Origin: Escherichia phage vB_EcoM-UFV06
Sequence record: OP555980.1
Direction: 5' to 3' (one strand)
DNA length: 64,000 nucleotides
In this document: positions 1 to 64,000 of the stretch, one piece after another
Layout: every line of letters starts with the position of its first letter
How positions within the stretch are numbered: position 1 is the first letter of the stretch
Made by a program: the position numbers and the translations under genes
Notes under the pieces: generated by a model
Databases searched by the model: none
What the model was told of the DNA's origin: nothing
The model's input: only the letters and a program-made list of their open reading frames with translations

Positions 1-1
1 T

Positions 2-262
2 AGACCACCAATGTCTAAAGAACACAGAAATAATATCTCAAACGGGCTTAAAGCAATCGTTCTTGAAGAAACATCCTGCGAATTCTGCGGAATGATAGGC
101 AAGAAATGCGTTATCGCAGCGCATAGAAATTTCTGCAAGAAAAATCCAAATGGACGCAAGAAAACTGAAAAGACTGGTACTTGCGTCCATTGTGGTAAAG
201 TTACCACTTTCGGAAATTTATCAAGATGGCATAATGATAACTGTAAATATAAACTTAGCTAA
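2..262 (+). CDS. Partial ORF, frame open to window edge: putative homing-endonuclease-like C-terminal DNA-binding module
   Basis: Only plus-strand ORF in the minus-strand early region, converging on the gene 46 stop; SKEHRNNISNGLK resembles a NUMOD3-type motif; two CxxCG...H.N.C zinc-ribbon-like repeats. Confidence 0.3.
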   Translation, partial: RPPMSKEHRNNISNGLKAIVLEETSCEFCGMIGKKCVIAAHRNFCKKNPNGRKKTEKTGTCVHCGKVTTFGNLSRWHNDNCKYKLS

Positions 263-1943
263 TCTTAGCTAAACTAAATCTACCAACTTTTTCCATCTGA
301 ATATGCTGACCATATTCTTGTGGGTCATGGTCTTTATGTGAAATTATGAAGAAGTTGGTATCCTTCAAACCATCTAAAATTTTAGCTACATTTTTAATAC
401 CTTCAGCATCAAATGCACCGTCATACACTTCATCAAGAAATAAACAACTTATTTTAACACCTGAAACTTTTTCAGCAATATCACGCCAAGTAAATAAAAG
501 AGCAATATCAATTCGCGCTTTTTCACCTTGACTGAATGAAGCATAACTAAAATCTTCACGACCACGGGATTTAATTGTCTCATTAAATTCTTCATCTAAT
601 GTAAACACATAATCCGCTTCCATTATTTTAAGATAATGGTTAATCTGCTTATTAAATAATGGAATGTACTTTTTAATAATAGCACCTTTAATACCAGAAT
701 CTTTGAGCATATCAGTCAAAATTCCTCGGTGGTATTTTTCCATTACTAAATTAGTTTTTGTCTTAACAATTTTATCAAGTTCTTCTTGAAGCAGTGCTAT
801 TTCATCAGCATGGTCAATAAACTCAGAAGATGCTTTTTCTATAGCCGCTTTAACCTTTTTAGCTTTATCTACTGCTGCGATCAGAGATTGCTTTTTATTG
901 CGAATATCATTTGCCAACGACTGCTGGGTTTTAATATTATCTCGGTATTCATCAACAAGAACTTTTAAATTATCACGATGTGTTGAAAGATGTTCAAACG
1001 AATGCGTGCATTCAGAAACTTTATCTTTAATTTTAGAAACAACTTTATCACCGGAACTTAATTGTGACAAACAGGTTGGACATAATCCACCTTCGTGATA
1101 CATATTAATGACTTTATTATACGAGTCAATTTTTGATTTAATTAAAACTGCTTCTTGACCGATTTTATTAAATGCATCAGTCGGGTCTTCATCTAAAACA
1201 ATATTAACTAATCTTTCATTAGCTTCTTCTATTTCCGATTTTAGCGTTCTAGCTTCTTTTGCCAAATCATCATACATATTTTGAAGACGAGTAAGGTTGT
1301 CACCCGTTAATTTTTTCTGGCGTTCAACGTTATCATTATATATTTTAATTTGTTGGATAATACTATCTTTTTTAACATCAAGCACTTGGTTTTGTGAATT
1401 TAATTCACGTATTAGTGCTTTATTAAGCTTATCCATTTCAGCTAATGTTCCTACCTCGAGCAGGTCTTCCACAAGCTTTCTTCGCGCAGGGGTCGACAAA
1501 CCCATGAAAGGGGTATACCCTGCTGTACCAAGGACAACAATCTGCTTGAAACTGGCATATGACATTCCGATAAGCTGTTCAAATTCTGCTTGGAAATCTT
1601 TACTGCTGGCAGATTCATTAAGACGTGTACCGTTAACGGTGATTTCGAAAACGTTTGGTTTTTGTCCTCTTTTGATATAATACTTTTTCTCATCATATTC
1701 CATCCACAGTTCAACTAAAAGTTCTTTCTTATTTGTGCTGTTTATTAATTGACCTTTCTTTACATCACGAAATGGCTTGCCAAAAAGCCCAAATGTGATG
1801 GCTTCTAACATAGTAGACTTACCACCGCCATTTCGTCCAGTAATAAGAGTTTTTTGAACCTTATCTAATTGAATGTCAATAGGATTTCCACCTACTGACA
1901 TTATATTTTGATACCTAACTCGGTTTAGTTTAAAATTCTTCAC
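255..1943 (-). CDS. 46: Recombination endonuclease subunit gp46 (Rad50/SbcC-like ATPase)
   Basis: 562 aa; Walker A GRNGGGKST; long coiled coils with CPTC hook; D-loop LFLDEV; apparent GTG start; synteny with 47. Confidence 0.9.
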   Translation of the reverse strand: MKNFKLNRVRYQNIMSVGGNPIDIQLDKVQKTLITGRNGGGKSTMLEAITFGLFGKPFRDVKKGQLINSTNKKELLVELWMEYDEKKYYIKRGQKPNVFEITVNGTRLNESASSKDFQAEFEQLIGMSYASFKQIVVLGTAGYTPFMGLSTPARRKLVEDLLEVGTLAEMDKLNKALIRELNSQNQVLDVKKDSIIQQIKIYNDNVERQKKLTGDNLTRLQNMYDDLAKEARTLKSEIEEANERLVNIVLDEDPTDAFNKIGQEAVLIKSKIDSYNKVINMYHEGGLCPTCLSQLSSGDKVVSKIKDKVSECTHSFEHLSTHRDNLKVLVDEYRDNIKTQQSLANDIRNKKQSLIAAVDKAKKVKAAIEKASSEFIDHADEIALLQEELDKIVKTKTNLVMEKYHRGILTDMLKDSGIKGAIIKKYIPLFNKQINHYLKIMEADYVFTLDEEFNETIKSRGREDFSYASFSQGEKARIDIALLFTWRDIAEKVSGVKISCLFLDEVYDGAFDAEGIKNVAKILDGLKDTNFFIISHKDHDPQEYGQHIQMEKVGRFSLAKIS

Positions 1944-2203
1944 AAAAGATTCCTTTTAATGTATCTTTTAGACCATTCTATCATATCATCATAATCTAAA
2001 AAGTATTCATCAAATTCAGCCATGCAAACAACACCTTGTGCTGCTTTTGATGTGATATAAATTATTCCAACATATCTAGAATCTTCTTCGGTATAATCAA
2101 TATTTGCTATGAATTCATCATTAATGTCAAATGTCGAAAACTTCACAGTATGCATCCTTAATACAAGATACAGCCATATCTTGTAATGATTTAGGTGTAT
2201 CAT
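1940..2203 (-). CDS. Hypothetical small protein (87 aa)
   Basis: ORF abutting the gene 46 start; ATG start. Confidence 0.35.
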   Translation of the reverse strand: MIHLNHYKIWLYLVLRMHTVKFSTFDINDEFIANIDYTEEDSRYVGIIYITSKAAQGVVCMAEFDEYFLDYDDMIEWSKRYIKRNLL

Positions 2204-2390
2204 TATCTAAAATGTTGAAGTTAAAAGATACAGCCCAATCTGTACAGACCGTAACCTTTTTAATACAATTATCTTCAACCTCTAACGGTTCAAACCAATA
2301 TTCAATAATTTCTTTATGCCCAATATCATCTTTTACTTCGCATTCAAAATGCTGACTCATCATAACATTTTTAAATTCATCAAAAGTCAT
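2127..2390 (-). CDS. Hypothetical small protein (87 aa)
   Basis: ATG overlaps the gene 47 stop (ATGA-type coupling). Confidence 0.4.
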   Translation of the reverse strand: MTFDEFKNVMMSQHFECEVKDDIGHKEIIEYWFEPLEVEDNCIKKVTVCTDWAVSFNFNILDNDTPKSLQDMAVSCIKDAYCEVFDI

Positions 2391-3406
2391 TGTGTTGCCT
2401 CTACATATAGCTGGTTTGCATATTGAATAAGTGCTTCACGATCAGAATCAGTGATGTCTGGAATTGCATTAATGTATTCTTCCATCAACGTCTGAAGAGA
2501 TTGAACTTCAACTTCTTCACTGTCATCTGACTCGACAGAGTTATCAATTTTTGACACAACTCGTAATGAATGCACAACTTTTTCTAGTTCAGATTCGAAC
2601 TTCGTCAGATTTTTGTCTACTTCAGTTACTATAACACGTACTGATAGATTTGTAAAATCTTTATAGTCAATTTTTCCTTTAAATGGATAATGAATTCTAC
2701 GATGCCAGGTAGTATTGTTTGGAATAAATTCCATTCGTTCTGTTTCTGTATCAAACATCCAGAACCCACGAGGGTCATTCTCGTCACCTGCAGTTAGTGT
2801 CCATGGTGTCCCAATATATCTGACGTTAGCAGCCTCAGAGATAGTATGGAAGTGACCAGACCACACTTCTTTATAAGTCTTAAGGAAATCAGGTTCAAGA
2901 CCATGAGATTTCATTCCTTTATAAAAATAAAATCCGTTCAGTTCCCAGTGACCGACGCAAAAAGAAGCAGATGAAGTTTTGATGTGCTCAAGAATTTCAC
3001 CAGTATTTTCTTCACACATCCAAGGAATTAAATCAATTAAACATCCGTCAAAATCTACTGTAGTAGGCTTATCATATACTTTAACATTAGGATATTTAGC
3101 CAAAAGCTCAGTAGAAGCATTTGGATGCATTACATTTTTATAGTGGAGATCGTGATTTCCTACAATAGTATGTAGGGTAATACCAGCATCATCAAGCATT
3201 TGAACTATTTCACGGGCAAACTCCATAGTTTTATGCGTGATCGCTTTTCGCACATCAAAAATATCACCGTATTGAATCCAAGTAGTAATTCCATTTTTCT
3301 TAGAATATTCTATCGCTTGCTTAATTCCATCAATTTGAATACCGCGAATCCACTCATCATCGGCTTTAACGCCTAAATGCCAATCACCTAAATTTAAAAT
3401 TTTCAT
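2387..3406 (-). CDS. 47: Recombination endonuclease subunit gp47 (Mre11/SbcD-like nuclease)
   Basis: 339 aa; calcineurin-like phosphoesterase motifs GDWH, GNHD, GHFH. Confidence 0.9.
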   Translation of the reverse strand: MKILNLGDWHLGVKADDEWIRGIQIDGIKQAIEYSKKNGITTWIQYGDIFDVRKAITHKTMEFAREIVQMLDDAGITLHTIVGNHDLHYKNVMHPNASTELLAKYPNVKVYDKPTTVDFDGCLIDLIPWMCEENTGEILEHIKTSSASFCVGHWELNGFYFYKGMKSHGLEPDFLKTYKEVWSGHFHTISEAANVRYIGTPWTLTAGDENDPRGFWMFDTETERMEFIPNNTTWHRRIHYPFKGKIDYKDFTNLSVRVIVTEVDKNLTKFESELEKVVHSLRVVSKIDNSVESDDSEEVEVQSLQTLMEEYINAIPDITDSDREALIQYANQLYVEATQ

Positions 3407-3566
3407 ATATCAAGAACCGTCATTGAAATGCAAAATAAAATTATTGAAATAAAACCATCTGGAGTACTAAAGAATCCAACCCAACACGCTCTAGTGAAAA
3501 GATAAAACGCGAGAAAAAGTATCACATATCCAAGAAATATCATTATATCAAACTCCATATAAAGCT

Positions 3567-3584
3567 AAAGGGCCGAAGCCCTTT
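3567..3584 (-). terminator. UUCG-tetraloop hairpin overlapping the a-gt stop codon
   Basis: aaagggc-cgaa-gcccttt inverted repeat; U-run weak. Confidence 0.4.
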
Positions 3585-4785
3585 ATTTTGTAATAATGTC
3601 AAACTGCTCTTTAAAGCAGAAGCTTGAATCTTGGTGCTGATACAAAAATTCATAAGCTTTTTCGCGTTCACGGTCATAAAGAGTTCGGTCAGATGACAGT
3701 TCTTTAATACGTTCAAATGTTGATTCCATGTCATTTTCATCAAACCAAATGATACCGCTATCATGCGAGGTCAAAGGAGTATTATCAACACGGAATTTTA
3801 AATTTTCGCCTGTAGATTTCCAAAATACCGGAATTGTTCCACATGCACCAAGCTCGAGATGAGTATATTCTAAAGAACGTTGTAGATATTTTTTGTCCAA
3901 CTTACTCAGCTGATAACCAAATCCGGATTTACTCATGCGTTCAAGCATTTCGCTATTTACATAACGGTCAAGAATTTGCGTTGGCAAATTAGGAGCAATT
4001 TTAATTTGGTCTACTTGATGAAGACGATAATACTCGTATGGAATTCCTTTTTCTTTAATAGGAATGAACGCTGGAGAACGTTCCAGACCTTCCATAATAG
4101 TACTTAGTCCTGCAGGTTTAAGATGTTTTTCATGAAAATCAAACATCTGATAAAAACCTTTCCATGTAGTAGTACGACCAATCCAACGATTGATATTCAT
4201 GTTAATTTCAGAAACATCTTTCCAGTAGGTTGATCGAACCTTTGCAATATCCATCGGAGGCTGAAAGTTATATACTGTCGGTGCTTCTTCAATATCATCA
4301 AACAGAGAAACTGTTTCAGGATACCATTCTTTCATCAGAACTTTATTAAAATCGCCATTATCAGAATGGCTAAAAATAACATCAGCTCGACGAACAGTTT
4401 CTTCTAATCCCAAATTTCGACGCAAAGAAAGAGAAGAATGGTCATGTTGATAAACTACAACACGAACAGAAGGTTTAATGTTATCAATAATTTTTTTATA
4501 GTTATTAATAGTGTCTTCTTCAACTGAAGTAGCAGGAACTGAATTGATAATTAGAATATCACAATCATTTACCAGCTTAAGTGTTTTATCGTATTCTTTT
4601 GCCAATAAAACCGGAATTGAAAATGATTTATAATCATGCGCGCAATTACGAGTAAATGATTTATCTTTAGCATAAACCAAAGTTACTTCATGACCATTTT
4701 TAATAAACCAATCACGTTGCTCAAGAGAAAATTTAGTTACACCACAACCTTCAAGACCTCGAGCCATAAAAATACATACTTTCAT
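3583..4785 (-). CDS. a-gt: DNA alpha-glucosyltransferase
   Basis: 400 aa; matches my recollection of T4 AGT length and sequence; position between 47 and 55. Confidence 0.85.
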   Translation of the reverse strand: MKVCIFMARGLEGCGVTKFSLEQRDWFIKNGHEVTLVYAKDKSFTRNCAHDYKSFSIPVLLAKEYDKTLKLVNDCDILIINSVPATSVEEDTINNYKKIIDNIKPSVRVVVYQHDHSSLSLRRNLGLEETVRRADVIFSHSDNGDFNKVLMKEWYPETVSLFDDIEEAPTVYNFQPPMDIAKVRSTYWKDVSEINMNINRWIGRTTTWKGFYQMFDFHEKHLKPAGLSTIMEGLERSPAFIPIKEKGIPYEYYRLHQVDQIKIAPNLPTQILDRYVNSEMLERMSKSGFGYQLSKLDKKYLQRSLEYTHLELGACGTIPVFWKSTGENLKFRVDNTPLTSHDSGIIWFDENDMESTFERIKELSSDRTLYDREREKAYEFLYQHQDSSFCFKEQFDIITK

Positions 4786-4809
4786 TTAATATCCTCTTTG
4801 TTTTGGTTT

Positions 4810-4835
4810 ATTTTACCAAAAATTTATAAAGCAAT
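4810..4835 (-). promoter_or_regulatory. Candidate MotA-dependent middle promoter upstream of a-gt
   Basis: Minus-strand ATTGCTTTA (MotA box) then 11 bp then TAAAAT -10; about 25 bp upstream of the a-gt ATG. Confidence 0.4.
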
Positions 4836-4855
4836 ATAGGAGCCGAAGCTCCTAT
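4836..4855 (-). terminator. UUCG-tetraloop hairpin
   Basis: ataggagc-cgaa-gctcctat perfect 8-bp stem. Confidence 0.4.
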
Positions 4856-5197
4856 CCGCATAATACACCATACAAAGGCTCATTAGAGCTTCTAAATTTT
4901 ATGCGCTTATATGTTATAGTTCCTTCTGCTTTAGCTTTATCATGAGACTCTTTAAAGCGTCTCATCATTTCCTTTTTAGAGGAACGAATTTTATAATCTA
5001 TTTCAGAAGTCTGGGTGTTCATCTTTCATAACTGCCACCATTTTTTGACTTGATAAGAATCAACCCACACTTTCATATTAGGGTCTGCTCTTACAATAGG
5101 AGGATTAACTTCTTTAATTGAACTATCATGGTATTCTTTTTCAGAAATTTTCACACAAAGATGACCATTCAAAGATTCAGTAAATCCTGCATTAATT

Positions 5198-5515
5198 TTA
5201 AGACGCTTGAATTTTACGTGTGTAAGCATCAATCATATCCTCAATCTGCGATCTAGTAGTCTTCCAAAGAATACTAATGAGTTCATCGTTATATGGCTGT
5301 TTTAGAATATCCCGACTTTTCTTGATAGCATATTCGTATTGAGCAAAATTATTATTTTCAGCTGCAATCTGAGCGTGCTTATAAAGACGATTCAGTTCGC
5401 GTTTGTTTTTAGACAATAACTTATTTGCTTTTCTTTCTGCTTCAAGACGGTTCTTTTCTTCAATAGAAGAAATAAGCTTTTCCACTTCATCATTAATTTC
5501 GGGTTTATCAGTCAT
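5198..5515 (-). CDS. Hypothetical protein (105 aa)
   Basis: ORF between a-gt and 55. Confidence 0.45.
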   Translation of the reverse strand: MTDKPEINDEVEKLISSIEEKNRLEAERKANKLLSKNKRELNRLYKHAQIAAENNNFAQYEYAIKKSRDILKQPYNDELISILWKTTRSQIEDMIDAYTRKIQAS

Positions 5516-5516
5516 A

Positions 5517-5735
5517 TTATTTCTCTAATATAAAATAAAAATCATCATCTGTTAAATGATACCGATAGTTTAATTCTACACCATTAGATTTAAAAGCGGT
5601 ATCATACGGATTTTCTGGATCAATATCAATGTCAAGAGCTAAAACTTCCCTGAGATACATTTTAAGTAAATAGGGAATAGCTTCAACTTCAGGTATTTCT
5701 TCCAAGAATCCGGAGAGGTTAATCGTTAGCCTCAT
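5517..5735 (-). CDS. Hypothetical protein (72 aa)
   Basis: ORF abutting the gene 55 stop. Confidence 0.4.
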
Positions 5736-6276
5736 ATAAAAAATCCAAACTAGGAGAATCGTCTACAACACTTTTCTTTTCAGCCCCCGGTGTTCTATAG
5801 GTTGATTCTTCGTAATGCGTCATTTTATCGTAGATGTCTTGAATAAAAGTTTCATCTACTAACGCAACCATATCGTCGTCACGGCTGTCATAGACATTGT
5901 GAACGAAGTAACTATATTTCTTTGCAACTTCCTTACGTTCTTTTTTAATACGTTGGACGAATGCATTAAAACAAGCTTGAGTTATATACGCATGTGGGTT
6001 TTTATATTTCGTTTCATCAAAATTATGAAGCCCCTTAATAGAAGCTTCTATACCATCTGCAATCATTTCTTGTTTCCAAGATTGGGTGTATCCTGAAAAG
6101 TTGAAACGTTTAGATAAGCCTTCTGCAATAAGCATAATGGCTAATCCGATAGTATCATTCTGACGAACTACTTTATTTGGGTCTTTATTATTTGCTAATT
6201 CTGTTTTCCAATCAATAATAGCTTGTAAAAGCTCTTTATTGTTTACGTAATTATATTTAGGCTTAGTTTCTGACAT
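5719..6276 (-). CDS. 55: Late-transcription sigma factor gp55
   Basis: 185 aa from ATG at 6276 with GAGGTG Shine-Dalgarno; N-terminus [23 protein letters not shown] as recalled for T4 gp55. Confidence 0.9.
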
Positions 6277-6354
6277 TTTCACCTCTTAGCTCAATTCATA
6301 GATCTATTATATCATAATATTTGAAGATCTATCTTAAAGCATAGAGGATATCAG

Positions 6355-6624
6355 TTATCTAAGTAAACAGTATGCTTGGAACACTTTCTCCATCATCTTT
6401 TTAAATTCATGAATATCTATATAATGACTAGTTAGATCAGCATGATATAAAAAGTCTAAAAACTTTTCATGTGTACTAACATATTCGCTTTCATTTAATT
6501 CAGAAACATGGCTTTCCCAATATCCAACACCAGTCTTATTTGGGAAAAATGAAATTTTCATGTATTGGTCAACATAGAAAATGCCATAATTTTCAATAGT
6601 AATAGAAATATTAATAAATTTCAT
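6355..6624 (-). CDS. Hypothetical protein (89 aa)
   Basis: ORF in the 55-nrdH interval. Confidence 0.4.
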   Translation of the reverse strand: MKFINISITIENYGIFYVDQYMKISFFPNKTGVGYWESHVSELNESEYVSTHEKFLDFLYHADLTSHYIDIHEFKKMMEKVFQAYCLLR

Positions 6625-6836
6625 ACATTCATCAACTTAGCCGCTTCAAGAGCTGCATCTAGTGAATCAAATTGGTCAACATATTCAATCAATTCGCCGT
6701 AATTAGCGTATAACCACCATTGACTGAATTCATATTCAAGGATAAATCCATTTCCCTCAATTTGAGTTAAACCATTGCCGTTTGTATTTACTTCATATCC
6801 GGCAAGACGCAAATCGTTAATAAGAGCTTCGTTCAT
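6621..6836 (-). CDS. Hypothetical protein (71 aa)
   Basis: 4-bp overlap with neighbour. Confidence 0.4.
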   Translation of the reverse strand: MNEALINDLRLAGYEVNTNGNGLTQIEGNGFILEYEFSQWWLYANYGELIEYVDQFDSLDAALEAAKLMNV

Positions 6837-6838
6837 AA

Positions 6839-7165
6839 TTATACCTTAGTAATTTTCAGGTCTGCAAATTTTTTCTTGCGTTGATTTTTCATGCGACGAA
6901 TAGTTTTATCGGAAATTTCATGCTTTTGATAAGCTTTAGATTCTACACCGAAAGCTTTAACATCAAATTCTGACAAGATATATTGAACCAACAATTCGCG
7001 GATAGTGTTGCGTCCAATCTTCTGATCATTCTGTTTCATCGTCTGATGAAGCTCTTTTTCCCATTTATCCAAAATTTGAGGAGTTACAATATCGCCTTTT
7101 TCTAACAAAGAAACTACTTTATCATATGCGTAAGAATTGATGGCGTTTTTAATTTGAATAGTCAT
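6839..7165 (-). CDS. Hypothetical protein (108 aa)
   Basis: ORF; lysine/arginine-rich C-terminus. Confidence 0.45.
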   Translation of the reverse strand: MTIQIKNAINSYAYDKVVSLLEKGDIVTPQILDKWEKELHQTMKQNDQKIGRNTIRELLVQYILSEFDVKAFGVESKAYQKHEISDKTIRRMKNQRKKKFADLKITKV

Positions 7166-7196
7166 ACATTATCCTCAATTGCATTAAAATTTTATT

Positions 7197-7220
7197 ATCC
7201 AAAAAAGGGCCGAAGCCCTT
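7197..7220 (-). terminator. Intrinsic terminator
   Basis: aagggc-cgaa-gccctt stem-loop followed by a U-run on the minus strand. Confidence 0.6.
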
Positions 7221-7419
7221 AGCTAAACTTTTTGGCACCCTTCCAGCCTTCGTACATCATTGCGGCTGATATTAATATTGCTCCTGAGCAACTTGAATAT
7301 TTGTGATTCCAAAACCAGTTTAGAAAAACTTCGTCATCAATACCTTGGGCTATCATATTTTCAAAGAACTGACGACGAGATTCGGCAATTCGTTGCGATA
7401 ATTTAGATTCAGGATTCAT
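7219..7419 (-). CDS. Hypothetical protein (66 aa)
   Basis: ORF. Confidence 0.4.
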   Translation of the reverse strand: MNPESKLSQRIAESRRQFFENMIAQGIDDEVFLNWFWNHKYSSCSGAILISAAMMYEGWKGAKKFS

Positions 7420-7635
7420 TTAAATTTTCCAGTTACCATTTTCATCAATAAATTTAATCCAGTCATTTACTGACCACTTAGTTGTATCACCTTTTGGAGT
7501 AACATTTAAAGTATATAACCCCTGCTTAAAAAGCATTCGTTTGATATTCATATTTTCCTCAGCTGTAACGATAACACTCGTTTGATTTACGTTTAGCAAC
7601 TCGTTGAGAAGTATTATAATCAAAATCATCGTCAA
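7420..7635 (-). CDS. Hypothetical protein (71 aa)
   Basis: ORF. Confidence 0.35.
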   Translation of the reverse strand: MTMILIIILLNELLNVNQTSVIVTAEENMNIKRMLFKQGLYTLNVTPKGDTTKWSVNDWIKFIDENGNWKI

Positions 7636-7852
7636 TGTAAACTGATTTTTTCAACTTTCTTACTTCACCACGCAGTTGACGATTTAACTCATCTTTAACT
7701 TCTGAATCAATACCTTTCATTCTACGCCATTTATCTGAGCGAAAAATGTTTTCAACCATATCTTTATGACTTACACCATCAGGAGCTTTACGCTTTCCGA
7801 AATAGTCATAATCACGTACTTTTAAATCTCTACGACGATACGTTTTACCCAT
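7559..7852 (-). CDS. Hypothetical highly basic protein (about 97 aa)
   Basis: ATG at 7852 overlaps the upstream stop; RRR/KRK-rich, possible nucleic-acid binding. Confidence 0.4.
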   Translation of the reverse strand: MGKTYRRRDLKVRDYDYFGKRKAPDGVSHKDMVENIFRSDKWRRMKGIDSEVKDELNRQLRGEVRKLKKSVYIDDDFDYNTSQRVAKRKSNECYRYS

Positions 7853-8021
7853 GGAGTTTAATTTCCTTAGCAACTGAACTAAATACAGCACGGTCACAAA
7901 TCATACGTTTGTTCCATTTAATCACGGTATAATGAACATCTAAATCATCGACTGCTGTGACAATAACGATATGTCCGTTAACACGATAGTACTGGTCAAT
8001 TTTAATCTCTTTATCAACCAT
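7845..8021 (-). CDS. Hypothetical small protein (58 aa)
   Basis: Hand-translated ORF MVDKEIKIDQYYRVNGH... with GAGGAA Shine-Dalgarno; below the ORF-track length cutoff. Confidence 0.3.
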   Translation of the reverse strand: MVDKEIKIDQYYRVNGHIVIVTAVDDLDVHYTVIKWNKRMICDRAVFSSVAKEIKLHG

Positions 8022-8161
8022 ATCAATTCCTCAAAGGTAATTCATATGTTAATAATACCACGGTTTGAACTTGTTGTAAACAACTTTGTGAAAAATATTT
8101 TATGGAATGATAAGAAAGGAACGATAGCTTACAATGGTAATATACAGAATGTGAGAAAGAA

Positions 8162-8176
8162 GGGCCCAGAGGGCCC
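8162..8176 (-). terminator. Palindromic hairpin downstream of nrdH
   Basis: gggccc-aga-gggccc followed by a pyrimidine/U-rich tract. Confidence 0.35.
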
Positions 8177-8179
8177 GTC

Positions 8180-8503
8180 TTAGTCTTCTATGATATCTCT
8201 ATCATATCCAAGTGAAATGAGAGTTTCTTTGAAGTGTTTAATGTTCTTTTGTCTAGAATCATTAATGAAAATGACAGGATACCGAATATTAAGAGATGTG
8301 AATCCGGCGCGTTTGGCAAGAGATACAATCAGTGGACGATCATACTCAATCTTACCATTATTAGTAAGAACTTTATAGAAAGTAAAAGGAGCATTGAGCT
8401 CCTTTAGAAGTTTTGTAACTGATTGACATCCAGGACAACGACCTACTTCATCTGGAATTCCATAGACTTCAATCTTATTCTTTAAGTTCGAGTTTTGTTC
8501 CAC
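8180..8503 (-). CDS. nrdH: Glutaredoxin-like protein (NrdH-type)
   Basis: CPGC redox motif in a glutaredoxin-like domain (KIEVYGIPDEVGRCPGCQS); start uncertain (GTG 8503 or ATG 8602); the track N-terminal extension overlaps the upstream gene. Confidence 0.55.
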   Translation of the reverse strand: MEQNSNLKNKIEVYGIPDEVGRCPGCQSVTKLLKELNAPFTFYKVLTNNGKIEYDRPLIVSLAKRAGFTSLNIRYPVIFINDSRQKNIKHFKETLISLGYDRDIIED

Positions 8504-8786
8504 GAGAAATAATTCCTTGGTAAGCCCAATAAGGAGGATTAACAGAATCCTCACCAGAGTTTTCTTCAGGAAAATAAACCTGGATAACGAAGCCGGATTC
8601 ATCAAAGGTGAAATAAGTAGTAGGCAGTTCACCTAACAAATCGGCACGAGCATTAATTTCTTCGAGGTCTTGTTCACGTCCAACCCAGAAGCTTGGGTTC
8701 AGACTACATTCATAGAAATAATAGTCATTACCGAACATATCAAAACCATTCCAACTCTCTACTACATACCGCTCAAAACTAATCAT
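8475..8786 (-). CDS. Hypothetical protein (103 aa)
   Basis: ORF. Confidence 0.45.
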   Translation of the reverse strand: MISFERYVVESWNGFDMFGNDYYFYECSLNPSFWVGREQDLEEINARADLLGELPTTYFTFDESGFVIQVYFPEENSGEDSVNPPYWAYQGIISRGTKLELKE

Positions 8787-8788
8787 AA

Positions 8789-9004
8789 TTAAGCCTTTTT
8801 ATCAAGAACAGCATTCAGCTTGTTAGTAATTTTATCCAGACGCTCATTGAACTCACTAGAAGATAAGCCCTTTTCTGGAGAAATTAAACTAATAACGAAA
8901 AATACAACAATAAAAGGAATAAGGAAAATAGCTCCAACTGCCATAAACAGAAAGAATGTTACAGTTGTAAGAAAATCAGCTAAACCTTTACGAAATTTAT
9001 ACAT
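8789..9004 (-). CDS. Hypothetical small membrane protein (71 aa)
   Basis: One strongly hydrophobic predicted TM segment. Confidence 0.45.
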   Translation of the reverse strand: MYKFRKGLADFLTTVTFFLFMAVGAIFLIPFIVVFFVISLISPEKGLSSSEFNERLDKITNKLNAVLDKKA

Positions 9005-9119
9005 ATTTTACCCTTAATTGATTAACCAAGCATTGATAAACACTAAACTATATTGGGAATAAAATTCTGGACCAAAATGAAAAATCATATCATTTATAGT
9101 ATCCATAATGTAATTCAAT

Positions 9120-9590
9120 TTAATCATGTTTCCACACCCCATCGGTATTTGACCAAAGTCGCTGATTATCTGATCCTCGCCACAGCTTTTTAGTCGGAAG
9201 ATTTTTCTCATACTTCCCATCAATAATAACATCAACATATTTAAGCATTTCTAGTTGTTTAATATCTTCAAACTTATATCCTGTCCACAACCAAATGCTT
9301 TTATTAGGATAAAGATTTTTAATAGTTTGAACCACAGAGTGAATCACGTCTCTGTTATCAGGATAGAGAGGGTCACCTCCAGTTATAGTTAATCCTTCTA
9401 TATAATCATTATTCAAACATTCAATTAATTGTTCTAGTGTTTCACCAGTGAATGGAACGCCATTTCTAGCATTCCATGTTGATTTATTATAACACCCTTC
9501 ACATTTATGCAAACAACCTGTAACGAAAAGAACGACCCTGCATCCAGGGCCATTCACAAAATCACAGGGATAAAATCTATCGTAATTCAT
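9120..9590 (-). CDS. nrdG: Anaerobic ribonucleotide reductase activating protein (radical SAM)
   Basis: 156 aa; CLHKCEGC = Cx3Cx2C radical-SAM cluster motif; ATGA overlap with the nrdD stop. Confidence 0.9.
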   Translation of the reverse strand: MNYDRFYPCDFVNGPGCRVVLFVTGCLHKCEGCYNKSTWNARNGVPFTGETLEQLIECLNNDYIEGLTITGGDPLYPDNRDVIHSVVQTIKNLYPNKSIWLWTGYKFEDIKQLEMLKYVDVIIDGKYEKNLPTKKLWRGSDNQRLWSNTDGVWKHD

Positions 9591-11404
9591 TGGTGTTTAA
9601 CCCTATGCATGATTTCTTTATTTTTGCCGAGATTAAATCCGCGTTCGTTCGGATTTCCCAAATAACCACATGTTCTTCTTATTGTGTTCATCTTTTTAGG
9701 ATCAGTTTCTCCACAAATAGAACAAACAAATCCGTTTTCAGTAGGAGTCATTTCATGGGTACTTCCACATGTAAAACATTTATCTACTGGCATATTAACA
9801 CCAAAATAATCTAAATGTTGTGCAGCATAATCCCATACGGCCTCAAGACCCTTTAAGTTATTTTTCATATCAGGAAGTTCAACATAAGAAATGTGGCCGC
9901 CTGTCGCAATGAAATGATATGGTGCTTCGCGAGAAATCTTTTCAAACGGAGTAATATTTTCTTCTACTGAAACATGGAAACTGTTAGTGTACCAACCTTT
10001 ATCGGTAACATCCTTTACACTTCCATATTTTTCGGTATCAAGTTTACAGAAGCGATAACAAAGGTTTTCAGCAGGAGTAGAATACAAACTAAAAGCAAAC
10101 CCAGTTCTTTCAGTCCACTGTTTAAGACGAGCATTCATTTTAGTTAAAATTTCCTGTCCAATATCACGACCGACAAGAATATTCAATTCGTGAATACCAA
10201 TGTATCCTAGAGACACTGAACTTCTGCCATTTTTAAATAACTCAATTATATCGTCATCAGGTTTAAGACGAACCCCGAATGCACCTTCTTGATAAAGAAT
10301 AGGAGCAACAGTCGCTTTAACTCCTTTTAAGGAACTAATTCTACACATCAAAGCTTCAAAACATAAATCCATTCGTTCATTGAATAATTCAACAAATTTC
10401 TGTTCATTGAACTGTGTTCCAATATAAGAATCTAATGCGATACGAGGAAGATTCAGTGTTACAACACCGAGATTATTACGTCCATCAAGAATTTCATTGC
10501 CAGTCGAATCTTTCCATACGCTCAAGAAACTACGACAACCCATTGGAGAAACAGGAATAGATGAGCCGGTGATAGCTTTATTGTTCTTAGCCGAAATAAT
10601 ATCAGGATACATTCTTTTGCTTGCGCACTCTAGAGCAAGCTGTTTAATATCATAGTTCGGATCGTCTTTATAAAGATTAACACCTTCTTCAACGAACATA
10701 ACAAGCTTAGGGAAAATAGGAGTTATCCCATCACGACCAAGACCTTTAATACGATTTTTCAGAATTGCTTTCTGAATCATTCGTTCAGTCCAGTCAGTTC
10801 CTGTACCAAATGTAATTGTTACAAAAGGTGTTTGTCCGTTTGAGCTAAAGAGAGTATTTACTTCATATTCATAAGCTTGGAATGCATCGTATACATCTTT
10901 TTCTGTTTTAGATTGAGCATAATTCAACGCATCAGCGATTTGCCATTTTTCTGCATCCTCAATATGTTTTGCATAGGTGCGTTTAACATAAGGAGAAAGT
11001 ACTTTATCTACATTAGCAAAAGTCGTTCCGCCGTATTGATGGGAAGCAACCTGTGCAGTAATTTGTGCCATAATTGCAGTAGCAACACCGATTGATTTAG
11101 GAGTTTCAATCTGTGCATTACCAAGCTTAAATCCGTTCTCAAGCATTCCTTTTAAATCTACTAAACAACAATTAGTAAATGGAAGAGCAGGGGAATAATC
11201 AATATCGTGGAAATGAATAATTCCGCTTTCATGCGCTTTCATAATAAAAGACGGGACCATATTTTTGGCAATGTGTTTAGACACAATACCAGCCATAAGG
11301 TCCCGTTGAGTTGGAAAAACACGAGAATCTTTATTAGCATTCTCGTTTAAAAGGTCTTTATTAGTTTTATGAATCAATCCTTCAATTTCTTTTTCAATTG
11401 TCAT
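9587..11404 (-). CDS. nrdD: Anaerobic ribonucleoside-triphosphate reductase, uninterrupted
   Basis: 605 aa continuous ORF; C-terminal glycyl-radical motif RRTCGYLG and CxxC...CxxC zinc site. Confidence 0.95.
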   Translation of the reverse strand: MTIEKEIEGLIHKTNKDLLNENANKDSRVFPTQRDLMAGIVSKHIAKNMVPSFIMKAHESGIIHFHDIDYSPALPFTNCCLVDLKGMLENGFKLGNAQIETPKSIGVATAIMAQITAQVASHQYGGTTFANVDKVLSPYVKRTYAKHIEDAEKWQIADALNYAQSKTEKDVYDAFQAYEYEVNTLFSSNGQTPFVTITFGTGTDWTERMIQKAILKNRIKGLGRDGITPIFPKLVMFVEEGVNLYKDDPNYDIKQLALECASKRMYPDIISAKNNKAITGSSIPVSPMGCRSFLSVWKDSTGNEILDGRNNLGVVTLNLPRIALDSYIGTQFNEQKFVELFNERMDLCFEALMCRISSLKGVKATVAPILYQEGAFGVRLKPDDDIIELFKNGRSSVSLGYIGIHELNILVGRDIGQEILTKMNARLKQWTERTGFAFSLYSTPAENLCYRFCKLDTEKYGSVKDVTDKGWYTNSFHVSVEENITPFEKISREAPYHFIATGGHISYVELPDMKNNLKGLEAVWDYAAQHLDYFGVNMPVDKCFTCGSTHEMTPTENGFVCSICGETDPKKMNTIRRTCGYLGNPNERGFNLGKNKEIMHRVKHQ

Positions 11405-11874
11405 TTTAAACTCTTTCTAAGCTGCTTCTTAAATGAAGCTATTAATTGTGTTTTAGTGTCAGATTCATTATATTCAAATCCTCTTTGAAGCATCTCGGCC
11501 ATCATTTCCTCTTTTCCCAAACGAGAAAATTCCTTTGATTTATCTCCAACAAAGTTAGGGTGAATATTATTTTGGGTGTAATCGGATTTTAAATAAGTAA
11601 GTAAATTTTCTAACCATTCAAGATAATCAACACCTTGTCCCTTTAAGCCAGAACGATTAAATTTATGCTTCATTTGACCTTCTGCGGCATTACAGAGATT
11701 ACAAAGCAATCCACGCACCTTTCCTGCTTTCGGTCCATTTAATTCATGGTCATGGTCGAGGTGATTAGCTTGAACATCAGGATTTAGTTCTCGTTGGCAA
11801 ATTAAACATTTACCATTTTGTGCATCATAAAATTTCTGTTTTTCTTCTTTGTATAATTTGCCAGTCAATAACAT
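11401..11874 (-). CDS. 49: Endonuclease VII (Holliday junction resolvase)
   Basis: 157 aa; CLICQRELN...HLDHDHELNG...CNLCN as recalled for T4 gp49. Confidence 0.9.
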   Translation of the reverse strand: MLLTGKLYKEEKQKFYDAQNGKCLICQRELNPDVQANHLDHDHELNGPKAGKVRGLLCNLCNAAEGQMKHKFNRSGLKGQGVDYLEWLENLLTYLKSDYTQNNIHPNFVGDKSKEFSRLGKEEMMAEMLQRGFEYNESDTKTQLIASFKKQLRKSLK

Positions 11875-12091
11875 AATAAACCCTTACCTTAAATAGATAA
11901 GGGTATTTATTATTTTCAAGTATTGTAAAAGGCTCGATGCAATCGCTTATACTGCCGAATCATCTTTTTAGTAGGACGAGAATAAGTTCCTACACAAGTG
12001 GTCATATTAGGGTCGGTAGGACTTCCTTTAATAAAAAGTTTCCAAACCTTACCACCATTTAACTTTTCAGTATAAATCAATTCAGTTTTCA

Positions 12092-12538
12092 TTAAAACGC
12101 TCGGTCAGAAAAAGATTTTTGGGTTTCAAGCCATTCAATATATTCTGCCGCAGCTTGCATCAAATTTCCTTCATAGCCATCGTTATTTTCTTGTGCAGCT
12201 AATTTAGCCAATGCGTATGAAATACGTTCACCTTGAAAATCAGCTTTAGGCTTCTGGACAACTTGATTAGTTCGCTCTACAACTTCTTCAATTTCGCCAT
12301 TTTCGACTGATTCAGTATTCCACAAGCACCAATACGTAATTGGCTTATCGTAGATGTTAATAATCTTTCCATCAGAAAGTTCAATTTCAATAATTCCAGT
12401 GTCAGGCTCTATATCATCTTCACATTCTTTTGCAAGTTCACGAACTTTAAAGACAGTACCTGCACTAAGTTCCGGCCAGTAATTACATAGCCCTGTATCA
12501 GCACGATTAATTCTAAACCACTTATCTACTGTAATCAT
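12092..12538 (-). CDS. Hypothetical protein (possibly pin-like; unverified)
   Basis: ORF immediately downstream of 49 where T4 carries pin; probable ATG at 12538. Confidence 0.35.
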   Translation of the reverse strand: MITVDKWFRINRADTGLCNYWPELSAGTVFKVRELAKECEDDIEPDTGIIEIELSDGKIINIYDKPITYWCLWNTESVENGEIEEVVERTNQVVQKPKADFQGERISYALAKLAAQENNDGYEGNLMQAAAEYIEWLETQKSFSDRAF

Positions 12539-12661
12539 GTCCCATCTCCATATCAATTAAGTCATTTATCGTTGGTTCATTATATACTGTTTCTTCATCA
12601 GTGTAAACCGGTTCTTCCGGCTCTGGCTCTACAGTTTCCCATCTAGCCGCCCACCAAGGTT

Positions 12662-12982
12662 TTATAGCGTAATCCATTCTCGTACTATCTGAGTTACTAC
12701 ACGTTCACGGGGCTCGACTAGTTCAACAGTCGGAACTGCATAATACCAGTCAGAATGATAGGAACCTGACCGAGATTCATTTACAGCCACATGTACATTA
12801 TGTTTTGGACTAAAGTAAACACACTGACGATATTGGCATTTACCATCTTGCACCCAGTCTTCTATTTCGATAGGTTTAAGATAATCGGAAAAATCGAAAT
12901 CATAGTTTTCCGAAAATGCATCATGGTCTTCAATGATTTCGCTCAGAACTGCATCAACATCTAATTTATTTTCAATAGTCAT
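12662..12982 (-). CDS. Hypothetical protein (106 aa)
   Basis: ORF. Confidence 0.4.
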   Translation of the reverse strand: MTIENKLDVDAVLSEIIEDHDAFSENYDFDFSDYLKPIEIEDWVQDGKCQYRQCVYFSPKHNVHVAVNESRSGSYHSDWYYAVPTVELVEPRERVVTQIVREWITL

Positions 12983-13165
12983 TTTTCACCAATTAATTTC
13001 GCAATTTATTAAGTTCTTCATCATCAATCCAGGATTCTAATCCTGATGGCAGGGCACATTCAATTTCCCAAAGAAGTTCTTCAATTTTCTGAAGACGATC
13101 TAGTTCTTCGGCTGGAATAGTAACCATTGACGGAGCTCGTGATACATTAATATCGTAAATCATAT

Positions 13166-13381
13166 TTACCCCAATTTAACCATACAATCGCCGTATTTCC
13201 ACTTAGAAATAGACTTTTCACCATTAGAATAATAAACTTCGAGTTTAGCACGATTATTTTTAATTTGAATAACCTTTGCTGTCATCAAAGTTCCATACCC
13301 ATAATAAACTGCAACTTCATCACCTACATATACCGCGCTTCCGCGGTAATCATGGATATAATCAGTTCCTTCGAGAATCAT
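13166..13381 (-). CDS. Hypothetical protein (71 aa)
   Basis: ORF; stop overlaps the nrdC start. Confidence 0.4.
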   Translation of the reverse strand: MILEGTDYIHDYRGSAVYVGDEVAVYYGYGTLMTAKVIQIKNNRAKLEVYYSNGEKSISKWKYGDCMVKLG

Positions 13382-13641
13382 TTAAAGTATTCTCGCAGTT
13401 GGTCAAATCCACCAATATGACTTCCATCAGGAGCAAATACCTGAGGCATTGTCAAGCCGATTTGAGTATCACGACTTAGTTTAGTCAGAAGCTCAGCGAT
13501 TTTCTCATCATCAAAAACACCTTTTTCCGGCATAATGTTGATAAATTCAAACGGCTGTTTCTTCACGGTCAAAAGACGTTTTGCATTATCACAATACACA
13601 CATTTATGGATGTTGCTATCATAACCATATAATTTAAACAT
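13378..13641 (-). CDS. nrdC: Phage thioredoxin/glutaredoxin
   Basis: 87 aa; CVYC active site; matches recalled T4 NrdC. Confidence 0.85.
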   Translation of the reverse strand: MFKLYGYDSNIHKCVYCDNAKRLLTVKKQPFEFINIMPEKGVFDDEKIAELLTKLSRDTQIGLTMPQVFAPDGSHIGGFDQLREYFK

Positions 13642-13642
13642 A

Positions 13643-13885
13643 TTATTCCTTAATTCCTAGTACTTGTTTAAAAGTCTCGTCGTAATCAAGACTTTGGCCC
13701 GTTTGTTCTTTATGTTTGTATATAATATCACTTACTTCTGATAGCATATTTTTATATGAACGAGTTAAAGCAGATTTAAGCACGCTGTATCTATCAGGAA
13801 ATTTACCGTGTTCATTATAATAAGCTATTGCTAATTCACGGACTGCCTTTTCAGCAGCCTCCATATATTCTTTACGCTTGGTCAT
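13643..13885 (-). CDS. Hypothetical protein (about 80 aa)
   Basis: ATG at 13885 abuts the upstream stop. Confidence 0.4.
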
Positions 13886-13886
13886 T

Positions 13887-14276
13887 TTAATCCAAAATAT
13901 TATTAGGCATTGGTTGAACACTCACAAGTTCTTTAAAGAACTCAGTAGAGTCAGGCAATTTAACCATTTCCGGAGCATGCTTACTGAATTTATGTTTACA
14001 TTGACGGCATTTATATTCAAGCTCTGGTTTACGCCAGTTAATCAATTGAACTTGTTCAGTACCGCATTCAGGGCAATTAGGAACGTTTTTAGAAGCTCTT
14101 TCACGTCGTTCAACCATAGCCATAATAGCATCCCATGCTGGAGGTTTAAAATCTAAATCGTCGCAGCCGTGAATCTTTCCACGCATTTCCATATCATCTT
14201 CCTCACCAGCCATAATAATTTTAATTAGACTAGAATTACTTGAAGCTGCAATGTCTTCTAATAAACGCTTTTTCAT
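13887..14276 (-). CDS. Hypothetical zinc-ribbon protein (129 aa)
   Basis: CPECG...CRQC four-cysteine motif. Confidence 0.45.
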
Positions 14277-15199
14277 TTCAATACCTCAATAGCATTACGT
14301 AAACCATTTGCTTTTGCGTTAAGAGATTTTAACAATTTGGTGTGTTCTGCAATTTGGGCTTCAACTTCAATCAAACGGGCATTGAGATATTCGCGTTCTT
14401 CTTTCATAGTATCATTCCCATGATTGGGTTTTGGTGCAGATTTAAATTCACTAGGGTCCTTTAACTTAATAACAAATTTAGTTTCAAACAGTGAAAGACC
14501 ATAATTCGTATTATCATCAAAGGATTTAACTACATCCATATTAGATAATAACTCATGCAAATTATAAGACAAAGAACTAATAGTTTCATTGTGTTTATTA
14601 GCTTCGCGTGGTTTCATATACGGAAGATTTTTATATATCTCATGCGGAGCACAAATGATAATTGACAATTCAAATTGTCCATTCTGGGACGATGGAGTGA
14701 ATTTAGCCGTAACCCAGTCTTTTACATTCACATTAATAGTACGGTTATCACCATGACAAAACAATCTACGAGAATGCTTAAAAAGCATATTCACGTTATT
14801 ATTGAATTCGTGTGAAAATTCACTGGCAAATTTTTCTTTACTATCTTTAGAAAACCATTCTTCTAAATAAGTTCTTTTCACGTCGTTAATAATATTAAAT
14901 GTAACAACATTAGCATTTGATACATTAGTCTCAATGTAGCTTGGATACATAAATTTTTTAACATTATTAACAGCTATCACAGAAGATAGTAATCGGGAAC
15001 GTTTGAACCACTCGAGCAAAGAACCAAGAGAATGTGAATACGCGTTTTGCGTATCTTTACAAATATGGTTTTCCCATCCAATATAGTCTAAAAAATCACG
15101 AAGAATATTATTGATTACTGCTCTGTGTCCTATCTGATAATTACGATGTTTAGTAATAAGACTGTCAAAATAATCAATATAATGTTTACGAGTTTTCAT
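14273..15199 (-). CDS. Hypothetical protein (308 aa) with C-terminal coiled coil
   Basis: First of four tandem 300-340 aa ORFs with heptad-rich C-termini. Confidence 0.5.
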   Translation of the reverse strand: MKTRKHYIDYFDSLITKHRNYQIGHRAVINNILRDFLDYIGWENHICKDTQNAYSHSLGSLLEWFKRSRLLSSVIAVNNVKKFMYPSYIETNVSNANVVTFNIINDVKRTYLEEWFSKDSKEKFASEFSHEFNNNVNMLFKHSRRLFCHGDNRTINVNVKDWVTAKFTPSSQNGQFELSIIICAPHEIYKNLPYMKPREANKHNETISSLSYNLHELLSNMDVVKSFDDNTNYGLSLFETKFVIKLKDPSEFKSAPKPNHGNDTMKEEREYLNARLIEVEAQIAEHTKLLKSLNAKANGLRNAIEVLK

Positions 15200-15253
15200 G
15201 TTCTTCTCACTTGGTTAATGATTTATACTCCGAGCCATCCTTGGCTTTAAATT

Positions 15254-16255
15254 TTACTTAATTAACTGTAAAGCTTGTTCAAGACGATCAAGACGATTAA
15301 CGGATTCTTCCCAAATCTTTTTAGCCTTCTCATATTCTTTCTGTGCTTTATTAGAAATTTCTAGAGCTCCTTTATAAGCTTTTTCTAATGCAATAATTTC
15401 TGGACGAATTTCTACCGGTTCAGGCGAATCATCAAGATTATCCATTAGTTCCTCAAGGGTAGTTTCTTCTTTAGGGGTATTCACAATTTCTTCGCATTTT
15501 TGTTGGTAAATTTCTTTATCAGTCGGTGAATACGCACATTTCACTTCACGAAGACTAACTACAATTTTGTATCCTTCCCAACCACACATATTCTTAAAAG
15601 GATATGTATGAATATTTTCTACTGTTTCCATACAAAGTAATGCAGTCTCTAACTGACGAGTTATAGTGCTAGCAATTGAGAAAAATTTATTAATATTCTT
15701 TTGGTTAGCGTTTGGTGTAAAAAATCCATAATTCACAAAAATAGCTACTTTATTTTCGTCAAGCTCATATTCTTTTACGATAATCATATCAGAAGCCAAA
15801 GGATGAATTTGACGATAATCGCCATAACATAATTTAGAAGCTGATTTTAGAATTTGTCCTTTGAAAAGTCTGAAATTACTAATCCAACGACGAGTAAAAA
15901 TATTCTCAGGGTCTTCTTTATTATTAAGATGATAAGAATTAACATCACCGAACCAATTGTATCCTACTACATTTTTAGTTCGTTTAATTTCTTTCCCAAA
16001 TTTACCAAGAATATCTCTGTTAACTAAATATGAAAGAAGACGAGACCCTTTAAAGGTTTCCTTAATATCATCTTTATCTGCACGACTAGAAATTTTATGA
16101 ACTTCATGAATAAATTTGCTGGAAGAAACAATGCTTGCATCAGTATTATTGAGCCATTGATTGATAATAGAAATAACACTATTCTGACTAGACATAGGTT
16201 TAACTTTATCATCAATAACGCTATTGAATGATTTGATATATTCGTTGCGAGTCAT
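15254..16255 (-). CDS. Hypothetical protein (about 333 aa) with C-terminal coiled coil
   Basis: Probable ATG start at 16255. Confidence 0.5.
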   Translation of the reverse strand: MTRNEYIKSFNSVIDDKVKPMSSQNSVISIINQWLNNTDASIVSSSKFIHEVHKISSRADKDDIKETFKGSRLLSYLVNRDILGKFGKEIKRTKNVVGYNWFGDVNSYHLNNKEDPENIFTRRWISNFRLFKGQILKSASKLCYGDYRQIHPLASDMIIVKEYELDENKVAIFVNYGFFTPNANQKNINKFFSIASTITRQLETALLCMETVENIHTYPFKNMCGWEGYKIVVSLREVKCAYSPTDKEIYQQKCEEIVNTPKEETTLEELMDNLDDSPEPVEIRPEIIALEKAYKGALEISNKAQKEYEKAKKIWEESVNRLDRLEQALQLIK

Positions 16256-16312
16256 ATTAATCTCCTCAGTAGAAAGTAAGAACATTATACCACATCCTTG
16301 TGGCGAAGTAAA

Positions 16313-17332
16313 CTAGTTTAGTGCATTTAGTGCATTGTTCAATTTAGAACGTTGCTTTGTCAGATTTTGAACCCTTGACTGAGCTTGTTCTAACACCTTT
16401 TCAGCTTCTAGCACTTCATTGGTCGCTTTAATGAGTTCAGCATCTACTGCCTTAAGAGACTTCTCAATCGCGTCAGCGTGCCATTTTTCTACAGGTTTAA
16501 AATTTGAATTTTCAGTAGGAAGAAAATTCACTTTATTAAATTTCCATGCATCTTTATTACCTGAGCTATACATCCAAAATTTAGGATCGTTTGATGAGCA
16601 ATTAGATAAATTTAAGTTATCTTGTACTTCCTGCTTTTTCTCTTGCGGGACTTCATCCTTTCTCAAAAAATCGTATTTAAATGAAACGATCATATCAAGT
16701 TCATACGTTGTTGTATGTTCCCAATTTCGCTCAAAATGAGGTAAAATCTTAGACTGAACAGCGGCAACAACATCCATATACTTAAATGCTTCTGTCAACT
16801 GTGATTTAAGGCATTCACAAATTGAAAGAGAATTTTTTGTATTAGGCTTAAAGCTAATTCGTGCAGTTCTATTATTTTCTTTTAACGGTCTTACTTCCAT
16901 CTGAAGAGTATAACCATCAAATTTCAGGTTCTTTAAGTTAATGTCAGAACCTTTTAATCGACTAGCAGTAGACAAAATTTGCTTTAATTGTTTACGGAAT
17001 AAAGCAATAAATCTCCATTCAAGACGATAATGATTTGGATTAAAAAATCCTGTTGATAAATCAACCTTACTCTGACCAACGCCTTGAACAAATAGAGGAT
17101 TTTTATAATCAATAGTTTTACAGAAATCGGTGAGCTGCTCACGAGCAGTCATTTGTGTAATATATCCCGCTTTACTAAAATGACGTAACCATTCACTGCT
17201 ATTCATATACTTAAAGTGAATGGAACTATTAACTCTATCAGGGTCTAAATTATTTTGGCACAAAAATGTCATAACATTACGGGTATAGCTAGCATTACGA
17301 ACCATATCTTCAATTTGAGAACGAGTTTTCAT
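16313..17332 (-). CDS. Hypothetical protein (339 aa) with C-terminal coiled coil
   Basis: ORF. Confidence 0.5.
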   Translation of the reverse strand: MKTRSQIEDMVRNASYTRNVMTFLCQNNLDPDRVNSSIHFKYMNSSEWLRHFSKAGYITQMTAREQLTDFCKTIDYKNPLFVQGVGQSKVDLSTGFFNPNHYRLEWRFIALFRKQLKQILSTASRLKGSDINLKNLKFDGYTLQMEVRPLKENNRTARISFKPNTKNSLSICECLKSQLTEAFKYMDVVAAVQSKILPHFERNWEHTTTYELDMIVSFKYDFLRKDEVPQEKKQEVQDNLNLSNCSSNDPKFWMYSSGNKDAWKFNKVNFLPTENSNFKPVEKWHADAIEKSLKAVDAELIKATNEVLEAEKVLEQAQSRVQNLTKQRSKLNNALNALN

Positions 17333-17340
17333 AGTGTTCC

Positions 17341-18249
17341 TTAAGATTTAAGTAAATCAACAATTTTAATTAATTTTTCACGCTCAGATTTAGCTTTACT
17401 ACTCAATCCAGATAGTCTGAAAATTTCATCGTCATACTGTTGAATAGAAATATTTAGCTCTTCAATTTGCTTATTAAAATAATCAATTTGCTCAGAATGT
17501 TTTTCATTACTGCGAACTGGTATAGGGTTTGTAGGCAATTTAGTTGAACTAGATTCATCCGGGCGATAAATTAAAATACAACTTGAACCAATTGGACATT
17601 TTGCACCAGATGAATATTCTAATGTTCCGGCTTCTTTTAAAACTTCAAAAGCTAAACAGAGATGATGCCCCATATTAACATAATCTGTAGAGCGAGCTCT
17701 GATGTAATAATCATCTCCGCGAATACTAAATTTAAAGCATTTAAGGTCTTCTGTATTATTGGTCTTAAAAATCATTTGTTTATCTAGACCTTTAGCTAAT
17801 CGAGCGCCTAATGCTAATAATCGTCGTTGATTTTCCCACAAATCTGCGATCATTTGGTCAAATGATAATTTCGGCATTAGTCGACCATAAAGGTCATATC
17901 CTTTATTATAATTACGAAGGATTTCACTCGCGTTAATACGAGACAATGCTCCAATTTTATTAAGGGCTTTCATAATGCGATTAGATAAACCCATTCCAGA
18001 CCCGTTTGTTCGCTGCAAATGTTTTTCTAATCCAAATCCAATATCAACTTTAAACTTATCTAAAATTTCTGCATGAACATCTCTGTCAATAACATTCAAA
18101 TCCAAAGTTGGGTTAAATCTATGAAAAAATTTATCTGGCTCTCCACGACGAAGTACAGTCCATTCATTCATTTTTTTATTAACTAAAGATTTAATTACTG
18201 TATTGACATTATTAATTACTACTGACATATTTTCCTCACTCAATTTCAA
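17341..18249 (-). CDS. Hypothetical protein (302 aa) with C-terminal coiled coil
   Basis: ORF. Confidence 0.5.
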   Translation of the reverse strand: MKLSEENMSVVINNVNTVIKSLVNKKMNEWTVLRRGEPDKFFHRFNPTLDLNVIDRDVHAEILDKFKVDIGFGLEKHLQRTNGSGMGLSNRIMKALNKIGALSRINASEILRNYNKGYDLYGRLMPKLSFDQMIADLWENQRRLLALGARLAKGLDKQMIFKTNNTEDLKCFKFSIRGDDYYIRARSTDYVNMGHHLCLAFEVLKEAGTLEYSSGAKCPIGSSCILIYRPDESSSTKLPTNPIPVRSNEKHSEQIDYFNKQIEELNISIQQYDDEIFRLSGLSSKAKSEREKLIKIVDLLKS

Positions 18250-18643
18250 TTTTACTAAATATACAGAATATGATGGAAAAGACTATATAAGCACCACAAA
18301 CAGATTGAACTAATACCATTCCAAAGAACCAAACAATATTATCAAACCATGTCTGTTTTACGTCGAAAGGACGTAAACTTACAGTAATATTATCACCTTT
18401 TTCTATTGAAGAATACATCTCTGGGGAAATATATTCACTAAATCTATAACCGTCTTTGAGTTCATATACAGCAATAAACGATAAACTAGACCCCTTTCCT
18501 TGTGTTCCTGTAATAGTATTAACTACAGTAACATCATAATCTTTATAATGCATATAATCATTAATTGCGTAATAACCATATGCAACTACTACACATAAAC
18601 AACATATCAATAAATTCAATCTTTTAATTATCAACTGTTTCAT
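18236..18643 (-). CDS. Hypothetical membrane protein (135 aa)
   Basis: Hydrophobic N- and C-terminal segments. Confidence 0.45.
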   Translation of the reverse strand: MKQLIIKRLNLLICCLCVVVAYGYYAINDYMHYKDYDVTVVNTITGTQGKGSSLSFIAVYELKDGYRFSEYISPEMYSSIEKGDNITVSLRPFDVKQTWFDNIVWFFGMVLVQSVCGAYIVFSIIFCIFSKIEIE

Positions 18644-18698
18644 AATAATCTCAATTAAAAGGGCTTAGAACCATTATACCATCCTTGGTATAAAGCGG

Positions 18699-19226
18699 TT
18701 ATGCGAGTACCGTCTTTAACCGTTCTTCAAACTTCCGAAGAGTATTCTGGCGTTCAGCTCTTTGCTTTTTGTAAGTTTCAATACGCTCTGAAATGAGAGT
18801 GTATCGTTCATTTACTGATTCTTTCATAAAATCAGGAATTTCACGAGAAGCTTTAATCTCGTCAAATTTATCAATAACAGCTTGCTCTTCAGCAATTAAG
18901 TTATCATACATCAAAATATCTTTCTTGATGAACTCAATATCTTCTTGAGTTACACGAGATAATTTAAATGCTTTATCCTTTTTGTACTGTTCGTTAGTAT
19001 CACGAGACCAGTGTAATGTACGATTTTTATTCGTATTCTTATAAATTTCTACAATACCAATATCATCAATAATAACGATCCAATTCCAACGGGATTTGTA
19101 AATTTGTCCTCCATCAACTGTGATTTCACCTCCGATTGAGATGTCATTAAAGAACTTGCTTTGTGCTTCTGATTTAAATTTACCATCGTTGTAATTTACC
19201 AAGTTGAAAATATCTTTAGCGTTCAT
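18699..19226 (-). CDS. Hypothetical protein (about 175 aa)
   Basis: ATG at 19226 with GGAGG Shine-Dalgarno; the track N-terminal extension is translated promoter sequence. Confidence 0.5.
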   Translation of the reverse strand: MNAKDIFNLVNYNDGKFKSEAQSKFFNDISIGGEITVDGGQIYKSRWNWIVIIDDIGIVEIYKNTNKNRTLHWSRDTNEQYKKDKAFKLSRVTQEDIEFIKKDILMYDNLIAEEQAVIDKFDEIKASREIPDFMKESVNERYTLISERIETYKKQRAERQNTLRKFEERLKTVLA

Positions 19227-19254
19227 TTTCTGTTCCTCCGTAGTTGATAGTTGT

Positions 19255-19283
19255 ATAGTACCACAGAGGAACAGTCTTGTAAA
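19255..19283 (-). promoter_or_regulatory. Early promoter (sigma70-type)
   Basis: Minus-strand TTTACA, 17 bp, TACTAT; member of a conserved repeated block. Confidence 0.6.
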
Positions 19284-19286
19284 CAA

Positions 19287-19601
19287 CTAAAAGAAACTTC
19301 TTTCACAATTTTTTCCACTGAACCACGCGCTCACTGCTTTCTTAGTCTCAGGAGCAGTGTTATCCATAAACCATTCAAAGGCAGCCTTTTTATGATTCTG
19401 GAGGGCTTCTCGGGCTTTAATCTGCTCACGGTCTATTAACACTAACATATGAGCCTTTCTTGTCACCATGGGCTTCTTATGATTTTTTGAATATTCCCAA
19501 TCATTTGTCCATCGCATCGTTGTTGCGAATTGAAGTACAGCTTCTTTAATTTTAGTTTCGTAAATTTCACGAGCCTTTGAGTATAACATTACTACCTCCA
19601 T
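19287..19601 (-). CDS. Hypothetical protein (104 aa)
   Basis: ORF. Confidence 0.45.
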   Translation of the reverse strand: MEVVMLYSKAREIYETKIKEAVLQFATTMRWTNDWEYSKNHKKPMVTRKAHMLVLIDREQIKAREALQNHKKAAFEWFMDNTAPETKKAVSAWFSGKNCERSFF

Positions 19602-19690
19602 TTACCAGTTTAATTCTAGTCATCTTTTTGATGGCAGTCCATATAATCTATTTCTGAACTGCCTTTTTATCTTAGAAGGCCTCTTATGAA

Positions 19691-20659
19691 TTATTTCAGA
19701 AGAGTAACCTCAGCGATTTCTTCCCAACCGTTTTTGTCGGTCATAATAAAGTCAGCAAGATAAAGAGCAGTACGCAGTGAAACATTGCGTAAACGATTAA
19801 CATTGACTTTCATCCATGATAATGCTTTATAAGTTTCTTCATCAGAAAGACCGCGCTTTTGCATCATGTCAGTTGAAAGAATAACATCTTCAACCCTGAC
19901 CATAATTTCTTCATTAGTGTGAACACCCAAATCCAAATAAACTGAGCGGGACACTAATGCTTGTAAATGTGGAGCAAGTTTAGTACCACGGTCTAATTCG
20001 CGGTCAATGTCAACGTTTGTGATAAAAACAATCGTTCCTTTAAATTCAAACTCACGCTCAATGCCTTTTTCTTCTAAGTAAGAAGATGCAGTGCTCCAGC
20101 AGACTTTACGGGTCTCTCCAGTGTCCAGAGCAGCTTTCAGAAGATTAAGAATGTCCATATCAGAGAAAACATCCACATCATCAATCAAAAGGACAGAATT
20201 CTCTTCACGATTATTCCAAAGCTGCTCATAAAGACCAATACCAGAGATTTTACCATTAATGCTTTTATATTCAATGTATCCAATATCATTTGCTTTATTT
20301 AAAGCTTTATCTAAAGAATACGTTTTACCAATACCCGCCGCACCAGAGATAATTAATGAACGAATGTTTCCGTTAATAATACCATTCGTCATCATTCCCA
20401 TAACATTAAATCTTTTATTAATGCGGGTTTTCATATCTTCATATGATTCTTTAACTTCTTCAACTTTTACACCATCATATGAAATGTCTGATTTGTAAAC
20501 CCAAACACCGCGACGTTTACCGTCAATTTCAACAAAAACTTTACCATCTCCTTGTGCATCTACTGGGGCATTATCAGGGAACCACTCACCTAAGAGTTCA
20601 AAAGTTCCAGAGATTTCTTTGCCAAAGTAGATACCCTTATTGATAGTTACAGTTTTCAT
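19691..20659 (-). CDS. P-loop/AAA-type ATPase, function unknown
   Basis: Walker A GAAGIGKTYS and Walker B LLIDDVD; ATG at 20659 downstream of an early promoter. Confidence 0.6.
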   Translation of the reverse strand: MKTVTINKGIYFGKEISGTFELLGEWFPDNAPVDAQGDGKVFVEIDGKRRGVWVYKSDISYDGVKVEEVKESYEDMKTRINKRFNVMGMMTNGIINGNIRSLIISGAAGIGKTYSLDKALNKANDIGYIEYKSINGKISGIGLYEQLWNNREENSVLLIDDVDVFSDMDILNLLKAALDTGETRKVCWSTASSYLEEKGIEREFEFKGTIVFITNVDIDRELDRGTKLAPHLQALVSRSVYLDLGVHTNEEIMVRVEDVILSTDMMQKRGLSDEETYKALSWMKVNVNRLRNVSLRTALYLADFIMTDKNGWEEIAEVTLLK

Positions 20660-20693
20660 TTTATTCTCCAAATCCGTATCAGTTGATAGTTGT

Positions 20694-20722
20694 ATAGTAC
20701 CATAAAGCTTTATGCTTGTAAA
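20694..20722 (-). promoter_or_regulatory. Early promoter (sigma70-type)
   Basis: Minus-strand TTTACA, 17 bp, TACTAT; same conserved block. Confidence 0.6.
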
Positions 20723-20754
20723 CTGTTTTGTGAAAAAATTTTTGAAATAAAAAA

Positions 20755-20772
20755 GGGAGCCCGAAGGCTCCC
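20755..20772 (-). terminator. Intrinsic terminator
   Basis: gggagcc-cgaa-ggctccc stem-loop followed by TTTTTT on the minus strand. Confidence 0.65.
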
Positions 20773-20774
20773 TA

Positions 20775-21788
20775 TCATTTATAATAACTTCGGTGGTTTT
20801 CAAGATAGACCTTCTCAAGGAAGTCATCCCAGAAACCCATGTCTACTTTTTGCTGCATACCGTTCTTAGAAGCTTCAGTAGATGCTGCTTCTACTTGATC
20901 GACCACATCTTCCAAAAACTCTTGAACTGTTTTAAATGGATGTTTACCCAACTTCACGTCGAGAATAAATGGAGCGTCTTGAAGTGGATAAACTAAGTCA
21001 CCAGTTTTGTAAATTTCCAATAGTTGAAGTCCACCACGACAGGCATGGCTCAGAGCTTTCCAGTCAATACCTTCATTGGCTTCGGCCTTACGAGCACGTT
21101 CACCATATTCAGCATCTAATTTGTTCAGTGACTGCTTAAGCTCAATAAGAGAAAGCGTTGTCTGATATTTACGACCCAACACAGTGTAGAACGTTTGTGG
21201 GCCTGTTTTCTCATGATTATGGAACACCCATTCACAGAATTCGTTTTCTGGAAGACGATGCTTAATATCTTCAATTTTAGTGCGACGTTGTCCTTGTGTT
21301 CCATCTTCTCGGTAGACATTCCGTTGATCAGGAATTTGATTAACTACTTTCAACACATCACGTAATGCAGCCAAACGAGAACCCTTGACACCGTATTTAG
21401 AAGCTTGCTTGCGAACATATCCTAAATAGGATTTCATGTTAGTCGTATAAAAACGAGAACGATTGTCTTGAATAAACTTCCACACATCAGGCAAATCAGA
21501 TTTAACCACTAGTTCAGGTGGAGTGTGAAGCATATCCAATGCTACAGTTTCACCATCTGCTGCTAATTTAAAGAAATACTTAAGACTATACAATTCGTGG
21601 TCAATATCATCTTTAGTGTTTTTAGATGATGTGTTGTTAGTGTTTTTACTCATGTGCTCTTTGACATTTCCAATAAGAATATCGCGAGCAGGAGGAACAA
21701 AGATTTCTTTAAAATCTACATCAGATTCTGGAGTAGAAGTTCCATAAAGATGACTACCAAAATAGCTTTTCATTACTGTTTTCATCAT
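20775..21788 (-). CDS. Predicted nucleotidyltransferase (pol-beta superfamily fold)
   Basis: N-terminal GSHLYGTSTPESDVDF matches the G[SG]x(9-13)DxD nucleotidyltransferase signature; 337 aa. Confidence 0.5.
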   Translation of the reverse strand: MMKTVMKSYFGSHLYGTSTPESDVDFKEIFVPPARDILIGNVKEHMSKNTNNTSSKNTKDDIDHELYSLKYFFKLAADGETVALDMLHTPPELVVKSDLPDVWKFIQDNRSRFYTTNMKSYLGYVRKQASKYGVKGSRLAALRDVLKVVNQIPDQRNVYREDGTQGQRRTKIEDIKHRLPENEFCEWVFHNHEKTGPQTFYTVLGRKYQTTLSLIELKQSLNKLDAEYGERARKAEANEGIDWKALSHACRGGLQLLEIYKTGDLVYPLQDAPFILDVKLGKHPFKTVQEFLEDVVDQVEAASTEASKNGMQQKVDMGFWDDFLEKVYLENHRSYYK

Positions 21789-22246
21789 TCAGCCTTATAT
21801 TCAATAACAGGACATACTTTAGCTTTACGGGCTTTTAAAAATTCGACGATAATAGATTTCTTGGGTTGAATAGGAGGTAAACCTTTATACGCCCTATCAA
21901 TATTTTCTACATGTAAAGCATAATCCTTTTTCCATTTATAATCTTTATATTTTTCATGCAGTTGTGCAGGAATAACAAATGAACCAATAATAAGTAAAAC
22001 AAGCAAAATGGCAAGTATAAATGCCGATGGAATAAGAGTCCATAAACTACCAAAAATAAGCCATTTCTGTATGATTTCTGCGCAGATAATAGTTAGACCT
22101 GCGAGTATAGTACATCCGAAAAAAGAAACGAAAAATGTAGGGATAACAATAGACCAAAAGTATGCACACAGTGTCTTAGGTCGTTTCCATTCGTCGTTAA
22201 ACAGTTTGAATAATTTATAGTGCCAAGAGTTTTCATTAATAATCAT
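21785..22246 (-). CDS. Hypothetical membrane protein (153 aa)
   Basis: Two long hydrophobic segments. Confidence 0.45.
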   Translation of the reverse strand: MIINENSWHYKLFKLFNDEWKRPKTLCAYFWSIVIPTFFVSFFGCTILAGLTIICAEIIQKWLIFGSLWTLIPSAFILAILLVLLIIGSFVIPAQLHEKYKDYKWKKDYALHVENIDRAYKGLPPIQPKKSIIVEFLKARKAKVCPVIEYKAE

Positions 22247-22248
22247 AA

Positions 22249-22770
22249 TTATCCTTTCATTGAAGGTGTAACAGTTGTTAAATACTTAATCATAGCTTCA
22301 GCTTCTGATTTTGATAATGAAATTTCTCCATTGTTTTGACGAATAGAAATAAAATCCGGATGACGGTCACCACCAGCTTTTAAAACACACATATAAGTAT
22401 CAGTTTCATCTTCAATATCTGAAATGATTGAAGCAGTTCCGCATGAATGTGGTTTTTGATAAATCAATACAGCTTTTCTTCCACCATTTGACTGTTCATA
22501 GGCTTTTAATACATCAAACAAATCAGTTCTTTTATCAATAGCTAAAATGTTATTTTCATCTTCAATGTTAAATCCTTCGGATACTTCATAAAGTGTTACC
22601 CATAAATCACCGATGTCAATAACAGCATTTCCTTTTCCACGACTTTCAAGAATATGACAAATTTTCTTTATTTCGTCATAACTCATTTTAATAATATCAT
22701 CTCCTTGAATAAGGAAGATGTCATTTTTAAATTTAACGCGAATTAAACCGCTTTCACTAGAAATAAACAT
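22249..22770 (-). CDS. Hypothetical protein (173 aa)
   Basis: C-terminal segment SIRQ...EAxAxxxYLxxVxPxM shared with the adjacent ORF. Confidence 0.45.
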   Translation of the reverse strand: MFISSESGLIRVKFKNDIFLIQGDDIIKMSYDEIKKICHILESRGKGNAVIDIGDLWVTLYEVSEGFNIEDENNILAIDKRTDLFDVLKAYEQSNGGRKAVLIYQKPHSCGTASIISDIEDETDTYMCVLKAGGDRHPDFISIRQNNGEISLSKSEAEAMIKYLTTVTPSMKG

Positions 22771-22776
22771 ATTTCC

Positions 22777-23334
22777 TCACTTTGAAATCATAGTTGGAAT
22801 AACAGAATCAAGATAAGTTTTTAGTGCAATAGCTTCGTCTTTGTTTAATGTAATGATATGTGATCGAAAATCGTCAATTTGACGAATAGATACTACATCT
22901 CCCTCTTCATAGCATTTTGAAACATTTAAAATAGTTTCATCATTCTGATTACAGGAGTTAGTAATAATAGCATTACATTTTTTAAACCATTTTAAATTAT
23001 GTTTTCTTTTAGTAGAATCATAAAAATATTTAATGTTAGTTATAAAATTATCCCAATTATTAATTGATAAGCACATTGACTCGCTTTTAATATTAAATCC
23101 TGGGCATGAAGAATAAAAATGAATTTTATGCTCATCATTAATGCTTACAATTTTATCAGTGTAAGCATATTCAATTTGGGTTAAACGAACAATTTCACTA
23201 GGCGTAAAATATAACATGTCGTCTTCTTGCGTCAAACGATACATGTTATTTACTTTTTCGATCGCTAATTCACCAAAAAGCACACTATCTTCTAATACTA
23301 ATCGTTTCATATTGATTCTCTTCGACTCACTCAC
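22777..23334 (-). CDS. Hypothetical protein (185 aa), paralog-like of 22249..22770
   Basis: Shared C-terminal motif. Confidence 0.45.
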   Translation of the reverse strand: MSESKRINMKRLVLEDSVLFGELAIEKVNNMYRLTQEDDMLYFTPSEIVRLTQIEYAYTDKIVSINDEHKIHFYSSCPGFNIKSESMCLSINNWDNFITNIKYFYDSTKRKHNLKWFKKCNAIITNSCNQNDETILNVSKCYEEGDVVSIRQIDDFRSHIITLNKDEAIALKTYLDSVIPTMISK

Positions 23335-23664
23335 AATTACATACTCCTCTGAATCATATCAATAATGTTGTTCACCAGATTATAAGTAAACATTGGGTAA
23401 TTATATTGAATCATCACATACACAACAAACAAAACTTTCATTCTCTTCTCCTTGGCAGTTGACAAGATTACTATACCATAACCTTGCCAACTTGTAAACC
23501 ATTAAATGACGTTTTCAATAAAATTCTGAAGCTTTGTGTGAGCATCAACCATGATTTTCATTTCTTCTTTGGCGAAAGCTGTACCTCTTTCCCGAGAAGA
23601 ACACTCATAGTCAGAAACTGCATTAGCATATTCTTCAATTAGTTTCATTAAAAACATCTGCTTT

Positions 23665-23859
23665 TCAGTTTTCATTATTCCACCTAATCATTTCAAGATA
23701 TTGAACTAACTTAGCTTTAGATTTATCCAAATCCTTTTTAGCTGCTTCTATACCGTCGTATGAATATCCTTCACAATGCTCAACTGCTAATTGATATGAA
23801 TCTATTTCAACATCACGTGCTAATTTAATGATTTTTTCAAACTGTTCGTGTGTCAGCAT
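23665..23859 (-). CDS. Hypothetical small protein (64 aa)
   Basis: ORF. Confidence 0.35.
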   Translation of the reverse strand: MLTHEQFEKIIKLARDVEIDSYQLAVEHCEGYSYDGIEAAKKDLDKSKAKLVQYLEMIRWNNEN

Positions 23860-23861
23860 AC

Positions 23862-24101
23862 TTAAACTCTCGTATTGTGATCGATAATTTCATCAAGAAA
23901 CATATCTAAAGCTTCCACAGCATTATCAACTTTAGCTTCAAGTTCATCAATACCTTTATTTGCAATGCCTGACGAAAACCAAGCAAAGTCGCTAAGTTCC
24001 TCATCTGCTTTACGAATTAAAGCTACCAATTCCTTAATTTTATCCGCTTGTTCGATACTAATCATTATTCCACCACATATGAAAGAGAGAATATTGCACA
24101 T
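23862..24101 (-). CDS. Hypothetical small protein (79 aa)
   Basis: ORF. Confidence 0.35.
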
Positions 24102-24253
24102 GCCATGTGAGTTGCAACTTCATCACACATATTATAACGTTTCTTAAGAAGTTCTACAAGTTTTTCACTAGTAACTTCATCCATGTTGACGAAAAAATCA
24201 CCATTAATGATGACGTAGATATTTCCTTCTTGATTGAGTGCTTCAATTTTCAT
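24065..24253 (-). CDS. Hypothetical small protein (about 62 aa)
   Basis: ATG at 24253 downstream of an early promoter. Confidence 0.35.
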
Positions 24254-24281
24254 GATGTTCTCCTCTTTATCCGATAGTTGT

Positions 24282-24310
24282 ATAGTATAACAGCTCAAAC
24301 GGAAAGTAAA
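24282..24310 (-). promoter_or_regulatory. Early promoter (sigma70-type)
   Basis: Minus-strand TTTACT, 17 bp, TACTAT. Confidence 0.5.
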
Positions 24311-24327
24311 CCGGTAAAATGAAAAAA

Positions 24328-24343
24328 GTCTCCCGAAGGAGAC
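24328..24343 (-). terminator. Intrinsic terminator
   Basis: gtctcc-cgaa-ggagac stem-loop followed by TTTTTT on the minus strand. Confidence 0.65.
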
Positions 24344-24348
24344 TAATG

Positions 24349-24735
24349 TTATTCGAGGGAAAGAAGATACTTACTCTGGTAAAACATCCCAGTAATATCA
24401 TCTATCGTGCTTTGGATGGCTGGAGGCATTTCTTTATAAATGCTGTTAGATTGGTCTAGTATGCGATCAATCATTTTAATTGTGTCGGTAGGAAGTTTAC
24501 TGGCATCTGGAATTGAAGGCGTGTATTTTCTACCAGAATACCCCAAATATTGCTCACCAAATTTATCAATCAAATCTGGCAACTCGGAAAAAATAAAATC
24601 GTATGCTTTGTGTCTAGCATAACTTTTAGTTTCAAAATGTGCAGAATGAAAATAAGCTTGTGCAGCCATTAATAAACCTAAGTATTCATCTGCCTTTGAA
24701 GGTTTTCCACTTTGTGAAAAGTCGCTGAATTTCAT
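24349..24735 (-). CDS. Hypothetical protein (128 aa)
   Basis: ORF directly downstream of rI. Confidence 0.45.
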
Positions 24736-25025
24736 TCAGTCTCCAATTTAATGTTCATAATTCTAGCGTATGATTGTGCCATCTCCGCGCCTCGTTCTAT
24801 ACATTCAAAATCAGAAGAGCACGGGTCATTTTTATAGGTCGTTCTCATAAAACTATAGAATTGTTCAGACGATTCTACGCTTTTATTTTCAAAAAGTGTA
24901 TAAACGTGCCTAATACCAGATTCCATAAATTTATCAAAATGAGGATCGACATTCGCTTCAATTGATGGAGATAAAACAAATGACAATCCTAGCATGGCAA
25001 AAAGTGCCGTTGCTTTTAAGGCCAT
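24732..25025 (-). CDS. rI: Lysis-inhibition regulator (antiholin) RI
   Basis: 97 aa; signal-anchor N-terminus MALKATALFAMLGLSFVLSPSIEA; matches recalled T4 RI. Confidence 0.8.
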   Translation of the reverse strand: MALKATALFAMLGLSFVLSPSIEANVDPHFDKFMESGIRHVYTLFENKSVESSEQFYSFMRTTYKNDPCSSDFECIERGAEMAQSYARIMNIKLETE

Positions 25026-25037
25026 AAAGGCCTCCTA

Positions 25038-25250
25038 TCATTTTTGTCCTGTATTTACTTTATGCCGATGCACGGCCTTAACTTTATCAAGGTATTTTTC
25101 AAAATTTCGCAATCTAGTATAGTCTGCCGGAGATTGGTTGAGTGATACTTCTCGACGCAAAGCTGAAATGATATTTCCAACTTCCCTACGAATTTCATCT
25201 AATTGAAGCACAGTAAGATTGCGAAGTTGCTTTTCAGTTAATTGTAGCAT
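25038..25250 (-). CDS. Hypothetical protein (70 aa)
   Basis: ORF between tk and rI. Confidence 0.4.
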
Positions 25251-25292
25251 ATATACCCCTTTAGTTAGATAAACCTATTTATAACTTTTGCA

Positions 25293-25874
25293 CTAACCGA
25301 GCTTTTTAGTTAATTCATTCCAATGTTTTCTACACAAAGAAACATAAATTTCATCACCAATACAGATTTGATTACCTTCTTTAACTGGTGTTCCATCTTC
25401 CATTAATCGAGCTGTCATAATCGCTTTTTTACCGCAATGACAAACTGCCTTTAGTTCAATAAGTTTATCTGCAATCGCTAAAAGTTCTTTAGAACCTTCA
25501 AACAATTTTCCAGCGAAATCAGTCCTTAATCCATAAGCCATAACAGGAACATTATATGTATCAACAATTCGACTTAATTGATGCACCTGTTCAGTTTTTA
25601 AAAACTGAGCTTCATCTACAAATACGCAATGAATATCTTTTTGTGCTTCAGCCCATTTATAGAACTCGAAAATATCCATATCATCTGTAATAATATTCGC
25701 TTCCTGTTTAATTCCAATGCGAGAAACAACTTCACAGACAGAATCGCGAGTATCAATAGCAGGCTTAAGAACTAATACACTCATTCCACGTTCTTTATAA
25801 TTATGTGCAGCAGTCAAAAGAGAAGCAGATTTTCCAGCATTCATTGCTGCATAAGTAAAAATTAAACTCGCCAT
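25293..25874 (-). CDS. tk: Thymidine kinase
   Basis: 193 aa; P-loop MNAGKSASLL; CHCGKKA...C..C zinc ribbon. Confidence 0.9.
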   Translation of the reverse strand: MASLIFTYAAMNAGKSASLLTAAHNYKERGMSVLVLKPAIDTRDSVCEVVSRIGIKQEANIITDDMDIFEFYKWAEAQKDIHCVFVDEAQFLKTEQVHQLSRIVDTYNVPVMAYGLRTDFAGKLFEGSKELLAIADKLIELKAVCHCGKKAIMTARLMEDGTPVKEGNQICIGDEIYVSLCRKHWNELTKKLG

Positions 25875-25883
25875 ATCACCTTC

Positions 25884-26069
25884 TTAAAGCGTATTCACAT
25901 AAGCTATTAATTCATTTTCTTTCTTATCAAACCGATCAGCAAATTCTTCCTGCTGCTCGGGAGATAGCGGGCCGTATTCATCATAAAAGGTGTTTGCTTC
26001 TATATGCTCATCTAGAAGTTCATGGATAAGCTCAAACAATTTATCTTTTTGTTCTTTGCTTAGACTCAT
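25884..26069 (-). CDS. Hypothetical small acidic protein (61 aa)
   Basis: ORF. Confidence 0.4.
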   Translation of the reverse strand: MSLSKEQKDKLFELIHELLDEHIEANTFYDEYGPLSPEQQEEFADRFDKKENELIAYVNTL

Positions 26070-26235
26070 ATATTAATTTCCAGGAGTTTTAAAATAATTC
26101 GCTTTTGCTTAAATATTTCCATAGTTAAATGACCAGTATCTTTTTGACCGATTCCAATGGCAAAACCTTTATTAACAGCGAGTTCAATTAAATTATCAAG
26201 CTCACGTAACACTTCGTATTGTAACTCAAAACTAT

Positions 26236-26463
26236 TCATTTTGGTTTACCTTCTTTAACGAAATCAGGATAAGGGTAAAATCCTGAATAAAATCCTTCAC
26301 CTTTATGATTGATGCATCCTTTATTAGAACAATAGCACCAATAATCGAAATCACAAGCCATTTCATCGTTGCATAAAGCAAAAACAACCGGCCACTTACA
26401 CTTTTCACAGTGGGCATTTTTAAGAATACTAGTTTGGCTCATAACCATGTAACCTTTAAGCAA
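26236..26463 (-). CDS. Hypothetical cysteine-rich protein (75 aa)
   Basis: CEKCKW...C..C..C.C...C pattern; preferred over the overlapping alternative frame. Confidence 0.35.
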   Translation of the reverse strand: MLKGYMVMSQTSILKNAHCEKCKWPVVFALCNDEMACDFDYWCYCSNKGCINHKGEGFYSGFYPYPDFVKEGKPK

Positions 26464-26651
26464 TATTCTTCTACATGTTGTTTACGACCTTTCTTATCAA
26501 TAAAGGTATATTCAACGAATGTTCCAATGTAGTCTTTATCTACATCATGTGGACTATTAATTGGACATTTAGTACGGCAAATGCGTTCCCATTGACGAAT
26601 AATTTCCACTTTGTTTTTAGGATCAAACGGATGTGGGTAATGTACTTTCAT
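26439..26651 (-). CDS. Hypothetical protein (70 aa)
   Basis: ORF. Confidence 0.35.
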   Translation of the reverse strand: MKVHYPHPFDPKNKVEIIRQWERICRTKCPINSPHDVDKDYIGTFVEYTFIDKKGRKQHVEEYCLKVTWL

Positions 26652-27102
26652 AATCCACCACTATTAAATCAATATCAGGAGTAAACATGTCGATTAATTT
26701 AGAAACCTTATCCCAATCGCCGCCAGCAATACCACAACCTATGCGTGGAATGTAAATTACTGGTTTAAACAAAAGGGTTTCTGCCTGTAGATTTAATTCT
26801 ATCATGCAGTTTACTAAAGCACCATAATCAAGATTAGGACCTGGTTCGTATTGCGTATACAAGTTATAACATATGCCAAAACCATTAGGTTTATGTTTAA
26901 AAACAATAGACATATCGCCTAATTTATCACGAGAACCGTACTCGGTAGTGGTTTTATCTATTTCTAAAATTTTGGGATAGGCTCTTGCTAATTGACCAGC
27001 TACACCACTGCCCATTGTATGAAAACAATTGCACCCGTGCGCAATAATATTACCTTCAAGAAAGAGGGCGACAATATCGCCCTTGATATATTTTACAATC
27101 AT
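26623..27102 (-). CDS. Macro-domain protein (predicted ADP-ribose binding/hydrolase)
   Basis: KGDIVALFLEGNIIAHGCNCFHTMGSGVAGQL and IGCGIAGGDW resemble macro-domain binding-loop motifs. Confidence 0.55.
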   Translation of the reverse strand: MIVKYIKGDIVALFLEGNIIAHGCNCFHTMGSGVAGQLARAYPKILEIDKTTTEYGSRDKLGDMSIVFKHKPNGFGICYNLYTQYEPGPNLDYGALVNCMIELNLQAETLLFKPVIYIPRIGCGIAGGDWDKVSKLIDMFTPDIDLIVVDYESTLPTSV

Positions 27103-27446
27103 CTAGTACTCAATCCTCGATTATAAGAATCTACCAAACGGTCAACCATTGAATGACAAGCGGCTTTATCTTTCTCCTCCGCAACTGAACATTCTAAGGT
27201 ATTCCACTTTTTAGCATATCGTTTTAATAATGTATCGTTTTTGTATCTGCTTGATTTATCTCTTTCTCCGTCTTTATATGCATATATTAATTTCTGCGCA
27301 AATTCAGCTTGGCATGCTTTATTTTTCCCACAATAATCTGCCGCAGTGCGGTTCACATACTCCCTAATTTCAGTATATGATGTATCTGCTGACGCATAAG
27401 CAGAAAATGAAATTAATCCTATACATAAAACCAAAATTTTAGTCAT
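27099..27446 (-). CDS. Hypothetical secreted/periplasmic cysteine-containing protein (115 aa)
   Basis: Signal-peptide-like N-terminus MTKILVLCIGLISFSAYASA; four Cys; occupies the position where T4 has vs, identity unverified. Confidence 0.45.
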   Translation of the reverse strand: MTKILVLCIGLISFSAYASADTSYTEIREYVNRTAADYCGKNKACQAEFAQKLIYAYKDGERDKSSRYKNDTLLKRYAKKWNTLECSVAEEKDKAACHSMVDRLVDSYNRGLSTR

Positions 27447-27984
27447 TTACTATTTCCAAAAGTTTATTATTTTTAAGGTAGTTAGCCTTTTCTAGGACTT
27501 CAGAAGCATATTTAGAACCTGCTTTAACATTCCATCCCGAATTATAAGAGGATATTGCTTTTCTTATATCGCCCTTATGTATATTTAACCAATAAGAAAG
27601 TTCAATGTACGCCCAGGAAGCTGAATTGGATCGTTTATTCAACATTCTTTTTATTTCAGCATCGGTCATATTATAACCAAGTTCCTTAACTCTTGCTCGC
27701 ATAGTAGGCAAATAATTTTGGAACATTCCATAAGCGTGATGCTTTGGTTTAGATTTTAAATTAACTCCGCCAGAGCTTTCTTGCCATAAAATAGCAGCCA
27801 TTATATGACCTAATCCGCTCTTGTGGATATTTTTATGTGTTTTATATTTTCCATCCTTAGAAAACTGTTCCCCGAATTGATACGCGTAACGCATGTTATC
27901 GAGTTGGACATTACTGAAAGTATGCTCGGAGCTATGTGCCATCATTGAAATGGCCAATAGACCAGCGAGTAGTGCTTTTCTCAT
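27439..27984 (-). CDS. Secreted lytic-transglycosylase-like protein (SLT domain)
   Basis: Signal peptide MRKALLAGLLAISMMAHS; SLT-like motifs WQESSGG, GMFQ, SYNSG. Confidence 0.6.
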   Translation of the reverse strand: MRKALLAGLLAISMMAHSSEHTFSNVQLDNMRYAYQFGEQFSKDGKYKTHKNIHKSGLGHIMAAILWQESSGGVNLKSKPKHHAYGMFQNYLPTMRARVKELGYNMTDAEIKRMLNKRSNSASWAYIELSYWLNIHKGDIRKAISSYNSGWNVKAGSKYASEVLEKANYLKNNKLLEIVND

Positions 27985-27991
27985 GCTTACC

Positions 27992-28453
27992 TCATTGAGT
28001 TTTAATTACTGCTTTAGAAGCCTTTCCTGGTAAACGACGACTGTTAATAATTGCCATCCTGCATTGAAGCGACGGGTCTTTGAACTTCGCATTAGGTTTA
28101 CAAACTGTAAATCCAAGCCAAAGATTTCCATCTGTGATTTCTAAACGTCCAGGACGATATTCAACCCCATCAATAAAATCCTCGTCAATGTCAGGACGCG
28201 GAGGCATACTCAGGAATTCATTAACTTCTAAAACATGGTCTTTTATTTTATGGAATAATTCAAAAACGTATGTCTCATCAATCTCCCGTTGAATTGCGCG
28301 ATCAAGAAGATGTTGAGAATATTTTAGATGAAACGATGAGACCCCTGCTGCTTTTGATGCCTCACGAATCTCATTGTTAATTTGACGAAACTCCGACTCA
28401 AAGTGACGACGAAGCTTATTTCGACGGATAAAAACTTCTGTGTTGATAGTCAT
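27992..28453 (-). CDS. regB: Site-specific RNA endonuclease RegB
   Basis: 153 aa; length, position and sequence as recalled for T4 RegB. Confidence 0.8.
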   Translation of the reverse strand: MTINTEVFIRRNKLRRHFESEFRQINNEIREASKAAGVSSFHLKYSQHLLDRAIQREIDETYVFELFHKIKDHVLEVNEFLSMPPRPDIDEDFIDGVEYRPGRLEITDGNLWLGFTVCKPNAKFKDPSLQCRMAIINSRRLPGKASKAVIKTQ

Positions 28454-28480
28454 GTTATTCTCCTCTTAACTGATAGAAAA

Positions 28481-28509
28481 ATTATACCACAGTCAAGAGG
28501 AAAAGTAAA
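28481..28509 (-). promoter_or_regulatory. Early promoter (sigma70-type)
   Basis: Minus-strand TTTACT, 17 bp, TATAAT. Confidence 0.55.
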
Positions 28510-28512
28510 CAG

Positions 28513-28791
28513 TTATTCTTTAAATCTAATCAATTTATTCATAGACTTTGAAACTTCTGTACGAACCTCATGTAGATTTTTGAGTTGTTCAAGACGCTGC
28601 GTATAGTAAGCAATTTCATCTTCTTCGAGACAGTCCTGTGAATCTTCTTTAAGATAGCGTGCATAGTCCTGGAAAGCGTTACGGATTACTTCCTGGAAAT
28701 CATCAAGACTTTGAATTTTCTTAGGAGCAGCAGATACACGACGAGGGGCAGTATAATACTCATAACCAAACCCTGCGCTTAATTGAGCCAT
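28513..28791 (-). CDS. Hypothetical protein (about 92 aa)
   Basis: Internal ATG abuts the upstream stop. Confidence 0.35.
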
Positions 28792-29057
28792 TAGTATTTT
28801 TCCTCTGGTTGGAACACAGCACGACAAGCCCACATACTGGCTTCTTTGAGTTTCGTTTTAGCAATAGTTAACTGATCGAGGCTTTCGGCGTAATTCTTCG
28901 CGAGTTCATCATCTTCACAGCTATCAAATGCTTCCCAAAATTCATCGTATAAAGCATCAAAGATAAGTCCTAAACGAACTTCAGCGTCTTTAATAGCATT
29001 TACTTTACCGATTTTTTCGTCGGTATGTGGCTTATAACCTTTAATATCTTCAATCAT
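28791..29057 (-). CDS. Hypothetical protein (about 88 aa)
   Basis: ORF. Confidence 0.35.
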
Positions 29058-29271
29058 ATTTGACTTCCTCACCAGTACATAAATCGTATTCAACTAAACG
29101 AATAGGTTCATGAATGCCATATCCCTGAACAGAAATTTCTGTCGTAGGATAAATTCCATCAATATCACCCATATTCCAGGCTTCGTTAAATTGCTGTTCG
29201 CCTGAATTACTAAACCACTCGGCGAAAGCATTTAGCACATCTTTAGAACCTTCAATAATTATCTTTGCCAT
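29050..29271 (-). CDS. Hypothetical protein (73 aa)
   Basis: ORF. Confidence 0.35.
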   Translation of the reverse strand: MAKIIIEGSKDVLNAFAEWFSNSGEQQFNEAWNMGDIDGIYPTTEISVQGYGIHEPIRLVEYDLCTGEEVKYD

Positions 29272-29633
29272 TACAAACTCTCGGTAAAGGTACGAGCGAT
29301 AACGTCGCGCTGCTGTTCCGGAGTCAGAGAGTTAAAGCGAACTGCATAACCGGATACACGGATGGTCAGCTGCGGATATTTTTCCGGATGCTTAACTGCA
29401 TCTTCCAGAGTTTCACGACGCAGAACGTTAACGTTCAGGTGTTGACCACCTTCAATTTTAACTGTAGGCTGTTGCTCAATTTCAATTTCACGGGCATGCA
29501 AACCGTAGAAAATTTCTGGGTCTACAAAAGAGTCCTCTTTAAAAGTTTTAGAGACAATAATTCGTGCTTGAATACCATCTTCAAAATAAATAGTACCTTT
29601 ATGCGTGCCTTCAAGAATTTGATATGCTTTCAT
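29271..29633 (-). CDS. Autonomous glycyl-radical cofactor (GrcA/YfiD-like)
   Basis: C-terminal about 60 aa ([59 protein letters not shown]) match my recollection of E. coli GrcA including the RVSGYAV glycyl-radical motif; the 3-prime half is visibly more GC-rich than its flanks. Confidence 0.85.
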
Positions 29634-29640
29634 ATAAACC

Positions 29641-29970
29641 TCAATTAGAAAATAAATTTATCCAAGATTGTTCTTTAATTAAAAATGGCTCAGAATCATA
29701 TGCCATTAAACTCTGCGTGATTAGTCCTTTAAAAGGTCCATCAATAAATTCCATGGTAAAATATGGAATTTTATTCATTAGCCGTGCGTTAGGAGCAGTA
29801 CATAAAACTCTGCATCCTTTGAATACGCCTTTTTGTAATTTGTATTGCTTAGGATAAAATTCGCTCAAGACGTTGTTATTTGCCAAAATTTCAAAATGAT
29901 TCACCAATTTATTTTTAATAGTTTTTGGCGAAAAATAAAGATATTCGAAAAGTTGCGTGTCTGTCATCAT
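29641..29970 (-). CDS. Hypothetical protein (about 110 aa)
   Basis: Probable ATG at 29970 abutting the downstream gene. Confidence 0.4.
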
Positions 29971-30554
29971 TGCATTCCGATTATGAAAAACTGTGGACGA
30001 GTAATACCACCAATGCAACATTTAATATTACAGCAGCAGTGTACAGTTTCAATATGGACACTATAAATCTTATCCATATCAGGAGATTTGACAGGTTCAT
30101 CAATTATATACAAAATTCGCGAAAGCGATAAACCTCTGAACTTGCTTCCTTTATTACCAATAAAACTGCGCACAGAATCAGCAAATAAACGAAAACGTAT
30201 ATCATCATTAGAATAACGCGAAAATTCCTTTTTAATGTTATTTGAAGAAATTTTAGCGTAAGCTGAAGTATTAGAAAGAACAATAACTGTTCCGCCATCA
30301 TACAACCAATTAGCGGCAAAATTAGTTACTGCAGTTGATTTACCGGATTGACGTCCACCATCTAGTCGAAGTGTGCAATACTGCTTAAGTAAGTCTTCAA
30401 ATGGTGGGATATAATCGTTTTTACAAATTTCTTCTACTCTAGCGTCAGAATGGTGTGTAAAAGCATTCATCAGGGATAGATAAGGACCAGTTAAAAATGT
30501 TCTCATTTTATTCTCTCTAAATTTGGGCCATTCCATGGCGCATGAATTGTCCAT
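29967..30554 (-). CDS. Hypothetical P-loop protein (195 aa)
   Basis: GGRQSGKST Walker A-like and ILYIIDEP Walker B-like; start uncertain. Confidence 0.4.
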   Translation of the reverse strand: MDNSCAMEWPKFRENKMRTFLTGPYLSLMNAFTHHSDARVEEICKNDYIPPFEDLLKQYCTLRLDGGRQSGKSTAVTNFAANWLYDGGTVIVLSNTSAYAKISSNNIKKEFSRYSNDDIRFRLFADSVRSFIGNKGSKFRGLSLSRILYIIDEPVKSPDMDKIYSVHIETVHCCCNIKCCIGGITRPQFFIIGMQ

Positions 30555-30659
30555 TTCTGTATTTACCCATTACCGCACTTGGGCTCGACCTTATTACAGG
30601 TTGGCGGGAATCCCTCACAGAATCATGAGGTCCAGCTTGTTCCCATATTTCTTATTTGC

Positions 30660-31133
30660 TTATTTGAATGATTTAACGTACTGAATAGAACCTTTACTAT
30701 TCACAAAGGCAATTTTACCATTTTTGTTATACATAGTAGCAGTACGTTGATAGCCATAAGTTTGTTTACCAGATTGATAACCAACTAATGCGAAATTATC
30801 TTCACCCATTTTATTCTGTTTAGCGCGAATGCGTTCATGACCATGTGCCATAAGAACCTTAGCATCACCAGTTGCAATGGACCGACGAGTTTTTTCATCT
30901 TCAACTGTATTAACAAAGTCGTCAAATGAATCAAATTTAGCATGAGATTTATTATACAGTTTTCCATCTACTGCATAATTATATCCTTGTACATCCATCT
31001 CAACTTCTGTACCATCATCTAATACCGCAGTAATTTTCTGTCCTTTTTTAAATTTCAAAAGATCAGTAAAAGATTCAGCAATAATTTGAGAATTAATAGC
31101 TGCTTCAGTAATAAATTCTTTATACGTTTTCAT
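30660..31133 (-). CDS. Internal (capsid-targeted) protein, ip3-position
   Basis: N-terminus MKTYKEFITE matches the capsid-targeting-sequence pattern with an I-x-E cleavage site; 157 aa. Confidence 0.55.
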   Translation of the reverse strand: MKTYKEFITEAAINSQIIAESFTDLLKFKKGQKITAVLDDGTEVEMDVQGYNYAVDGKLYNKSHAKFDSFDDFVNTVEDEKTRRSIATGDAKVLMAHGHERIRAKQNKMGEDNFALVGYQSGKQTYGYQRTATMYNKNGKIAFVNSKGSIQYVKSFK

Positions 31134-31149
31134 GTGTATCCTTTAATTT

Positions 31150-31467
31150 TTATTCTTTAGGGAAGTTTTTAGAATATGCATCATAAAGCTTATTTCCAAT
31201 ACGGCGGAAAACTCTAGCCGCAAAACGATTTTCTGGGTTTTTAATCATGATTTGCATCATATAAGTACCCGCGTCAGAAAGAGCTTCTTCATAGTACCCG
31301 TTAATTTCTTTAAGAGTCCTACGTTTACCACCAGGACCATCAACAGTGATTTTCCATTTACCTGTAGAAGTGCGACTTGGCGGTTCAACTTGTTCAATCC
31401 AGATATAACCGCCTTCTACACGCTGTCCTGCAACAGATTCTGCAATAAATTCTTTATACGTTTTCAT
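31150..31467 (-). CDS. Internal (capsid-targeted) protein, ip2-position
   Basis: N-terminus MKTYKEFIAE; 105 aa, basic. Confidence 0.55.
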   Translation of the reverse strand: MKTYKEFIAESVAGQRVEGGYIWIEQVEPPSRTSTGKWKITVDGPGGKRRTLKEINGYYEEALSDAGTYMMQIMIKNPENRFAARVFRRIGNKLYDAYSKNFPKE

Positions 31468-31504
31468 GTGTTTCCTTTAAATATTTTAATTAGTAACTGT
31501 GAAT

Positions 31505-31533
31505 ATACTATCACAGTTTTAGGAGAAAGTAAA
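31505..31533 (-). promoter_or_regulatory. Early promoter (sigma70-type)
   Basis: Minus-strand TTTACT, 17 bp, TG-n-TAGTAT. Confidence 0.5.
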
Positions 31534-31538
31534 CAACT

Positions 31539-32507
<969 letters not shown>

Positions 32508-32526
<19 letters not shown>

Positions 32527-32849
32527 TCAGTGATAAAGTTATTTAAATTTTGAGTGTATTTCTTTTCATCAAAAATCTTTTGTTGTCTGCGTAGCCGCCA
32601 TGGCATTTCAATGAACGTGTACCATATCCCAGATAATATTGCTGCTGTAAAAATATTAACAAGTATGGTTAAAAGAATCCAATCTCCTATTCTGTCCATT
32701 GGATTTTTTATAAAAAAGTAAAATACGAATGATGTCACAGGACCTATTAATACATCAGTAGGAATTAGCTGACGCTTTAGTTCATACTTCACAGGTTCAC
32801 TTGGAAGGTATAGTGATGGCTTTGACATATTCTCTACATTCCTTAACAA
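32508..32849 (-). CDS. Hypothetical membrane protein
   Basis: Two hydrophobic segments; start uncertain. Confidence 0.4.
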
Positions 32850-33402
32850 ATTTTTCTAATAATAAATCGCTTTCAAAATTGGGATTTTCCACGAATTTAT
32901 CAAAAAGATCATCAACAATAGTTAAGATATTCTTTTTACTAAGAATACACTTATTTTCATGCTTCGTTTCAGAATCAACTATAAGAGTAAAGAAATATTT
33001 CTTGCCCTGAAATTTTACAGTAGTATCAATATAGAATAAATTTGACTTTTGTAAATTACGTTTAAACCATGCATCACTTAAACTATAAACGCCAAGATAA
33101 TCATAATCGTCGTTTAAATAACAGACCGTCCATTCAGGAGAAACAAAATCAGTAAATTCAACGTCAAAATCGCATGTTAATGAATGAATTGATTCAATAC
33201 TGTTAATAAGTATTCCAGGACGTATTAAAGACTTTTTACCTTTATAAAATCCAGAAAGACTTTCATCAGTTTCATATGAAGAACCCCAATAATAATTACG
33301 TCCTTCTGCCATACGTTTAAGAGCATTTAATAATTGATCTGGAACATCAACCTGTCTTTGGAACTCTTCAAACATTGAATTGAAATCACTTTGCATTTTC
33401 AT
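32797..33402 (-). CDS. Hypothetical protein (201 aa)
   Basis: ORF. Confidence 0.45.
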   Translation of the reverse strand: MKMQSDFNSMFEEFQRQVDVPDQLLNALKRMAEGRNYYWGSSYETDESLSGFYKGKKSLIRPGILINSIESIHSLTCDFDVEFTDFVSPEWTVCYLNDDYDYLGVYSLSDAWFKRNLQKSNLFYIDTTVKFQGKKYFFTLIVDSETKHENKCILSKKNILTIVDDLFDKFVENPNFESDLLLEKFVKECREYVKAITIPSK

Positions 33403-33422
33403 TCCTACTTACTTCAAGTAAT

Positions 33423-33438
33423 AGGGGCCGAAGCCCCT
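33423..33438 (-). terminator. UUCG-tetraloop hairpin
   Basis: aggggc-cgaa-gcccct stem; weak U-run. Confidence 0.4.
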
Positions 33439-33443
33439 TATCA

Positions 33444-34037
33444 TTATTTCAGAGAATTAATATATTCCTGAACATCGGCAGAGGTAGTTTCAACCCCGGA
33501 AATATTACCGTTAAAGGTTTCAACTCGAGCAAGAGTATCTTCAATATCAACCTTAGTCAGTGCTGCAATTTCAACTACATCATCAGCAGTACTAATTCCG
33601 AGGGCATTCGCGGCGCGAGTTTCACGGATATATTCCAATTTAACTGCAAGTTCTTGGCGAGCATCATCCAATTCAACTACTTTCTTGGCGATTTCAATTC
33701 GCATTTCAGCATACCCATCAGCTTTAGTAGTTAACTGCTCAGCTGTTCGACGATATAGCAAGCCGAGTTTAGCATGCATTGTTACATCTTGACCTTCGGA
33801 AAGAAGCTTGCGAATTTCACGCTCTTTTGATTCGGCCTGTCGATTCTTTTCGATAACAAGTTCACGAATACGTTTTTCTTCATTAATAGATTTAACAGAA
33901 GCAGTTTTTAAATCTTTAATTTTATCAAGTAGTTTTGCTGCTGCAGCAGTATACTGTTCTTCAACAGATAGATTTTTAGCCATAGCAGAACCAAGTTTAG
34001 TGCGAATAAACTCAACAATTTTCTTCAGTGTGTTCAT
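33444..34037 (-). CDS. Hypothetical coiled-coil protein (197 aa)
   Basis: Heptad-rich, charged. Confidence 0.45.
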
Positions 34038-34080
34038 AGTATTTCCTTAGGTTGATTAAGATTTAAAATCCGTGAGAGTA

Positions 34081-34257
34081 TTATACTCCGGATAGTTTGT
34101 AAACTATTTCAACATCGCCTTTTGCTGCTTTATAACCTTCAGCCCAAGATATAACCGAGTTTTTATCCGAAGATTCAAATTCTGGCATTGGGCTTTCGCC
34201 AATGTTCACGCAGTATGTTTCTTCATTTTCGTCAAACCAAATAATTAAAGTAGTCAT
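34081..34257 (-). CDS. Hypothetical small protein (58 aa)
   Basis: Hand-translated ORF MTTLIIWFDENEETY...; below the track cutoff. Confidence 0.3.
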   Translation of the reverse strand: MTTLIIWFDENEETYCVNIGESPMPEFESSDKNSVISWAEGYKAAKGDVEIVYKLSGV

Positions 34258-34325
34258 TTATTTCTCCGTTTCTGTATTTGTTTTGATAAGTCTATAATAA
34301 CACCGTCCTTGGTGTTTGTACACAA

Positions 34326-34589
34326 TTATTTCATATTATTGAAATATTCTTCTGCAATTTCGTCGTTATCATGGTAAACTTTAGAAGACAGTTTAACATA
34401 ACCTTCAGCAGTGAACATGTTAATCACAACCTTTACAGTATACCACTGACCATCTTCATTACCCATTACTGCGTAAGTTTCAAACATCGGATGATCAGGA
34501 CCGATAACTTTAATATCATTCACTGTACGACCAAAATCTTCTGAAACACATTTCATAAAGAAGTTGAACAGTTCGCCGTAATTATCCAT
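34326..34589 (-). CDS. Hypothetical protein (about 87 aa)
   Basis: ATG at 34589 with GGAG Shine-Dalgarno downstream of an early promoter. Confidence 0.45.
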   Translation of the reverse strand: MDNYGELFNFFMKCVSEDFGRTVNDIKVIGPDHPMFETYAVMGNEDGQWYTVKVVINMFTAEGYVKLSSKVYHDNDEIAEEYFNNMK

Positions 34590-34632
34590 TTCATTCTCCA
34601 AGTTGTTTTCTGTATCAGTAGTTGATAGTTGT

Positions 34633-34661
34633 ATAGTACCATAGAAGAACAGGGATGTAAA
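34633..34661 (-). promoter_or_regulatory. Early promoter (sigma70-type)
   Basis: Minus-strand TTTACA, 17 bp, TACTAT with upstream A/T-rich element; same conserved block. Confidence 0.6.
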
Positions 34662-34795
34662 CAGTTTTGTGAAAAATTTTTTAAAAAGTTTTGGGGAATT
34701 CTAGGGCAAGGAGGGGAAATTAAAGGATAGGATAATATATTATAAAGGGTAGAAACTAAATGATGCCTAGAGAGGCCTGGAAAGGCTTAGATACC

Positions 34796-34826
34796 AAAAA
34801 GCCCCAACCTTTTGGTCGGGACTAAG
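34796..34826 (-). terminator. Intrinsic terminator, copy 1 of a 31-bp direct repeat
   Basis: Minus-strand 10-bp stem, AAAA loop, then UUUUU; 30/31 identical to 35351..35381. Confidence 0.7.
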
Positions 34827-34830
34827 AATG

Positions 34831-35304
34831 TTATTTGATTTGTTTAGCAGACCAAATGCGGTCTTTAATAATTTTTTGGATGTCTTCAACATACTCAAGA
34901 GAATGAGCATGTGGGTTATCTTTAAAGCTATGAGCACGAGCTAGCTTTTGGCCTTCAGTTTTGATTACTAAAAGCTCTTTAAGGATAGCTTCATATTTGG
35001 AGATAATTCCTTTAACGATATTTTTTTCTTGTGCGACTTTAGGATCTGCTTTAGGAGCAGGTTTACCCGAAGCCTTTGCAAAAGCAGCGCCAGTAGCAAC
35101 TAAACTTTTCCAGGCCATACTAACTGCATTTCCCGTAAATCCTTCCGCTTTCATGTCGCGTGCGAACTGGAATCGTGATTCATCAGAAGCATCTTTGTAA
35201 GAATATTTACCCGCTGCAATGGCTGCTTTTGCGACAGCTTGAATTTCGGTGCTAGATGCTTCATTTAACACCGCTTCATTTAAAAATTGAGTATATGATT
35301 TCAT
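34831..35304 (-). CDS. Putative capsid-targeted internal protein (157 aa), function unknown
   Basis: N-terminus MKSYTQFLNE resembles the capsid targeting sequence with an L-x-E site; late promoter upstream; flanked by duplicated terminators. Confidence 0.5.
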   Translation of the reverse strand: MKSYTQFLNEAVLNEASSTEIQAVAKAAIAAGKYSYKDASDESRFQFARDMKAEGFTGNAVSMAWKSLVATGAAFAKASGKPAPKADPKVAQEKNIVKGIISKYEAILKELLVIKTEGQKLARAHSFKDNPHAHSLEYVEDIQKIIKDRIWSAKQIK

Positions 35305-35340
35305 CTTATTTCCTGTTTTAATTCGTGGATTTAATATACT

Positions 35341-35348
35341 TATTTATA
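35341..35348 (-). promoter_or_regulatory. Late promoter box TATAAATA
   Basis: Perfect TATAAATA on the minus strand about 36 bp upstream of the ATG at 35304. Confidence 0.55.
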
Positions 35349-35350
35349 CT

Positions 35351-35381
35351 AAAAAGCCCCAACCTTTTGGTCGGGGCTAAG
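35351..35381 (-). terminator. Intrinsic terminator, copy 2 of the 31-bp direct repeat
   Basis: Minus-strand 10-bp stem, AAAA loop, then UUUUU. Confidence 0.7.
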
Positions 35382-35429
35382 CCTTGCGGCAACCTTGTCG
35401 GGGTTCCACCTGCTAAGGCAAGTGTTTGT

Positions 35430-35521
35430 ACGAAACGCCGGGATTCGAACCCGGTTATTAAGCAGTTGACGCTACTCAATATTTTTAAAAGGCCATATCT
35501 CGACCATATCCGAACGTTCCG
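35430..35521 (-). ncRNA. Candidate tRNA-like/structured small RNA
   Basis: Canonical T-arm ccggg-TTCGAAT-cccgg with an acceptor-like 7-bp pairing, but no clean D or anticodon arm; T4 is reported to encode stable RNAs near its tRNAs. Confidence 0.3.
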
Positions 35522-35685
35522 TCAAAAACGCTACTCGGCTTACGGCAAAGATATTTCCTCGAATCGATAATTCGGTGCGCCGTTTCTGCTGTGATAGTAA
35601 AGAGCCAGAACACAGTAAAACTGTGGGAGGAAACTATACTCCAGGGAACATCAGTCCGACGACTTACCGGTAGCGACCCGGTTTC

Positions 35686-36036
35686 TTAGTATTCTTTTAA
35701 AGCATCAATTTGTTCACGGCGTTTACGCCATAAATCAATTGCTTCATAAGCAGATTCAGCATTTCGAATTAGCCGACATTTATATAAAGACTTGTGATTT
35801 TGGTATTGCGTAGATAATGGAATTTTATCTAAAAGGTCTTTGCGTTCAAAGTATTCGTAACCATCTAAACCAAATGAACGATTTTTGAGAAATTGCCAAT
35901 GACCATATTCGTTTTCGACATAAACATAATCTGCATGCTGATAAAGCAAATTAATTACACGTTCAGAAATAACAGTATCATTATGATTAAAATAGAATGT
36001 TAAATCATGAACTACTAAATAAACATTACCTTTCAT
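35686..36036 (-). CDS. Hypothetical protein (116 aa)
   Basis: ORF immediately downstream of tRNA-Arg. Confidence 0.45.
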   Translation of the reverse strand: MKGNVYLVVHDLTFYFNHNDTVISERVINLLYQHADYVYVENEYGHWQFLKNRSFGLDGYEYFERKDLLDKIPLSTQYQNHKSLYKCRLIRNAESAYEAIDLWRKRREQIDALKEY

Positions 36037-36054
36037 ATTTTCCTCACTTATAAT

Positions 36055-36130
36055 TGGTCGAGGCAGTAGGGATCGAACCTACGACCCAGGACTTAGAAGG
36101 TCCTTGCTCTTCCTTCTGAGCTATGCCCCG
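36055..36130 (-). tRNA. tRNA-Arg (anticodon UCU)
   Basis: Hand-folded cloverleaf; anticodon loop CUUCUAA; CCA encoded. Confidence 0.8.
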
Positions 36131-36134
36131 TAAT

Positions 36135-36210
36135 TGGGGTGACCGATGGGAGTCGAACCCATGACTACGAGAATCACAATCTCGAGTTCTACCAACTGAA
36201 CTACGGCCAC
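36135..36210 (-). tRNA. tRNA-His (anticodon GUG)
   Basis: Cloverleaf; anticodon stem CGAGA/UCUCG, loop UUGUGAU; discriminator C73; no encoded G-1. Confidence 0.75.
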
Positions 36211-36324
36211 ATTAATACCTACTCCAACAATCATGATGTCTTCACACGAAATTAAGAGAAGAGTGATCAGTTCAACCCCTATAATCGCGTCAAGTAGATA
36301 TTAATGTGACAGTTGTCACAAATT

Positions 36325-36399
36325 TGGCGGACGTGATAGGATTCGAACCTATAACCAATCGCTTAACAGGCGATCGCTCTGCCATTGAGCTACACATCC
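36325..36399 (-). tRNA. tRNA-Asn (anticodon GUU)
   Basis: Cloverleaf; anticodon stem AUCGC/GCGAU, loop CUGUUAA. Confidence 0.75.
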
Positions 36400-36403
36400 A
36401 AAT

Positions 36404-36490
36404 TGGTGGGGAGTGATGGAGTCGAACCACCCGAGTCGCAATGACAATGAATTTACAGTCCACACCGCTACCTCTACGGGATAACTCCCC
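36404..36490 (-). tRNA. tRNA-Tyr (anticodon GUA), class II, probable
   Basis: 87 nt with long variable arm; GACUGUAAAU anticodon region as in bacterial tRNA-Tyr; anticodon stem has two G-U pairs. Confidence 0.55.
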
Positions 36491-36496
36491 TTAATT

Positions 36497-36571
36497 TGGT
36501 GGCCCTGGGTGGAATTGAACCACCATCTGGCGATTATGAGTCGCTTGCTTGAACCTTCCAGCTACAGGGCC
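36497..36571 (-). tRNA. tRNA with anticodon CAU (Ile2 or Met)
   Basis: Cloverleaf; loop CUCAUAA; T4 tRNA-Ile is reported to use a modified CAU-type anticodon. Confidence 0.7.
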
Positions 36572-36572
36572 T

Positions 36573-36648
36573 TGGTGCTGATTGACGGAATCGAACCGCC
36601 GACATCCTCATTACAAGTGAGGTGCTCTACCTACTGAGCTAAATCAGC
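36573..36648 (-). tRNA. tRNA-Thr (anticodon UGU)
   Basis: Cloverleaf; loop CUUGUAA. Confidence 0.8.
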
Positions 36649-36653
36649 AAAGC

Positions 36654-36743
36654 TGGCGGAGGCGATAGGATTTGAACCTATGAATCGCCGGAGCGACTGC
36701 CGGTTTTCAAGACCGGTGCATTAAACCACTCTGCCACGCCTCC
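36654..36743 (-). tRNA. tRNA-Ser (anticodon UGA), class II
   Basis: 90 nt; anticodon stem CCGGU/ACCGG, loop CUUGAAA; long variable arm. Confidence 0.8.
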
Positions 36744-36745
36744 AG

Positions 36746-36819
36746 TCTCCATACAAGGATTTGAACCTTGGACCTCCTGATCCCAAATCAGGCGCTCTAC
36801 CAAACTGAGCTACACGGAG
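36746..36819 (-). tRNA. tRNA-Pro (anticodon UGG)
   Basis: Cloverleaf; loop UUUGGGA; CCA not encoded. Confidence 0.75.
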
Positions 36820-36829
36820 TAAATTAAAT

Positions 36830-36903
<74 letters not shown>

Positions 36904-36908
36904 AAATT

Positions 36909-36995
36909 TGGTGCGAGAAGTGGGACTCGAACCCACAAGGAAATCATTCCGCAGCATTTTAAGTGCTGTGCCTTTACCAATTTGACCATTCTCGC
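36909..36995 (-). tRNA. tRNA-Leu (anticodon UAA), class II
   Basis: 87 nt; anticodon stem CAGCA/UGCUG, loop CUUAAAA. Confidence 0.8.
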
Positions 36996-36996
36996 G

Positions 36997-37069
36997 CTGG
37001 GAATAAAGGATTCGAACCTTTGCATCTAGCAGTCAAAGTGCTATGCCTTACCAACTTGGCTAATTCCCA
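36997..37069 (-). tRNA. tRNA-Gln (anticodon UUG)
   Basis: Cloverleaf; anticodon stem UAGCA/UGCUA, loop CUUUGAC; CCA not encoded. Confidence 0.75.
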
Positions 37070-37155
37070 ATTATTAACAAAGGCTCTTTAGCAAGAACCC
37101 TTGATGATAGAGGGTATTAATCAGTGCGGTATGAGTTAATAATAACAAATAATTC

Positions 37156-37680
37156 TTAAAGCAAATTAAACATTTTAACAGTCGGCAAAACAATTTCTTT
37201 TTCTATATAAGAGTATTTAACACTCTCAACTACACGCAAAAAATCATAATCATAATACTCAGAAGCACTGCCTAAAATATTAATAAGTCCTTCAAGCACT
37301 TTATTACCATTCACAAAGAATAAGTCAAATACACGTTCTTCGTCTTCTTCGGATTTATTACCAAGGTCAACTTCTATGTCAAAGACCTTTTTAATGAATT
37401 CTGGATAAAGTTGTTCTGAGAACAGTCCTTCAACCAAGTATTCATAAATAAAAAGCGATTGCTCGCTGAACAAGCCATTACCACAATAACGTTCAGCTTT
37501 AGTACTAGAATGTCTGCTTTTAAACTTCTTTAAAAGATATTGGAATTGTAAGATTTCATGCTCTTCTACGCCAAACAGTGTTTTAGTTTTATAGTTGTCA
37601 CCATCATTTTCCCAGGTAGTGACATCAATTACGTAACCCTGTGGAATTGTAGTACCTAAACAAATATTCATTTTCACCAC
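37156..37680 (-). CDS. Hypothetical protein (174 aa)
   Basis: ORF upstream of the tRNA cluster. Confidence 0.45.
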   Translation of the reverse strand: MVKMNICLGTTIPQGYVIDVTTWENDGDNYKTKTLFGVEEHEILQFQYLLKKFKSRHSSTKAERYCGNGLFSEQSLFIYEYLVEGLFSEQLYPEFIKKVFDIEVDLGNKSEEDEERVFDLFFVNGNKVLEGLINILGSASEYYDYDFLRVVESVKYSYIEKEIVLPTVKMFNLL

Positions 37681-37964
37681 GCTGCATTAATATACGTTTT
37701 CTGAATGCATTCAAGACCTAAAGGATTCTTGAAAATATCATATTCAAGAGGACCTTTTTCTGTTTCAATAAAGAAATCAAAATTTACTGTATTAAATTTA
37801 CGGTCTTCCTTCACTAATTTAACTTGAGAAGATGAACGGTCAACATAAACCTTTTCAACTTCAAAACATGTTAAAACGCCATAATCATCAATCAAGGCTT
37901 TAGCCGCGTCTTGATCATATTTATATCCATTTTCAATGGATGATACTTTCGCATAAAGAATCAT
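37674..37964 (-). CDS. Hypothetical protein (96 aa)
   Basis: ORF. Confidence 0.4.
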   Translation of the reverse strand: MILYAKVSSIENGYKYDQDAAKALIDDYGVLTCFEVEKVYVDRSSSQVKLVKEDRKFNTVNFDFFIETEKGPLEYDIFKNPLGLECIQKTYINAAW

Positions 37965-37966
37965 TA

Positions 37967-38371
37967 TTAACCTTTATCAACAATAGTATGTGTATGGGCA
38001 TTTACGATTTGCCACCAGTCAAAACTATCGCCAAATCGTTTTGATTTATTGTCTTCAATAATTTGGCGTAATTCATCTTCTGTTTCAGCATACGCAATCA
38101 AATCATCATATCCACCGCAAGGATAGTAATTATCGCCTGCGAACAAAAGAAAATTTACTTTAGATGGGTCTACATAATAATGCTCTTTAGGATATTTAGT
38201 TCCTTTCCAATCAGTTACTTCAACATAACGATAAGAAAATCCATTTTTACTTTCAACCCAACTCCACGCTTCAAAAGGAGTATTAAAAACTCTATCAGGT
38301 ATTAAATTACCTTCAAAATGAGAAGGATTTGCATAATCCCCAGCATAAACATAATATTCGTTAATATTCAT
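37967..38371 (-). CDS. Hypothetical protein (134 aa)
   Basis: ORF. Confidence 0.45.
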   Translation of the reverse strand: MNINEYYVYAGDYANPSHFEGNLIPDRVFNTPFEAWSWVESKNGFSYRYVEVTDWKGTKYPKEHYYVDPSKVNFLLFAGDNYYPCGGYDDLIAYAETEDELRQIIEDNKSKRFGDSFDWWQIVNAHTHTIVDKG

Positions 38372-38557
38372 TTATTCACCTTTAGAAATTTTATCCATAA
38401 CAATAGCGATTAAACCAATTAAAAATGCTACTACAAGTGAAAAAACATTTTCTGCTGTAGTCAATAATCCGCATATAAATCCAACAAACATTGAAAAACT
38501 AAAAGCGGAAGCAGAAATTGCAATAGCAACATTTCGAATTAATTCACAACGTTTCAT
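38372..38557 (-). CDS. Hypothetical small membrane protein (61 aa)
   Basis: Hydrophobic throughout; early promoter upstream. Confidence 0.4.
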   Translation of the reverse strand: MKRCELIRNVAIAISASAFSFSMFVGFICGLLTTAENVFSLVVAFLIGLIAIVMDKISKGE

Positions 38558-38585
38558 TTTATTCTCCTCGGTAGTTGATAGGGTA

Positions 38586-38614
38586 ATAGTATCACAACTA
38601 AAACCCTATGTAAA
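38586..38614 (-). promoter_or_regulatory. Early promoter (sigma70-type)
   Basis: Minus-strand TTTACA, 17 bp, TG-n-TACTAT; GAGGAG Shine-Dalgarno downstream. Confidence 0.6.
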
Positions 38615-38633
38615 CAACTTTGTGAAATATTTA

Positions 38634-38918
38634 TTACAAAAGATTTTTAGCAATAATTTTAAGCTGAGCTACTGAAATATGCTTGGCTTTAAACAAAGCA
38701 GTTTCTTCAGCAGGGGAGATAACGATTGTAGCACCATCTTTCTTAGCGGACCATCCATCACCCAGGTAAACAGTACCTTTGACTTCTTCGCCATCAACCA
38801 GGCTAATCATCGGTTTACCTTCACGTCCTTTGTTTGCTTTAATAACTTCAGAAGTAAGGGTCGCTTCAGTCAAAGTAGAAGCGTTAGTGGTTGAAGTGAA
38901 TTCTTGATAAGTTTTCAT
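38634..38918 (-). CDS. ipI: Internal protein I
   Basis: 94 aa; N-terminus MKTYQEF capsid-targeting sequence; position upstream of 57B. Confidence 0.7.
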   Translation of the reverse strand: MKTYQEFTSTTNASTLTEATLTSEVIKANKGREGKPMISLVDGEEVKGTVYLGDGWSAKKDGATIVISPAEETALFKAKHISVAQLKIIAKNLL

Positions 38919-38948
38919 TTTATTTTCCTAATTAATTTTGATGAGGTA

Positions 38949-38977
38949 ATAGTATCACTACCTCATCAGCATGTAAA
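38949..38977 (-). promoter_or_regulatory. Early promoter for ipI
   Basis: Minus-strand TTTACA, 17 bp, TACTAT; the -10 lies inside a perfect 10-bp inverted repeat. Confidence 0.6.
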
Positions 38978-38990
38978 CAACTTTGTGAAA

Positions 38991-39687
<697 letters not shown>

Positions 39688-39688
<1 letters not shown>

Positions 39689-40401
39689 TATAGTACCTTT
39701 AGTGTATTTTTAATTTTAGAAAAAAGTTCTTCAAGAGAACCATCGTTTGTAATTACTAAATCGCCATCACGAATTGGCAATCCAGCTTCTGTAATATGTG
39801 TATCATTGGATTTTTGACCAGGACGAACTACATGAATTACTGTAGCACCCATCGCCCTAGCCGCATCCATTTCATGATCTTGACGAGTATCAGGAACGAT
39901 ATAATAATCATAACCTGAGTTAAATTTATCAAGATAATCTAAAGCAAATAATTTTACCCAATACATGCGGTCGAAGTTATTAACAATCAAATCCGTACCT
40001 AGGGCTTGCATCAGACGACGGACTGACCATTGATCTTCAATATTATTTATAACGTCAGCAATCTTGTTAAATGCTACGAAATTAACTGCGTCATCAAAAA
40101 CAAACACACCTTTAATTGGGCTTTTACCATTAAGATAGCAAAATGCTTGTTCCATAATCGTGATTACTTCTAATTTAGTCAGATTTAAATTAGTCTCACG
40201 ATCATAGTCAATTCCTTCAAACTCTTTACGAGTTAAGCAAGGATAGCCAGTGTTTGCTGCAAATACACCCCATGCATAAGCCAATGCATCCTTAATAGGA
40301 CCAGCAAGTTGGTATTTAACTGCAGAATAATTGCTCATGATAAAATCAGCAGTAGTATCTTTTCCACTACGCTTTACACCACTTAAAAAGATTAGTTTCA
40401 T
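39688..40401 (-). CDS. 1: Deoxynucleoside monophosphate kinase
   Basis: P-loop LSGVKRSGKDT; N-terminus MKLIFLSGVKRSGKDTTADFIMSNY as recalled for T4 gp1; ATG at 40401. Confidence 0.85.
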
Positions 40402-40450
40402 GTGTTTCTCCTCAAATTTAATTAAGATTATAACACACAAAACTGAAGCA

Positions 40451-40981
40451 TTAAACTTCTGCTATAATTTTTCCATCTTTTTCTACTTGAAAATAGGTGT
40501 AAGGAATCGTTGCAGTACATACTAAAGCCGGGTCTGAATCTTCCGTATAGCTAAATTCTACTTCAGATAGGTCAGAAACCCAAGGCTTATAAAAATTTAT
40601 TGACATCACGATTTCAGTTTTGCTATTATCTAAGATGTAAAGCGTAATGTACTCAGGACCTGTTTTTTGGGCAGTATTTTCACCTGTAAGATAGTTGCTA
40701 GTTCCTAGCATCCATTCATACATTCCTATCCATGACTTAAGTTCTTCATCAACTATAAATCTCACAATGAGTGGATCATACTCAAATGTAACACCTGGAC
40801 GTTGTGCTCGGCCCAGTCCAAACGGCCCAGTCACGGTATCAGTAACAGGTATCCTAATTCCCGGAATAGGAACTGACTGAGCATTTAAAGTAAAAGCAGA
40901 TGTAGTATTACTATGCGGTATTGATACTACAAAGTTAGTTGTATTTGCTTGGTTAAAAATTTGTTGTAGTGCTTGCGACAT
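40451..40981 (-). CDS. 3: Tail tube terminator/sheath stabilizer gp3
   Basis: 176 aa from the internal ATG; synteny 1-3-2-4. Confidence 0.75.
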   Translation of the reverse strand: MSQALQQIFNQANTTNFVVSIPHSNTTSAFTLNAQSVPIPGIRIPVTDTVTGPFGLGRAQRPGVTFEYDPLIVRFIVDEELKSWIGMYEWMLGTSNYLTGENTAQKTGPEYITLYILDNSKTEIVMSINFYKPWVSDLSEVEFSYTEDSDPALVCTATIPYTYFQVEKDGKIIAEV

Positions 40982-41087
40982 ATATTCCTCATAATGCTTC
41001 ATAAATGTTGGTGGTATAATGGGTCTAAGTCCCTTCCATTCAATTCCAATTAGAACAAACAATAGAAAAGAATGGAAGATAATAGAA

Positions 41088-41912
41088 TTAAATATTTGAC
41101 CAGACTTTGTTTGCAGAGAAACGTTTTCCTTTTGAAACGAACTGCTGAAGTGGCATCAACACAACGTTCGCCCAGTCTTTCGGGGCGATTTCAACAAGGC
41201 TACCCATAATATTACCGGGTATATATGCCTTAATCATTTGGTCTGCACCCCTAAATCCTTTCACTTGACTCCAATCAATTTTTAATTTCGTTTTATTAGT
41301 AATAGTAGGTGTATTTGAGTATTGCTTTAAAAGCTCTTCTAGAAATTGCTGACGAGCTTTAGGTGGAATATAGTGCAAGTTTAATCCGTACATTAAATTA
41401 TGCTTACCTAAACCAAGGTAAATTATCAAAGGAAATTTATCCCAGTAAGGAAGAGTTTCCTTGTGTTTAGCATCATAAGCAAAAGCATATATTCGTCCCG
41501 GCTGCGGGCGAACAACTTTATGTCCTTTTACTTGCTTAATAGTTTCAGCAAACCATTTTCTGGTTTTATTATTAATTGCTGCGCCTTCATTACGAATTTT
41601 ATCACGCAATGTTTGTCTGAATGAATTTATCATAAGCAGTTGTCTTTCTTGCTTATTGAGCTTATTCATTGGTTTTGATTCAAGCTTTTGAATCTTTTCA
41701 GCTGTTTTAATTCCTGAAGCATATTTTGACATTGCCGAAGTAAACGTAGAGTATTTGATTCCTCTTTCTTCAGCAAATTGTTTTCCTGTCATTCCTTTTG
41801 CTTTGGCCTTTTTATATTCAAGACCTATTTGAATCCATTTCTTTTCGTTTAATGATTGCTTAACCTTTGGAACTTGGGGAGTGCTTTCATTAATTATTTG
41901 AAAAATAGCCAT
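41088..41912 (-). CDS. 2: DNA end protector gp2
   Basis: 274 aa; synteny. Confidence 0.8.
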
Positions 41913-42364
41913 TATGCCCCCTTAAAGCCAAGAGCTCGTAATCCATCTTCTGTTAGAATTCTAAATTTTATTCCACGCTTTTCAGCTAAAGCTTGCGCTG
42001 CTTTCCATTTGTCAGTGTTCACAGACCAGGTATAAATTTCATTCATAAATCTTTTCTTCGCTGCGGTTGTTAGATGTGCTGGTTTAACTGGTGGTTGTGT
42101 TTCTTTTTTAGGCTTTATTTCAATAAAAAATTCTTGTCCAGAAGAATCTTTCATCCAAATATCCATGAAGTATCTACGTTTTTTCCCTTCGGCATTACAA
42201 AAATAAGGAATTACTGCTGTTTCACTACCCCATGCAATAATTTCTGGATTTTTATCTAACCATTCAAAAAAGAATTTTTCCCAATTTGATCTATACGTAA
42301 TTTTTTTAGGGTCACCTCTATACTTTGATATATTTTTAGGAACCCATTTTCCAGAATATGCCAT
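41912..42364 (-). CDS. 4: Head completion protein gp4
   Basis: 150 aa; synteny; late promoter upstream. Confidence 0.8.
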
Positions 42365-42375
42365 TGGATTCTCCT

Positions 42376-42383
42376 TATAAATA
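42376..42383 (+). promoter_or_regulatory. Late promoter box TATAAATA for gene 53
   Basis: Perfect TATAAATA 28 bp upstream of the gene 53 ATG. Confidence 0.65.
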
Positions 42384-42390
42384 GATAATA

Positions 42391-42398
42391 TATTTATA
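42391..42398 (-). promoter_or_regulatory. Late promoter box TATAAATA for genes 4-2-3
   Basis: Perfect TATAAATA on the minus strand 27 bp upstream of the gene 4 ATG; divergent from the gene 53 promoter. Confidence 0.6.
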
Positions 42399-42411
42399 AA
42401 CAGGAGGGCCC

Positions 42412-43002
42412 ATGCTCTTTACATTTTTTGATCCGATTGAATATGCGGCCAAAACGGTGAATAAAAACGCGCCGACTATTCCTATGACAGATATTTTTAG
42501 AAACTATAAAGACTATTTCAAACGTGCTCTTGCGGGATACCGCTTACGTACTTATTATATTAAAGGTTCACCTCGTCCCGAAGAATTAGCAAATACTATA
42601 TATGGAAATCCACAGTTGTATTGGGTTTTATTGATGTGTAATGATAATTATGATCCATATTATGGATGGATTACTTCACAAGAAGCTGCTTATCAAGCAT
42701 CTATACAAAAATACAAAAACGTAGGTGGAGACCAAATAGTATATCATGTAAATGAGAACGGTGAAAAATTTTATAATTTAGTATCATACGATGATAATCC
42801 ATATGTTTGGTATGACAAAGGTGATAAAGCTAGAAAATATCCTCAATATGAAGGAGCACTTGCTGCTGTTAATACGTATGAAGCTGCTGTTCTTGAAAAT
42901 GAAAAACTTCGTCAAATAAAAATAATAGCAAAATCAGACATCAATTCATTTATGAACGACCTTATACGTATAATGGAGAAATCTTATGGAAATGATAAGT
43001 AA
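42412..43002 (+). CDS. 53: Baseplate wedge protein gp53
   Basis: 196 aa; synteny. Confidence 0.85.
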   Translation: MLFTFFDPIEYAAKTVNKNAPTIPMTDIFRNYKDYFKRALAGYRLRTYYIKGSPRPEELANTIYGNPQLYWVLLMCNDNYDPYYGWITSQEAAYQASIQKYKNVGGDQIVYHVNENGEKFYNLVSYDDNPYVWYDKGDKARKYPQYEGALAAVNTYEAAVLENEKLRQIKIIAKSDINSFMNDLIRIMEKSYGNDK

Positions 43003-44713
43003 TAACCTTAATTGGTTTGTTGGTGTTGTTGAAGATAGAATGGACCCATTAAAATTAGGTCGTGTTCGTGTTCGTGTGGTTGGTCTGCATCCACCACAAA
43101 GAGCACAAGGTGATGTAATGGGTATTCCAACTGAAAAATTGCCATGGATGTCAGTTATTCAGCCTATAACTTCGGCAGCTATGTCTGGAATTGGAGGTTC
43201 CGTTACTGGACCGGTAGAAGGAACTAGAGTTTATGGTCATTTTTTGGACAAATGGAAAACTAATGGAATTGTTCTTGGCACGTATGGTGGAATAGTTCGC
43301 GAAAAACCGAATAGACTTGAAGGATTTTCTGACCCGACTGGGCAATATCCTAGACGTTTAGGAAATGATACTAACGTACTAAACCAAGGCGGAGAAGTAG
43401 GATATGATTCGTCTTCTAACATTATCCAAGATAGTAACTTAGACACTGCAATAAATCCTGATGATAGACCACTATCAGAGATTCCAACTGATGATAATCC
43501 AAATATGTCAATGGCTGAAATGCTTCGCCGTGATGAAGGATTAAGACTAAAAGTTTATTGGGATACCGAAGGATATCCGACAATTGGTATTGGTCATCTT
43601 ATCATGAAGCAGCCAGTTCGTGATATGGCTCAAATTAATAAAGTTTTATCGAAACAAGTTGGTCGTGAAATTACTGGAAACCCAGGTTCTATTACAATGG
43701 AAGAAGCGGTAACTTTATTTGAACGCGATTTGGCTGATATGCAACGTGACATTAAATCACATTCTAAAGTAGGACCAGTCTGGCAAGCTGTCAACCGTTC
43801 TCGTCAAATGGCATTAGAAAATATGGCATTTCAGATGGGTGTTGGCGGTGTAGCTAAATTTAACACAATGTTAACTGCTATGTTAGCAGGAGATTGGGAA
43901 AAAGCATATAAAGCTGGTCGTGATTCATTGTGGTATCAACAAACAAAAGGCCGTGCATCCCGTGTTACCATGATTATTCTTACGGGGAATTTGGAATCAT
44001 ATGGTGTTGAAGTGAAAACTCCAGCTAGGTCTTTGTCGGCAATGGCTGCTACTGTGGCGAAGTCTTCTGATCCAGCTGACCCTCCTATTCCAAATGACTC
44101 AAGAATTTTATTCAAAGAACCAGTTTCTTCATATAAAGGCGAATATCCTTATGTGCATACAATGGAAACTGAAAGTGGACATATTCAGGAATTTGATGAT
44201 ACCCCTGGGCAAGAACGATATAGATTAGTTCATCCAACTGGAACTTATGAAGAAGTATCACCGTCAGGGAGAAGAACAAGAAAAACTGTTGATAATTTGT
44301 ATGATATAACCAACGCTGATGGTAATTTTTTGGTAGCCGGTGATAAAAAGACTAACGTCGGTGGTTCAGAAATTTATTATAACATGGATAATCGTCTTCA
44401 CCAAATAGATGGAAGCAATACAATATTTGTACGTGGCGATGAAACTAAGACGGTTGAAGGTAATGGAACTATCCTAGTTAAAGGTAATGTTACTATTGTA
44501 GTTGAAGGTAATGCTGACATTACAGTTAAAGGAGATGCTACTACGTTAGTTGAAGGTAATCAAACTAATACAGTAAATGGAAATCTTTCTTGGAAAGTTG
44601 CTGGGACAGTTGATTGGGACGTTGGTGGTGATTGGACAGAAAAAATGGCATCTATGAGTTCTATTTCATCTGGTCAATACACAATTGATGGATCGAGGAT
44701 TGACATTGGCTAA
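42986..44713 (+). CDS. 5: Baseplate hub/cell-puncturing protein gp5 with lysozyme domain
   Basis: 575 aa; internal lysozyme domain MLRRDEGLRLKVYWDTEGYPTIGIGHL; C-terminal VEGN beta-helix repeats. Confidence 0.95.
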   Translation: MEMISNNLNWFVGVVEDRMDPLKLGRVRVRVVGLHPPQRAQGDVMGIPTEKLPWMSVIQPITSAAMSGIGGSVTGPVEGTRVYGHFLDKWKTNGIVLGTYGGIVREKPNRLEGFSDPTGQYPRRLGNDTNVLNQGGEVGYDSSSNIIQDSNLDTAINPDDRPLSEIPTDDNPNMSMAEMLRRDEGLRLKVYWDTEGYPTIGIGHLIMKQPVRDMAQINKVLSKQVGREITGNPGSITMEEAVTLFERDLADMQRDIKSHSKVGPVWQAVNRSRQMALENMAFQMGVGGVAKFNTMLTAMLAGDWEKAYKAGRDSLWYQQTKGRASRVTMIILTGNLESYGVEVKTPARSLSAMAATVAKSSDPADPPIPNDSRILFKEPVSSYKGEYPYVHTMETESGHIQEFDDTPGQERYRLVHPTGTYEEVSPSGRRTRKTVDNLYDITNADGNFLVAGDKKTNVGGSEIYYNMDNRLHQIDGSNTIFVRGDETKTVEGNGTILVKGNVTIVVEGNADITVKGDATTLVEGNQTNTVNGNLSWKVAGTVDWDVGGDWTEKMASMSSISSGQYTIDGSRIDIG

Positions 44714-44723
44714 TATACTTCCA

Positions 44724-45242
44724 ATGAGCGCTGATTTAGGAGAATCCATGGAAGGTTCTTCTATCGACGTCACCTTTACCGCTCAATTAGAAACAGGTGA
44801 AACGTTAGTATCTATAAATATAACTAGTTACGAAGAAACTCCTGGGGTTTTAGTAGAAGAAAGTCGCTTATATGGAACATATGAATCTGTATTTGGTTTC
44901 GGAAATGACGCGTTGAAATATCGTTTAGGTGATGAATTTAAAACTGCTGCTTCATGGGAAGAACTTCCTACTGATTCTGACACCCAGTTGTATTTGTGGA
45001 AAGCTCCTCAAAATCTCCAGAAGACATTCACTTACGAAGTAACATTAATATATGACTACCAAGAACAAAGTGAATCTGGAGGTTCTGGCAGTAATTCTAG
45101 GTCATCTTCTGATACTACTGAACCGACAGATCCTCCTGCTCCGGTAAGAAAAACTCTAGTTAAAAATTATACTAAAACTATAGTTGGAAATTGGAGTCGT
45201 TGGGCTAATAAATTAAGAAGCTATGTGTATGAGAGGTCATAG
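44724..45242 (+). CDS. Hypothetical protein (gp5.1-position)
   Basis: ORF between 5 and 5.4; start uncertain. Confidence 0.45.
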   Translation: MSADLGESMEGSSIDVTFTAQLETGETLVSINITSYEETPGVLVEESRLYGTYESVFGFGNDALKYRLGDEFKTAASWEELPTDSDTQLYLWKAPQNLQKTFTYEVTLIYDYQEQSESGGSGSNSRSSSDTTEPTDPPAPVRKTLVKNYTKTIVGNWSRWANKLRSYVYERS

Positions 45243-45536
45243 ATGTCAGGATTAAGTTATGATAAATGTGTTACTGCTGGTCATGAAGCATGGCCTCCAA
45301 CAGTTGTGAATGCTACACAAAGTAAAGTATTCACTGGAGGAATTGCTGTTCTAATAGCAGGCGATCCAATTACAGAACATACAGAAATCAAAAAGCCATA
45401 TGAAACACATGGCGGAGTGACACAACCTAGAACTTCTAAGGTATATGTCACAGGAAAGAAAGCTGTTCAAATGGCTGATCCAATATCATGCGGTGATACT
45501 GTGGCTCAGGCATCATCTAAAGTATTCATTAAATAG
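45243..45536 (+). CDS. 5.4: Spike-tip PAAR-like protein gp5.4
   Basis: 97 aa; position after gene 5. Confidence 0.75.
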
Positions 45537-45544
45537 GATTTAAA

Positions 45545-47527
45545 ATGGCAAATACCCCTGTAAATTATCAATTAACAAGAACAGCAAATGCTATTCCCGA
45601 GATATTCGTCGGGGGTACGTTTGCTGAAATAAAACAAAACCTCATTGAATGGCTTAATGGCCAAAATGAATTTTTGGATTACGATTTTGAAGGCTCAAGA
45701 TTAAACGTTCTGTGCGACCTTTTAGCTTATAATACATTGTACATTCAGCAGTTTGGTAATGCTGCTGTGTATGAAAGCTTTATGCGTACTGCTAACTTAC
45801 GAAGTTCAGTTGTTCAGGCTGCACAAGATAATGGATATTTACCTACTTCAAAATCCGCTGCACAGACCGAAATTATGTTAACGTGTACAGATGCATTGAA
45901 TAGAAATTACATTACTATTCCTCGCGGTACTCGCTTTTTAGCATATGCAAAGGATACTTCTGTTAATCCATATAACTTCGTTTCTACCGAAGACGTTATT
46001 GCTATTCGTGATAAAAATAACCAATATTTTCCACGATTAAAATTAGCCCAGGGACGTATAGTAAGAACTGAAATCATTTATGATAAATTAACACCTATTA
46101 TCATTTATGACAAAAACATAGATAGAAACCAAGTTAAACTATACGTTGATGGAGCAGAATGGATTAACTGGACAAGAAAGTCAATGGTTCATGCTGGTTC
46201 TACATCAACAATTTACTACATGCGTGAAACTATTGATGGAAACACTGAATTCTATTTTGGCGAAGGTGAAATTTCTGTTAATGCGGCAGAAGGAGCTCTA
46301 ACTGCTAACTATATTGGAGGTCTTAAACCTACCCAGAACTCTACTATTGTTATTGAGTACATCAGTACTAACGGTGCAGATGCGAATGGTGCAGTCGGAT
46401 TTTCATACGCAGATACATTAACAAATATAACTGTCATCAATATTAACGAAAATCCAAATGATGACCCAGATTTTGTTGGGGCAGATGGCGGTGGCGATCC
46501 AGAAGATATTGAGCGTATTCGCGAATTGGGTACTATTAAACGCGAAACCCAGCAACGCTGCGTAACTGCGACCGACTATGATACATTCGTCTCAGAAAGA
46601 TTCGGTTCTATTATTCAAGCTGTTCAGACTTTCACTGATTCTACTAAACCTGGTTATGCATTTATTGCTGCTAAACCTAAATCAGGACTATATTTAACTA
46701 CTGTGCAACGTGAAGATATTAAAAATTATCTCAAAGACTATAATTTAGCGCCTATTACACCGTCAATTATTTCTCCTAATTATCTTTTTATTAAGACTAA
46801 TTTAAAAGTCACATATGCTTTAAATAAACTACAAGAATCCGAACAGTGGCTTGAAGGTCAAATAATTGATAAAATTGATCGCTATTATACCGAAGATGTA
46901 GAAATTTTTAACTCATCTTTTGCCAAGTCTAAGATGTTAACTTACGTAGATGATGCAGATCATTCTATCATTGGTTCATCAGCGACTATTCAAATTGTTC
47001 GTGAAGTACAAAACTTCTATAAAACGCCTGAAGCAGGTATTAAATACAATAATCAAATAAAAGATCGTTCTATGGAATCTAATACGTTTTCATTTAATTC
47101 TGGACGAAAGGTTGTAAATCCTGATACCGGTTTAGAAGAAGATGTATTATATGACGTTCGTATAGTATCAACAGACCGAGATTCTAAAGGAATTGGTAAA
47201 GTTATTATTGGTCCATTTGCTTCTGGCGATGTTACAGAAAATGAAAACATTCAGCCGTATACAGGCAACGATTTTAACAAATTAGCAAATTCTGATGGAC
47301 GCGACAAATACTATGTTATCGGTGAAATAAATTATCCAGCTGACATGATTTATTGGAATATCGCTAAAATTAATTTAACATCTGAAAAATTTGAAGTTCA
47401 GACTATTGAATTATATTCTGACCCAACCGATGATGTTATCTTTACTCGCGATGGTTCACTGATTGTATTTGAAAATGACTTACGTCCACAATACTTAACT
47501 ATCGATTTGGAGCCTATATCACAATGA
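45545..47527 (+). CDS. 6: Baseplate wedge protein gp6
   Basis: 660 aa; synteny. Confidence 0.9.
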   Translation: MANTPVNYQLTRTANAIPEIFVGGTFAEIKQNLIEWLNGQNEFLDYDFEGSRLNVLCDLLAYNTLYIQQFGNAAVYESFMRTANLRSSVVQAAQDNGYLPTSKSAAQTEIMLTCTDALNRNYITIPRGTRFLAYAKDTSVNPYNFVSTEDVIAIRDKNNQYFPRLKLAQGRIVRTEIIYDKLTPIIIYDKNIDRNQVKLYVDGAEWINWTRKSMVHAGSTSTIYYMRETIDGNTEFYFGEGEISVNAAEGALTANYIGGLKPTQNSTIVIEYISTNGADANGAVGFSYADTLTNITVININENPNDDPDFVGADGGGDPEDIERIRELGTIKRETQQRCVTATDYDTFVSERFGSIIQAVQTFTDSTKPGYAFIAAKPKSGLYLTTVQREDIKNYLKDYNLAPITPSIISPNYLFIKTNLKVTYALNKLQESEQWLEGQIIDKIDRYYTEDVEIFNSSFAKSKMLTYVDDADHSIIGSSATIQIVREVQNFYKTPEAGIKYNNQIKDRSMESNTFSFNSGRKVVNPDTGLEEDVLYDVRIVSTDRDSKGIGKVIIGPFASGDVTENENIQPYTGNDFNKLANSDGRDKYYVIGEINYPADMIYWNIAKINLTSEKFEVQTIELYSDPTDDVIFTRDGSLIVFENDLRPQYLTIDLEPISQ

Positions 47528-50500
47528 CAGTAAAAGCACCTTCAGTCACTAGTCTCAGAATTTCCAAGTTATCCGCTAATCAGGTGCAAGTACGCTGGGA
47601 TGACGTTGGTGCTAATTTCTACTATTTTGTAGAAATCGCTGAGACAAAATCAAACTCGGGAAAAAATCTCCCGAGTAATCAATATCGTTGGATTAATTTA
47701 GGATATACAGCAAATAATAGTTTCTTTTTTGATGATGCTGATCCATTGACATCATATGTTATTAGAGTAGCTACAGCTGCGCAAGATTTTGAGCAGTCTG
47801 ATTGGATTTATACCGAAGAGTTTGAAACTTTTGCTACAAATGCTTATACATTTCAAAACATGATTGAAATGCAATTAGCCAATAAATTCATTCAGGAAAA
47901 ATTTACTCTTAATAATTCTGATTATGTTAATTTCAATAATGACACAATAATGGCTGCGTTGATGAATGAATCATTTCAGTTCAGCCCATCGTATGCTGAT
48001 GTCTCATCAATCAGTAATTTTATTATTGGTGAAAATGAGTATCATGAAATACAAGGTTCTATTCAGCAAGTATGTAAGGATATTAACCGAGTTTATTTGA
48101 TGGAATCAGAAGGAATTCTATATCTTTTTGAGCGCTATCAACCTGTAGTTAAAGTATCCAATGATAAAGGACAAACCTGGAAAGCTGTAAAGCTCTTCAA
48201 TGACCGTGTAGGATATCCTTTATCTAAGACTGTATATTACCAATCTGCAAACACAACATACGTTCTAGGATATGATAAGATTTTCTATGGCCGTAAATCG
48301 ACTGACGTTAGATGGTCAGCAGATGATGTCAGATTCAGTTCGCAGGATATAACATTTGCTAAATTAGGAGACCAACTTCATTTAGGATTCGATGTTGAAA
48401 TCTTCGCTACTTATGCGACTTTACCAGCGAATGTATATCGTATAGCTGAAGCCATCACTTGTACGGATGATTATATCTATGTTGTTGCCAGAGATAAAGT
48501 TAGATATATAAAAACGAGTAATGCACCTATAGATTCTGACCCGTTATCACCAACATACTCGGAAAGACTTTTTGAACCTGATACAATGACTATAACTGGA
48601 AATCCTAAAGCTGTATGCTATAAAATGGATTCTATCGGTGATAAAGTTTTTGCTCTTATTATTGGTGAAGTTGAAACATTAAATGCTAATCCTAGAACAT
48701 CAAAAATAATTGATTCTGCTGATAAAGGAATATATGTTTTAAATCACGACACAAAAACGTGGAAAAGAGTTTTTGGCAACACCGAAGAAGAAAGAAGACG
48801 TATTCAACCTGGATACGCAAACATGTCAACTGATGGTAAATTAGTTTCTCTGTCTTCGAGTAATTTTAAATTTTTAAGTGATAACATTGTTAATGACCCT
48901 GAAACTGCTGTAAAATACCAGTTAATCGATGCTGTTAAATATGAATTTCCTCGCGAATGGTTAGCTGATAAACATTATCATATGATGGCGTTTATAGCGG
49001 ATGAAAAATCTGATTGGGAGACTTTTACTCCTCAACCGATGAAATACTACGCAGAACCGTTCTTTAATTGGTCTAAAAAATCTAACACTCGTTGTTGGAT
49101 AAACAACTCTGATAAAGCTGTTGTAGTTTATGCAGATTTGAAATACACCAAAGTTATTGAAAATATTCCAGAAACGTCACCAGATAGATTAGTACATGAA
49201 TACTGGGATGATGGCGATTGCACTATAGTAATGCCAAATGTTAAATTCACTGGATTTAAAAAATACGCATCAGGAATGCTTTTTTATAAATCTTCTGGTG
49301 AAATAATTTCTTATTATGATTTTAACTATCGTGTGAGAGATACAGTAGAAATTATTTGGAAGCCGACTGAAGTATTTTTAAAAGCATTTTTACAAAACCA
49401 AGAGCGTGAAACTCCTTGGTCACCAGAAGAAGAACGTGGATTAGCTGACCCTGATTTAAGACCATTAATTGGCACAATGATGCCTGATTCTTATTTGTTA
49501 CAAGATTCTAATTTTGAGGCATTTTGTGAAGCATATATTCAATATCTTTCTGACGGATATGGAACTCAGTATAACAATTTACGAAATTTAATTCGTAACC
49601 AATATCCACGAGAAGAGCATGCGTGGGAATATTTATGGTCAGAAATATATAAAAGAAACATTTATTTAAATGCTGACAAACGCGATGCTGTTGCAAGATT
49701 TTTTGAATCACGTAGCTATGATTTTTATTCTACTAAAGGAATTGAAGCATCATATAAATTTCTTTTTAAAGTTCTTTATAATGAAGAAGTTGAAATTGAA
49801 ATTGAATCGGGAGCAGGTACTGAATATGATGTAATCATTCAATCTGATTCTCTTACAGAAGATTTAGTAGGACAAACTATCTATACTGCAACTGGAAGAT
49901 GTAATGTTACTTATATAGAAAGAAGTTATTCTAACGGTAAATTGCAATGGACCGTGACTATACATAATCTTTTGGGGCGGTTAATAGCAGGACAAGAAGT
50001 TAAAGCAGAAAGACTTCCGGGCTTTGAAGGCGAAATTATTCGTGGGGTTAAAGGAAAAGATTTGCTTCAAAATAATATAGACTATATTAATAGAAGTAGA
50101 TCATATTATGTAATGAAAATTAAATCCAATTTACCTTCTTCCCGCTGGAAATCTGACGTTATTCGTTTTGTTCACCCAGTAGGATTTGGATTTATAGCAA
50201 TCACGCTTTTAACTATGTTTATTAATGTCGGTTTAACTCTTAAACACACAGAGACAATAATTAATAAATATAAAAACTACAAATGGGATTCTGGATTACC
50301 TACTGAATACGCAGACCGTGTAGCTAAATTGACTCCTACCGGTGAAATTGAACATGATTCAGTAACGGGTGAAGCAATTTATGAACCTGGTCCAATGTCC
50401 GGTATAGAATATCCTCTTCCTGGCGACTATAATACCGAAAATAATAATTCAGTATTTCAAGGTCAATTGCCGTCTGAACGACGTAAATTAATGAGTCCTT

Positions 50501-50622
50501 TATTTGATGCATCTGGAACAACATTTGCACAATTTAGAGATTTAGTTAATAAACGTCTAAAAGATAATATAGGAAATCCAAGAGACCCTGAAAATCCAAC
50601 ACAGGTTAAAATAGATGAATGA
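47524..50622 (+). CDS. 7: Baseplate wedge protein gp7
   Basis: 1032 aa; synteny. Confidence 0.9.
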   Translation: MTVKAPSVTSLRISKLSANQVQVRWDDVGANFYYFVEIAETKSNSGKNLPSNQYRWINLGYTANNSFFFDDADPLTSYVIRVATAAQDFEQSDWIYTEEFETFATNAYTFQNMIEMQLANKFIQEKFTLNNSDYVNFNNDTIMAALMNESFQFSPSYADVSSISNFIIGENEYHEIQGSIQQVCKDINRVYLMESEGILYLFERYQPVVKVSNDKGQTWKAVKLFNDRVGYPLSKTVYYQSANTTYVLGYDKIFYGRKSTDVRWSADDVRFSSQDITFAKLGDQLHLGFDVEIFATYATLPANVYRIAEAITCTDDYIYVVARDKVRYIKTSNAPIDSDPLSPTYSERLFEPDTMTITGNPKAVCYKMDSIGDKVFALIIGEVETLNANPRTSKIIDSADKGIYVLNHDTKTWKRVFGNTEEERRRIQPGYANMSTDGKLVSLSSSNFKFLSDNIVNDPETAVKYQLIDAVKYEFPREWLADKHYHMMAFIADEKSDWETFTPQPMKYYAEPFFNWSKKSNTRCWINNSDKAVVVYADLKYTKVIENIPETSPDRLVHEYWDDGDCTIVMPNVKFTGFKKYASGMLFYKSSGEIISYYDFNYRVRDTVEIIWKPTEVFLKAFLQNQERETPWSPEEERGLADPDLRPLIGTMMPDSYLLQDSNFEAFCEAYIQYLSDGYGTQYNNLRNLIRNQYPREEHAWEYLWSEIYKRNIYLNADKRDAVARFFESRSYDFYSTKGIEASYKFLFKVLYNEEVEIEIESGAGTEYDVIIQSDSLTEDLVGQTIYTATGRCNVTYIERSYSNGKLQWTVTIHNLLGRLIAGQEVKAERLPGFEGEIIRGVKGKDLLQNNIDYINRSRSYYVMKIKSNLPSSRWKSDVIRFVHPVGFGFIAITLLTMFINVGLTLKHTETIINKYKNYKWDSGLPTEYADRVAKLTPTGEIEHDSVTGEAIYEPGPMSGIEYPLPGDYNTENNNSVFQGQLPSERRKLMSPLFDASGTTFAQFRDLVNKRLKDNIGNPRDPENPTQVKIDE

Positions 50623-51718
50623 TTCAAGTGTTATCTATCGTGCGATAGTTACTTCAAAATTTAGAACAGAAAAAATGTTGAATTTTTATAATTCAATTGG
50701 AAGTGGTCCGGATAAAAACACTATCTTTATCACATTTGGAAGATCAGAACCGTGGTCATCAAATGAAAATGAGGTGGGCTTTGCCCCACCTTATCCTACC
50801 GATTCTGTATTAGGTGTAACTGACATGTGGACTCATATGATGGGAACAGTAAAAGTTCTTCCATCAATGCTTGATGCTGTTATTCCTCGCAGAGATTGGG
50901 GAGATACTAGATATCCGGATCCATACACATTTAGAATTAATGATATTGTAGTGTGCAACTCAGCTCCTTACAACGCTACTGAATCAGGCGCAGGCTGGTT
51001 AGTATATCGTTGTTTAGATGTTCCTGATACCGGAATGTGTTCAATAGCATCTTTAACTAATAAGGATGAATGTCTTAAATTAGGTGGAAAATGGACTCCT
51101 TCTGCTAGGTCAATGACTCCTCCTGAAGGCCGAGGAGATGCTGAAGGAACAATTGAACCTGGCGATGGATATGTATGGGAATATCTTTTTGAGATTCCGC
51201 CTGATGTATCTATAAATAGATGCACGAATGAGTATATTGTAGTTCCTTGGCCTGAGGAATTAAAAGAAGACCCGACTAGATGGGGGTATGAAGATAATCT
51301 CACTTGGCAGCAAGATGATTTTGGATTAATTTACCGTGTTAAGGCAAATACTATCCGTTTTAAAGCATATTTAGATTCAGTTTATTTTCCTGAAGCTGCA
51401 TTGCCGGGAAATAAAGGATTTAGACAAATATCAATAATTACGAATCCTCTTGAAGCTAAAGCTCATCCAAATGACCCAAATGATTTTCCTGAAGCTGCAT
51501 TGCCGGGAAATAAAGGATTTAGACAAATATCAATAATTACGAATCCTCTTGAAGCTAAAGCTCATCCAAATGACCCAAATGTTAAAGCTGAAAAGGATTA
51601 TTATGATCCGGAAGATTTAATGAGGCATTCGGGCGAAATGATTTATATGGAAAATAGGCCACCTATTATTATGGCAATGGATCAGACAGAAGAAATCAAT
51701 ATTCTGTTTACATTTTAA
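50615..51718 (+). CDS. 8: Baseplate wedge protein gp8, with internal 33-aa tandem duplication
   Basis: 367 aa, which is the recalled T4 length of 334 plus 33; residues 258-290 repeated as 291-323. Confidence 0.85.
   Translation: MNDSSVIYRAIVTSKFRTEKMLNFYNSIGSGPDKNTIFITFGRSEPWSSNENEVGFAPPYPTDSVLGVTDMWTHMMGTVKVLPSMLDAVIPRRDWGDTRYPDPYTFRINDIVVCNSAPYNATESGAGWLVYRCLDVPDTGMCSIASLTNKDECLKLGGKWTPSARSMTPPEGRGDAEGTIEPGDGYVWEYLFEIPPDVSINRCTNEYIVVPWPEELKEDPTRWGYEDNLTWQQDDFGLIYRVKANTIRFKAYLDSVYFPEAALPGNKGFRQISIITNPLEAKAHPNDPNDFPEAALPGNKGFRQISIITNPLEAKAHPNDPNVKAEKDYYDPEDLMRHSGEMIYMENRPPIIMAMDQTEEINILFTF
51384..51582 (+). repeat. Perfect 99-bp direct tandem duplication inside gene 8
   Basis: Two adjacent 99-bp copies, identical by eye, in frame. 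Confidence 0.9.
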
Positions 51719-51723
51719 ATTAA

Positions 51724-51746
51724 GGGAGCCCATGGGCTCCCTTTTT
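51724..51746 (+). terminator. Intrinsic terminator after gene 8
   Basis: gggagcc-catg-ggctccc stem-loop followed by TTTTT. Confidence 0.7.
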
Positions 51747-51749
51747 CTT

Positions 51750-51757
51750 TATAAATA
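51750..51757 (+). promoter_or_regulatory. Late promoter box TATAAATA for gene 9
   Basis: Perfect TATAAATA 25 bp upstream of the gene 9 ATG. Confidence 0.65.
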
Positions 51758-51781
51758 CTATAAACTCATAAGGAAACCGCT

Positions 51782-52648
51782 ATGTTCATTCAAGAACCAA
51801 AGAAATTGATTGATACCGGCGAAATTGGTAACGCTTCTACTGGTGATATCTTATTCGACGGTGGTAATAAAATTAATAGTGATTTTAACGCAATTTATAA
51901 CGCGTTTGGCGATCAACGTAAAATGGCAGTAGCAAATGGCACTGGAGCAGATGGTCAAATTATCCATGCTACTGGATATTATCAAAAACACTCTATTGCA
52001 GAGTATGCAACTCCAGTAAAAGTTGGCACTAGGCATGATATTGATACCTCTACTGTAGGTGTTAAAGTTATCATTGAAAGAGGCGAACTTGGCGACTGCG
52101 TTGAATTTATTAACTCAAATGGATCAATATCAGTTACTAATCCTTTAACGATTCAAGCTATTGATTCAATTAAAGGCGTTTCAGGTAATTTAGTAGTAAC
52201 TAGTCCATATAGTAAAGTTACCTTACGTTGTATTTCATCTGATAATTCTACGTCGGTTTGGAATTATTCTATTGAAAGTATGTTTGGTCAAAAGGAATCA
52301 CCTGCTGAAGGTACATGGAATATTTCTACATCTGGATCAGTTGACATTCCACTATTTCATCGCACTGAATACAATATGGCTAAATTGCTAGTTACGTGCC
52401 AATCAGTAGATGGAAGAAAAATTAAAACAGCAGAAATAAATATTCTTGTGGATACTGTTAATTCAGAAGTTATTTCTTCTGAGTATGCTGTCATGCGAGT
52501 TGGAAATGAAACAGAAGAAGACGAAATCGCTAATATTGCATTTAGTATTAAAGAAAATTACGTAACGGCGACTATAAGTTCTTCAACTGTCGGTATGAGA
52601 GCAGCAGTTAAAGTTATCGCTACGCAGAAAATCGGGGTGGCTCAATAA
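51782..52648 (+). CDS. 9: Baseplate wedge tail-fiber connector gp9
   Basis: 288 aa; synteny. Confidence 0.9.
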   Translation: MFIQEPKKLIDTGEIGNASTGDILFDGGNKINSDFNAIYNAFGDQRKMAVANGTGADGQIIHATGYYQKHSIAEYATPVKVGTRHDIDTSTVGVKVIIERGELGDCVEFINSNGSISVTNPLTIQAIDSIKGVSGNLVVTSPYSKVTLRCISSDNSTSVWNYSIESMFGQKESPAEGTWNISTSGSVDIPLFHRTEYNMAKLLVTCQSVDGRKIKTAEINILVDTVNSEVISSEYAVMRVGNETEEDEIANIAFSIKENYVTATISSSTVGMRAAVKVIATQKIGVAQ

Positions 52649-54453
52649 TGAAACAAAATATTAATATCGGTAATGTTGTAGATGATGGTACCGGTGACTA
52701 CCTGCGTAAAGGTGGTATAAAAATAAATGAAAACTTTGATGAGCTTTATTATGAACTCGGTGATGGTAATGTTCCATATTCAGCCGGTGCCTGGAAAACT
52801 TATAATGCTTCATCTGGGCAAACATTAAAAGCTGAATGGGGAAAATCATACGCTATTAATACTTCGTCTGGAAGAGTAACACTGCAACTTCCTAAAGGAA
52901 CTGTTAATGATTATAATAAAGTAATTAGAGCTAGGGATGTATTTGCAACATGGAATGTTAATCCAGTTACTTTAGTAGCCTCTTCTGGTGATACTATCAA
53001 AGGATCATCGTCATCGGTTGAAATTAACGTTCAATTTAGTGATTTAGAGCTAGTTTATTGCGCTCCGGGTCGTTGGGAATATGTCAAAAATAAACAAATT
53101 GACAAAATTATTAGTTCAGACATTAGCAATGTAGCTCGTAAAGAATTTTTAGTCGAAGTTCAAGGACAAACAGACTTTTTAGATATTTTCCGTGGAACTA
53201 GTTATAATGTTAATAACATCAGAGTAAAACACCGCGGTAACGAATTGTATTACGGCGATGTTTTTAGCGAAAACAGTGACTTTGGCTCTCCAGGGGAAAA
53301 TGAAGGAGAATTGGTTCCTCTTGATGGATTTAATATTAGATTAAGACAGCCTTGTAATATTGGTGACACTGTTCAAATTGAAACATTTATGGATGGTGTA
53401 TCGCAGTGGAGAAGTTCATACACAAGACGTCAAATAAAAGTATTAGATTCAAAATTAACATCAAAAACTTCTTTGGAAGGAAGTATTTACGTTACTGATT
53501 TATCGACAATGAAATCAATTCCATTCTCCGCATTTGGATTAATTCCAGGAGAACCTATTAATCCTAATTCTCTTGAAGTTCGTTTTAATGGAATTTTACA
53601 ACAACAAGCTGGAACAGCAGGATATCCTCTGTTTTTATGTGAAGGCGCTAATTCAGATACACAAGAAGGATGTATATCTCTTGGTGGTGAATGGAAAGAA
53701 TCAAACACAGATTATTCTATAGAATATGAAGATGGAAAACCGATCAGTCTTTTATTTGATAGAAAATTTGAATCAGGTGATATAATCGTTATAACATGGT
53801 TCAATAATGATTTAGGAACTCTTTTGGAAAAAGATGACATTATTGAATTAACTGATGAACGCTATGTTAGCAAAGGATCATCTACTGAAGTTACTGGTGA
53901 TGTAGCCTTAACTGATTTTGATAAAATCGGTTGGCCAAATGTTGAAAAAGTTGATTCTTATACTAGAACATATAATTCAATATCATCTATTTTCGATAGC
54001 ATTTATCCCATTGGTTCAATTTATGAAAATGCTATAAACCCAAATAATCCGGTGACTTATATGGGATTTGGTTCATGGAAATTATTTGGTAAAGGACAAG
54101 TTTTAGTAGGATGGAATGATGATGTTACGGATCCAAACTTTGCATTAAATAACAATGATTTAGATTCTAGCGGAAATCCTTCGCATACTGCCGGTGGAAC
54201 AGTTGGAACAACATCAGTGACACTTGAGAACGCAAATCTTCCTGCGACTAAAACTGATGAAAAAGTTTTAATTGAAGATGAAAACGGATCAGTTATTATT
54301 GGAGGTTGCCAATATGACCCAGATGAAACTGGTCCTATATATACAAAATATCGTGAAGACTACGCAACAACAAACTCTTCACATACTCCTCCTGCTAATA
54401 TTAGTAATATTCAACCGTCTATTACTGTATACCGTTGGATAAGGATTGCATAA
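52648..54453 (+). CDS. 10: Baseplate wedge protein gp10
   Basis: 601 aa; synteny. Confidence 0.9.
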
Positions 54454-55112
54454 TGAGTTTACTTAATAATAAAGCGGGAGTTATTTCCCGCTTAGCAGAT
54501 TTTCTTGGTTTTAGAACTAAGAAAAATGATATTTCGGTTATGAATAATCAGCCGGTAGGTGCTGTAACAATTTCACAAATAGCAAAAGGTTTTTATGACC
54601 CAAATGTAGAATCTGCTATCAATGATGTTAGAAATATGGCAGAGCAACAGGTTGGAGCTGTATTAGTTAATATAAGTGGCGTATCTCCTACCGGCGTGCA
54701 GCAAACAGACTATTGGTCATTTGAAGGAACTGTTACTGATACTTCAGCCAAACCAGGTGACCCAGTTATTGTTAATATGTTTGGCATTCCTGTTAAAGCT
54801 ACTAATGGAATGACTTCAATCGAATTTACCAGTGCCGTTAGAACAGCTCTGCAGGAAATGGTTGCAAAATTTATTGCAATTGATTCATTTGAAGACCATC
54901 CTACCATAGGAAATAAAATACAAGTTAAGTATTTAGATAACCAAGAACATATCTTAGAACAATACTCTGATAAAGGAATTACTTTCAAACAGGAAATAAT
55001 TTCTCCTTCTAAACCTGGGTATGGAACTTGGCAATTATTAGGTGCGCAAACTGTTACGCTAGATAGTCACACCCAACCTACAGTATTTTATTATTTTGAG
55101 AGAATAGCATGA
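54453..55112 (+). CDS. 11: Baseplate wedge protein gp11
   Basis: 219 aa from the ATG overlapping the gp10 stop. Confidence 0.85.
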
Positions 55113-56659
55113 GTAACAATACATATCAGCACGTATCAAATGAATCAAAATACGTTAAATTCGATCCTGCAGGATCGAATTTTCCTGACACTGTCACGAC
55201 AGTGCAGTCAGCATTATCAAAAATAAGTAATATCGGCGTAAATGGTATTCCTGATGCAACTATGGAAGTTAAAGGAATAGCAATGATTGCATCGGAGCAA
55301 GAGGTTTTAGATGGAACTAATAATTCTAAAATCGTTACACCAGCTACATTAGCAACAAGATTATTGTATCCAAATGCTACTGAAACTAAATATGGATTAA
55401 CGCGCTATTCAACAAATGAAGAAACTTTAGAAGGCTCAGATAATAATTCATCAATAACGCCGCAAAAACTGAAATACCATACTGACGATGTATTCCAAAA
55501 TAGGTATTCATCTGAATCATCAAATGGAGTTATTAAAATATCATCTACTCCTGCGGCTTTGGCTGGTATAGATGATACTACGGCGATGACTCCGTTGAAA
55601 ACCCAAAAACTCGCAATAAAATTAATTTCGCAAATAGCTCCTTCAGAAGACACAGCATCAGAATCTGTTAGAGGTGTAGTTCAGTTATCAACTGTCGCTC
55701 AAACTCGTCAAGGAACTCTCCGCGAAGGATATGCAATTTCTCCGTATACCTTTATGAATTCTGTTGCAACACAAGAATATAAGGGTGTTATACGTTTAGG
55801 AACACAATCAGAAATTAACAGTAATTTGGGAGATGTTGCAGTAACAGGTGAAACATTAAATGGTCGAGGAGCTACCGGTTCTATGCGTGGGGTAGTAAAA
55901 TTAACGACGCAAGCCGGTATTGCCCCTGAAGGTGATAGCTCTGGAGCATTAGCATGGAACGCAGATGTAATTAATACTCGCGGTGGACAAACTATTAATG
56001 GTTCTTTAAATTTAGATCATTTAACAGCAAATGGAATTTGGTCGCGCGGCGGAATGTGGAAAAATGGCGATCAACCTGTTGCCACTGAAAGATATGCGTC
56101 CGAAAGGGTTCCAGTTGGAACTATTATGATGTTTGCTGGAGATTCAGCTCCTCCTGGTTGGATTATGTGTCATGGTGGAACCGTGTCAGGAGATCAATAT
56201 CCTGATTATAGAAACACAGTTGGAACGAGATTTGGTGGCGATTGGAATAATCCTGGCATTCCTGATATGCGAGGTCTTTTCGTCAGAGGAGCTGGTACTG
56301 GTGGTCATATTTTAAATCAACGAGGGCAAGATGGTTACGGGAAGGATAGACTTGGTGTAGGATGTGACGGAATGCATGTTGGCGGTGTTCAAGCACAACA
56401 GATGTCATACCATAAACATGCTGGTGGTTGGGGAGAATACCAAAGACATGAAGCTCCATTTGGCGCGTCCGTTTATCAAGGATATCTTGGAACTAGAAAA
56501 TATGCCGACTGGGATAATGCTTCATACTTCACTAATGATGGATTTGAATTAGGTGGACCGAGAGATGCCCTTGGTACACTTAATCGTGAAGGATTAATTG
56601 GTTATGAAACTAGACCATGGAATATATCATTAAACTATATTATTAAAATTCATTACTAA
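55109..56659 (+). CDS. 12: Short tail fiber protein gp12
   Basis: 516 aa; synteny. Confidence 0.9.
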
Positions 56660-56668
56660 GGATTACAA

Positions 56669-58126
56669 ATGATTGAATTAAAAGATTTACCTTTTGTTGA
56701 TAGCGTTCCTGACGAAGGTCAGGAGCGTATTTCATGGATTAAAAATGGTGAAGAAATACTAGGAGCTAGTACTAAGTATGGAAACGATGGATCAATGAAT
56801 AGACCAACTGTGTCCGTATTTAAAAATGTTGAGGTTCTTGATGAAAATATAGGAATTCTTAAAACTGCCGTTGAAACATCACAGGAAGATATTAAAACAA
56901 TTCAAGGCATTTTGGATGTATCTGGAGATATCGAAGCACTATCACAGATTAGCGTTAATAAAAATGACATATCAAATTTAAAGACGCTTACGAATGAACA
57001 CACTGATATATTAAATGGTACAAATGCCACTGTTGACCGCATTCTTTCTGATATAGGTCCATTTAATGAACACGCAAATTCAGTTTATAGAACAGTTCGA
57101 AATGATTTGTTATGGATTAAAAGAGAATTAGGGCAATATGCTGGACAAGATATTAATGGTCTTCCTGTTGTAGGAAATAGCAGCACGGGTATGAAGCACC
57201 GTATCATTAATAATACAGATGCTATAACTTCCCAAGGAATACGTCTAAGTGATTTGGAAGAAAAATTTATTGAATCTGATGTAGGTTCACTGACAATTGA
57301 AGTTGGAAATCTTAGACAAGAACTTGGACAAAGACCATCTTCATTTAGTGAAAGCATATATTCACGTGTGCATAATTTAGATCAATCGCAGATTAATCTT
57401 AGTTCCGAAATTAAATCTATCAAAACTTCTATTGGATATCCAGGAAATACTTCAATAATCACAGATGTCAATGTCAATAGTCAAGAAATTTCAGCTTTAA
57501 ATGATGAACTAAATAAAAGTGGCGGCGTTAAACAGCGATTAACTGTTATTGAAACATCGATTGGTTCAGATGATATTCCTTCTAGTATTAAAGGTCAAAT
57601 TAAAGATAATACAACTTCTATTGAATCTTTAAATGGAATTGTAGGTGAAAACACCTCGTCCGGTTTAAGAGCTAACGTTTCATGGCTAAATCAGATAGTT
57701 GGAACTGATTCTAGCGGAGGTCAACCTTCTCCTCCGGGGTCTCTTTTAAATAGAGTTTCAACAGTTGAAACCTCTGTTAATAGACTTAACAATGATGTTC
57801 AAAACTTACAGGTTGAAATTGGTAATAACAATTCCGGAATTAAAGGGCAAGTTGTAACACTAAATAAATTAGTAAATGGAACAAATCCGAATGGTTCAAC
57901 TGTCGAAGAACGCGGATTGACTAATTCAATAAAAGCTAATGAGACTAACATTTCTTCAATTAATCAAGAGATTCGTAGTATTAAAGGTAATGTGTCCTCA
58001 TTACAGAGGGATGTCCAGACTTTACAAGAAGCTGGTTATATTCCTGAAGCTCCAAAAGATGGTCAAGCTTACGTTCGTAAAGACGGCGAATGGGTATTGC
58101 TTTCTACCTTTTTATCACCAGCATAA
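56669..58126 (+). CDS. wac: Fibritin (whisker/neck protein)
   Basis: 485 aa; segmented coiled coil; C-terminal foldon [27 protein letters not shown]. Confidence 0.9.
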
Positions 58127-58130
58127 CATG

Positions 58131-58144
58131 GGGCCGCAAGGCCC
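58131..58144 (+). terminator. Hairpin after wac
   Basis: gggcc-gcaa-ggccc stem-loop; weak U-run. Confidence 0.4.
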
Positions 58145-58157
58145 TAAAGGATTTTAA

Positions 58158-59859
<1,702 letters not shown>

Positions 59860-59900
59860 TAAATATTATAAACTAATTAAAGCCCAGATTAGGAGAAATC

Positions 59901-63038
<3,138 letters not shown>

Positions 63039-63069
63039 ATATATTAAAGCATATTAAAGAGGATTAAAA

Positions 63070-64000
63070 ATGACTTTATTATCTCCGGGCATTGAGCTCA
63101 AAGAAACTACGGTTCAAAGCACCGTGGTTAATAACTCTACTGGTACAGCAGCTTTGGCCGGTAAATTCCAGTGGGGTCCTGCTTTTCAGATTAAACAGGT
63201 TACAAATGAAGTAGATTTAGTTAATACTTTTGGTCAACCAACCGCTGAAACTGCTGACTATTTTATGTCTGCGATGAATTTCTTGCAGTACGGAAATGAC
63301 TTACGAGTAGTTCGTGCTGTTGATAGAGATACCGCTAAAAACTCATCTCCGATTGCTGGTAATATTGAATACACAATTTCTACCCCAGGTAGTAACTATG
63401 CAGTTGGAGATAAAATCACGGTCAAATATGTTTCAGATGATATTGAAACTGAAGGTAAAATTACTGAAGTAGACGCAGATGGAAAAATTAAGAAAATTAA
63501 TATTCCTACTGCAAAAATTATCGCTAAAGCAAAAGAAGTCGGTGAATATCCAACACTAGGTTCTAACTGGACTGCAGAAATTTCTTCATCTTCTTCCGGT
63601 TTAGCTGCAGTAATAACTCTTGGAAAAATTATTACTGATTCCGGTATTTTATTAGCTGAAATCGAGAGCGCTGAAACTGCTATGACAGCAGTTGATTTTC
63701 AGGCAAATCTTGAAAAATATGGAATTCCAGGAGTAGTAGCTCTCTATCCAGGCGAATTAGGCGATAAAATTGAAATTGAAATCGTATCTAAAGCTGACTA
63801 TGCGAAAGGCGCTTCTGCATTACTCCCAATTTATCCAGGTGGTGGTACTCGTGCATCTACTGCTAAAGCGGTGTTTGGATATGGACCACAAACTGATTCA
63901 CAGTACGCTATTATAGTTCGTCGAAATGATGCTATTGTTCAAAGCGTTGTTCTTTCAACTAAGCGTGGTGAAAAAGATATTTACGATAGTAACATCTATA
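63070..64000 (+). CDS. 18: Tail sheath protein gp18 (5-prime partial, runs off the window)
   Basis: ATG at 63070; N-terminus MTLLSPGIELKETTVQSTVVNNSTG as recalled for T4 gp18. Confidence 0.9.
   Translation, partial: MTLLSPGIELKETTVQSTVVNNSTGTAALAGKFQWGPAFQIKQVTNEVDLVNTFGQPTAETADYFMSAMNFLQYGNDLRVVRAVDRDTAKNSSPIAGNIEYTISTPGSNYAVGDKITVKYVSDDIETEGKITEVDADGKIKKINIPTAKIIAKAKEVGEYPTLGSNWTAEISSSSSGLAAVITLGKIITDSGILLAEIESAETAMTAVDFQANLEKYGIPGVVALYPGELGDKIEIEIVSKADYAKGASALLPIYPGGGTRASTAKAVFGYGPQTDSQYAIIVRRNDAIVQSVVLSTKRGEKDIYDSNIY

Follow-up and report, generated by a model that had tools for sequence, protein, structure and literature searches.

A probable free-standing Mob-like HNH homing endonuclease gene with predicted zinc fingers beside gene 46 of a T4-like coliphage

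Introduction

The free-standing homing endonucleases of the Seg and Mob families of phage T4 generally target the conserved gene adjacent to their own (PMC2988022 Table 1). In the Mob family the characterised member is MobE, which nicks one specific strand of the neighbouring nrdB gene, with a conversion that is consistent with double-strand-break repair (PMC2790892). Another enzyme relevant here is I-TevIII, the HNH endonuclease of the nrdB group I intron of phage RB3; DNA binding by this enzyme depends on its two fingers, which are of the form CX2CX12-13HX3C and bind zinc; the finger of I-TevI is a linker or ruler, not a DNA binder (PMC1865063). Two mob-like HNH homing endonuclease genes (HEGs) were counted in phage RB32 by Petrov et al. 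2010 (PMC2993671).

We report here a comparative analysis of a gene that is cut by the left edge of a 64,000-nucleotide stretch of T4-like phage DNA (hereafter the window). Elements of this kind are known, and public records already annotate this one. Judged from its sequence and its conservation, it is very probably an intact, free-standing HEG encoding a Mob-like HNH enzyme.

Results

The window opens with an ORF on the plus strand (2-262), in which frame 2 is open from base 2 to a TAA stop at 260-262 and which translates as RPPMSKEHRNNISNGLKAIVLEETSCEFCGMIGKKCVIAAHRNFCKKNPNGRKKTEKTGTCVHCGKVTTFGNLSRWHNDNCKYKLS. All the remaining long ORFs in positions 1-6000, including gene 46, gene 47, a-gt and gene 55, are on the minus strand, which bears out the description, in a first-pass annotation of this DNA, of a plus-strand ORF open at the window edge and converging on gene 46. 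Gene 46 (255-1943, minus strand), which codes for the Rad50/SbcC-like recombination nuclease subunit of 562 aa, is both the neighbour and the presumed target gene of the HEG. The stop codons of the two genes overlap by 8 bp (255-262) at the palindrome TTAGCTAA, and this overlap is contained within a tandem repeat, CTTAGCTAA-T-CTTAGCTAA, at 254-272.

Short as it is, the window fragment has a marked signature. The pattern C..C-x(9-15)-H...C occurs just twice in the six frames of the 64-kb window, both times within this ORF, and cysteine accounts for 7 of the 86 residues of the fragment (8.1%) versus 1.0% in the long ORFs of the window. Moreover, the 86-aa fragment alone matches PHROG 655 'homing endonuclease' (E 5.7e-08) and PHROG 27406 (E 5.4e-07), a family that, from its length, would be the truncated 97-aa I-TevIII of T4. 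Taken together, these matches, the cysteine content and the rarity of the pattern argue that the motifs of the ORF did not arise by chance. In Pfam, the fragment returned only DUF6013, PknG_rubred and C1_1, at noise level (E 0.12 to 2.4), and no match to NUMOD3 (PF07460) at E <= 10.

The complete gene was found in closely related genomes. Positions 1-1200 of the window are 100% identical to Escherichia phage vB_EcoM-UFV09 (MZ291552.2; Tequatrovirus) and to its siblings UFV05, UFV10 and UFV11, and 98-99% identical to RB32, RB51 and about 50 further Tequatrovirus records. UFV09 has at this place a complete CDS of 717 nt and 238 aa, on the plus strand between 45.2 and 46 (MZ291552.2 31557-32273, equivalent to 4546-5262 of our locus L001), annotated as 'homing endonuclease'; the counterpart in RB32 is RB32ORF054w, a 'putative site-specific intron-like DNA endonuclease, similar to mobB'. 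The first 455 nt of the gene fall outside the window, which begins at codon 153 of 238, and window 2-262 (plus strand) thus corresponds to the C-terminal third of the gene, that is its last 86 codons and the TAA. The ORF looks like a fragment because the window edge cuts a complete gene. The match of the full 238-aa protein to PHROG 655 is far stronger (E 8.6e-69), and it also matches PHROG 12324 (2.4e-08) and PHROG 27406 (9.6e-11). Along with the annotated CDS of UFV09 and the Mob-type HNH domain described below, the PHROG 655 match upholds the first-pass assignment of the ORF to a homing endonuclease gene. A literature search on the ORF name retrieved no paper and no biochemical study.

The first-pass annotation had pointed to the DNA upstream of the window as the place where an HNH or a GIY-YIG nuclease might be encoded, and what is encoded there, in residues 1-100 of the protein (sequence MNYKLIYEKLI...ESHHIIPRCLNGSDDASNLVDLTPEEHYVAHQ), is an HNH (beta-beta-alpha-metal) domain like those of the T4 Mob enzymes, with the HNH motif ESHHIIPRCLNGSDDASNLVDLTPEEHYVAH; such motifs combine, on a beta-beta-alpha element, a His acting as general base, an Asn with a structural role and a His that binds the metal. 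BLASTP aligned the protein with T4 MobB (44% identity over aa 1-110, 3e-29), MobE (43%, 4e-29), MobD (53%, 5e-23) and MobC (37%, 6e-22), the nuclease domain being the sole aligned part in every case. Across 62 aligned homologues, residues E24, H26, H27, N41, H50 and H54 do not vary. With the full protein the Pfam HNH family (PF01844) reached 16.9 bits (E 0.007), below its gathering cut-off of 21.4, and 36 of the 62 homologues match this family (E < 0.01). An AlphaFold2 model of the full protein, built on the 62-sequence alignment (pLDDT 93.7), comprises an HNH core, two isolated helices and three fingers, the core containing a beta-beta-alpha element at aa 24-60 (strands 24-27 and 42-45, helix 47-60). 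Other searches were less informative: NCBIfam gave only a sub-threshold match to the IscB HNH family (23 bits, cut-off 175), the PDB searched by sequence yielded nothing meaningful (E >= 0.17), and Foldseek found no match in the PDB at E <= 0.001 with either the full model or the model of the window fragment, its top, non-significant matches being generic zinc-finger arrays and assorted HNH domains.

The remainder of the protein is a tail of small modules, in the order NUMOD3-like helix SQETRKKMSDAVA, finger 1, NUMOD3-like helix SKEHRNNISNGLK, finger 2 and finger 3. The first helix (aa 103-115), which scores 12.6 bits with Pfam NUMOD3, below the cut-off of 20.4, and finger 1 (aa 124-144, plus strand, x12 spacing) are encoded just upstream of the window; the second helix and fingers 2 and 3 are inside it. 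This second helix (window 14-52, plus strand; aa 157-169) is predicted as a helix by AlphaFold2 at aa 158-170 with pLDDT > 90. In the homologues, SEETRxKIS NUMOD3 repeats stand at the aligned position, and 45 of the 62 match Pfam NUMOD3 (PF07460; best 1.7e-29), so that its resemblance to NUMOD3 is backed by the family context. Finger 2, CEFCGMIGKKCVIAAHRNFC (window 77-136, plus strand; aa 178-197), is of the I-TevIII type, CEFC-x11-H-x3-C, and finger 3, CVHCGKVTTFGNLSRWHNDNC (window 182-244, plus strand; aa 213-233), reads CVHC-x12-H-x3-C. All three predicted fingers fit C-x2-C-x11-12-H-x3-C, the x11 spacing of finger 2 being one residue below the published range for I-TevIII. Residues 174-238 are colinear with residues 207-268 of RB3 I-TevIII (BLASTP, 36% identity, 5e-08), and C178/C181 and C213/C216 align with the mutated I-TevIII residues C211/C214 and C242/C245, which bind zinc and on which DNA binding depends; finger 2 is in this way paired with I-TevIII finger 1, and finger 3 with I-TevIII finger 2.

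The ligands of finger 2 are invariant among the orthologues, and those of finger 3 (C213, C216, H229 and C233) among all 62 homologues, finger 3 being on this evidence the most conserved putative DNA-binding module of the family. Each zinc module has, in the AlphaFold2 models, a strand-strand-helix arrangement with the His-x3-Cys pair on the helix, and the window fragment modelled alone shows the same structural elements (pLDDT 89). The modules are thus predicted to be beta-beta-alpha CCHC fingers and not zinc ribbons, whose ligand pairs come from two beta-hairpin knuckles, and in Pfam none of the zinc-ribbon families came near threshold for the full protein. Of the motifs recognised by the first-pass annotation, the NUMOD3-like helix and the putative zinc-binding modules stand, and the zinc-ribbon fold does not. 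More distant homologues have runs of bona fide NUMOD3 repeats in place of the mid-portion of the tail and retain only the last finger, suggesting that the tail is a shuffled set of small DNA-binding modules.

The protein was found at 95% identity or more in 59 Tequatrovirus records, and the window fragment also in 59. Set against the total of about 504 records with a match to most of window 1-3400, this means that roughly 12% (about one in eight) of the T4-like coliphage records carry the element. Orthologues of 238-239 aa occupy the same place in other genera, in convergent orientation directly downstream of gene 46, on the 45.2/rpbA side, with identities of 64% in Dhakavirus MX01, 58% in Mosigvirus 348Ecol098PP, and 42% in Slopekvirus phT4A and in Klebsiella phage Lemur. 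T4-like phages of Enterobacter and Cronobacter give similar matches beside gene 46, annotated as 'Mob-like HNH homing endonuclease'. This common location suggests a lineage that is old and faithful to its site.

Comparison with HEG-minus genomes delimits a cassette of 786 bp (L001 4489-5274), the right-hand part of which is window 1-274 and which replaces a 72-bp spacer of T4 (NC_000866 33244-33315). Homology with T4, Shfl2 and vB_Eco_EL ends at L001 4488, in codon 2 of 45.2, and returns at L001 5275, that is window 275, the very position at which every HEG-minus Tequatrovirus of the spread sample begins to match. The junction between genes 45 and 46 is indeed polymorphic, as the first-pass annotation had anticipated; the direct neighbour of the HEG on that side is 45.2 and not gene 45. 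The cassette changes the start codon of 45.2 (GTG for ATG) and supplies the end of gp46, ...GRFSLAKIS versus ...GRFTVMV in T4. On the gene 46 side there is a dense, divergent tract at the 3' end of the gene (window 281-534, minus strand) with 48 substitutions in 254 bp (19%) relative to the HEG-minus phages, where the sliding identity falls to 80-88% versus 97-100% elsewhere. The codons for the signature, Walker-B and H-loop motifs fall within the tract, and about 20 residues in this C-terminal part of gp46 are altered. On the other side there is no comparable divergence, the last 488 bp of the 45.2 flank being 99.6%, 99.2% and 97.5% identical to T4, EL and Shfl2, respectively.

The divergent tract is common to all 10 HEG-plus phages examined, among which only the three most distal markers vary. 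In the phage collection, its allele is found at 95% identity or more in 59 records, at 90-95% in none and at 80-90% in 471; the carriers of the tract allele (59) are thus as many as the carriers of the HEG (59), the two sets being compared as totals. We looked for a donor of the tract in gene 46 of Dhakavirus, Mosigvirus and Slopekvirus, which is not closer (64-72% nucleotide identity), and, as said, found no record at 90-95% identity.

The T4 late-promoter consensus TATAAATA is present at L001 4505-4512 (plus strand), about 40 bp before the ATG of the HEG, with an AAGGA (GGA) ribosome-binding site between the two. It is the single copy in the 11.2-kb locus; as 1.8 copies are expected by chance in 11 kb, its weight comes from its position and its conservation. 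The same sequence recurs about 40 to 50 bp before the ATG of the Dhakavirus and Mosigvirus orthologues, and CTTAAATA is found in Slopekvirus. Given that no gene lies upstream on the HEG strand, the HEG is likely to be transcribed late, from a promoter of its own. Folding of the 5' leader revealed no structure beyond chance (z = 0.15) and no evident hairpin of the I-TevI type sequestering the ribosome-binding site. A scan of the cassette for sigma-70 promoters and terminators gave no more promoters than shuffled sequence and no terminator. Antisense within the HEG, a candidate MotA box followed by a -10-like motif, TGCTTTA-N12-TATTAT (window 30-55, minus strand), is retained in all ten Tequatrovirus copies compared; among shuffled sequences, 6% also give a match. 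This motif may replace a middle-promoter-like motif that was lost with the T4-type spacer.

The first-pass annotation had also remarked on the apparent absence of T4 endonuclease genes from the rest of the window, and our data agree. In tblastn searches, T4 MobB, MobC, I-TevII, MobD, SegB and SegC have no match in the window, from which the corresponding T4 segments 37818-38678, 42917-43517, 44815-45849, 56450-57257, 71169-72013 and 80218-80774 are missing, and nrdD is a single uninterrupted CDS of 1818 nt. Conversely, six ORFs from window-specific segments were scanned against the PHROGs and all fell into non-nuclease families of unknown function, and the gene at 2-262 is the only HEG found in the first 50 kb of the window. 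The HEG complement therefore differs from that of T4, as had been proposed: six T4 HEGs of the region are absent and one other is present.

Discussion

Three other readings of this gene have to be weighed. The first-pass annotation had taken it for a possible remnant, that is a DNA-binding tail left after loss of the nuclease domain, in the manner of the I-TevIII relic. One can see why: the window itself shows only the DNA-binding tail, an ATG at window 11 (Met156) would give an ORF of 83 aa, and the T4 nrdB intron keeps such a relic, the 97-aa I-TevIII. In the source genome, however, the ORF is uninterrupted, with its 238 aa and a complete HNH domain, and its length is 237-239 aa in every copy or orthologue examined. 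The dN/dS is 0.05-0.08 among four Tequatrovirus copies, which differ mostly by synonymous changes, and all the HNH residues and zinc ligands have been kept in four phage genera. Met156 is itself unconserved, being replaced by Leu in G4498 and by Ile or Leu in other genera; there is thus no conserved internal start and no case for a separate short protein, and we rejected an independent 83-aa product on this ground. We consider degeneration very improbable. The chances are slighter still that the gene encodes a GIY-YIG endonuclease of the Seg type, an idea to which the NUMOD3-like motif might lead. GIY-YIG enzymes, I-TevI among them, do contain NUMOD3 helices and zinc fingers (PMC2988022), and aa 155-173 are weakly similar to I-TevII (E 0.2), but the N-terminal domain is a Mob-type HNH and no GIY-YIG family came up in any profile search.

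A better contender, although still an unlikely one, is that the protein has been domesticated, a non-mobile HNH/zinc-finger protein being kept for the benefit of the phage, through exclusion of competitors or regulation of the 46-45.2 region. The strong purifying selection, the retention of orthologues at one site in four genera, the possible middle promoter for downstream genes embedded in the HEG, and the precedent of I-TevI, which moonlights as a repressor (PMC2988022), would all fit. Against this, the gene is patchy in Tequatrovirus (some 12% of records), its insertion/deletion boundaries are sharp and the divergent flank occurs in an equal number of records, which are the marks expected of an active or recently active HEG. 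Furthermore, excluding competitors by cutting their DNA would be the same biochemical act as homing.

If the gene is an intact HEG, as we favour, where would its product cut? We give an even chance, or slightly better, to a target that lies, in HEG-minus genomes, within the region equivalent to window 281-534. The substitutions of this tract in HEG-plus genomes are probably protective, which would make the tract both target and immunity region. Alternatively, the tract may have hitch-hiked along as part of the DNA of the donor lineage, with neither a target nor an immunity role.

We infer the following course of homing from the precedents of MobE, I-TevIII and the Seg enzymes. Late in a mixed infection, the enzyme would bind, through its helices and fingers, a long site at the 3' end of the T4-type gene 46 of a co-infecting phage that lacks the HEG, and the HNH domain would nick or cut the bound DNA. 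Recombination-dependent repair from the HEG-plus genome would then copy the cassette, together with the resistant gene 46 allele, into the recipient, and the substitutions of the tract would shield the carrier from self-cleavage. A HEG parted from its tract would cut its own genome, which would explain a linkage unbroken by recombination. The product of the presumed target gene, gp46, is the Rad50-like nuclease subunit that T4 needs for double-strand-break resection during homing. One might speculate further that the enzyme is active and represents an uncharacterised combination, in which a Mob-type HNH domain is joined to three CCHC fingers of the I-TevIII type interleaved with NUMOD3-like helices; that its site is in the codons of the gp46 ATPase motifs (signature, Walker B and H-loop); and that the cassette carries an antisense middle promoter of the MotA type (window 30-55) in place of the displaced one, and would hence be costly to lose. 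This fuller scenario is tentative, and as a whole we would lean against it rather than for it.

Beyond annotation, the import of the gene is modest: it is one more free-standing HNH HEG in a group of phages famous for them. It does nevertheless mean that the first 274 bases of the window, including the last codons of gene 46, are DNA of a mobile element. It also gives a concrete target prediction, the 3' 250 bp of gene 46, for an uncharacterised Mob-like enzyme, and it illustrates domain shuffling between Mob nucleases and the zinc-finger DNA-binding domain of I-TevIII. Finally, a differing HEG complement bears on marker exclusion when phages infect together, and on recombination boundaries in the Tequatrovirus phages used in therapy.

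How does the protein stand among known systems? The modelled window fragment shares with TRAF-type or C2HC fingers and with C2H2 arrays (TRAF6, CTCF) a beta-beta-alpha fold, CCHC ligands and a tandem arrangement; with Foldseek E-values of 0.03 or worse and no sequence relationship, this is an analogy of fold only. The homing endonucleases I-HmuI and I-TevI are modular, made like 'beads on a string' with NUMOD3 helices and, in I-TevI, a zinc finger. The present protein likewise has an extended tail of NUMOD3-type helices and small modules, but it is missing the helix-turn-helix module of these enzymes and has no significant structural match.

I-TevIII is closer: both proteins have their fingers behind an HNH domain, and the twin C-terminal fingers are common to the two. 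The HNH domains of the two do not align by BLASTP, and whereas I-TevIII, a dimerising enzyme of 269 aa, is intron-encoded, the present gene is free-standing and its product has a third finger. With the T4 Mob family (MobA-E), it is the N-terminal catalytic domain, MNYxxIY...ExHHIIPrcxGGxDdxxNLVxLTxxEHxxAH, that is shared, at 37-53% identity, as is a NUMOD3-like helix after the nuclease domain. The mob genes are likewise free-standing in spacers between conserved genes, where they are polymorphic for presence or absence. The C-terminal DNA-binding regions of MobB, MobC and MobD are unrelated to that of the present protein, with alignments confined to aa 1-70 to 1-134, and the sites differ, ours being 45.2/46. 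Lastly, mobE is promoterless and co-transcribed with nrdA, whereas the HEG described here is antiparallel to its neighbours and has a putative late promoter of its own.

The HEG and the junctions of gene 46

The homing endonuclease gene (HEG) and the convergent gene 46 meet at a tandem 9-mer, CTTAGCTAA-T-CTTAGCTAA (window 254-272), and both stop codons fall within the palindrome TTAGCTAA (window 255-262). The first copy of the 9-mer reads CTAGCTAA in most other HEG-carrying phages. The RB51 junction differs, with the HEG product ending in ...CKHKH and gp46 in ...SVATIN, and in Dhakavirus and Mosigvirus a GCCTC...GAGGC hairpin stands in place of the tandem 9-mer. We also noted that record PV654520.1 ('Pseudomonas phage vB_PSGBLB0006'), whose host is given as P. 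aeruginosa, shares 98% identity with this Tequatrovirus region, HEG included; its host assignment looks doubtful, or else the record is a contaminant.

Antisense within the HEG coding region lies TGCTTTA-N12-TATTAT (window 30-55, minus strand), matching the pattern of T4 middle promoters that depend on MotA. Among Tequatrovirus copies of the HEG, 10 of 10 keep this motif, and it is absent from the HEG orthologues of other genera; a MotA-type pattern also arises in about 6% of shuffles of the HEG cassette. In T4, the 72-bp spacer displaced by the cassette holds TGCTTTA-N11-TATAAT shortly upstream of 45.2 (position 4288 of locus L003, minus strand). The antisense motif in the HEG could be an embedded substitute promoter for 45.2/rpbA/45.

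The start codon of gene 46 (window 255-1943) is annotated inconsistently between records: the gene is 1647 nt long in UFV09 and several relatives, whereas in RB32, RB51 and G4498 and by ORF calling it begins at a GTG and has 1689 nt (562 aa). Several relatives, among them Aplg8, G28, RB51, T6, ECML-134 and Pu-Krd-SF6, have an additional 855-870 bp between genes 46 and 46.1 (3459-4200 in both L018 and L019, 6445-7309 in L009, all loci of other phages). The window phage lacks this insert, whose site would be at about 1940. It is unannotated in RB51 and labelled as a second homing endonuclease in some relatives, in which gene 46 thus has an HEG on each side.

Differences from T4 elsewhere in the window

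The first-pass annotation had pointed to the absence of T4 endonuclease genes (nrdD intron, mobD, segB), and this proved correct: all six T4 HEGs of the region, namely mobB, mobC, the nrdD intron with I-TevII, mobD, segB and segC, are missing (window 4786-4851, 9587-9590, about 21785 and 36130-36497). Only 66 bp separate a-gt from a-gt.2, and nrdD is intronless and overlaps nrdG.

Three minus-strand ORFs without a T4 match (window 30660-31467 and 34831-35304) start with MKTYKEFI... or MKSYTQFLNEA..., resembling the leaders at the N-termini of T4 internal proteins. As they stand in place of T4 denV-ipII-ipIII and neighbouring segments, the internal-protein-like gene set of this phage differs from that of T4.

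The tRNA cluster (window 36055-37069, minus strand) comprises 11 genes, compared with 8 in T4. Its tRNA-His, tRNA-Asn and tRNA-Tyr (window 36135-36490), between tRNA-Arg and a CAT-anticodon tRNA, lie exactly where T4 has segB.

Follow-up and report, generated by a model that had tools for sequence, protein, structure and literature searches.

The early promoters of bacteriophage T4 (Pe; Liebig & Ruger 1989, as cited in PMC9391042), which have been reviewed by Hinton 2010 (PMC2988021) and compared across T4-like phages by Nolan et al. 2006 (PMC1524935), are the reference system for the sequence blocks described here. They have a GTTTAC -35 with an UP element (PMC1524935) and have been characterized as 'uber' UP/-35/TGn/-10 promoters (PMC2988021). 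Composites of an early promoter and a stem-loop or terminator, the promoter-early stem-loops (PeSLs), have been found in front of small ORFs within hyperplastic regions (Arbiol et al. 2010, PMC2839356; Comeau et al. 2014, PMC4122927); the consensus TTTACW..N17..TAYWAT for the PeSLs of PST/T4 and the recombination idea were published by Comeau et al. 2014 (PMC4122927), after Arbiol 2010 and Repoila 1994. At the T-even polymorphic internal protein (IP) loci, with alleles such as ipI, Ip5, Ip7, IpIV, ipII and ipIII (Repoila et al. 1994, as presented in PMC2839356 and PMC4122927), cassette boundaries map to early promoters containing A/T-rich hairpins and to conserved first gene codons. Also outlined in PMC2839356 are the 'linker' model of Botstein/Campbell, with short conserved intergenic crossover points, the 'moron' model of Hendrix, in which inserted genes carry their own promoter and terminator, and an analogy with integron gene cassettes, which are small, promoter-associated and arranged in tandem at defined sites.

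The window analyzed here comprises 64,000 nucleotides of Escherichia phage vB_EcoM-UFV06 (OP555980.1), a Tequatrovirus with a G+C content of 35%, in which a preliminary description had pointed to repeated early promoters between positions 19255 and 38977 (hereafter the span). Region 19000-39200 is 100% identical to vB_EcoM-UFV09/11 and its gene order (nrdC-mobD-rI-tk-vs-regB-e-tRNA-ipI-57B) matches T4. The blocks consist of an A/T-rich upstream (UP) element with the consensus ..AAAAATTTTTCACAAA.., a -35 GTTTAC(A/T), a 17-bp spacer and an extended -10 TG(G/A)TA(C/T)(T/A)AT, followed by a conserved start region ..CTATCAAC.. and, 20-45 nt downstream of the block, by the SD site and ATG of a small early gene (11 copies have both). 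On reading the alignment, TGn is present in 10/11 copies. The T4 early promoters, of which the blocks are orthologues, have in common with them the GTTTAC -35 with T at -33, the 17-bp spacer, the extended -10 with TGn, the A-rich UP element at -40 to -60 and the placement on the early strand upstream of early genes or small ORFs. Nothing of substance differs; the small variants here are the loss of TGn at 24282-24310 and the -10s TAGTAT or TATAGT. The same block sequences occur at matching positions in T4, T2, R5505 and G2133, and the records of phages Lutter and fPS-90 carry promoter features at block sites. Judged from this anatomy, conservation and independent annotation, the initial assignment as early promoters was sound, and we infer from the sequence that the blocks act as T4-type immediate-early promoters. 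Unmodified host sigma-70 RNA polymerase would read them within the first minutes of infection, with the UP element serving the alpha C-terminal domains; the likeness among copies, which are equally conserved in T4 and T2, would come mainly from shared selective pressure to bind polymerase very strongly.

The strict motif TTTACW-N17-TAYWAT is matched 11 times in the window, always on the minus strand, against an expectation of 0.42 +/- 0.62, and 0/100 shuffles reach 11. Seven matches lie within the span (19255-19283, 20694-20722, 24282-24310, 28481-28509, 34633-34661, 38586-38614 and 38949-38977), so the at least eight minus-strand promoters with a common core that had been counted there are reached when one-mismatch copies are included and not by the strict motif. 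The relaxed motif, with an invariant G prefix and at most one mismatch, gives 18 matches, again all on the minus strand (1.68 expected); one-mismatch copies at 23470-23498 (TATAGT), 31505-31533 (TAGTAT) and 34294-34322 (GTGTAC) have a downstream SD and ATG, and the copy at 31614-31642 (GTTAAC), which is part of the 3' end of gene e, is not followed by SD and ATG. Enrichment is specific to the T4-type consensus: a generic sigma-70 scan showed none (76 sites vs 78.8 expected). The family reaches beyond the span, with good copies followed by a gene at 8052-8080 (block P8080, 8025..8105, minus strand, with the same TTTCACAAAGTTGTTTACA upstream element and -35) and at 16284-16312 (P16312, 16257..16337, minus strand, conserved in T4 and R5505). 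The longer near-identical blocks reported at the outset are real: repeat families D1, D3, D4 and D6, with blocks of 67-78 nt at 63-82% identity, link 19237-19314, 20681-20747, 34615-34692, 38568-38645, 38933-38999 and 24273-24311, and also take in 8036-8102. The 23-mer quoted earlier is exact at 19240-19262 and 34618-34640 and has 2 mismatches at 20679-20701 (chance expectation 0.00), and the upstream element TTTCACAAARNNGTTTAC is present in 5 copies where 0.02 would be expected. The similar peptide extensions LCGTIQLST and LYGTIQLST are, as had been stated, exact translations of conserved blocks (19242-19268 and 20681-20707, minus strand); they are promoter DNA read through and are non-coding.

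A stem-loop is present as well in many copies. It takes the form of an intrinsic terminator immediately upstream, or of a hairpin with its arms on either side of the -10 or formed between the spacer and the SD; on this account the blocks are PeSLs. Fold z-scores at four of them are -6.9 (P19283), -4.5 (P28509), -3.9 (P23498) and -3.9 (P38977), and two others have upstream terminators; the hairpin may silence read-through transcripts. Unlike in the PeSL model, a stem-loop with statistical support or a neighbouring terminator is present at only about half of the promoters here. Both the identity of the blocks and their proposed role in recombination are already known as the PeSL hypothesis (PMC2839356, PMC4122927).

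Recombination was examined in a panel of 16 relatives, which are phylogenetically non-independent. No breakpoint in this panel falls inside the strong blocks P19283, P23498, P24310, P28509 and P34661 of the span or inside P16312, and none was found in P8080 among the 7 relatives covering it. All blocks and repeats described below lie on the minus strand. P19283 (19228..19308; -35 19278-19283, -10 19255-19260), upstream of the nrdC.8 homologue, has a 15-bp hairpin in which the spacer pairs with the downstream SD; the nrdC.9 stop codon is 4 nt from its -35, so that the upstream element is here coding sequence. Identical in T4 and T2, it is matched in one piece in 498/529 database records and shows no indel among 40 sampled genomes. 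P24310 (24255..24345; terminator 24327-24344, -35 24305-24310, -10 24282-24287), upstream of the mobD.5 homologue, has lost the TGn element (TTA vs TGG in T4) and corresponds to a site annotated as terminator and promoter in the fPS-90 record. It is a complete terminator and promoter unit, yet its context is invariant in 499/501 genomes, and PeSL composition thus fails to predict a hot spot. P28509 (28454..28534; strict motif, conserved position), the early promoter of regB, has a spacer complementary to the regB SD, which would form a hairpin in read-through RNA, and is intact in 496/501 genomes. These three blocks are near-identical and have the same core, yet 496-499 of about 500-530 database genomes have them intact. 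The two rare breaks seen in cold blocks are simple deletions lacking a promoter at the far end; in the laboratory mutant T4_7t1, a deletion runs into the regB promoter and has no partner promoter. P23498 (23443..23523; GTTTACA-N17-TATAGT, PWM score 30.9), upstream of a small mobD.2-like ORF, has a 15-bp hairpin straddling the -10 and is conserved in T4, T2, R5505 and G2133; P34661 (34606..34686; strict motif, top PWM score), which precedes the e.8 homologue, fits the family consensus better than any other copy and has the exact 23-mer in common with P19283.

Cassettes with multiple alleles are found at four loci that have strong or weak blocks at their borders; in relatives, the cassette boundaries fall at the two edges of the strong blocks (20.7, 31 and 38.6 kb) or of the weak blocks (34.1-34.3 kb). 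P20722 (20667..20775; -35 20717-20722, -10 20694-20699), upstream of nrdC.10, is a complete PeSL with an intrinsic terminator and T-run at 20754-20773, an A/T-rich upstream element and a leader ...CTATCAAC. As a cassette insertion site it is hypervariable: inserts of at least 6 size classes are present in about 45% of 45 sampled genomes. Every cassette at 20.7 kb is bounded by a promoter block, with sequences diverging directly behind CTATCAA or within the terminator/UP repeat, and further promoter blocks lie between tandem cassettes.

At 31 kb, P31533 (31478..31558; GTTTACT-N17-TAGTAT, found by the relaxed motif and PWM), upstream of the internal-protein-like ORF 31150-31467, has an 8-bp hairpin bracketing the -10 and is the right edge of an IP/denV cassette locus with junctions at 31482-31494 and 31550. 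Repeat searches also identified D15 (31104..31151 and 31438..31485, 90% identical), which spans the SD and first codons of two adjacent IP-type genes; its second copy, a conserved IP gene 5' end, is immediately downstream of P31533, and the 43-bp junction overlap seen in T2 sits in D15, outside the promoter block. The small-ORF replacement locus at 34.1-34.3 kb, with about 5 alleles, has as its left edge a degenerate promoter-like block (34048..34128; GTTTACA with TATAAT at the wrong spacing, recognized from the relaxed scan and junctions), where T4 and G2133 have intact strict promoters at the matching junction, and as its right edge a weak block (34267..34347; GTGTACA-N17-TATTAT, relaxed scan) upstream of ORF 34081-34257, with nine junction edges at 34326. 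Terminator repeat D16 (34791..34826 and 35346..35381, by repeat search; 94% identical) flanks the cassette of ORF 34831-35304, of which relatives have zero, one or two, with junction overlaps of 35-55 bp. At 38.6 kb, P38614 (38559..38639; strict motif, conserved position), upstream of the trna.4 homologue, is the left edge of an ipI-type IP cassette locus; a TAGGGT/ACCCTA pair brackets its -10, and its junctions are at 38575, 38598 and 38632, with a 24-bp overlap in R5505. The right-hand homology unit of this cassette, P38977 (38885..39002; -35 38972-38977, -10 38949-38954), combines an early promoter having a 13-bp hairpin across the -10, a leader and the first ~11 codons of an IP gene, and its junctions (38885-38899) fall just downstream of the block in these codons. 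HSP overlaps of 24-54 bp at P20722 and P38614 show the block duplicated on both sides of the insert.

Between relatives, the IP genes at 30.6-31.5 and 38.6-38.9 kb have been exchanged for one another, and these loci differ in how many IP/small-ORF cassettes they contain; with boundaries of the kinds described for the T-even IP loci, this is the same phenomenon in a new isolate. Multi-allelism at IP loci could come from diversifying selection alone. Each block-flanked locus has 4-7 alleles, compared with 1-3 for the remaining variable loci (post hoc Mann-Whitney p=0.0009, from hand-curated counts). The four loci behave as the PeSL model predicts; unlike in that model, more than half of the strong blocks here have no associated rearrangement in the panel and three have none in about 500 genomes.

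Against a uniform null, breakpoints in the panel are enriched in strong blocks (6/48 sites vs 3.6% of sequence, p=0.007) and in strong and weak blocks together (9/48 vs 4.8%, p=0.0004). Against a gene-boundary null neither the strong blocks (6/39 vs 17.4%, p=0.69; Fisher on intergenic gaps 0.73) nor both classes together (9/39 vs 20.7%, p=0.42; Fisher 0.45) show enrichment, and 39/48 sites are outside any block. The coincidence of breakpoints with blocks, on which the preliminary description had made the recombination claim depend, is accordingly seen relative to the uniform null and not relative to gene boundaries. Other junctions are attributable to terminator repeats, repeated IP gene 5' ends, tRNA genes and homing endonucleases. 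Overlaps of 24-55 bp, the longest at any junction, are restricted to dispersed repeats, namely promoter blocks, terminator repeats, IP gene 5' ends and tRNAs.

We consider it probable that the blocks are T4-like immediate-early promoters (PeSLs), alike mainly by selection, at a minority of which recombination is a side effect. Rather unlikely, but the strongest of the alternatives, is that they are promoters only, their likeness coming solely from the need for very strong RNA polymerase binding and their homology having no causal role. Breakpoints would then coincide with blocks because only rearrangements at gene boundaries survive and because an incoming accessory gene either arrives with a promoter or requires one, as the 'moron' model has it, the exchanges proceeding by illegitimate or microhomology recombination or by homologous recombination in conserved flanking genes. 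The result with the gene-boundary null, the three unbroken near-identical blocks and the T4_7t1 deletion agree with this, as do many junctions with at most 23 bp of microhomology and no promoter (32733-32752, 37976/38372, 21798/23666) and the documented recombination of T4 at homologies of 2-10 bp (PMC9391042). It is harder to reconcile with the confinement of 24-55 bp overlaps to dispersed repeats, the concentration of allele richness at block-flanked loci, the start of several unrelated 20.7 kb cassettes after CTATCAA or in the terminator/UP repeat with blocks separating the tandem ones, and the mini-circles from PeSL-PeSL exchange shown experimentally in RB49/phi1 (PMC2839356).

Those mini-circles, and the specific protein whose involvement Arbiol et al. 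raise as a possibility (PMC2839356), could also speak for dedicated site-specific mobility, in which the -10 hairpin or the CTATCAA start region would be a recombinase or nuclease site and the cassettes integron-like mini-circles. Sharp boundaries do recur at the same nucleotides in unrelated inserts, but these are expected anyway where shared homology stops; no integrase- or recombinase-like gene stands beside the cassettes in annotated relatives, identical blocks elsewhere are never used and other junctions use terminators or coding-sequence 5' ends, which leaves this explanation very improbable. Chance or a low-complexity artefact of A/T-rich intergenic composition, for which the low G+C content and the shuffled-level frequency of generic sigma-70 sites might be cited, is refuted as the origin of the likeness by the shuffle controls (11 vs 0.42 and 18 vs 1.68 expected, all on one strand, with the near-zero expectations for the 23-mer and UP motif), by the fixed position upstream of SD and ATG and by conservation in T4 and T2, and its probability is practically nil.

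As in the 'linker' model, crossover points here are short, conserved and intergenic, the difference being that the linkers would themselves be functional promoters; inserted genes come equipped with a promoter and a terminator, as the 'moron' model describes, and unlike classical morons are co-oriented with their neighbours. Small promoter-associated cassettes in tandem at defined sites recall integrons, but there is neither an integrase nor an attC-type site, and general homologous recombination is the simplest explanation of the exchange. Under the favoured reading of selected promoters with occasional recombination, each block offers 15-25 bp of exact and 60-80 bp of imperfect homology, which the very active recombination machinery of T4 could exploit, and promoter-leader-ORF(-terminator) cassettes have been gained, lost or swapped with boundaries at block edges at 20.7, 31, 34.1-34.3 and 38.6 kb. 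The suggestion that the promoters may double as recombination sites is thus partly supported, holding at these cassette edges and failing at P19283, P24310 and P28509. Since the same block is broken at some sites and never at others, homology permits exchange, and context and selection decide survival; the deciding context may be a free intergenic position and an accessory or anti-defence cargo, e.g. internal proteins.

The segment 19000-39200 of the window is 100% identical to the corresponding part of Escherichia phage vB_EcoM-UFV09/UFV11 and 95-97% identical to that of several hundred other Tequatrovirus genomes, T4 and T2 included. According to annotated records it represents the T4 early region, transcribed from the minus strand throughout (nrdC.8 to nrdC.11, mobD.x, rI, tk, vs, regB, e, the tRNA cluster, ipI and 57B), and the baseplate genes occupy the plus strand from ~42 kb, in agreement with the switch in GC skew. 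The motif TTTACW-N17-TAYWAT, with a spacer of exactly 17 bp, has 11 strict matches in the window against 0.42 expected, all on the minus strand; when the invariant G in front is included and one mismatch is allowed, 18 matches are found against 1.68 expected, again on the minus strand only. All copies lie within the nrdC-57B early region and none among the plus-strand baseplate genes beyond 42 kb. A generic sigma-70 scan gave 76 sites in comparison with 78.8 in shuffled sequences, i.e. no enrichment, and the signal is thus specific to the T4-type phage consensus. A 75-column position weight matrix built from nine sites was over-fitted (leave-one-out scores from 3.4 to 62, null maxima up to 6.3) and served only to flag the copies at 23498 and 31533, not for statistics.

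The preliminary description had counted at least eight minus-strand early promoters between 19255 and 38977. The strict motif alone gives seven there (first T of the -35 at 19283, 20722, 24310, 28509, 34661, 38614 and 38977, all on the minus strand), and the count stands when three minus-strand one-mismatch copies with a gene downstream are added (23498, 31533 and 34322). A fourth one-mismatch copy on that strand, at 31642, lies inside gene e, and good minus-strand copies are also present outside the interval at 8080 and 16312. Two perfect matches on the minus strand, 7613-7641 and 12579-12607, are placed within coding sequence with no Shine-Dalgarno (SD) sequence and ATG downstream; they were left out as unproven. 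Relatives have both of them, perhaps as internal promoters, perhaps through coding constraint.

The blocks, named here by the position of the first T of the -35 (P19283 and so on), are built in the order UP element, T4-type -35, TGn, -10, conserved start region, and then SD and ATG. The -35 reads GTTTAC[AT], with G at -36 and T at -33, in all 11 strict matches, and two further copies have the 17-bp spacer and a single -10 mismatch to TA(C/T)(T/A)AT. The hexamer is preceded by TG(G/A), an extended -10, in 10 of the 11 aligned blocks; the TGn is lost at 24282-24310 (minus strand), where TTA replaces the TGG of T4, T2 and R5505 (TGTTATACTAT in the window phage versus TGTGGTACTAT in T4, T2, R5505 and G2133). 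Upstream of the -35, at about -40 to -60, lies an A/T-rich UP element with the consensus T.ttca.aaA.tt, weaker in P16312, P24310 and P28509; TTTCACAAARNNGTTTAC occurs five times against 0.02 expected. Eleven copies are followed 20-45 nt downstream by SD and ATG and are co-oriented with the genes of the early (minus) strand; their consensus is T.ttca.aaA.ttGTTTACat-(spacer)-TgTGgTA.tAT.....TATcaacTa...agga.

This architecture is well known. Catalogues of T4 early promoters go back to 1989 (Liebig & Ruger, as cited in PMC9391042), and these promoters have been described as 'uber' promoters composed of UP element, -35 (GTTTAC), TGn and -10 (PMC2988021, PMC1524935). The window copies have in common with them the -35, the 17-bp spacer, the -10, the TGn, the UP element and the position before co-oriented prereplicative genes. 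Near-identical sequences occupy syntenic positions in T4, T2, R5505 and G2133; the T4 GenBank and RefSeq records carry no promoter features, and orthology with T4 is thus assigned by syntenic sequence. The depositors of Lutter and fPS-90 annotated promoters at the blocks, and terminators as well at two sites. Anatomy, gene context, T4/T2 orthologues and depositors' annotation agree with the earlier designation as early promoters, and on these grounds the blocks are classified as predicted immediate-early promoters of T4 type.

A different element is seen at 40427-40456 (minus strand), where GTTTAATGCTTCAGTTTTGTGTGTTATAAT contains a MotA-box-like aaTGCTTca that precedes TATAAT by 12 bp. The element, which T4 and R5505 have in identical form, lies before the homologue of gene 1 (dNMP kinase) and resembles a middle promoter of T4 rather than an early one. 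Repeats of other kinds are present on the plus strand. At 44429-44596 a 24-nt (8-codon) unit encoding V-x-G-x-x-x-x-x is repeated six to seven times, which is consistent with the β-helix of the gp5 tail lysozyme and has no relation to the promoter blocks. At 51384-51581 a 99-bp stretch is duplicated exactly and in tandem, in frame as 2 × 33 codons (FPEAALPGNKGFRQISIITNPLEAKAHPNDPND twice); its position suggests that it belongs to the gp8-like baseplate wedge gene. All six relatives covering the region have one copy only. The duplication may be a genuine structural variant, or it may have arisen in the assembly of the UFV phages. After gene 5, phage ESh33 has an insert of ~560 bp (39395-39954 of its record, with a homing endonuclease annotated in this stretch) that is absent from the window at 45239-45244.

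The recombination role proposed for these blocks likewise has precedents. Promoter and terminator activity of such linkers, together with mini-circles, has been shown in RB49/phi1 by Arbiol et al. 2010 (PMC2839356), who trace the idea to the work of Repoila et al. 1994 on the T-even internal protein (IP) loci. Comeau et al. 2014 (PMC4122927) described the same consensus, named the composites of promoter and stem-loop PeSLs (promoter-early stem-loops) and proposed that they mediate cassette shuffling. With the promoters on record since 1989 and their proposed part in recombination since the 2010 and 2014 papers, which give the same consensus, the finding is already known. Like PeSLs, the window copies are situated in the hyperplastic region upstream of small non-essential ORFs. 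They differ from one another as to an adjacent or overlapping stem-loop or terminator. Hairpins are strongly supported at four blocks: in P19283 (19215-19284, minus strand) the spacer is complementary to the SD of the nrdC.8 homologue in a 15-bp hairpin (z = -6.9), in P28509 (28440-28510, minus strand) it is complementary to the regB SD in a hairpin of ~17 bp (z = -4.5), and in P23498 and P38977 the hairpin arms bracket the -10 (z = -3.9 each). Weaker hairpins are found at P31533 and P38614, P20722 and P24310 have an intrinsic terminator directly upstream instead, and fold z-scores and a terminator scan detected no convincing structure at P34661, P8080 and P16312. Since RNA started at the promoter itself lacks the 5′ arm of the hairpin, we infer, by analogy with other T4 genes, that the hairpins would silence or terminate read-through RNA only. 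The spacer-SD hairpins of P19283 and P28509, possible only in read-through transcripts, suggest promoter-specific translation of the nrdC.8 homologue and regB.

Long near-identical blocks reported earlier were recovered as repeat families of 67-78 nt with 63-82% identity; the 23-mer quoted for them matches perfectly at 19240 and 34618 and differs in two positions from the sequence at 20679, and the two peptides ascribed to them were found and are translated promoter DNA. To relate the blocks to rearrangements, junctions were recorded from chained BLAST HSPs between the window and each of 16 relatives (T4, T2, R5505, ESh33, REP4, Sf21, TH09, HP3, Lutter, G2133, HY01 and five IMG/VR contigs; an IMG/VR scan with RegB gave 11 loci, of which 5 were close enough for use, and INPHARED was far richer). 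Events of 30 bp or more defined 48 distinct breakpoint sites in 19000-39200, which, like the allele counts, are conservative approximations since the 'equal-length patch' filter dropped some true replacements, e.g. mobD at 21789-22752 and 31146-31492. The expected coincidence of breakpoints with blocks holds against a uniform distribution: nine strong blocks (3.6% of the sequence) contain 6 of the 48 sites (p = 0.007), and together with the weak copies (4.8%) they contain 9 (p = 0.0004). It fails against a null restricted to gene boundaries, adopted because viable rearrangements must end there, with 6/39 versus 17.4% for strong blocks (p = 0.69) and 9/39 versus 20.7% for strong and weak ones (p = 0.42); Fisher's test on gaps also gave no excess (p = 0.73 and, with weak blocks, 0.45). 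Gene boundaries with a promoter are not hit by breakpoints more often than those lacking one.

Indels and replacements end in or beside the blocks, as described for PeSLs, at 20.7, 31, 34.1-34.3 and 38.6 kb, and not at P19283, P23498, P24310, P28509, P8080 and P16312; a role as recombination sites is supported at the former only. HSP chains place junctions at block edges at 20669-20683 and 20707-20771, at 31482-31494 and 31550, and at 38575-38598 and 38632; neighbouring HSPs overlap by 24-54 bp at the blocks that are hit, and hence the block is duplicated on either side of the relative's insert. At 20.7 kb an insert is present in about 45% of 45 sampled database genomes, in at least six size classes. 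In R5505 an additional ORF begins there directly after ...ACAACTATCAA, and behind it lies another promoter, degenerate and with a hairpin; in one IMG/VR phage a further promoter block separates two tandem cassettes that differ from each other; in T2, HY01 and G2133 direct repeats of CCCCTTTTTTATTTCAAAAATTTTTCACAAA..GTTTAC flank a promoter-ORF-terminator cassette to which several records give the annotation ADP-ribosylase. In a post hoc, hand-curated comparison within the panel, the four block-bounded loci had 4-7 alleles versus 1-3 at 13 other variable loci (p = 0.0009).

At the equivalents of 20.7 and 38.6 kb, small inserted ORFs that are probably unrelated have one leader in common, CTATCAAAACAAATG.G.AAATTGGAGA.., which immediately follows the promoter in R5505 (about 14700-14985 and about 34790-35077) and in two further comparison records, L009 and L010. 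At 31 kb an IP-like ORF of 105 aa (31150-31467) takes the usual place of denV (endonuclease V, UV repair), which blastn and tblastn failed to find anywhere in the 64-kb window; at this locus relatives have denV alone, denV with IP genes, or other combinations.

Other blocks with the same core are completely stable. A 401-bp probe matched in one place with at least 80% coverage in 498 of 529 records for P19283, which has an exact 23-mer in common with P34661, in 499 of 501 for P24310, a complete terminator and promoter unit, and in 496 of 501 for P28509, the regB promoter, with exact length in essentially all sampled rows. The only two database genomes broken in these blocks are plain deletions and do not provide a natural promoter-promoter deletion. 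In Sf25 a small deletion ends at the -10 of P24310. The laboratory mutant T4_7t1 (OL964745) lacks 2,054 bp (T4 62,789-64,842) from the regB promoter spacer into vs.8; the deletion takes out vs.3-vs.7, most of vs.8 and the regB promoter -35, fuses the leftover end of vs.8 to the promoter spacer, and has neither promoter nor repeat at its other end.

Several junctions have no promoter. Copies of a 36-nt terminator hairpin, 94% identical, at 34791-34826 and 35346-35381 flank a 157-aa ORF (34831-35304); this cassette is absent in T4, T2 and G2133, other relatives have an additional one, and the overlap of 35-55 bp at the two copies marks recombination between terminators, not promoters. At 31104-31151 and 31438-31485 junctions use a repeat made up of the SD and initial codons of IP genes (43 bp). 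Other junctions fall in tRNA genes or in microhomology of 23 bp or less, and homing-endonuclease genes are present at some, e.g. mobD and the tRNA-region inserts. At 32733-32752, a junction with no promoter block, 12 of the 16 relatives are ~870-900 bp longer (e.2-e.4 membrane-protein genes) and three others ~610 bp longer; this seems to be a deletion in the window lineage with 6-20 bp of junction microhomology that left the fused ORF 32508-32849.

We propose that block similarity would be kept mainly by selection for polymerase binding and, as a by-product, would offer the T4 recombination system exact runs of 15-25 bp within 60-80 bp of imperfect identity; such patches would bound gain, loss and replacement of cassettes at a few permissive intergenic sites with accessory cargo. 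Homology appears permissive, not by itself enough for a hot spot. The stability of P19283 may be explained by the upstream half of the block being nrdC.9 coding sequence; P24310 is free of such constraint, and its stability must therefore owe something to selection or contingency. Gene conversion among paralogous blocks was rejected as a testable proposition, since T4 and T2 orthologues are as similar as paralogues and conversion is inseparable from constraint in these data.

The main rival to this permissive-homology reading holds that the blocks are promoters only, their co-location with junctions arising from the same viability filter that underlies the gene-boundary null and from cassettes bringing their own promoters; set beside the block duplications and allele numbers at the variable loci, it is in our estimate rather unlikely. 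Far less probable is that the conserved start region (+1 to about +12, ATCAAC(T/A)A), right after whose CTATCAA the cassettes diverge, forms with the -10-bracketing hairpins more than a promoter tail, namely a defined cassette junction for a specific mechanism, which could rest on a nuclease or strand exchange directed by sequence or structure, or on template switching coupled to transcription; if true, it could explain the leader CTATCAAAACAAA... common to unrelated accessory genes and the difference between hot and cold among sequence-identical blocks. A dedicated site-specific system is unlikely, as no recombinase accompanies the cassettes in the annotated relatives and the end of a stretch of homology would in any case give a sharp boundary.

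As one more isolate added to a described phenomenon, the window carries little weight as a discovery. Its addition is only modest: among blocks with the same core, the panel and ~500 database genomes show a few to be hypervariable cassette sites and several not to vary at all, and this contrast, together with the null result at gene boundaries, tempers the PeSL model and argues for a weaker form of it. The nrdC.10/nrdC.11 junction at 20.7 kb, the small-ORF site at 34.1-34.3 kb and the IP loci are the places in which to seek accessory and anti-defence cargo in Tequatroviruses.

Follow-up and report, generated by a model that had tools for sequence, protein, structure and literature searches.

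The closest described counterpart of the gene analysed here is tk.4 of phage T4, which is annotated as “phosphatase; contains A1pp phosphatase motif”. In a transposon screen (HIDEN-SEQ) of T4 on a host that expresses DarTG2, the only significant hit was tk.4; a clean tk.4 knockout rendered T4 sensitive to DarTG2, and the gene was renamed adfM (AdfM, anti-DarT factor Macrodomain). The source is a preprint in which the DarTG2 defence assay was run under special conditions (M9 glucose, 30 C) and removal of ADP-ribose from DNA by Tk.4 is proposed from structural similarity only (bioRxiv 10.1101/2025.11.20.689424). The genetics of tk.4 agrees with the continued DarTG2 resistance of T4 lacking both adfA and adfN (PMC11825919). 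Another phage macrodomain that bears the name AdfM, gp104 of phage PhiKZ, strips ADP-ribose from DarT2-modified DNA in vitro, and mutation of its conserved asparagine N23 lowers the activity (Cell Rep 2026, PMC13309987). Thymidine-linked ADP-ribose is removed from DNA both by PhiKZ AdfM, which is of Lys type, and by SCO6735 from Streptomyces coelicolor, which is of Gln type (PMC9411070; PMC13309987). In SCO6735, Gln85 is equivalent to K80 of DarG and K84 of TARG1, and the Q85A mutant is inactive; Asn27 is important and conserved in DarG; and Gly128 lies in the phosphate-binding loop, with activity lowered by the G128E substitution (PMC9411070). Macro domains are present in about 41% of myoviruses (PMC9503650).

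The window, i.e., the entire 64,000-nucleotide stretch of Escherichia phage vB_EcoM-UFV06 (OP555980.1) that was analysed, contains the Tequatrovirus gene tk.4 (adfM) as a 159-codon ATG-to-stop ORF on the minus strand, as established from the ORF list and the translation (Table 1). A plus-strand reading of the same interval was rejected, the interval being packed with stop codons. The gene order regB, vs.1, vs, tk.4, tk.3 is common to the window and T4 (NC_000866), the window protein is 58% identical to T4 Tk.4 over 155 aa (E=4e-70), and the window tk.4 DNA is 100% identical to that of several Tequatrovirus genomes. The identical protein is on deposit as “macro domain protein” (phage G4507) and as “phosphatase” (RefSeq records). 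A preliminary description of this DNA had reported the 159-aa ORF without stating the strand; both sequence motifs that it quoted were located in the translation, KGDIV...NIIAHGCNCFHTMGSGVAGQL (residues 7-38) and IGCGIAGGDW (residues 121-130), and the tk-regB context that it gave holds, with thymidine kinase and RegB placed by strong Pfam matches. However, it missed the identity with T4 tk.4, a gene whose function was assigned in T4 in 2025, and it overrated the novelty of the gene.

From regB to rI.-1, every gene is encoded on the minus strand, with tight packing or overlap between neighbours. The stop codon of vs, a gene to which the Pfam scan assigned no family, overlaps the tk.4 start codon within an ATGA, which suggests translational coupling. 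At the opposite end, tk.4 reads through into tk.3 because of a 13-nt gap relative to T4 just upstream, and the C-terminal tail YESTLPTSV, which is encoded in the tk.4/tk.3 overlap, is of low confidence. The vs.1 protein is 100% identical to its T4 counterpart (dN = 0). The sigma-70-like match upstream of regB (TTTACT-17-TATAAT with TG, an extended -10) is a candidate early promoter of the regB-vs.1-vs-tk.4 run; it is a lead and not proof, because the number of promoter-like sites in this region is not above the shuffled expectation. Downstream of the rI.-1 homolog, a hairpin resembling a terminator likely marks the 3' boundary of the same-strand run, and a putative terminator is annotated at the corresponding position in phage G4507. 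By analogy with this region in T4, early expression of tk.4 as part of the regB-vs.1-vs-tk.4 run is probable. In T4, vs is the most strongly depleted gene in minimal medium (HIDEN-SEQ, bioRxiv 10.1101/2025.11.20.689424).

Between tk and tk.3 (25875-26437, minus strand), the set of small ORFs is not that of T4. Only 25893-26070 aligns with T4 tk.2, with 69% identity, and ORFs of the same sizes are found between tk and tk.3 in T2, T6 and G4507.

Table 1. Positions of genes, motifs and other features around tk.4 in the window
Feature	Position	Strand	Remarks
Terminator-like hairpin	24327..24344	-	Downstream of rI.-1 homolog; consensus scan
Thymidine kinase (tk)	25293-25874	-	PF00265, E=6e-61
DUF7438 ORF	25884-26069	-	Between tk and tk.3
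57-aa ORF	26066-26239	-	No family; between tk and tk.3
Cys-rich ORF	26236-26463	-	Pfam Phage_zn_bind, E=3e-29; T4 lacks it at this locus
tk.3	26439-26651	-	DUF7202, 70 aa
tk.4 / adfM CDS	26623..27102	-	159 aa, single macro domain; stop codon 26623-26625
29-nt overlap of tk.4 3' end with tk.3 start	26623..26651	-	T4 alignment and sequence
Divergence island relative to T4	26630..27060	-	34-72% nucleotide identity per 50-nt bin
P119-R-I-G122-C-G124-I-A126-G-G-D-W130, phosphate-binding loop	26713..26748	-	Alignments to BT1257, SCO6735, TARG1, Poa1p
N80-x-Y82-T83-Q84 motif	26851..26865	-	Invariant columns
H22-G23-C24-N25 codons	27028..27039	-	H22 and N25 family-invariant
ATGA overlap of tk.4 start codon and vs stop codon	27099..27102	-	...GAGGATTGAGTACTAGATGATTG...
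vs, valyl-tRNA synthetase modifier	27099-27446	-	Directly upstream of tk.4
vs.1 homolog	27439-27984	-	N-terminal signal-like sequence; weak SLT lytic-transglycosylase match, E=1.4e-5
RegB	27992-28453	-	PF10715, E=1e-68
Sigma-70-like promoter match	28481..28509	-	Upstream of regB; consensus scan only

The tk.4 product is a genuine macro domain. A Pfam search identifies Macro (PF01661) with 33.1 bits (gathering score, 22 bits; E=6.2e-8) over profile positions 2-117 of 118, the match to PHROG 335 has E=1.6e-71, and a tblastn search detects relatives of Tk.4 in 2,773 phage records. A search of PDB sequences started with Tk.4 identifies BT1257, Poa1p, SCO6735, DarG and TARG1; with a profile of 36 homologs, the same proteins are retrieved with E=2.5e-19 for BT1257, 6e-17 for TARG1, 4e-15 for SCO6735, 7e-15 for Poa1p and 1e-11 for DarG, and coronavirus Mac1 with only 1e-3. 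The AlphaFold2 model, for which the input was the 48 homologs with the T4 sequence left out, has a pLDDT of 93.3 and a pTM of 0.88; strands and helices alternate over residues 2-151, and pLDDT is below 50 for residues 157-159 only. The best Foldseek matches of this model are TARG1, BT1257, Poa1p and DarG, with the probability of 1.00 and TM of about 0.7-0.8; the PDB matches at E<=0.001 number 171, the best 50 of which are macrodomains or designs on that scaffold, and the ranking repeats the order of macro classes in the profile search. The macro region of DarG is the sole match among the PADLOC defence models (4e-7), and antitoxin_DarG is the top NCBIfam match (27.8 bits, far under the cutoff of 250); Tk.4 spans the DarG models only partly, namely, positions 2-142 of 338 in NCBIfam NF048014 and 3-144 of 329 in PADLOC. 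Thus, Tk.4 of the window is a single-domain macrodomain of the ALC1-like class (TARG1/DarG/Poa1p/SCO6735) and not of the MacroD, PARG or viral Mac1 classes. The preliminary description had called a macro domain from motifs and had suggested a Pfam profile search and a structure prediction with comparison to DarG, among others. The call is correct, given the PF01661 score above gathering, the sequence matches to solved structures, and the predicted fold, with DarG among the best Foldseek matches with the probability of 1.00; it was also already known, through existing annotations and the T4 ortholog AdfM.

Among the 48 homologs, down to 39% identity with the window protein, 16 alignment columns are invariant, and the invariant residues include H22, N25, N80, Y82, T83, Q84, P119, G122, G124 and W130; the glycine loops G31-x-G33 and G122-x-G124 are conserved in the alignment of homologs. 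N25 pairs with N23 of PhiKZ gp104 in both the BLASTP and the hhalign alignments and appears to be the counterpart of the conserved asparagine of active macrodomains, its match to SCO6735 N27 following the description in the published paper only; the alignment of a fragment query with SCO6735 (5e3b) is restricted to the C-terminal loop. In the alignment with PDB sequences, H22 pairs with H23 of Poa1p and T29 with S30 of Poa1p. The alignment of the profile to TARG1 puts ‘NlYtq’ opposite ‘YLITK’, i.e., Q84 at the catalytic Lys84, and because of this alignment together with the published statement (PMC9411070), Q84 can be assigned to the position of SCO6735 Gln85 and DarG Lys80, an equivalence that comes from sequence alignment and the literature, with no superposition. 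A126 is aligned with TARG1 Asp125 and with Poa1p Phe152. Given that N25, Q84 and G124 are invariant, and that Q84 and A126 take the place of the Lys/Asp dyad, the active site of the window Tk.4 is predicted to be of the SCO6735 type (Gln) and not of the DarG type (Lys). In the hhalign alignment with PhiKZ gp104, NxYTQ is two residues off register with the FPTK motif, in a low-confidence stretch; this register is unreliable and was therefore left out of the residue mapping.

The reading best compatible with these observations is that Tk.4 enzymatically strips, from thymidines of single-stranded phage DNA, the ADP-ribose that DarT2 has installed there, and we consider this the probable role of the window allele. 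Under this scheme, when a host carrying the DarTG2 toxin-antitoxin system is infected, DarT2 would ADP-ribosylate thymidines in single-stranded phage DNA, and replication would be blocked. The ADP-ribose would be bound in the conserved cleft of Tk.4, formed by H22/N25, the G31-G33 loop and the P119-W130 loop, and the thymidine-ribose bond would be hydrolysed by a Gln-based site, N80-x-Y-T-Q84, as in SCO6735, rather than through the catalytic Lys of DarG, yielding unmodified DNA. We infer that the window allele, at 58% identity, acts as the T4 allele does, catalytically, and the dN/dS between the window and T4, which is well below 1, points to a working enzyme under purifying selection. Because the phosphate-binding loop differs between the window and T4, the specificity could differ as well. 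What counts against this mechanism is that, in the profile alignment, the catalytic Lys of DarG and TARG1 is absent from the window Tk.4. Among the functions put forward in the preliminary description, reversal of host-inflicted ADP-ribosylation draws support from the genetics of the T4 ortholog; processing of a signalling nucleotide and tuning of the ADP-ribosylation performed by the phage itself find no support here.

Three other functions have to be weighed against DNA de-ADP-ribosylation. Tk.4 might neutralise DarT2 by binding the toxin or shielding its product, that is, as a stoichiometric inhibitor without catalytic turnover. There are precedents: the dead Q85A mutant of SCO6735, a single macro domain that shares the Gln type, is still an efficient inhibitor of DarT in vitro, stronger than DarG K80A or TARG1 K84A (PMC9411070), and AdfA and AdfB, phage anti-DarT factors, work through DarT binding. 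Toxin-specific binding could also account for the upkeep of very different tk.4 alleles. Nevertheless, we regard this possibility as quite improbable. In the 48 homologs, invariance falls on the ADP-ribose pocket and the catalytic motif (N25, Q84, G122, G124), and such a conserved pocket is not a plausible variable toxin-binding surface; the C-terminal DarT-binding domain of DarG is missing from this protein of 159 aa, which covers DarG model positions 3-144 of 329; and an enzyme would be effective against every DarT2 variant. A hydrolase of small-molecule ADP-ribose derivatives, be it a Poa1p-like ADP-ribose-1''-phosphate phosphatase, an enzyme that deacetylates O-acetyl-ADP-ribose or one that breaks down NAD-derived immune signals (e.g., those of Thoeris), is a further candidate. 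The older annotation ‘phosphatase/A1pp’ and the ‘phosphatase’ family label in RefSeq and PHROGs would imply the first of these, but this label is an inherited annotation. The Poa1p structures do rank among the top sequence and fold matches, and the Poa1p residues that pair with H22 and T29, H23 and S30, are both mutated in deposited structures; yet the position of Poa1p F152 is occupied here by Ala126, the same replacement as in the deposited F152A mutant. ADP-ribose-1''-phosphate arises via the Tpt1 route of tRNA splicing, and the RNA repair of T4 (Pnk/Rnl) is not known to use this route, which further weakens this explanation. A survey of viral NAD and ADP-ribose metabolism argues that phage macro domains may favour soluble ADP-ribose derivatives (PMC9503650), whereas the phenotype of the T4 ortholog is specific to a DNA ADP-ribosyltransferase, and on balance a small-molecule substrate seems very unlikely. 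A Thoeris II preprint that was considered as a source for a role of phage macrodomains was set aside, as it concerns the macro domain of host ThsA.

The least supported proposal, which we consider the most doubtful of all, is that Tk.4 reverses ADP-ribosylation of proteins or RNA, either the marks set by the phage enzymes Alt, ModA and ModB or those set by host toxins (CmdT, uracil-directed transferases). T-even phages do encode three ADP-ribosyltransferases, but Alt, ModA and ModB target arginine, a linkage that most macrodomains are not known to cleave. TARG1-like macrodomains, SCO6735 included, strip ADP-ribose from uracil in RNA (PMC13036486), and SCO6735 also strips Glu-linked ADP-ribose from protein, according to references given in PMC9411070; in the window protein, however, the Lys/Asp dyad that TARG1 uses for de-modification of Glu/Asp-linked protein is replaced by Q84 and A126. 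With regard to host toxins, T-even phages are robustly restricted by CmdTAC, a system that ADP-ribosylates adenine in mRNA, although they carry tk.4 (PMC11618068); in the CmdTAC paper, macrodomains are named in the reference list only. The adenine modification itself is described as irreversible (PMC13036486).

Comparison with T4 reveals that the two tk.4 genes are different alleles. The flanks of the divergence island are 96-100% identical to T4, and tk.4 codons 1-18 are near-identical in the window and T4; from codon 19 to the end, the Nei-Gojobori estimates are a saturated pS of 0.75 and a dN of 0.44. By comparison, dS is 0.44 in tk.3 and 0.06-0.09 in vs, vs.1, regB and tk. Rapid positive selection was considered as the cause of the tk.4 divergence and rejected, the synonymous sites being saturated and dN/dS well below 1. 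Saturation of the synonymous sites indicates an old cassette acquired via recombination and not fast local evolution. Thus, the window tk.4 is an old allele under purifying selection that was introduced by recombination.

In tk.3, the differences from T4 pile up at the end adjacent to tk.4, and this clustering, together with the raised dS of tk.3, suggests that the exchanged cassette probably reaches slightly into this gene. A strong hairpin of 8 bp, AGGGCGAT-ATT-GTCGCCCT, is located at 27065-27083 (minus strand) inside tk.4 codons 7-13 (KGDIVAL), within the approximately 50 nt of tk.4 that are unchanged relative to T4 while the remainder diverges. The scan marked this hairpin as resembling a terminator; alternatively, it could serve in mRNA processing, exert an effect on translation, or just mark the boundary of recombination.

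The T4 allele is carried by T2 (100% identity) and T6 (98.7%). In the phage collection, the window allele is matched at 90% identity or more by 318 records and the T4 allele by 224; a third class, 80-90% identical to T4 and exemplified by phage mobillu, comprises 159 records. In the phosphate-binding loop, the window sequence GCGIAGGDW is the family consensus and the T4 sequence GAGIGKGNW is the outlier. It is conceivable, albeit unlikely in our estimate, that the window-type and T4-type alleles, which are 58% identical, with 65 differences, and are exchanged as cassettes among Tequatroviruses that otherwise hardly differ, are specificity variants, each matched to a different DarT2 family or a different ADP-ribose linkage (uracil in RNA or another base). 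If so, the locus would be a balanced polymorphism driven by diverse ADP-ribosylating defences of the hosts, and the mechanism of the Gln-type phage enzyme would differ from that of DarG.

The assignment of the tk.4 function in T4 in 2025 was followed in 2026 by the biochemistry of a second, unrelated macrodomain from a phage. The gene described here fits a general theme, in which phages carry orphan copies of antitoxin-like enzymes that undo the chemical damage inflicted on DNA by defence systems. What keeps this gene of interest is the biochemistry of the Gln-type phage Tk.4 enzymes, along with the deep polymorphism of alleles at the tk.4 locus.

Compared with the known systems, Tk.4 shares the fold and class, and presumably the substrate, ADP-ribosyl-thymidine in single-stranded DNA, with the DarG macrodomain (PDB 5m31, 5m3i, 7omu), from which it differs by the invariant Gln84 in place of Lys80 and by the absence of the C-terminal DarT-binding domain of DarG, a protein of roughly 330-350 aa. 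No gene for an ADP-ribosyltransferase or darT was detected by Pfam next to tk.4 among the 8 flanking genes scanned. PhiKZ gp104 is likewise a phage orphan macrodomain that counters DarTG2 and possesses the conserved asparagine (N23 vs N25); unlike Tk.4, it is Lys-type and DarG-like, with the FPTK motif, and is imported into the phage nucleus. The homology between gp104 and the window Tk.4 is detectable at the profile level only (hhalign probability 96%; a BLASTP alignment of 23 residues). Given this distant relation and its Lys type, gp104 is not a close proxy for the window Tk.4. The two AdfM proteins, PhiKZ gp104 and T4 Tk.4, are analogous orphan antitoxin-like enzymes that share a name by function and are not orthologs.

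The human TARG1/OARD1, BT1257 from Bacteroides (2afc/2fg1), which has no known function, and yeast Poa1p (6lfq-6lfu) possess the N-terminal KGD...H.C motif and the PRIGCG loop as in Tk.4; the Lys84/Asp125 dyad of TARG1 is replaced by Gln84/Ala126, and Phe152 of Poa1p by Ala126. The closest named bacterial homolog, with 40% identity, is encoded on the Pelagimonas phthalicica chromosome (L005, 5001-5459). Like the genes for SCO6735 and BT1257, it is an orphan macro-domain gene with housekeeping-type neighbours, and no DarT was found beside it at this single bacterial locus inspected. SCO6735 (PDB 5e3b) resembles Tk.4 in being an ALC1-like, standalone protein without a DarT partner; its N27/Q85/G128 set matches N25/Q84/G124 of Tk.4, and the PRIGCG[LI]AGG.W loop is near-identical in the two proteins. 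The overall sequence similarity is modest (E=8.6e-8), and SCO6735, unlike Tk.4, is encoded by a bacterial chromosomal gene tied to the DNA-damage response and antibiotic production. T4 Tk.4/AdfM, the allele for which alone the DarTG2 function has been tested, lacks the 4-residue C-terminal extension of the window protein that overlaps tk.3; it shares with the window protein the position in the vs-tk.3 locus, the single macro domain of about 155-159 aa and the complete set of family-invariant residues.

Follow-up and report, generated by a model that had tools for sequence, protein, structure and literature searches.

Very probable replacement of the 3' half of vs.6 (grcA) in Escherichia phage vB_EcoM-UFV06 by E. 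coli grcA, in a pattern that points to recurrent host-specific conversion

Why should one half of a small gene in a T4-like phage look like DNA of its host? The question was raised by the ORF at 29271..29633 (minus strand) of Escherichia phage vB_EcoM-UFV06 (OP555980.1), of which a stretch of 64,000 nucleotides, here called the window, was analysed. A sequence-only reading had taken the ORF for a GrcA/YfiD-like glycyl-radical gene in which a recently captured host fragment was fused to a phage N-terminus. Our results agree with the glycyl-radical identity and with a recent E. coli origin of the 3' DNA. However, they indicate a replacement within an old phage grcA and not a fusion. We consider it very probable that the gene is Tequatrovirus vs.6, that its product is a spare part for pyruvate formate-lyase (PFL), and that its 3' half was overwritten by E. 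coli grcA in a recurrent, host-specific conversion.

Identity and neighbourhood of vs.6

The ORF (363 nt, ATG start) encodes a phage autonomous glycyl radical cofactor of 120 amino acids. Judged by its nucleotide identity and position, it is the ortholog of T4 vs.6 (P13316, GRCA_BPT4, formerly Y06I). Its DNA was 100% identical to that of Escherichia phage vB_EcoM-UFV09 in blastn, and 97.8% identical to T4 AF158101 63557-63919, which is annotated as vs.6; two amino acids separate the window protein from the T4 protein (Q54P and R73H). The exact window protein was recorded on 167 contigs under the name 'autonomous glycyl radical cofactor'. The neighbourhood was T4-like and the same as in UFV09: the vs.7 homolog lies upstream (29641..29970, minus strand, mapped from the UFV09 and T4 annotations), the vs.5 homolog lies downstream (29050..29271, minus strand, placed from the ORF list, the sequence and the same two annotations), and vs.4, vs.3 and regB follow. 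The ATG of vs.5 overlaps the stop codon of vs.6 in TAATG (29269..29273), where the E. coli counterpart reads TAAGG. With the same vs.7-vs.6-vs.5 synteny, no substantive difference from T4 Vs.6 was found, and the window comes from another Tequatrovirus isolate. A promoter and terminator scan near vs.6 gave 12 promoter-like sites against 10.3 expected.

The protein belongs clearly to the glycyl-radical family. Pfam Gly_radical (PF01228) was found at aa 60-101 with 67 bits against a cut-off of 22.2, the best match among solved structures was E. coli YfiD/GrcA (PDB 6OWR, E=9e-42), and the second was the PFL C-terminus (1cm5, E about 5e-26), to which Vs.6 aligned at PFL residues 697-759. Vs.6 is a small stand-alone protein that consists essentially of the C-terminal glycyl-radical domain, and its length is that of GrcA/YfiD proteins (about 120-130 aa). 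Both the RVSGYAV fingerprint (residues 92-98) and a PFL-like C-terminal helix were recognised in the alignment. The predicted radical glycine, from the translation and the alignments to 6owr and to PFL 1cm5, is Gly95 (codon at 29349..29351, minus strand), which corresponds to G102 of E. coli YfiD. Residues 61-120 (EGGQHLNV...TFTESL), RVSGYAV included, were 100% identical to E. coli GrcA 68-127, in line with the near-exact match that the sequence-only reading had noted for about the last 60 residues.

The N-terminal half had been called unrelated to GrcA, and this did not hold. When the N-terminal halves alone were compared by BLASTP, aa 22-60 of Vs.6 aligned to GrcA 28-67 with 35% identity over 40 aa (E=5e-6), the ARxIVxK...ED motif of the GrcA N-terminus was kept, and the NCBIfam GrcA model (TIGR04365) covered aa 20-120. 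The model score was 154.9 bits, which is under the 170-bit equivalog cut-off (233.9 for E. coli GrcA), because the N-terminal half has diverged. Thus Vs.6 resembles E. coli GrcA/YfiD in its identical C-terminal 60 aa and in having an N-terminus that aligns with the disordered region, followed by the structured domain, yet its N-terminal half is only about 35% identical and it is seven residues shorter. In addition, E. coli grcA adjoins ung, whereas vs.6 stands in the phage early-gene region, on a phage transcript.

The host-identical tract

Megablast of the window against all E. coli genomes matched 29267..29455, that is the 3' end of grcA plus 3-4 nt, to the chromosome at 97.4% identity in 5,426 of 5,426 genomes. 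In blastn, gene nt 179-363 were 97.8% identical to each of these complete genomes. There were four mismatches to E. coli grcA, all of them within the last 12 nt of the gene. The core of the tract, gene nt 181-350 (29284..29453; 170 nt, encoding the structured glycyl-radical domain), was 100% identical to E. coli grcA. It is followed by a boundary zone at nt 351-360 (29274..29283), which holds these four mismatches and is mosaic in related phages: among nine Tequatrovirus and Mosigvirus sequences, the zone had five variable sites and the preceding 170 nt had only singletons. The window tract is one substitution nearer to E. coli than the T4 tract, since the CGT>CAT change of T4 is absent. The window gave no other match to any E. 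coli chromosome, and the expectation that nucleotide identity to the host should exceed that of other phage genes was thereby borne out. The remaining megablast match joined the phage tRNA cluster to tRNA genes in plasmid records (82-89%).

The 5' half (nt 1-178, aa 1-59; 29456..29633) was of phage type, as judged from its BLASTP alignment to GrcA, its phage-typical composition and its sites shared with Enterobacter phage CC31. With CC31 as reference, nt 64-180 contained 5 E. coli-like and 36 CC31-like sites, and the counts were 31 and 0 after nt 181 (Fisher p=3e-15). The gene is therefore a mosaic with a supported breakpoint, one segment phage-like and the other host-like. Furthermore, E. coli and K. 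variicola grcA are told apart by 21 sites, almost all synonymous, and the window and T4 had the E. coli state at 21 of 21. Salmonella grcA, used as a negative control, reached at best 83.8% identity in the phage collection, and a Salmonella-type tract was absent from the collection searched with it. The donor was therefore Escherichia specifically, because Salmonella grcA is no more than 83.8% identical to any phage.

The composition agreed with this. The GC content was 0.486 at 29271..29455 compared with 0.351 in the whole window (z=3.1), and only 0.74% of 185-nt windows were equally GC-rich, all the others at 35347..36873, around the tRNA cluster (tRNA genes at 36055..37069). The GC3 of the tract was 0.45 against a mean of 0.228 for the ORFs of the window (top 0.08%). 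Its codon index, trained on 66 long ORFs of the same window, was 0.51 against a mean of 0.695 (bottom 0.46%), while the 5' half had a phage-typical index of 0.715 and a likewise typical GC. Codons that the phage avoids (CTG, CCG and CAG) were used in the tract, with CTG at five of six Leu and CCG at three of three Pro codons. Quantitative analysis thus upheld the atypical composition that had been proposed for a host-like half at about 29271..29475, although the end of that half lies at about 29455. Taken on its sequence, the GC-rich 3' half is DNA of E. coli origin, and its acquisition is recent on an evolutionary scale.

An old phage gene and its probable exchange with different hosts

The gene itself existed in phages before the host tract. 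vs.6 was present in six of six T4-like genomes (Nolan et al., 2006; PMC1524935), and tblastn found vs.6-type genes in 1,591 phage records, a number which, like the other database counts given here, includes many near-identical (clonal) isolates that are not independent; the base-by-base reading covered about 15 phage sequences. The range comprised Tequatrovirus, Mosigvirus, Jiaodavirus, Slopekvirus, Pseudotevenvirus, Krischvirus, Aeromonas phages, T5-like phages and a jumbo Yersinia phage. A phage-like 3' half was the rule in most of these lineages. In CC31 and its Enterobacter-phage relatives, Slopekvirus, Pseudotevenvirus and Krischvirus, the full-length gene had a phage-type, AT-rich 3' half, and the 3' halves in CC31 and these three genera were 72-84% identical to any sampled bacterial grcA. 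CC31 (locus L100) is a useful comparison, because its vs.6 is an ortholog that agrees with the window gene in length (120 aa), N-terminal family and genomic neighbourhood. However, unlike the window gene, it has a 3' half with a GC of 0.41, whose identity to each of the roughly 80 bacterial grcA genes sampled was 75-80%, and it carries no host-identical tract. Such a tract was likewise found in none of the CC31-related Enterobacter phages, Slopekvirus, Pseudotevenvirus or T5-like phages. The phage-type 3' half of CC31, Slopekvirus and Pseudotevenvirus is likely the ancestral state. Since the N-terminus is GrcA-like and the relatives have full-length genes, the 3' half of an old phage grcA appears to have been overwritten.

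The same replacement was seen with other hosts. A Klebsiella grcA query (L175/L176), reached through a protein named K. variicola and labelled to species from the source name of that protein, matched 108 phage records with 95-99% identity over grcA nt 202-369/374. Among the matches listed, almost all were Klebsiella phages and mostly Jiaodavirus (JD18, KP1 and the Roth series), and their tract began at the junction that also bounds the E. coli match (grcA nt 200-384). Over gene nt 181-342 (162 nt), where E. coli and Klebsiella grcA differ at 20-21 sites, Tequatrovirus and Mosigvirus had 0-2 mismatches to E. coli and 20-22 to the Klebsiella alleles, whereas five of the six Jiaodavirus sequences had 19-22 and 1-5, respectively. 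In Jiaodavirus KP179 the numbers were 22 and 12-13. Of the 21 sites that separate E. coli from K. variicola, Roth01 had the Klebsiella state at 20. JD18, as the window gene, was a mosaic with a phage-like and a host-like segment, and its breakpoint counts of host-like to phage-like sites were 9 to 40 before and 36 to 5 after (p=3e-11). The 5' halves of Tequatrovirus and Jiaodavirus differed at 47-50 of 180 sites, and both were AT-rich. Two host allele types occurred among Jiaodavirus, LTSEQQ (K. variicola-type) and LTPEQQ (L184-type, the dominant gut allele), and the end-points of the tract differed among phages, Jiaodavirus included.

In metagenomes, a 132-nt pattern of the Jiaodavirus tract had zero matches, and a scan with a 60-nt pattern returned 23 Klebsiella-like gut contigs (GC 0.56-0.58) in which one dominant allele was common; the host label of this L184 group was assigned from that GC and from a distance of one amino acid to named Klebsiella proteins. 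The Jiaodavirus-like phage contig L188 was off the dominant gut allele at one of 162 sites. Furthermore, contig L114, which belongs to a clade of phages of about 150 kb from human metagenomes, shared an exact patch of 56 nt with Haemophilus grcA, or about 70 nt when one mismatch was allowed, and the patch was missing from its sister contigs. By these sequence comparisons, the same replacement took place independently with Klebsiella grcA in Jiaodavirus, and an uncultured phage clade underwent it in a patchy way from Haemophilus grcA. The pattern points to a recurrent, host-specific gene conversion.

The following course would account for the pattern. T4-like phages would long have carried a full-length, phage-adapted grcA homolog. 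In Tequatrovirus and Mosigvirus, homologous recombination of a gene-conversion-like kind would have put E. coli grcA in place of its 3' 170-185 nt, which encode the structured domain. The left limit of the tract would be set where the homology between phage and host collapses, a point that coincides with the boundary between the disordered and the structured domain. The right limit would be the stop codon that overlaps the vs.5 start, presumably under selection on vs.5 translation, and we infer that the TAATG overlap restricts the reach of host sequence. Judging from the sequence patterns and from the efficiency with which T4 recombines with short stretches of homologous DNA inside the cell, the host-identical tract would in turn serve as a standing substrate for more conversion, and the tract would then track the host allele. 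The exchange is probably ongoing, since some 170 bp that match the host chromosome perfectly make a ready recombination substrate. We further propose, with moderate confidence, a tether that ties the glycyl-radical half of phage grcA to its host: in at least three phage-host pairs, homologous recombination with the chromosome of the infected cell would repeatedly have replaced the phage copy by the current host allele. The three pairs meant are Tequatrovirus/Mosigvirus with E. coli, Jiaodavirus with Klebsiella, and the uncultured clade with Haemophilus.

Other origins have to be weighed against this conversion. The sharp break in identity and composition at about gene nt 179 could also have resulted from a one-off illegitimate capture, in which a fragment of host grcA was joined to an unrelated phage N-terminus as a new chimera, and the NCBIfam score, sub-cut-off owing to the N-terminal half, would fit such a capture as well. 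However, the alignment of that half to GrcA 28-67, the other T4-like genera in which the 120-aa architecture is shared but the 3' half is of phage type, the occurrence of vs.6 in all six T4-like genomes cited above and the reuse of the same junction with a different donor in Jiaodavirus all speak against a fusion, which we regard as very improbable. Even less can be said for an identity that arose without DNA transfer, from extreme purifying selection or convergence through codon or mRNA constraints. The encoded 60 aa are indeed very strongly constrained and are identical in Slopekvirus and Pseudotevenvirus, but these phages encode them at only about 83% nucleotide identity, and therefore protein constraint does not force DNA identity. 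The tract is moreover written in codons otherwise avoided by the phage and matches E. coli at every one of the nearly all synonymous sites separating it from Klebsiella. The probability of this explanation is practically negligible.

A single transfer deserves more attention. It could have entered the ancestor of Tequatrovirus and Mosigvirus, or it could have been one recent transfer that spread from phage to phage, in either case followed by ordinary divergence and by no further input from the host. For the E. coli phages taken alone, parsimony favours a single event, the left junction is common to all of them, and the private singletons show that the tract does mutate. However, the divergence between the two genera does not fit. 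In the 5' half, 17-21 of 183 sites differed between Tequatrovirus and Mosigvirus, and in the 3' half 3-7 of 180. Among nine sequences nt 181-350 contained private singletons only and zero fixed differences between the genera, against a divergence of about 10% in the adjacent 5' half. For the window and Mosigvirus LF82-8, the differences were 19/183 in the 5' half and 2/170 in the tract (p=1.8e-4), and 13/60 and 2/56 at third codon positions (p=0.005). The genes flanking vs.6 were far more diverged between the two genera, which also argues against a single transfer. Spread between phages is opposed by the abstract of PMC6024577, in which RB69, a Mosigvirus, is reported to be unable to recombine with T4. 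A single transfer would also leave the Klebsiella-type tracts of Jiaodavirus, with their two host alleles, and the Haemophilus patches unexplained. We judge it unlikely, although the tract common to Tequatrovirus and Mosigvirus could come partly from phage-to-phage spread. The pattern between these genera, together with the Klebsiella and Haemophilus cases, favours repeated conversion by the host over a single old event. Two other candidates were rejected, namely an assembly artefact (the tract is found in more than 640 phage records) and a transfer in the phage-to-host direction.

Function and relation to known systems

The gene and its biochemical role are already known, at textbook level for glycyl-radical enzymology, and Vs.6 is no new kind of system. 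YfiD and T4 Y06I, once activated by PFL-AE, reconstitute oxygen-cleaved PFL (Wagner et al., 2001; as related in PMC8683613). The sequence-only reading had mentioned a T4 homolog acting as a spare part; the published reconstitution confirms that activity, but the ORF is the T4 vs.6 ortholog itself and not a separate relative. In YfiD, residues 1-60 are disordered and aid the binding to cleaved PFL, and residues 61-127 form the structured domain. By extension from the T4 protein, which differs by two amino acids, the host activase PflA would install the radical on Gly95 of Vs.6, and the C-terminal domain would plug into PflB that has been cleaved by oxygen at its radical glycine and bring the activity back. 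Such a spare part from the phage may sustain PFL-dependent fermentation after the shut-off of host transcription in microaerobic or low-oxygen habitats, for example the gut, and Vs.6 may thereby confer a fitness benefit during infection.

A second role had been suggested, the rescue of the phage's own anaerobic reductase. NrdD is likewise cleaved by oxygen at its glycyl radical. NrdD (9587..11404, minus strand) and NrdG (9120..9590, minus strand) are indeed encoded in the same window as vs.6, and Vs.6 could in principle also be a spare part for NrdD, activated by NrdG; it has been speculated in PMC8683613 that further glycyl radical enzymes may have spare parts of their own. However, BLASTP of Vs.6 against the NrdD of the window gave no similarity, the best hit having E=2.6 and lying away from the NrdD C-terminus. 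The domain is instead identical to that of host GrcA and closely matches PflB residues 697-759, and the cysteine cluster that precedes the RRTCGY motif of NrdD (CFTCGS...CSICGE) has no counterpart in Vs.6. The proposed rescue of NrdD was therefore not sustained, and we hold it to be highly unlikely.

The nearest evolutionary parallel is the intragenic recombination between host and phage in cyanophage psbA. There, too, a metabolic gene of T4-like phages (psbA/psbD) swaps segments with the host copy, and the result is mosaic with patchy GC (Sullivan et al., 2006; PMC1484495). The exchange in vs.6 is different in that it is limited to one domain-sized tract with a reused junction and with 100% identity to the current host species, and in that its phages are of the T-even type, which degrade host DNA and modify their own. 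In the searchable literature, we found no description of a host-matched phage grcA mosaic at the nucleotide level.

If the tethering proposed above is correct, the phage segment evolves with the host gene and not with the phage genome. It would be a natural case of recurrent host-to-phage conversion in phages of the T-even type, usually regarded as almost shut to DNA from the host, and the conversion may be adaptive, matching the spare part to the PflA and PflB of the host. A T4-type phage with about 170 bp of perfect host identity, whose sister genera carry the versions of their own hosts at the same junction, offers a clean and experimentally tractable case. It bears on the frequency at which lytic phages recombine with the host DNA that they degrade and on the length of homology needed, and on whether auxiliary metabolic genes remain compatible with the host through conversion or through selection alone. 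As a practical matter, the tract gives cross-matches between phage and host in read mapping, host prediction and contamination screens.

The vs.6 gene in T4 and its junction with vs.5

In the T4 reference (L002, 3001-3363), codon 73 of vs.6, the phage grcA gene, was CAT (His), whereas it is CGT (Arg) in E. coli GrcA. Among the phage sequences read here with an E. coli-type tract, that is, the host-derived 3' part of the gene, CAT was found at this codon only in the T4 reference and all others had CGT. Therefore, the biochemically studied Y06I differs from the common natural allele by one residue of the radical domain. In the window, the stop codon of vs.6 (29271..29633, minus strand) overlapped the start codon of vs.5 (29050..29271, minus strand) in the sequence TAATG at 29269..29273, and directly upstream of it was GAGAG, versus GAAAG in E. 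coli. From the sequence, this arrangement suggests translational coupling of vs.6 and vs.5, with GAGAG as a putative Shine-Dalgarno-like element located within the end of the host-derived tract.

tRNA genes of the window

Besides the vs.6 tract, megablast against E. coli records gave a sole match of the window, at about 36340..36525. It lay inside a minus-strand cluster of 11 tRNA genes at 36055..37069 (Arg, His, Asn, Tyr, Met, Thr, Ser, Pro, Gly, Leu and Gln). The matching sequences were plasmid-borne tRNA-Tyr/Thr/Asn genes with 82-89% identity in 258 plasmid records (about 72-120 kb where sizes were listed), and no chromosomal match to the cluster was found in the same search. T4 has 8 tRNA genes, fewer than this isolate.

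Klebsiella phages and metagenomic contigs

In Klebsiella phage KP179 (L003), the first ~100 nt of the tract were Klebsiella-like. The whole tract had 12 mismatches, compared with 1-5 in other Jiaodavirus phages, and the changes were mostly toward A/T; it may be an older tract in decay or derive from an unsampled donor species. The Straboviridae record of Klebsiella phage vB_Kpn_AM_K4 (L182, PP355766.1; 288,685 bp) had a Jiaodavirus-type vs.6 adjoining tRNA genes. The neighbourhood of the gene was unlike that in other Jiaodavirus genomes (~166 kb), and concatenation or chimerism during assembly may have produced this record.

IMG/VR contigs L112-L117 and L124, from human metagenomes (~130-154 kb where complete), formed a clade of uncultured phages, which are probably Pasteurellaceae phages. 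Their grcA products were longer (130-137 aa) with a more GrcA-like N-terminus (SIWLIEDNKARCLVAKE). L114 and L115 carried patches identical to Haemophilus grcA, including an exact 56-nt stretch in L114, and these patches were absent from their sister contigs.

Several other IMG/VR contigs that are labelled 'viral' (L122 and L163-L173) had bacterial-type genes. L122 encoded a full GrcA with the N-terminus MITGIQITKA, and the 3' half of its grcA was 91% identical to Yersinia grcA. L163 carried a pflB-like gene with a PflB C-terminus, as L164-L173 also appear to do, judging by their matches. Most likely, these contigs come from the flanks of prophages or are bacterial DNA that was wrongly classified.

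Follow-up and report, generated by a model that had tools for sequence, protein, structure and literature searches.

Probable internal head proteins with a shared capsid-targeting leader in a T4-like phage, and a candidate third internal-protein locus

Four open reading frames (ORFs) on the minus strand of the window (the whole 64-kb stretch of DNA that was analyzed) probably encode head-packaged, injected internal proteins of a T4-like Tequatrovirus, whose shared N-terminus would represent the capsid targeting sequence (CTS) of T4. Three of these ORFs correspond to the named proteins Ip10 (31150-31467), Ip4 or ipIV (30660-31133), and IPI (38634-38918). The fourth (34831-35304), here referred to as X, is proposed as a candidate internal protein encoded at a third locus, which is the modest new point of this analysis. 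A first-pass annotation of the window had interpreted the common N-terminus as a capsid-targeting leader carried by non-homologous bodies in hyperplastic internal-protein loci. The underlying observation was real, its central reading held and the interpretation was largely right; the phenomenon itself is textbook. Internal-protein polymorphism has been known since 1994, when Repoila et al. reportedly described a polymorphic set that included Ip4 and Ip10. The further suggestion that this phage injects an effector set of its own did not survive comparison with other genomes: Ip10, Ip4, and IPI had already been named, none of the four genes is private to the phage, and Ip4, Ip10, and X were found in 470, 189, and 511 phage records, respectively.

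Genomic setting and capsid-targeting leader

When all six frames of the 64 kb were scanned, exactly four ORFs began with MK.Y..F. The ORFs of Ip4 (157 aa) and Ip10 (105 aa) both start with MKTYKEF, X (157 aa) starts with MKSYTQF, and IPI (94 aa) with MKTYQEF. All four were present at the coordinates given by the first-pass annotation, on the minus strand, and with an MK(T/S)Y..F leader, against a chance expectation of 0.07 (calculated from amino-acid frequencies for the 430 Met codons that open a reading frame of at least 60 aa). No match to MK.Y..F occurred in 100 first-order Markov simulations.

The 28-41 kb region is transcribed leftward and has kept the T4 gene order of 57A, 57B, the gene at the ipI position, trna.4-.2, the tRNA cluster, and rnaD plus rnaC, followed by e.8-e.x, nudE, e (lysozyme), two small genes, vs.8, and vs.7. 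Positions 29500-40000 were identical to Escherichia phage vB_EcoM-UFV09 (Tequatrovirus; MZ291552.2), and positions 30000-39500 were identical in phages UFV05, UFV10, and UFV11. In the UFV09 record, all four genes carry the label "hypothetical protein," and prohead core, scaffold, and capsid genes are annotated in a block matching T4 67, 68, 21, and 22, with the protease not named as such. UFV09 was also identical to the window at positions 1-89, and the last 112 bases of the window mismatched MZ291552.2 at the collinear offset; either an indel relative to this record is located somewhere beyond about 40000 or the window derives from a sibling phage.

In mutagenesis of the IPIII leader by Mullaney and Black, targeting was assigned to residues 4 and 7 and processing to residues 8 and 10, and CTS function has been demonstrated directly with foreign proteins (PMC9026906). 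Y4, F7, and an (L/I)-x-E motif within the first 20 residues were present in four out of four ORFs. Moreover, Ip4, Ip10, and X contained L or I at position 8 and E at position 10, as in IPII and IPIII. Judged from the motif alone, candidate cleavage motifs for the prohead protease gp21 were ITE10 and IAE20 (Ip4), IAE10 (Ip10), LNE10 and LNE15 (X), and LTE18 (IPI). The predicted mature products had masses of 8-16.5 kDa and pI values of 9.0-9.6. At the DNA level, the leaders of Ip4 and Ip10 were identical at 28 out of 30 nt. Only 14-22 out of 30 nt of the X leader were identical to those of the other leaders, with Y4, F7, L8, and E10 all kept; this retention of functional residues in a divergent DNA sequence argues for selection on the peptide. 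In line with the first-pass annotation, the bodies showed no similarity to each other. In an all-against-all BLASTP comparison, most pairs were alike only in the first 11-17 residues, and the longer, weak alignments that involved Ip4 (E about 1e-5 to 1e-3) were leader-anchored.

In the proposed mechanism, the internal proteins would be made while proheads assemble, and the CTS, chiefly through the aromatic residue 4 and Phe7, would bind the scaffolding core. The leader would then be removed by gp21, which would cut after the Glu of (L/I)-x-E (residue 10, or residue 18 in IPI). The small, basic mature proteins would stay with the DNA in the head, be ejected with it into the cell, and there, ahead of all phage gene expression, neutralize the nucleases with which the host attacks glucosyl-hydroxymethylcytosine DNA. 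The steps from synthesis to ejection have been shown experimentally for T4 IPI-III, and by sequence similarity the four proteins of the window would follow the same route.

A fifth CTS-like leader was observed outside the window, in the UFV09 genome (MZ291552.2 17356-17520, minus strand). The gene adjoins the primase gene and encodes a 54-aa product that begins MKTYKEFIKE/DMVAGDSGG... (here and below, a slash follows the Glu of a cleavage motif). Similar sequences, always labelled hypothetical, are present in 1228 phage records, among them those of T4 and of phages of Acinetobacter and Aeromonas. In distant relatives the match does not start until residue 10, and conservation may therefore not extend to the leader.

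Internal proteins Ip10, Ip4, and IPI

The first-pass annotation had assigned the ORFs downstream of e to the ip3 and ip2 positions. Both are indeed located there, in the reverse of the order given: the 105-aa ORF adjoins e and occupies the ipIII position, and the 157-aa ORF occupies the ipII position. The lengths that it had given for T4 IPIII (193 aa) and IPII (100 aa) were correct. Ip4 (30660-31133, minus strand; leader MKTYKEFITE/AAINSQIIAE/S; mature protein 15.5-16.5 kDa, pI about 9.2) showed 99.4% identity to T2 ipIV, AR1 Ip4, and PST ipIV, and matched Pfam DUF7412 (E = 1.7e-95) and PHROG 3155, "internal virion protein." E10 and E20, the latter forming the second site I-A-E/S, were invariant in 14 homologs, and 64 columns of the body were invariant across 14 homologs down to 61% identity. 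Ip10 (31150-31467, minus strand; leader MKTYKEFIAE/S; mature protein 95 aa, pI 9.6) showed 98% identity to PP01 "ip10" and 70% identity to Ip10 of VR25 and SP18. It matched PHROG 3966 (function unknown) and no NCBIfam family.

The Ip4 start codon lies 16 nt past the Ip10 stop codon, and early-type PeSL (promoter-early stem-loop) promoters precede Ip10 and IPI. No exact late promoter was found within 400 nt of Ip10, Ip4, or IPI; the late promoters closest to these genes precede e (32047-32067). Late supply of these three proteins is therefore assumed to depend on read-through transcription that starts at the late promoters preceding e or at other promoters upstream.

The expectation that T4 internal proteins would resemble those of the window in the leader only was borne out for the ORFs at 30660 and 31150, compared with IPIII and IPII, and failed for the ORF at 38634, which is a simple IPI ortholog. 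This ORF (38634-38918, minus strand; leader MKTYQEFTSTTNASTLTE/A; mature IPI* 76 aa) showed 90.5% overall identity to T4 IPI, with 73 of the 76 mature residues identical. It matched Pfam IPI_T4 (PF11634) over profile positions 1-76 of 76 (E = 1.3e-51; 173 bits, cut-off 25), a profile to which the other three ORFs gave no match, and it belonged to no NCBIfam family. As in T4, the gene is located between 57B and trna.4 and its leader ends in (L/I)TE/A. The leaders differ in length, with 18 residues in the window (MKTYQEFTSTTNASTLTE) and 19 in T4 (MKTFKEFTSTTTPVSTITE), and the processing site LTE18/A corresponds to that of T4. Three substitutions, I28V, A65V, and H67Q, separate the mature proteins. 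T4 IPI/IPI* inhibits GmrSD, a type IV restriction enzyme found in E. coli CT596. In view of its near-identity to T4 IPI, the window protein would likewise neutralize a host nuclease, and it very probably keeps the CT596 GmrSD target.

A distant homology between Ip4 and IPI was also considered, on account of a BLASTP match (E = 7e-4), a match to PHROG 4363 (E = 0.007), and a match of the DUF7412 profile to IPI (E = 0.097). It was ruled out: the signal came entirely from the leader, and mature Ip4 aligned with IPI* at E = 14.

The T4 proteins Ip1, Ip2, and Ip3 each inhibit one different GmrSD-type type IV restriction enzyme, with no cross-protection (PMC12373910), and the GmrSD enzymes of ECOR21 and ECOR17 have been identified as the targets of injected IPII and IPIII (Ip2 and Ip3; Silas et al., 2025; PMC12373910). 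A further CTS protein, Bas37_0260, encoded at the ipI locus, inhibits McrBC (bioRxiv 10.1101/2025.11.20.689424). By extrapolation from these analogs, Ip4, Ip10, and X may also neutralize host nucleases, and injected inhibition of modification-dependent restriction enzymes is the most likely function of the set, which for Ip4, Ip10, and X we infer. Fold searches detected no enzymatic or known inhibitor fold and gave no support either way for nuclease inhibition. A sequence search of PDB chains with Ip4, Ip10, and X returned nothing credible, the best match being a designed protein (E = 6e-4) with no qualifying aligned stretch.

Similarities to curli inhibitors, all far below threshold, were also seen. 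Ip10 matched Pfam CsgH (E = 0.096) and PDB entry 2n59, also CsgH (E = 0.37), and Ip4 matched the NCBIfam curli synthesis inhibitor family CrliSynInhib (E = 0.002), scoring 17 bits where the cut-off is 300. The coincidence is probably noise.

The proteins might also be packaged with no specific host target, acting as basic counter-ions or scaffold helpers whose diverse bodies reflect weak constraint rather than an arms race. The basic character of all mature products fits such a role, as do the head-assembly defects of T4 IPIII and triple-IP mutants, the presence of about 300-370 copies of each protein per head (PMC9026906), and the outcome of the fold searches. We nevertheless consider it improbable. 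Weak constraint does not predict the 64 invariant columns of Ip4, a degree of body conservation that fits a specific interaction better than a simple counter-ion role. Furthermore, four out of four CTS proteins tested to date have specific type IV restriction targets, with no cross-protection, and cassettes turn over by presence and absence between very close phages.

A candidate internal protein between e.8 and rnaC

The placement of the four genes in internal-protein loci applied to Ip10, Ip4, and IPI but not to X, which is located between e.8 and rnaC, outside both recognized internal-protein loci. Two Ip loci were described by Silas et al. (2025; PMC12373910), and the e.8-rnaC site was absent from the published descriptions of Ip loci that were consulted. 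X (34831-35304, minus strand; leader MKSYTQFLNE/AVLNE/A) would have a mature mass of about 15.5-16 kDa and a pI of about 9.5, and its predicted structure is all-helical with two domains. The gene is absent from T4, T2, and PST. Among the 511 phage records that contain it, X was labelled "hypothetical protein" or was unannotated in every row sampled; it matched PHROG 2280 (function unknown) and no NCBIfam family. The label "Internal head protein" is attached to only one member of its cluster, a distant homolog from Klebsiella phage KPKp. Of the four leaders, that of X (MKSYTQFLNE) diverges most, and a second cleavage motif, LNE/A, follows it at residue 15. In homologs from other genera, the leader was kept down to about 40% identity and the C-terminal half of the body diverged.

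A perfect match to the T4-type late promoter, TATAAATA (35341-35348, minus strand), is located 44 nt upstream of the X start codon, directly after an upstream terminator. This promoter recurs at -44 to -48 in phages fPS-2, fD1, and KAW1E185, and a Jiaodavirus homolog of X (about 42% identity) has a late promoter at -44 and the leader MKFKEFLAE/A. X is flanked by two 36-nt copies of a terminator hairpin that are 94% identical, one downstream (34791-34826, minus strand; 10-bp stem followed by a T run) and one upstream (35346-35381, minus strand; 10-bp stem). T4 and T2 have a single terminator copy at this site and no X. On a plausible and still tentative reading, X is a real, hitherto unrecognized internal protein that marks a third internal-protein locus of T4-like phages and is injected against a host defense other than those targeted by Ip1-3. 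As part of the same reading, the locus would constitute a self-contained terminator-late promoter-gene-terminator unit, present in more than 500 sequenced phages of several genera.

Published proteome data bear on the packaging of X. In an LC-MS/MS analysis of purified virions of Yersinia phage fD1, g140, which is 98-99% identical to X, was particle-associated at full criteria; the same applied to g129 (the Ip4 ortholog) and g146 (the IPI ortholog), but not to the neighboring g128, g139, and g145 (PMC8309999 Table S3). Since DenV and RIIA are also among the 113 proteins of the fD1 proteome, a particle-associated call lacks specificity, and this result is supportive rather than decisive.

X could alternatively be a late cytoplasmic protein that has a CTS-like N-terminus by descent or by chance and is not packaged, with only three of the four genes belonging to the system. 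Its position outside both classical loci, the hypothetical or unannotated status in all sampled rows of the 511 records, a PHROG family (2280) without assigned function, a leader with only 14-22 out of 30 nt in common with the others, and the permissiveness of the 113-protein fD1 proteome are all compatible with this explanation, which we nonetheless regard as rather unlikely. All four experimentally defined CTS positions (Y4, F7, L8, and E10) are kept in X, together with the second LNE/A site, and conservation of the leader extends to homologs of only about 40% identity. Packaging of X is further consistent with a dedicated late promoter, which suits the timing of head assembly, with a small, basic mature product, with the finding of the fD1 ortholog, and not of its neighbors, in virions at full criteria, and with the "Internal head protein" label of the KPKp homolog.

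Several other features of this neighborhood were noted. By alignment with T4, an rnaC homolog was located at 35429-35567 (98.6% identical to T4) and an rnaD homolog at 35574-35686 (79%). At Rfam gathering thresholds, a search of 30000-39500 returned only 10 tRNAs and no match for rnaC or rnaD. The GenBank record places short "hypothetical protein" ORFs at 35318-35479 and 35485-35613, over rnaC and rnaD; these ORFs are probably spurious. The tRNA cluster (36055-37069) contains 11 genes (Arg, His, Asn, Tyr, Met, Thr, Ser, Pro, Gly, Leu, and Gln), against 8 in T4, and contains neither tRNA-Ile nor the segB homing endonuclease gene. A 116-aa ORF between rnaD and tRNA-Arg (35686-36036) is present in T2 and not in T4.

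Cassette boundaries, turnover, and known systems

Ip10 is bounded by a 48-nt direct repeat, whose two copies (31104-31151 and 31438-31485, minus strand) are 90% identical and comprise the ribosome-binding site and the leader codons of Ip4 and Ip10, respectively. In T2 and KAW1E185, which lack Ip10, a single segment with leader and ribosome-binding site aligns with both copies, so Ip10 represents an indel bounded by leader codons. Alignment of window positions 31435-32100 with T4 extended from gene e across the initial 33 nt of ipIII, where it ended. Upstream of Ip10, a PeSL-like early promoter with a stem-loop (31505-31540, minus strand; TTTACT-N17-TAGTAT) belongs to repeat family D2, which is common to both PeSLs that flank IPI.

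The repeat, 90% identical and marking the exact boundary of the Ip10 indel, and the break of T4 homology right after the leader would also be expected if the leader were conserved chiefly as a DNA module, serving as recombination substrate and in translation initiation, with the protein motif as a by-product. That the motif is a mere by-product is quite improbable: the X and IPI leaders are poorly conserved as DNA (14-22 out of 30 nt) and keep the functional residues, foreign proteins have served to demonstrate CTS function directly, and substitution of Y4 or F7 costs packaging, which points to a role at the protein level. A DNA role is, moreover, compatible with a capsid-targeting function of the leader and would add to this function rather than replace it.

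IPI is bracketed by PeSL modules located downstream (38575-38628, minus strand; early promoter TTTACA-N17-TACTAT with a stem-loop) and upstream (38938-38991, minus strand; promoter-like match at 38977-38949) that are 81% identical. Both fit the PST/T4 PeSL consensus TTTACW-N17-TAYWAT (Comeau et al., 2014; PMC4122927). A further PeSL-type promoter with a stem-loop (TTTACA-N17-TACTAT), 67% identical to the two IPI-flanking PeSLs, was observed upstream of e.8 at 34622-34675.

The content of the loci varied between phages. Downstream of e, T4 encodes IPIII and IPII, PST encodes IPIII and Ip4, the window encodes Ip10 and Ip4, and T2, KAW1E185, fPS-2, and fD1 encode Ip4. X is present at the e.8 locus in the window, KAW1E185, fPS-2, and fD1. 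At the ipI locus, IPI is found alone in T4, fPS-2, fD1, and the window, and together with a second small CTS protein in KAW1E185; T2 has Ip5 and Ip7 at this locus, and PST has IpV and IpVI. Each variable cassette is an indel flanked by short direct repeats, and the cassettes would be gained and lost by recombination between these repeats, which consist of leader and ribosome-binding-site codons (Ip10), terminator hairpins (X), or PeSL promoter modules (IPI). The gene for endonuclease V (denV) was not found in the window by tblastn. It follows ipII in T4 (compare window 30555-30659) and lies between Ip4 and e in fD1. Within this hyperplastic region, denV thus seems to behave as a further cassette that can be relocated or lost.

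Internal proteins take effect before phage gene expression begins. In recent work, every one that was tested disarmed a modification-dependent restriction enzyme of its own, different from those of the others; internal proteins therefore contribute to the host range of T-even phages, including candidates for therapy. In this context the window offers nothing new in principle, and adds Ip4, Ip10, and X as three candidates whose cassettes are cleanly delimited. Of these, X is a widespread gene that annotation pipelines have missed, outside the two loci that are currently searched.

Ip4 and Ip10 resemble T4 IPII and IPIII in their locus downstream of e, in a 10-residue CTS that ends in E, in the small size and basic character of the proteins, and in their cassette logic. 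They differ in their bodies: matches of Ip10 and Ip4 to IPIII and IPII were confined to the first 11-14 residues, with one exception, a weak, leader-anchored alignment of Ip4 with T4 IPII (27% identity, E = 2e-5). Ip4 of T2, AR1, and PST and Ip10 of PP01, SP18, and VR25 are the same proteins as those of the window, with no material difference. Arbiol et al. are said to have described PeSLs in 2010 as mobile regulatory cassettes of T4-type phages. The modules that bracket IPI are like these cassettes, with further copies preceding Ip10 and e.8. Unlike PeSL cassettes, Ip10 is bounded by leader codons, and X by a terminator hairpin followed by a late promoter.
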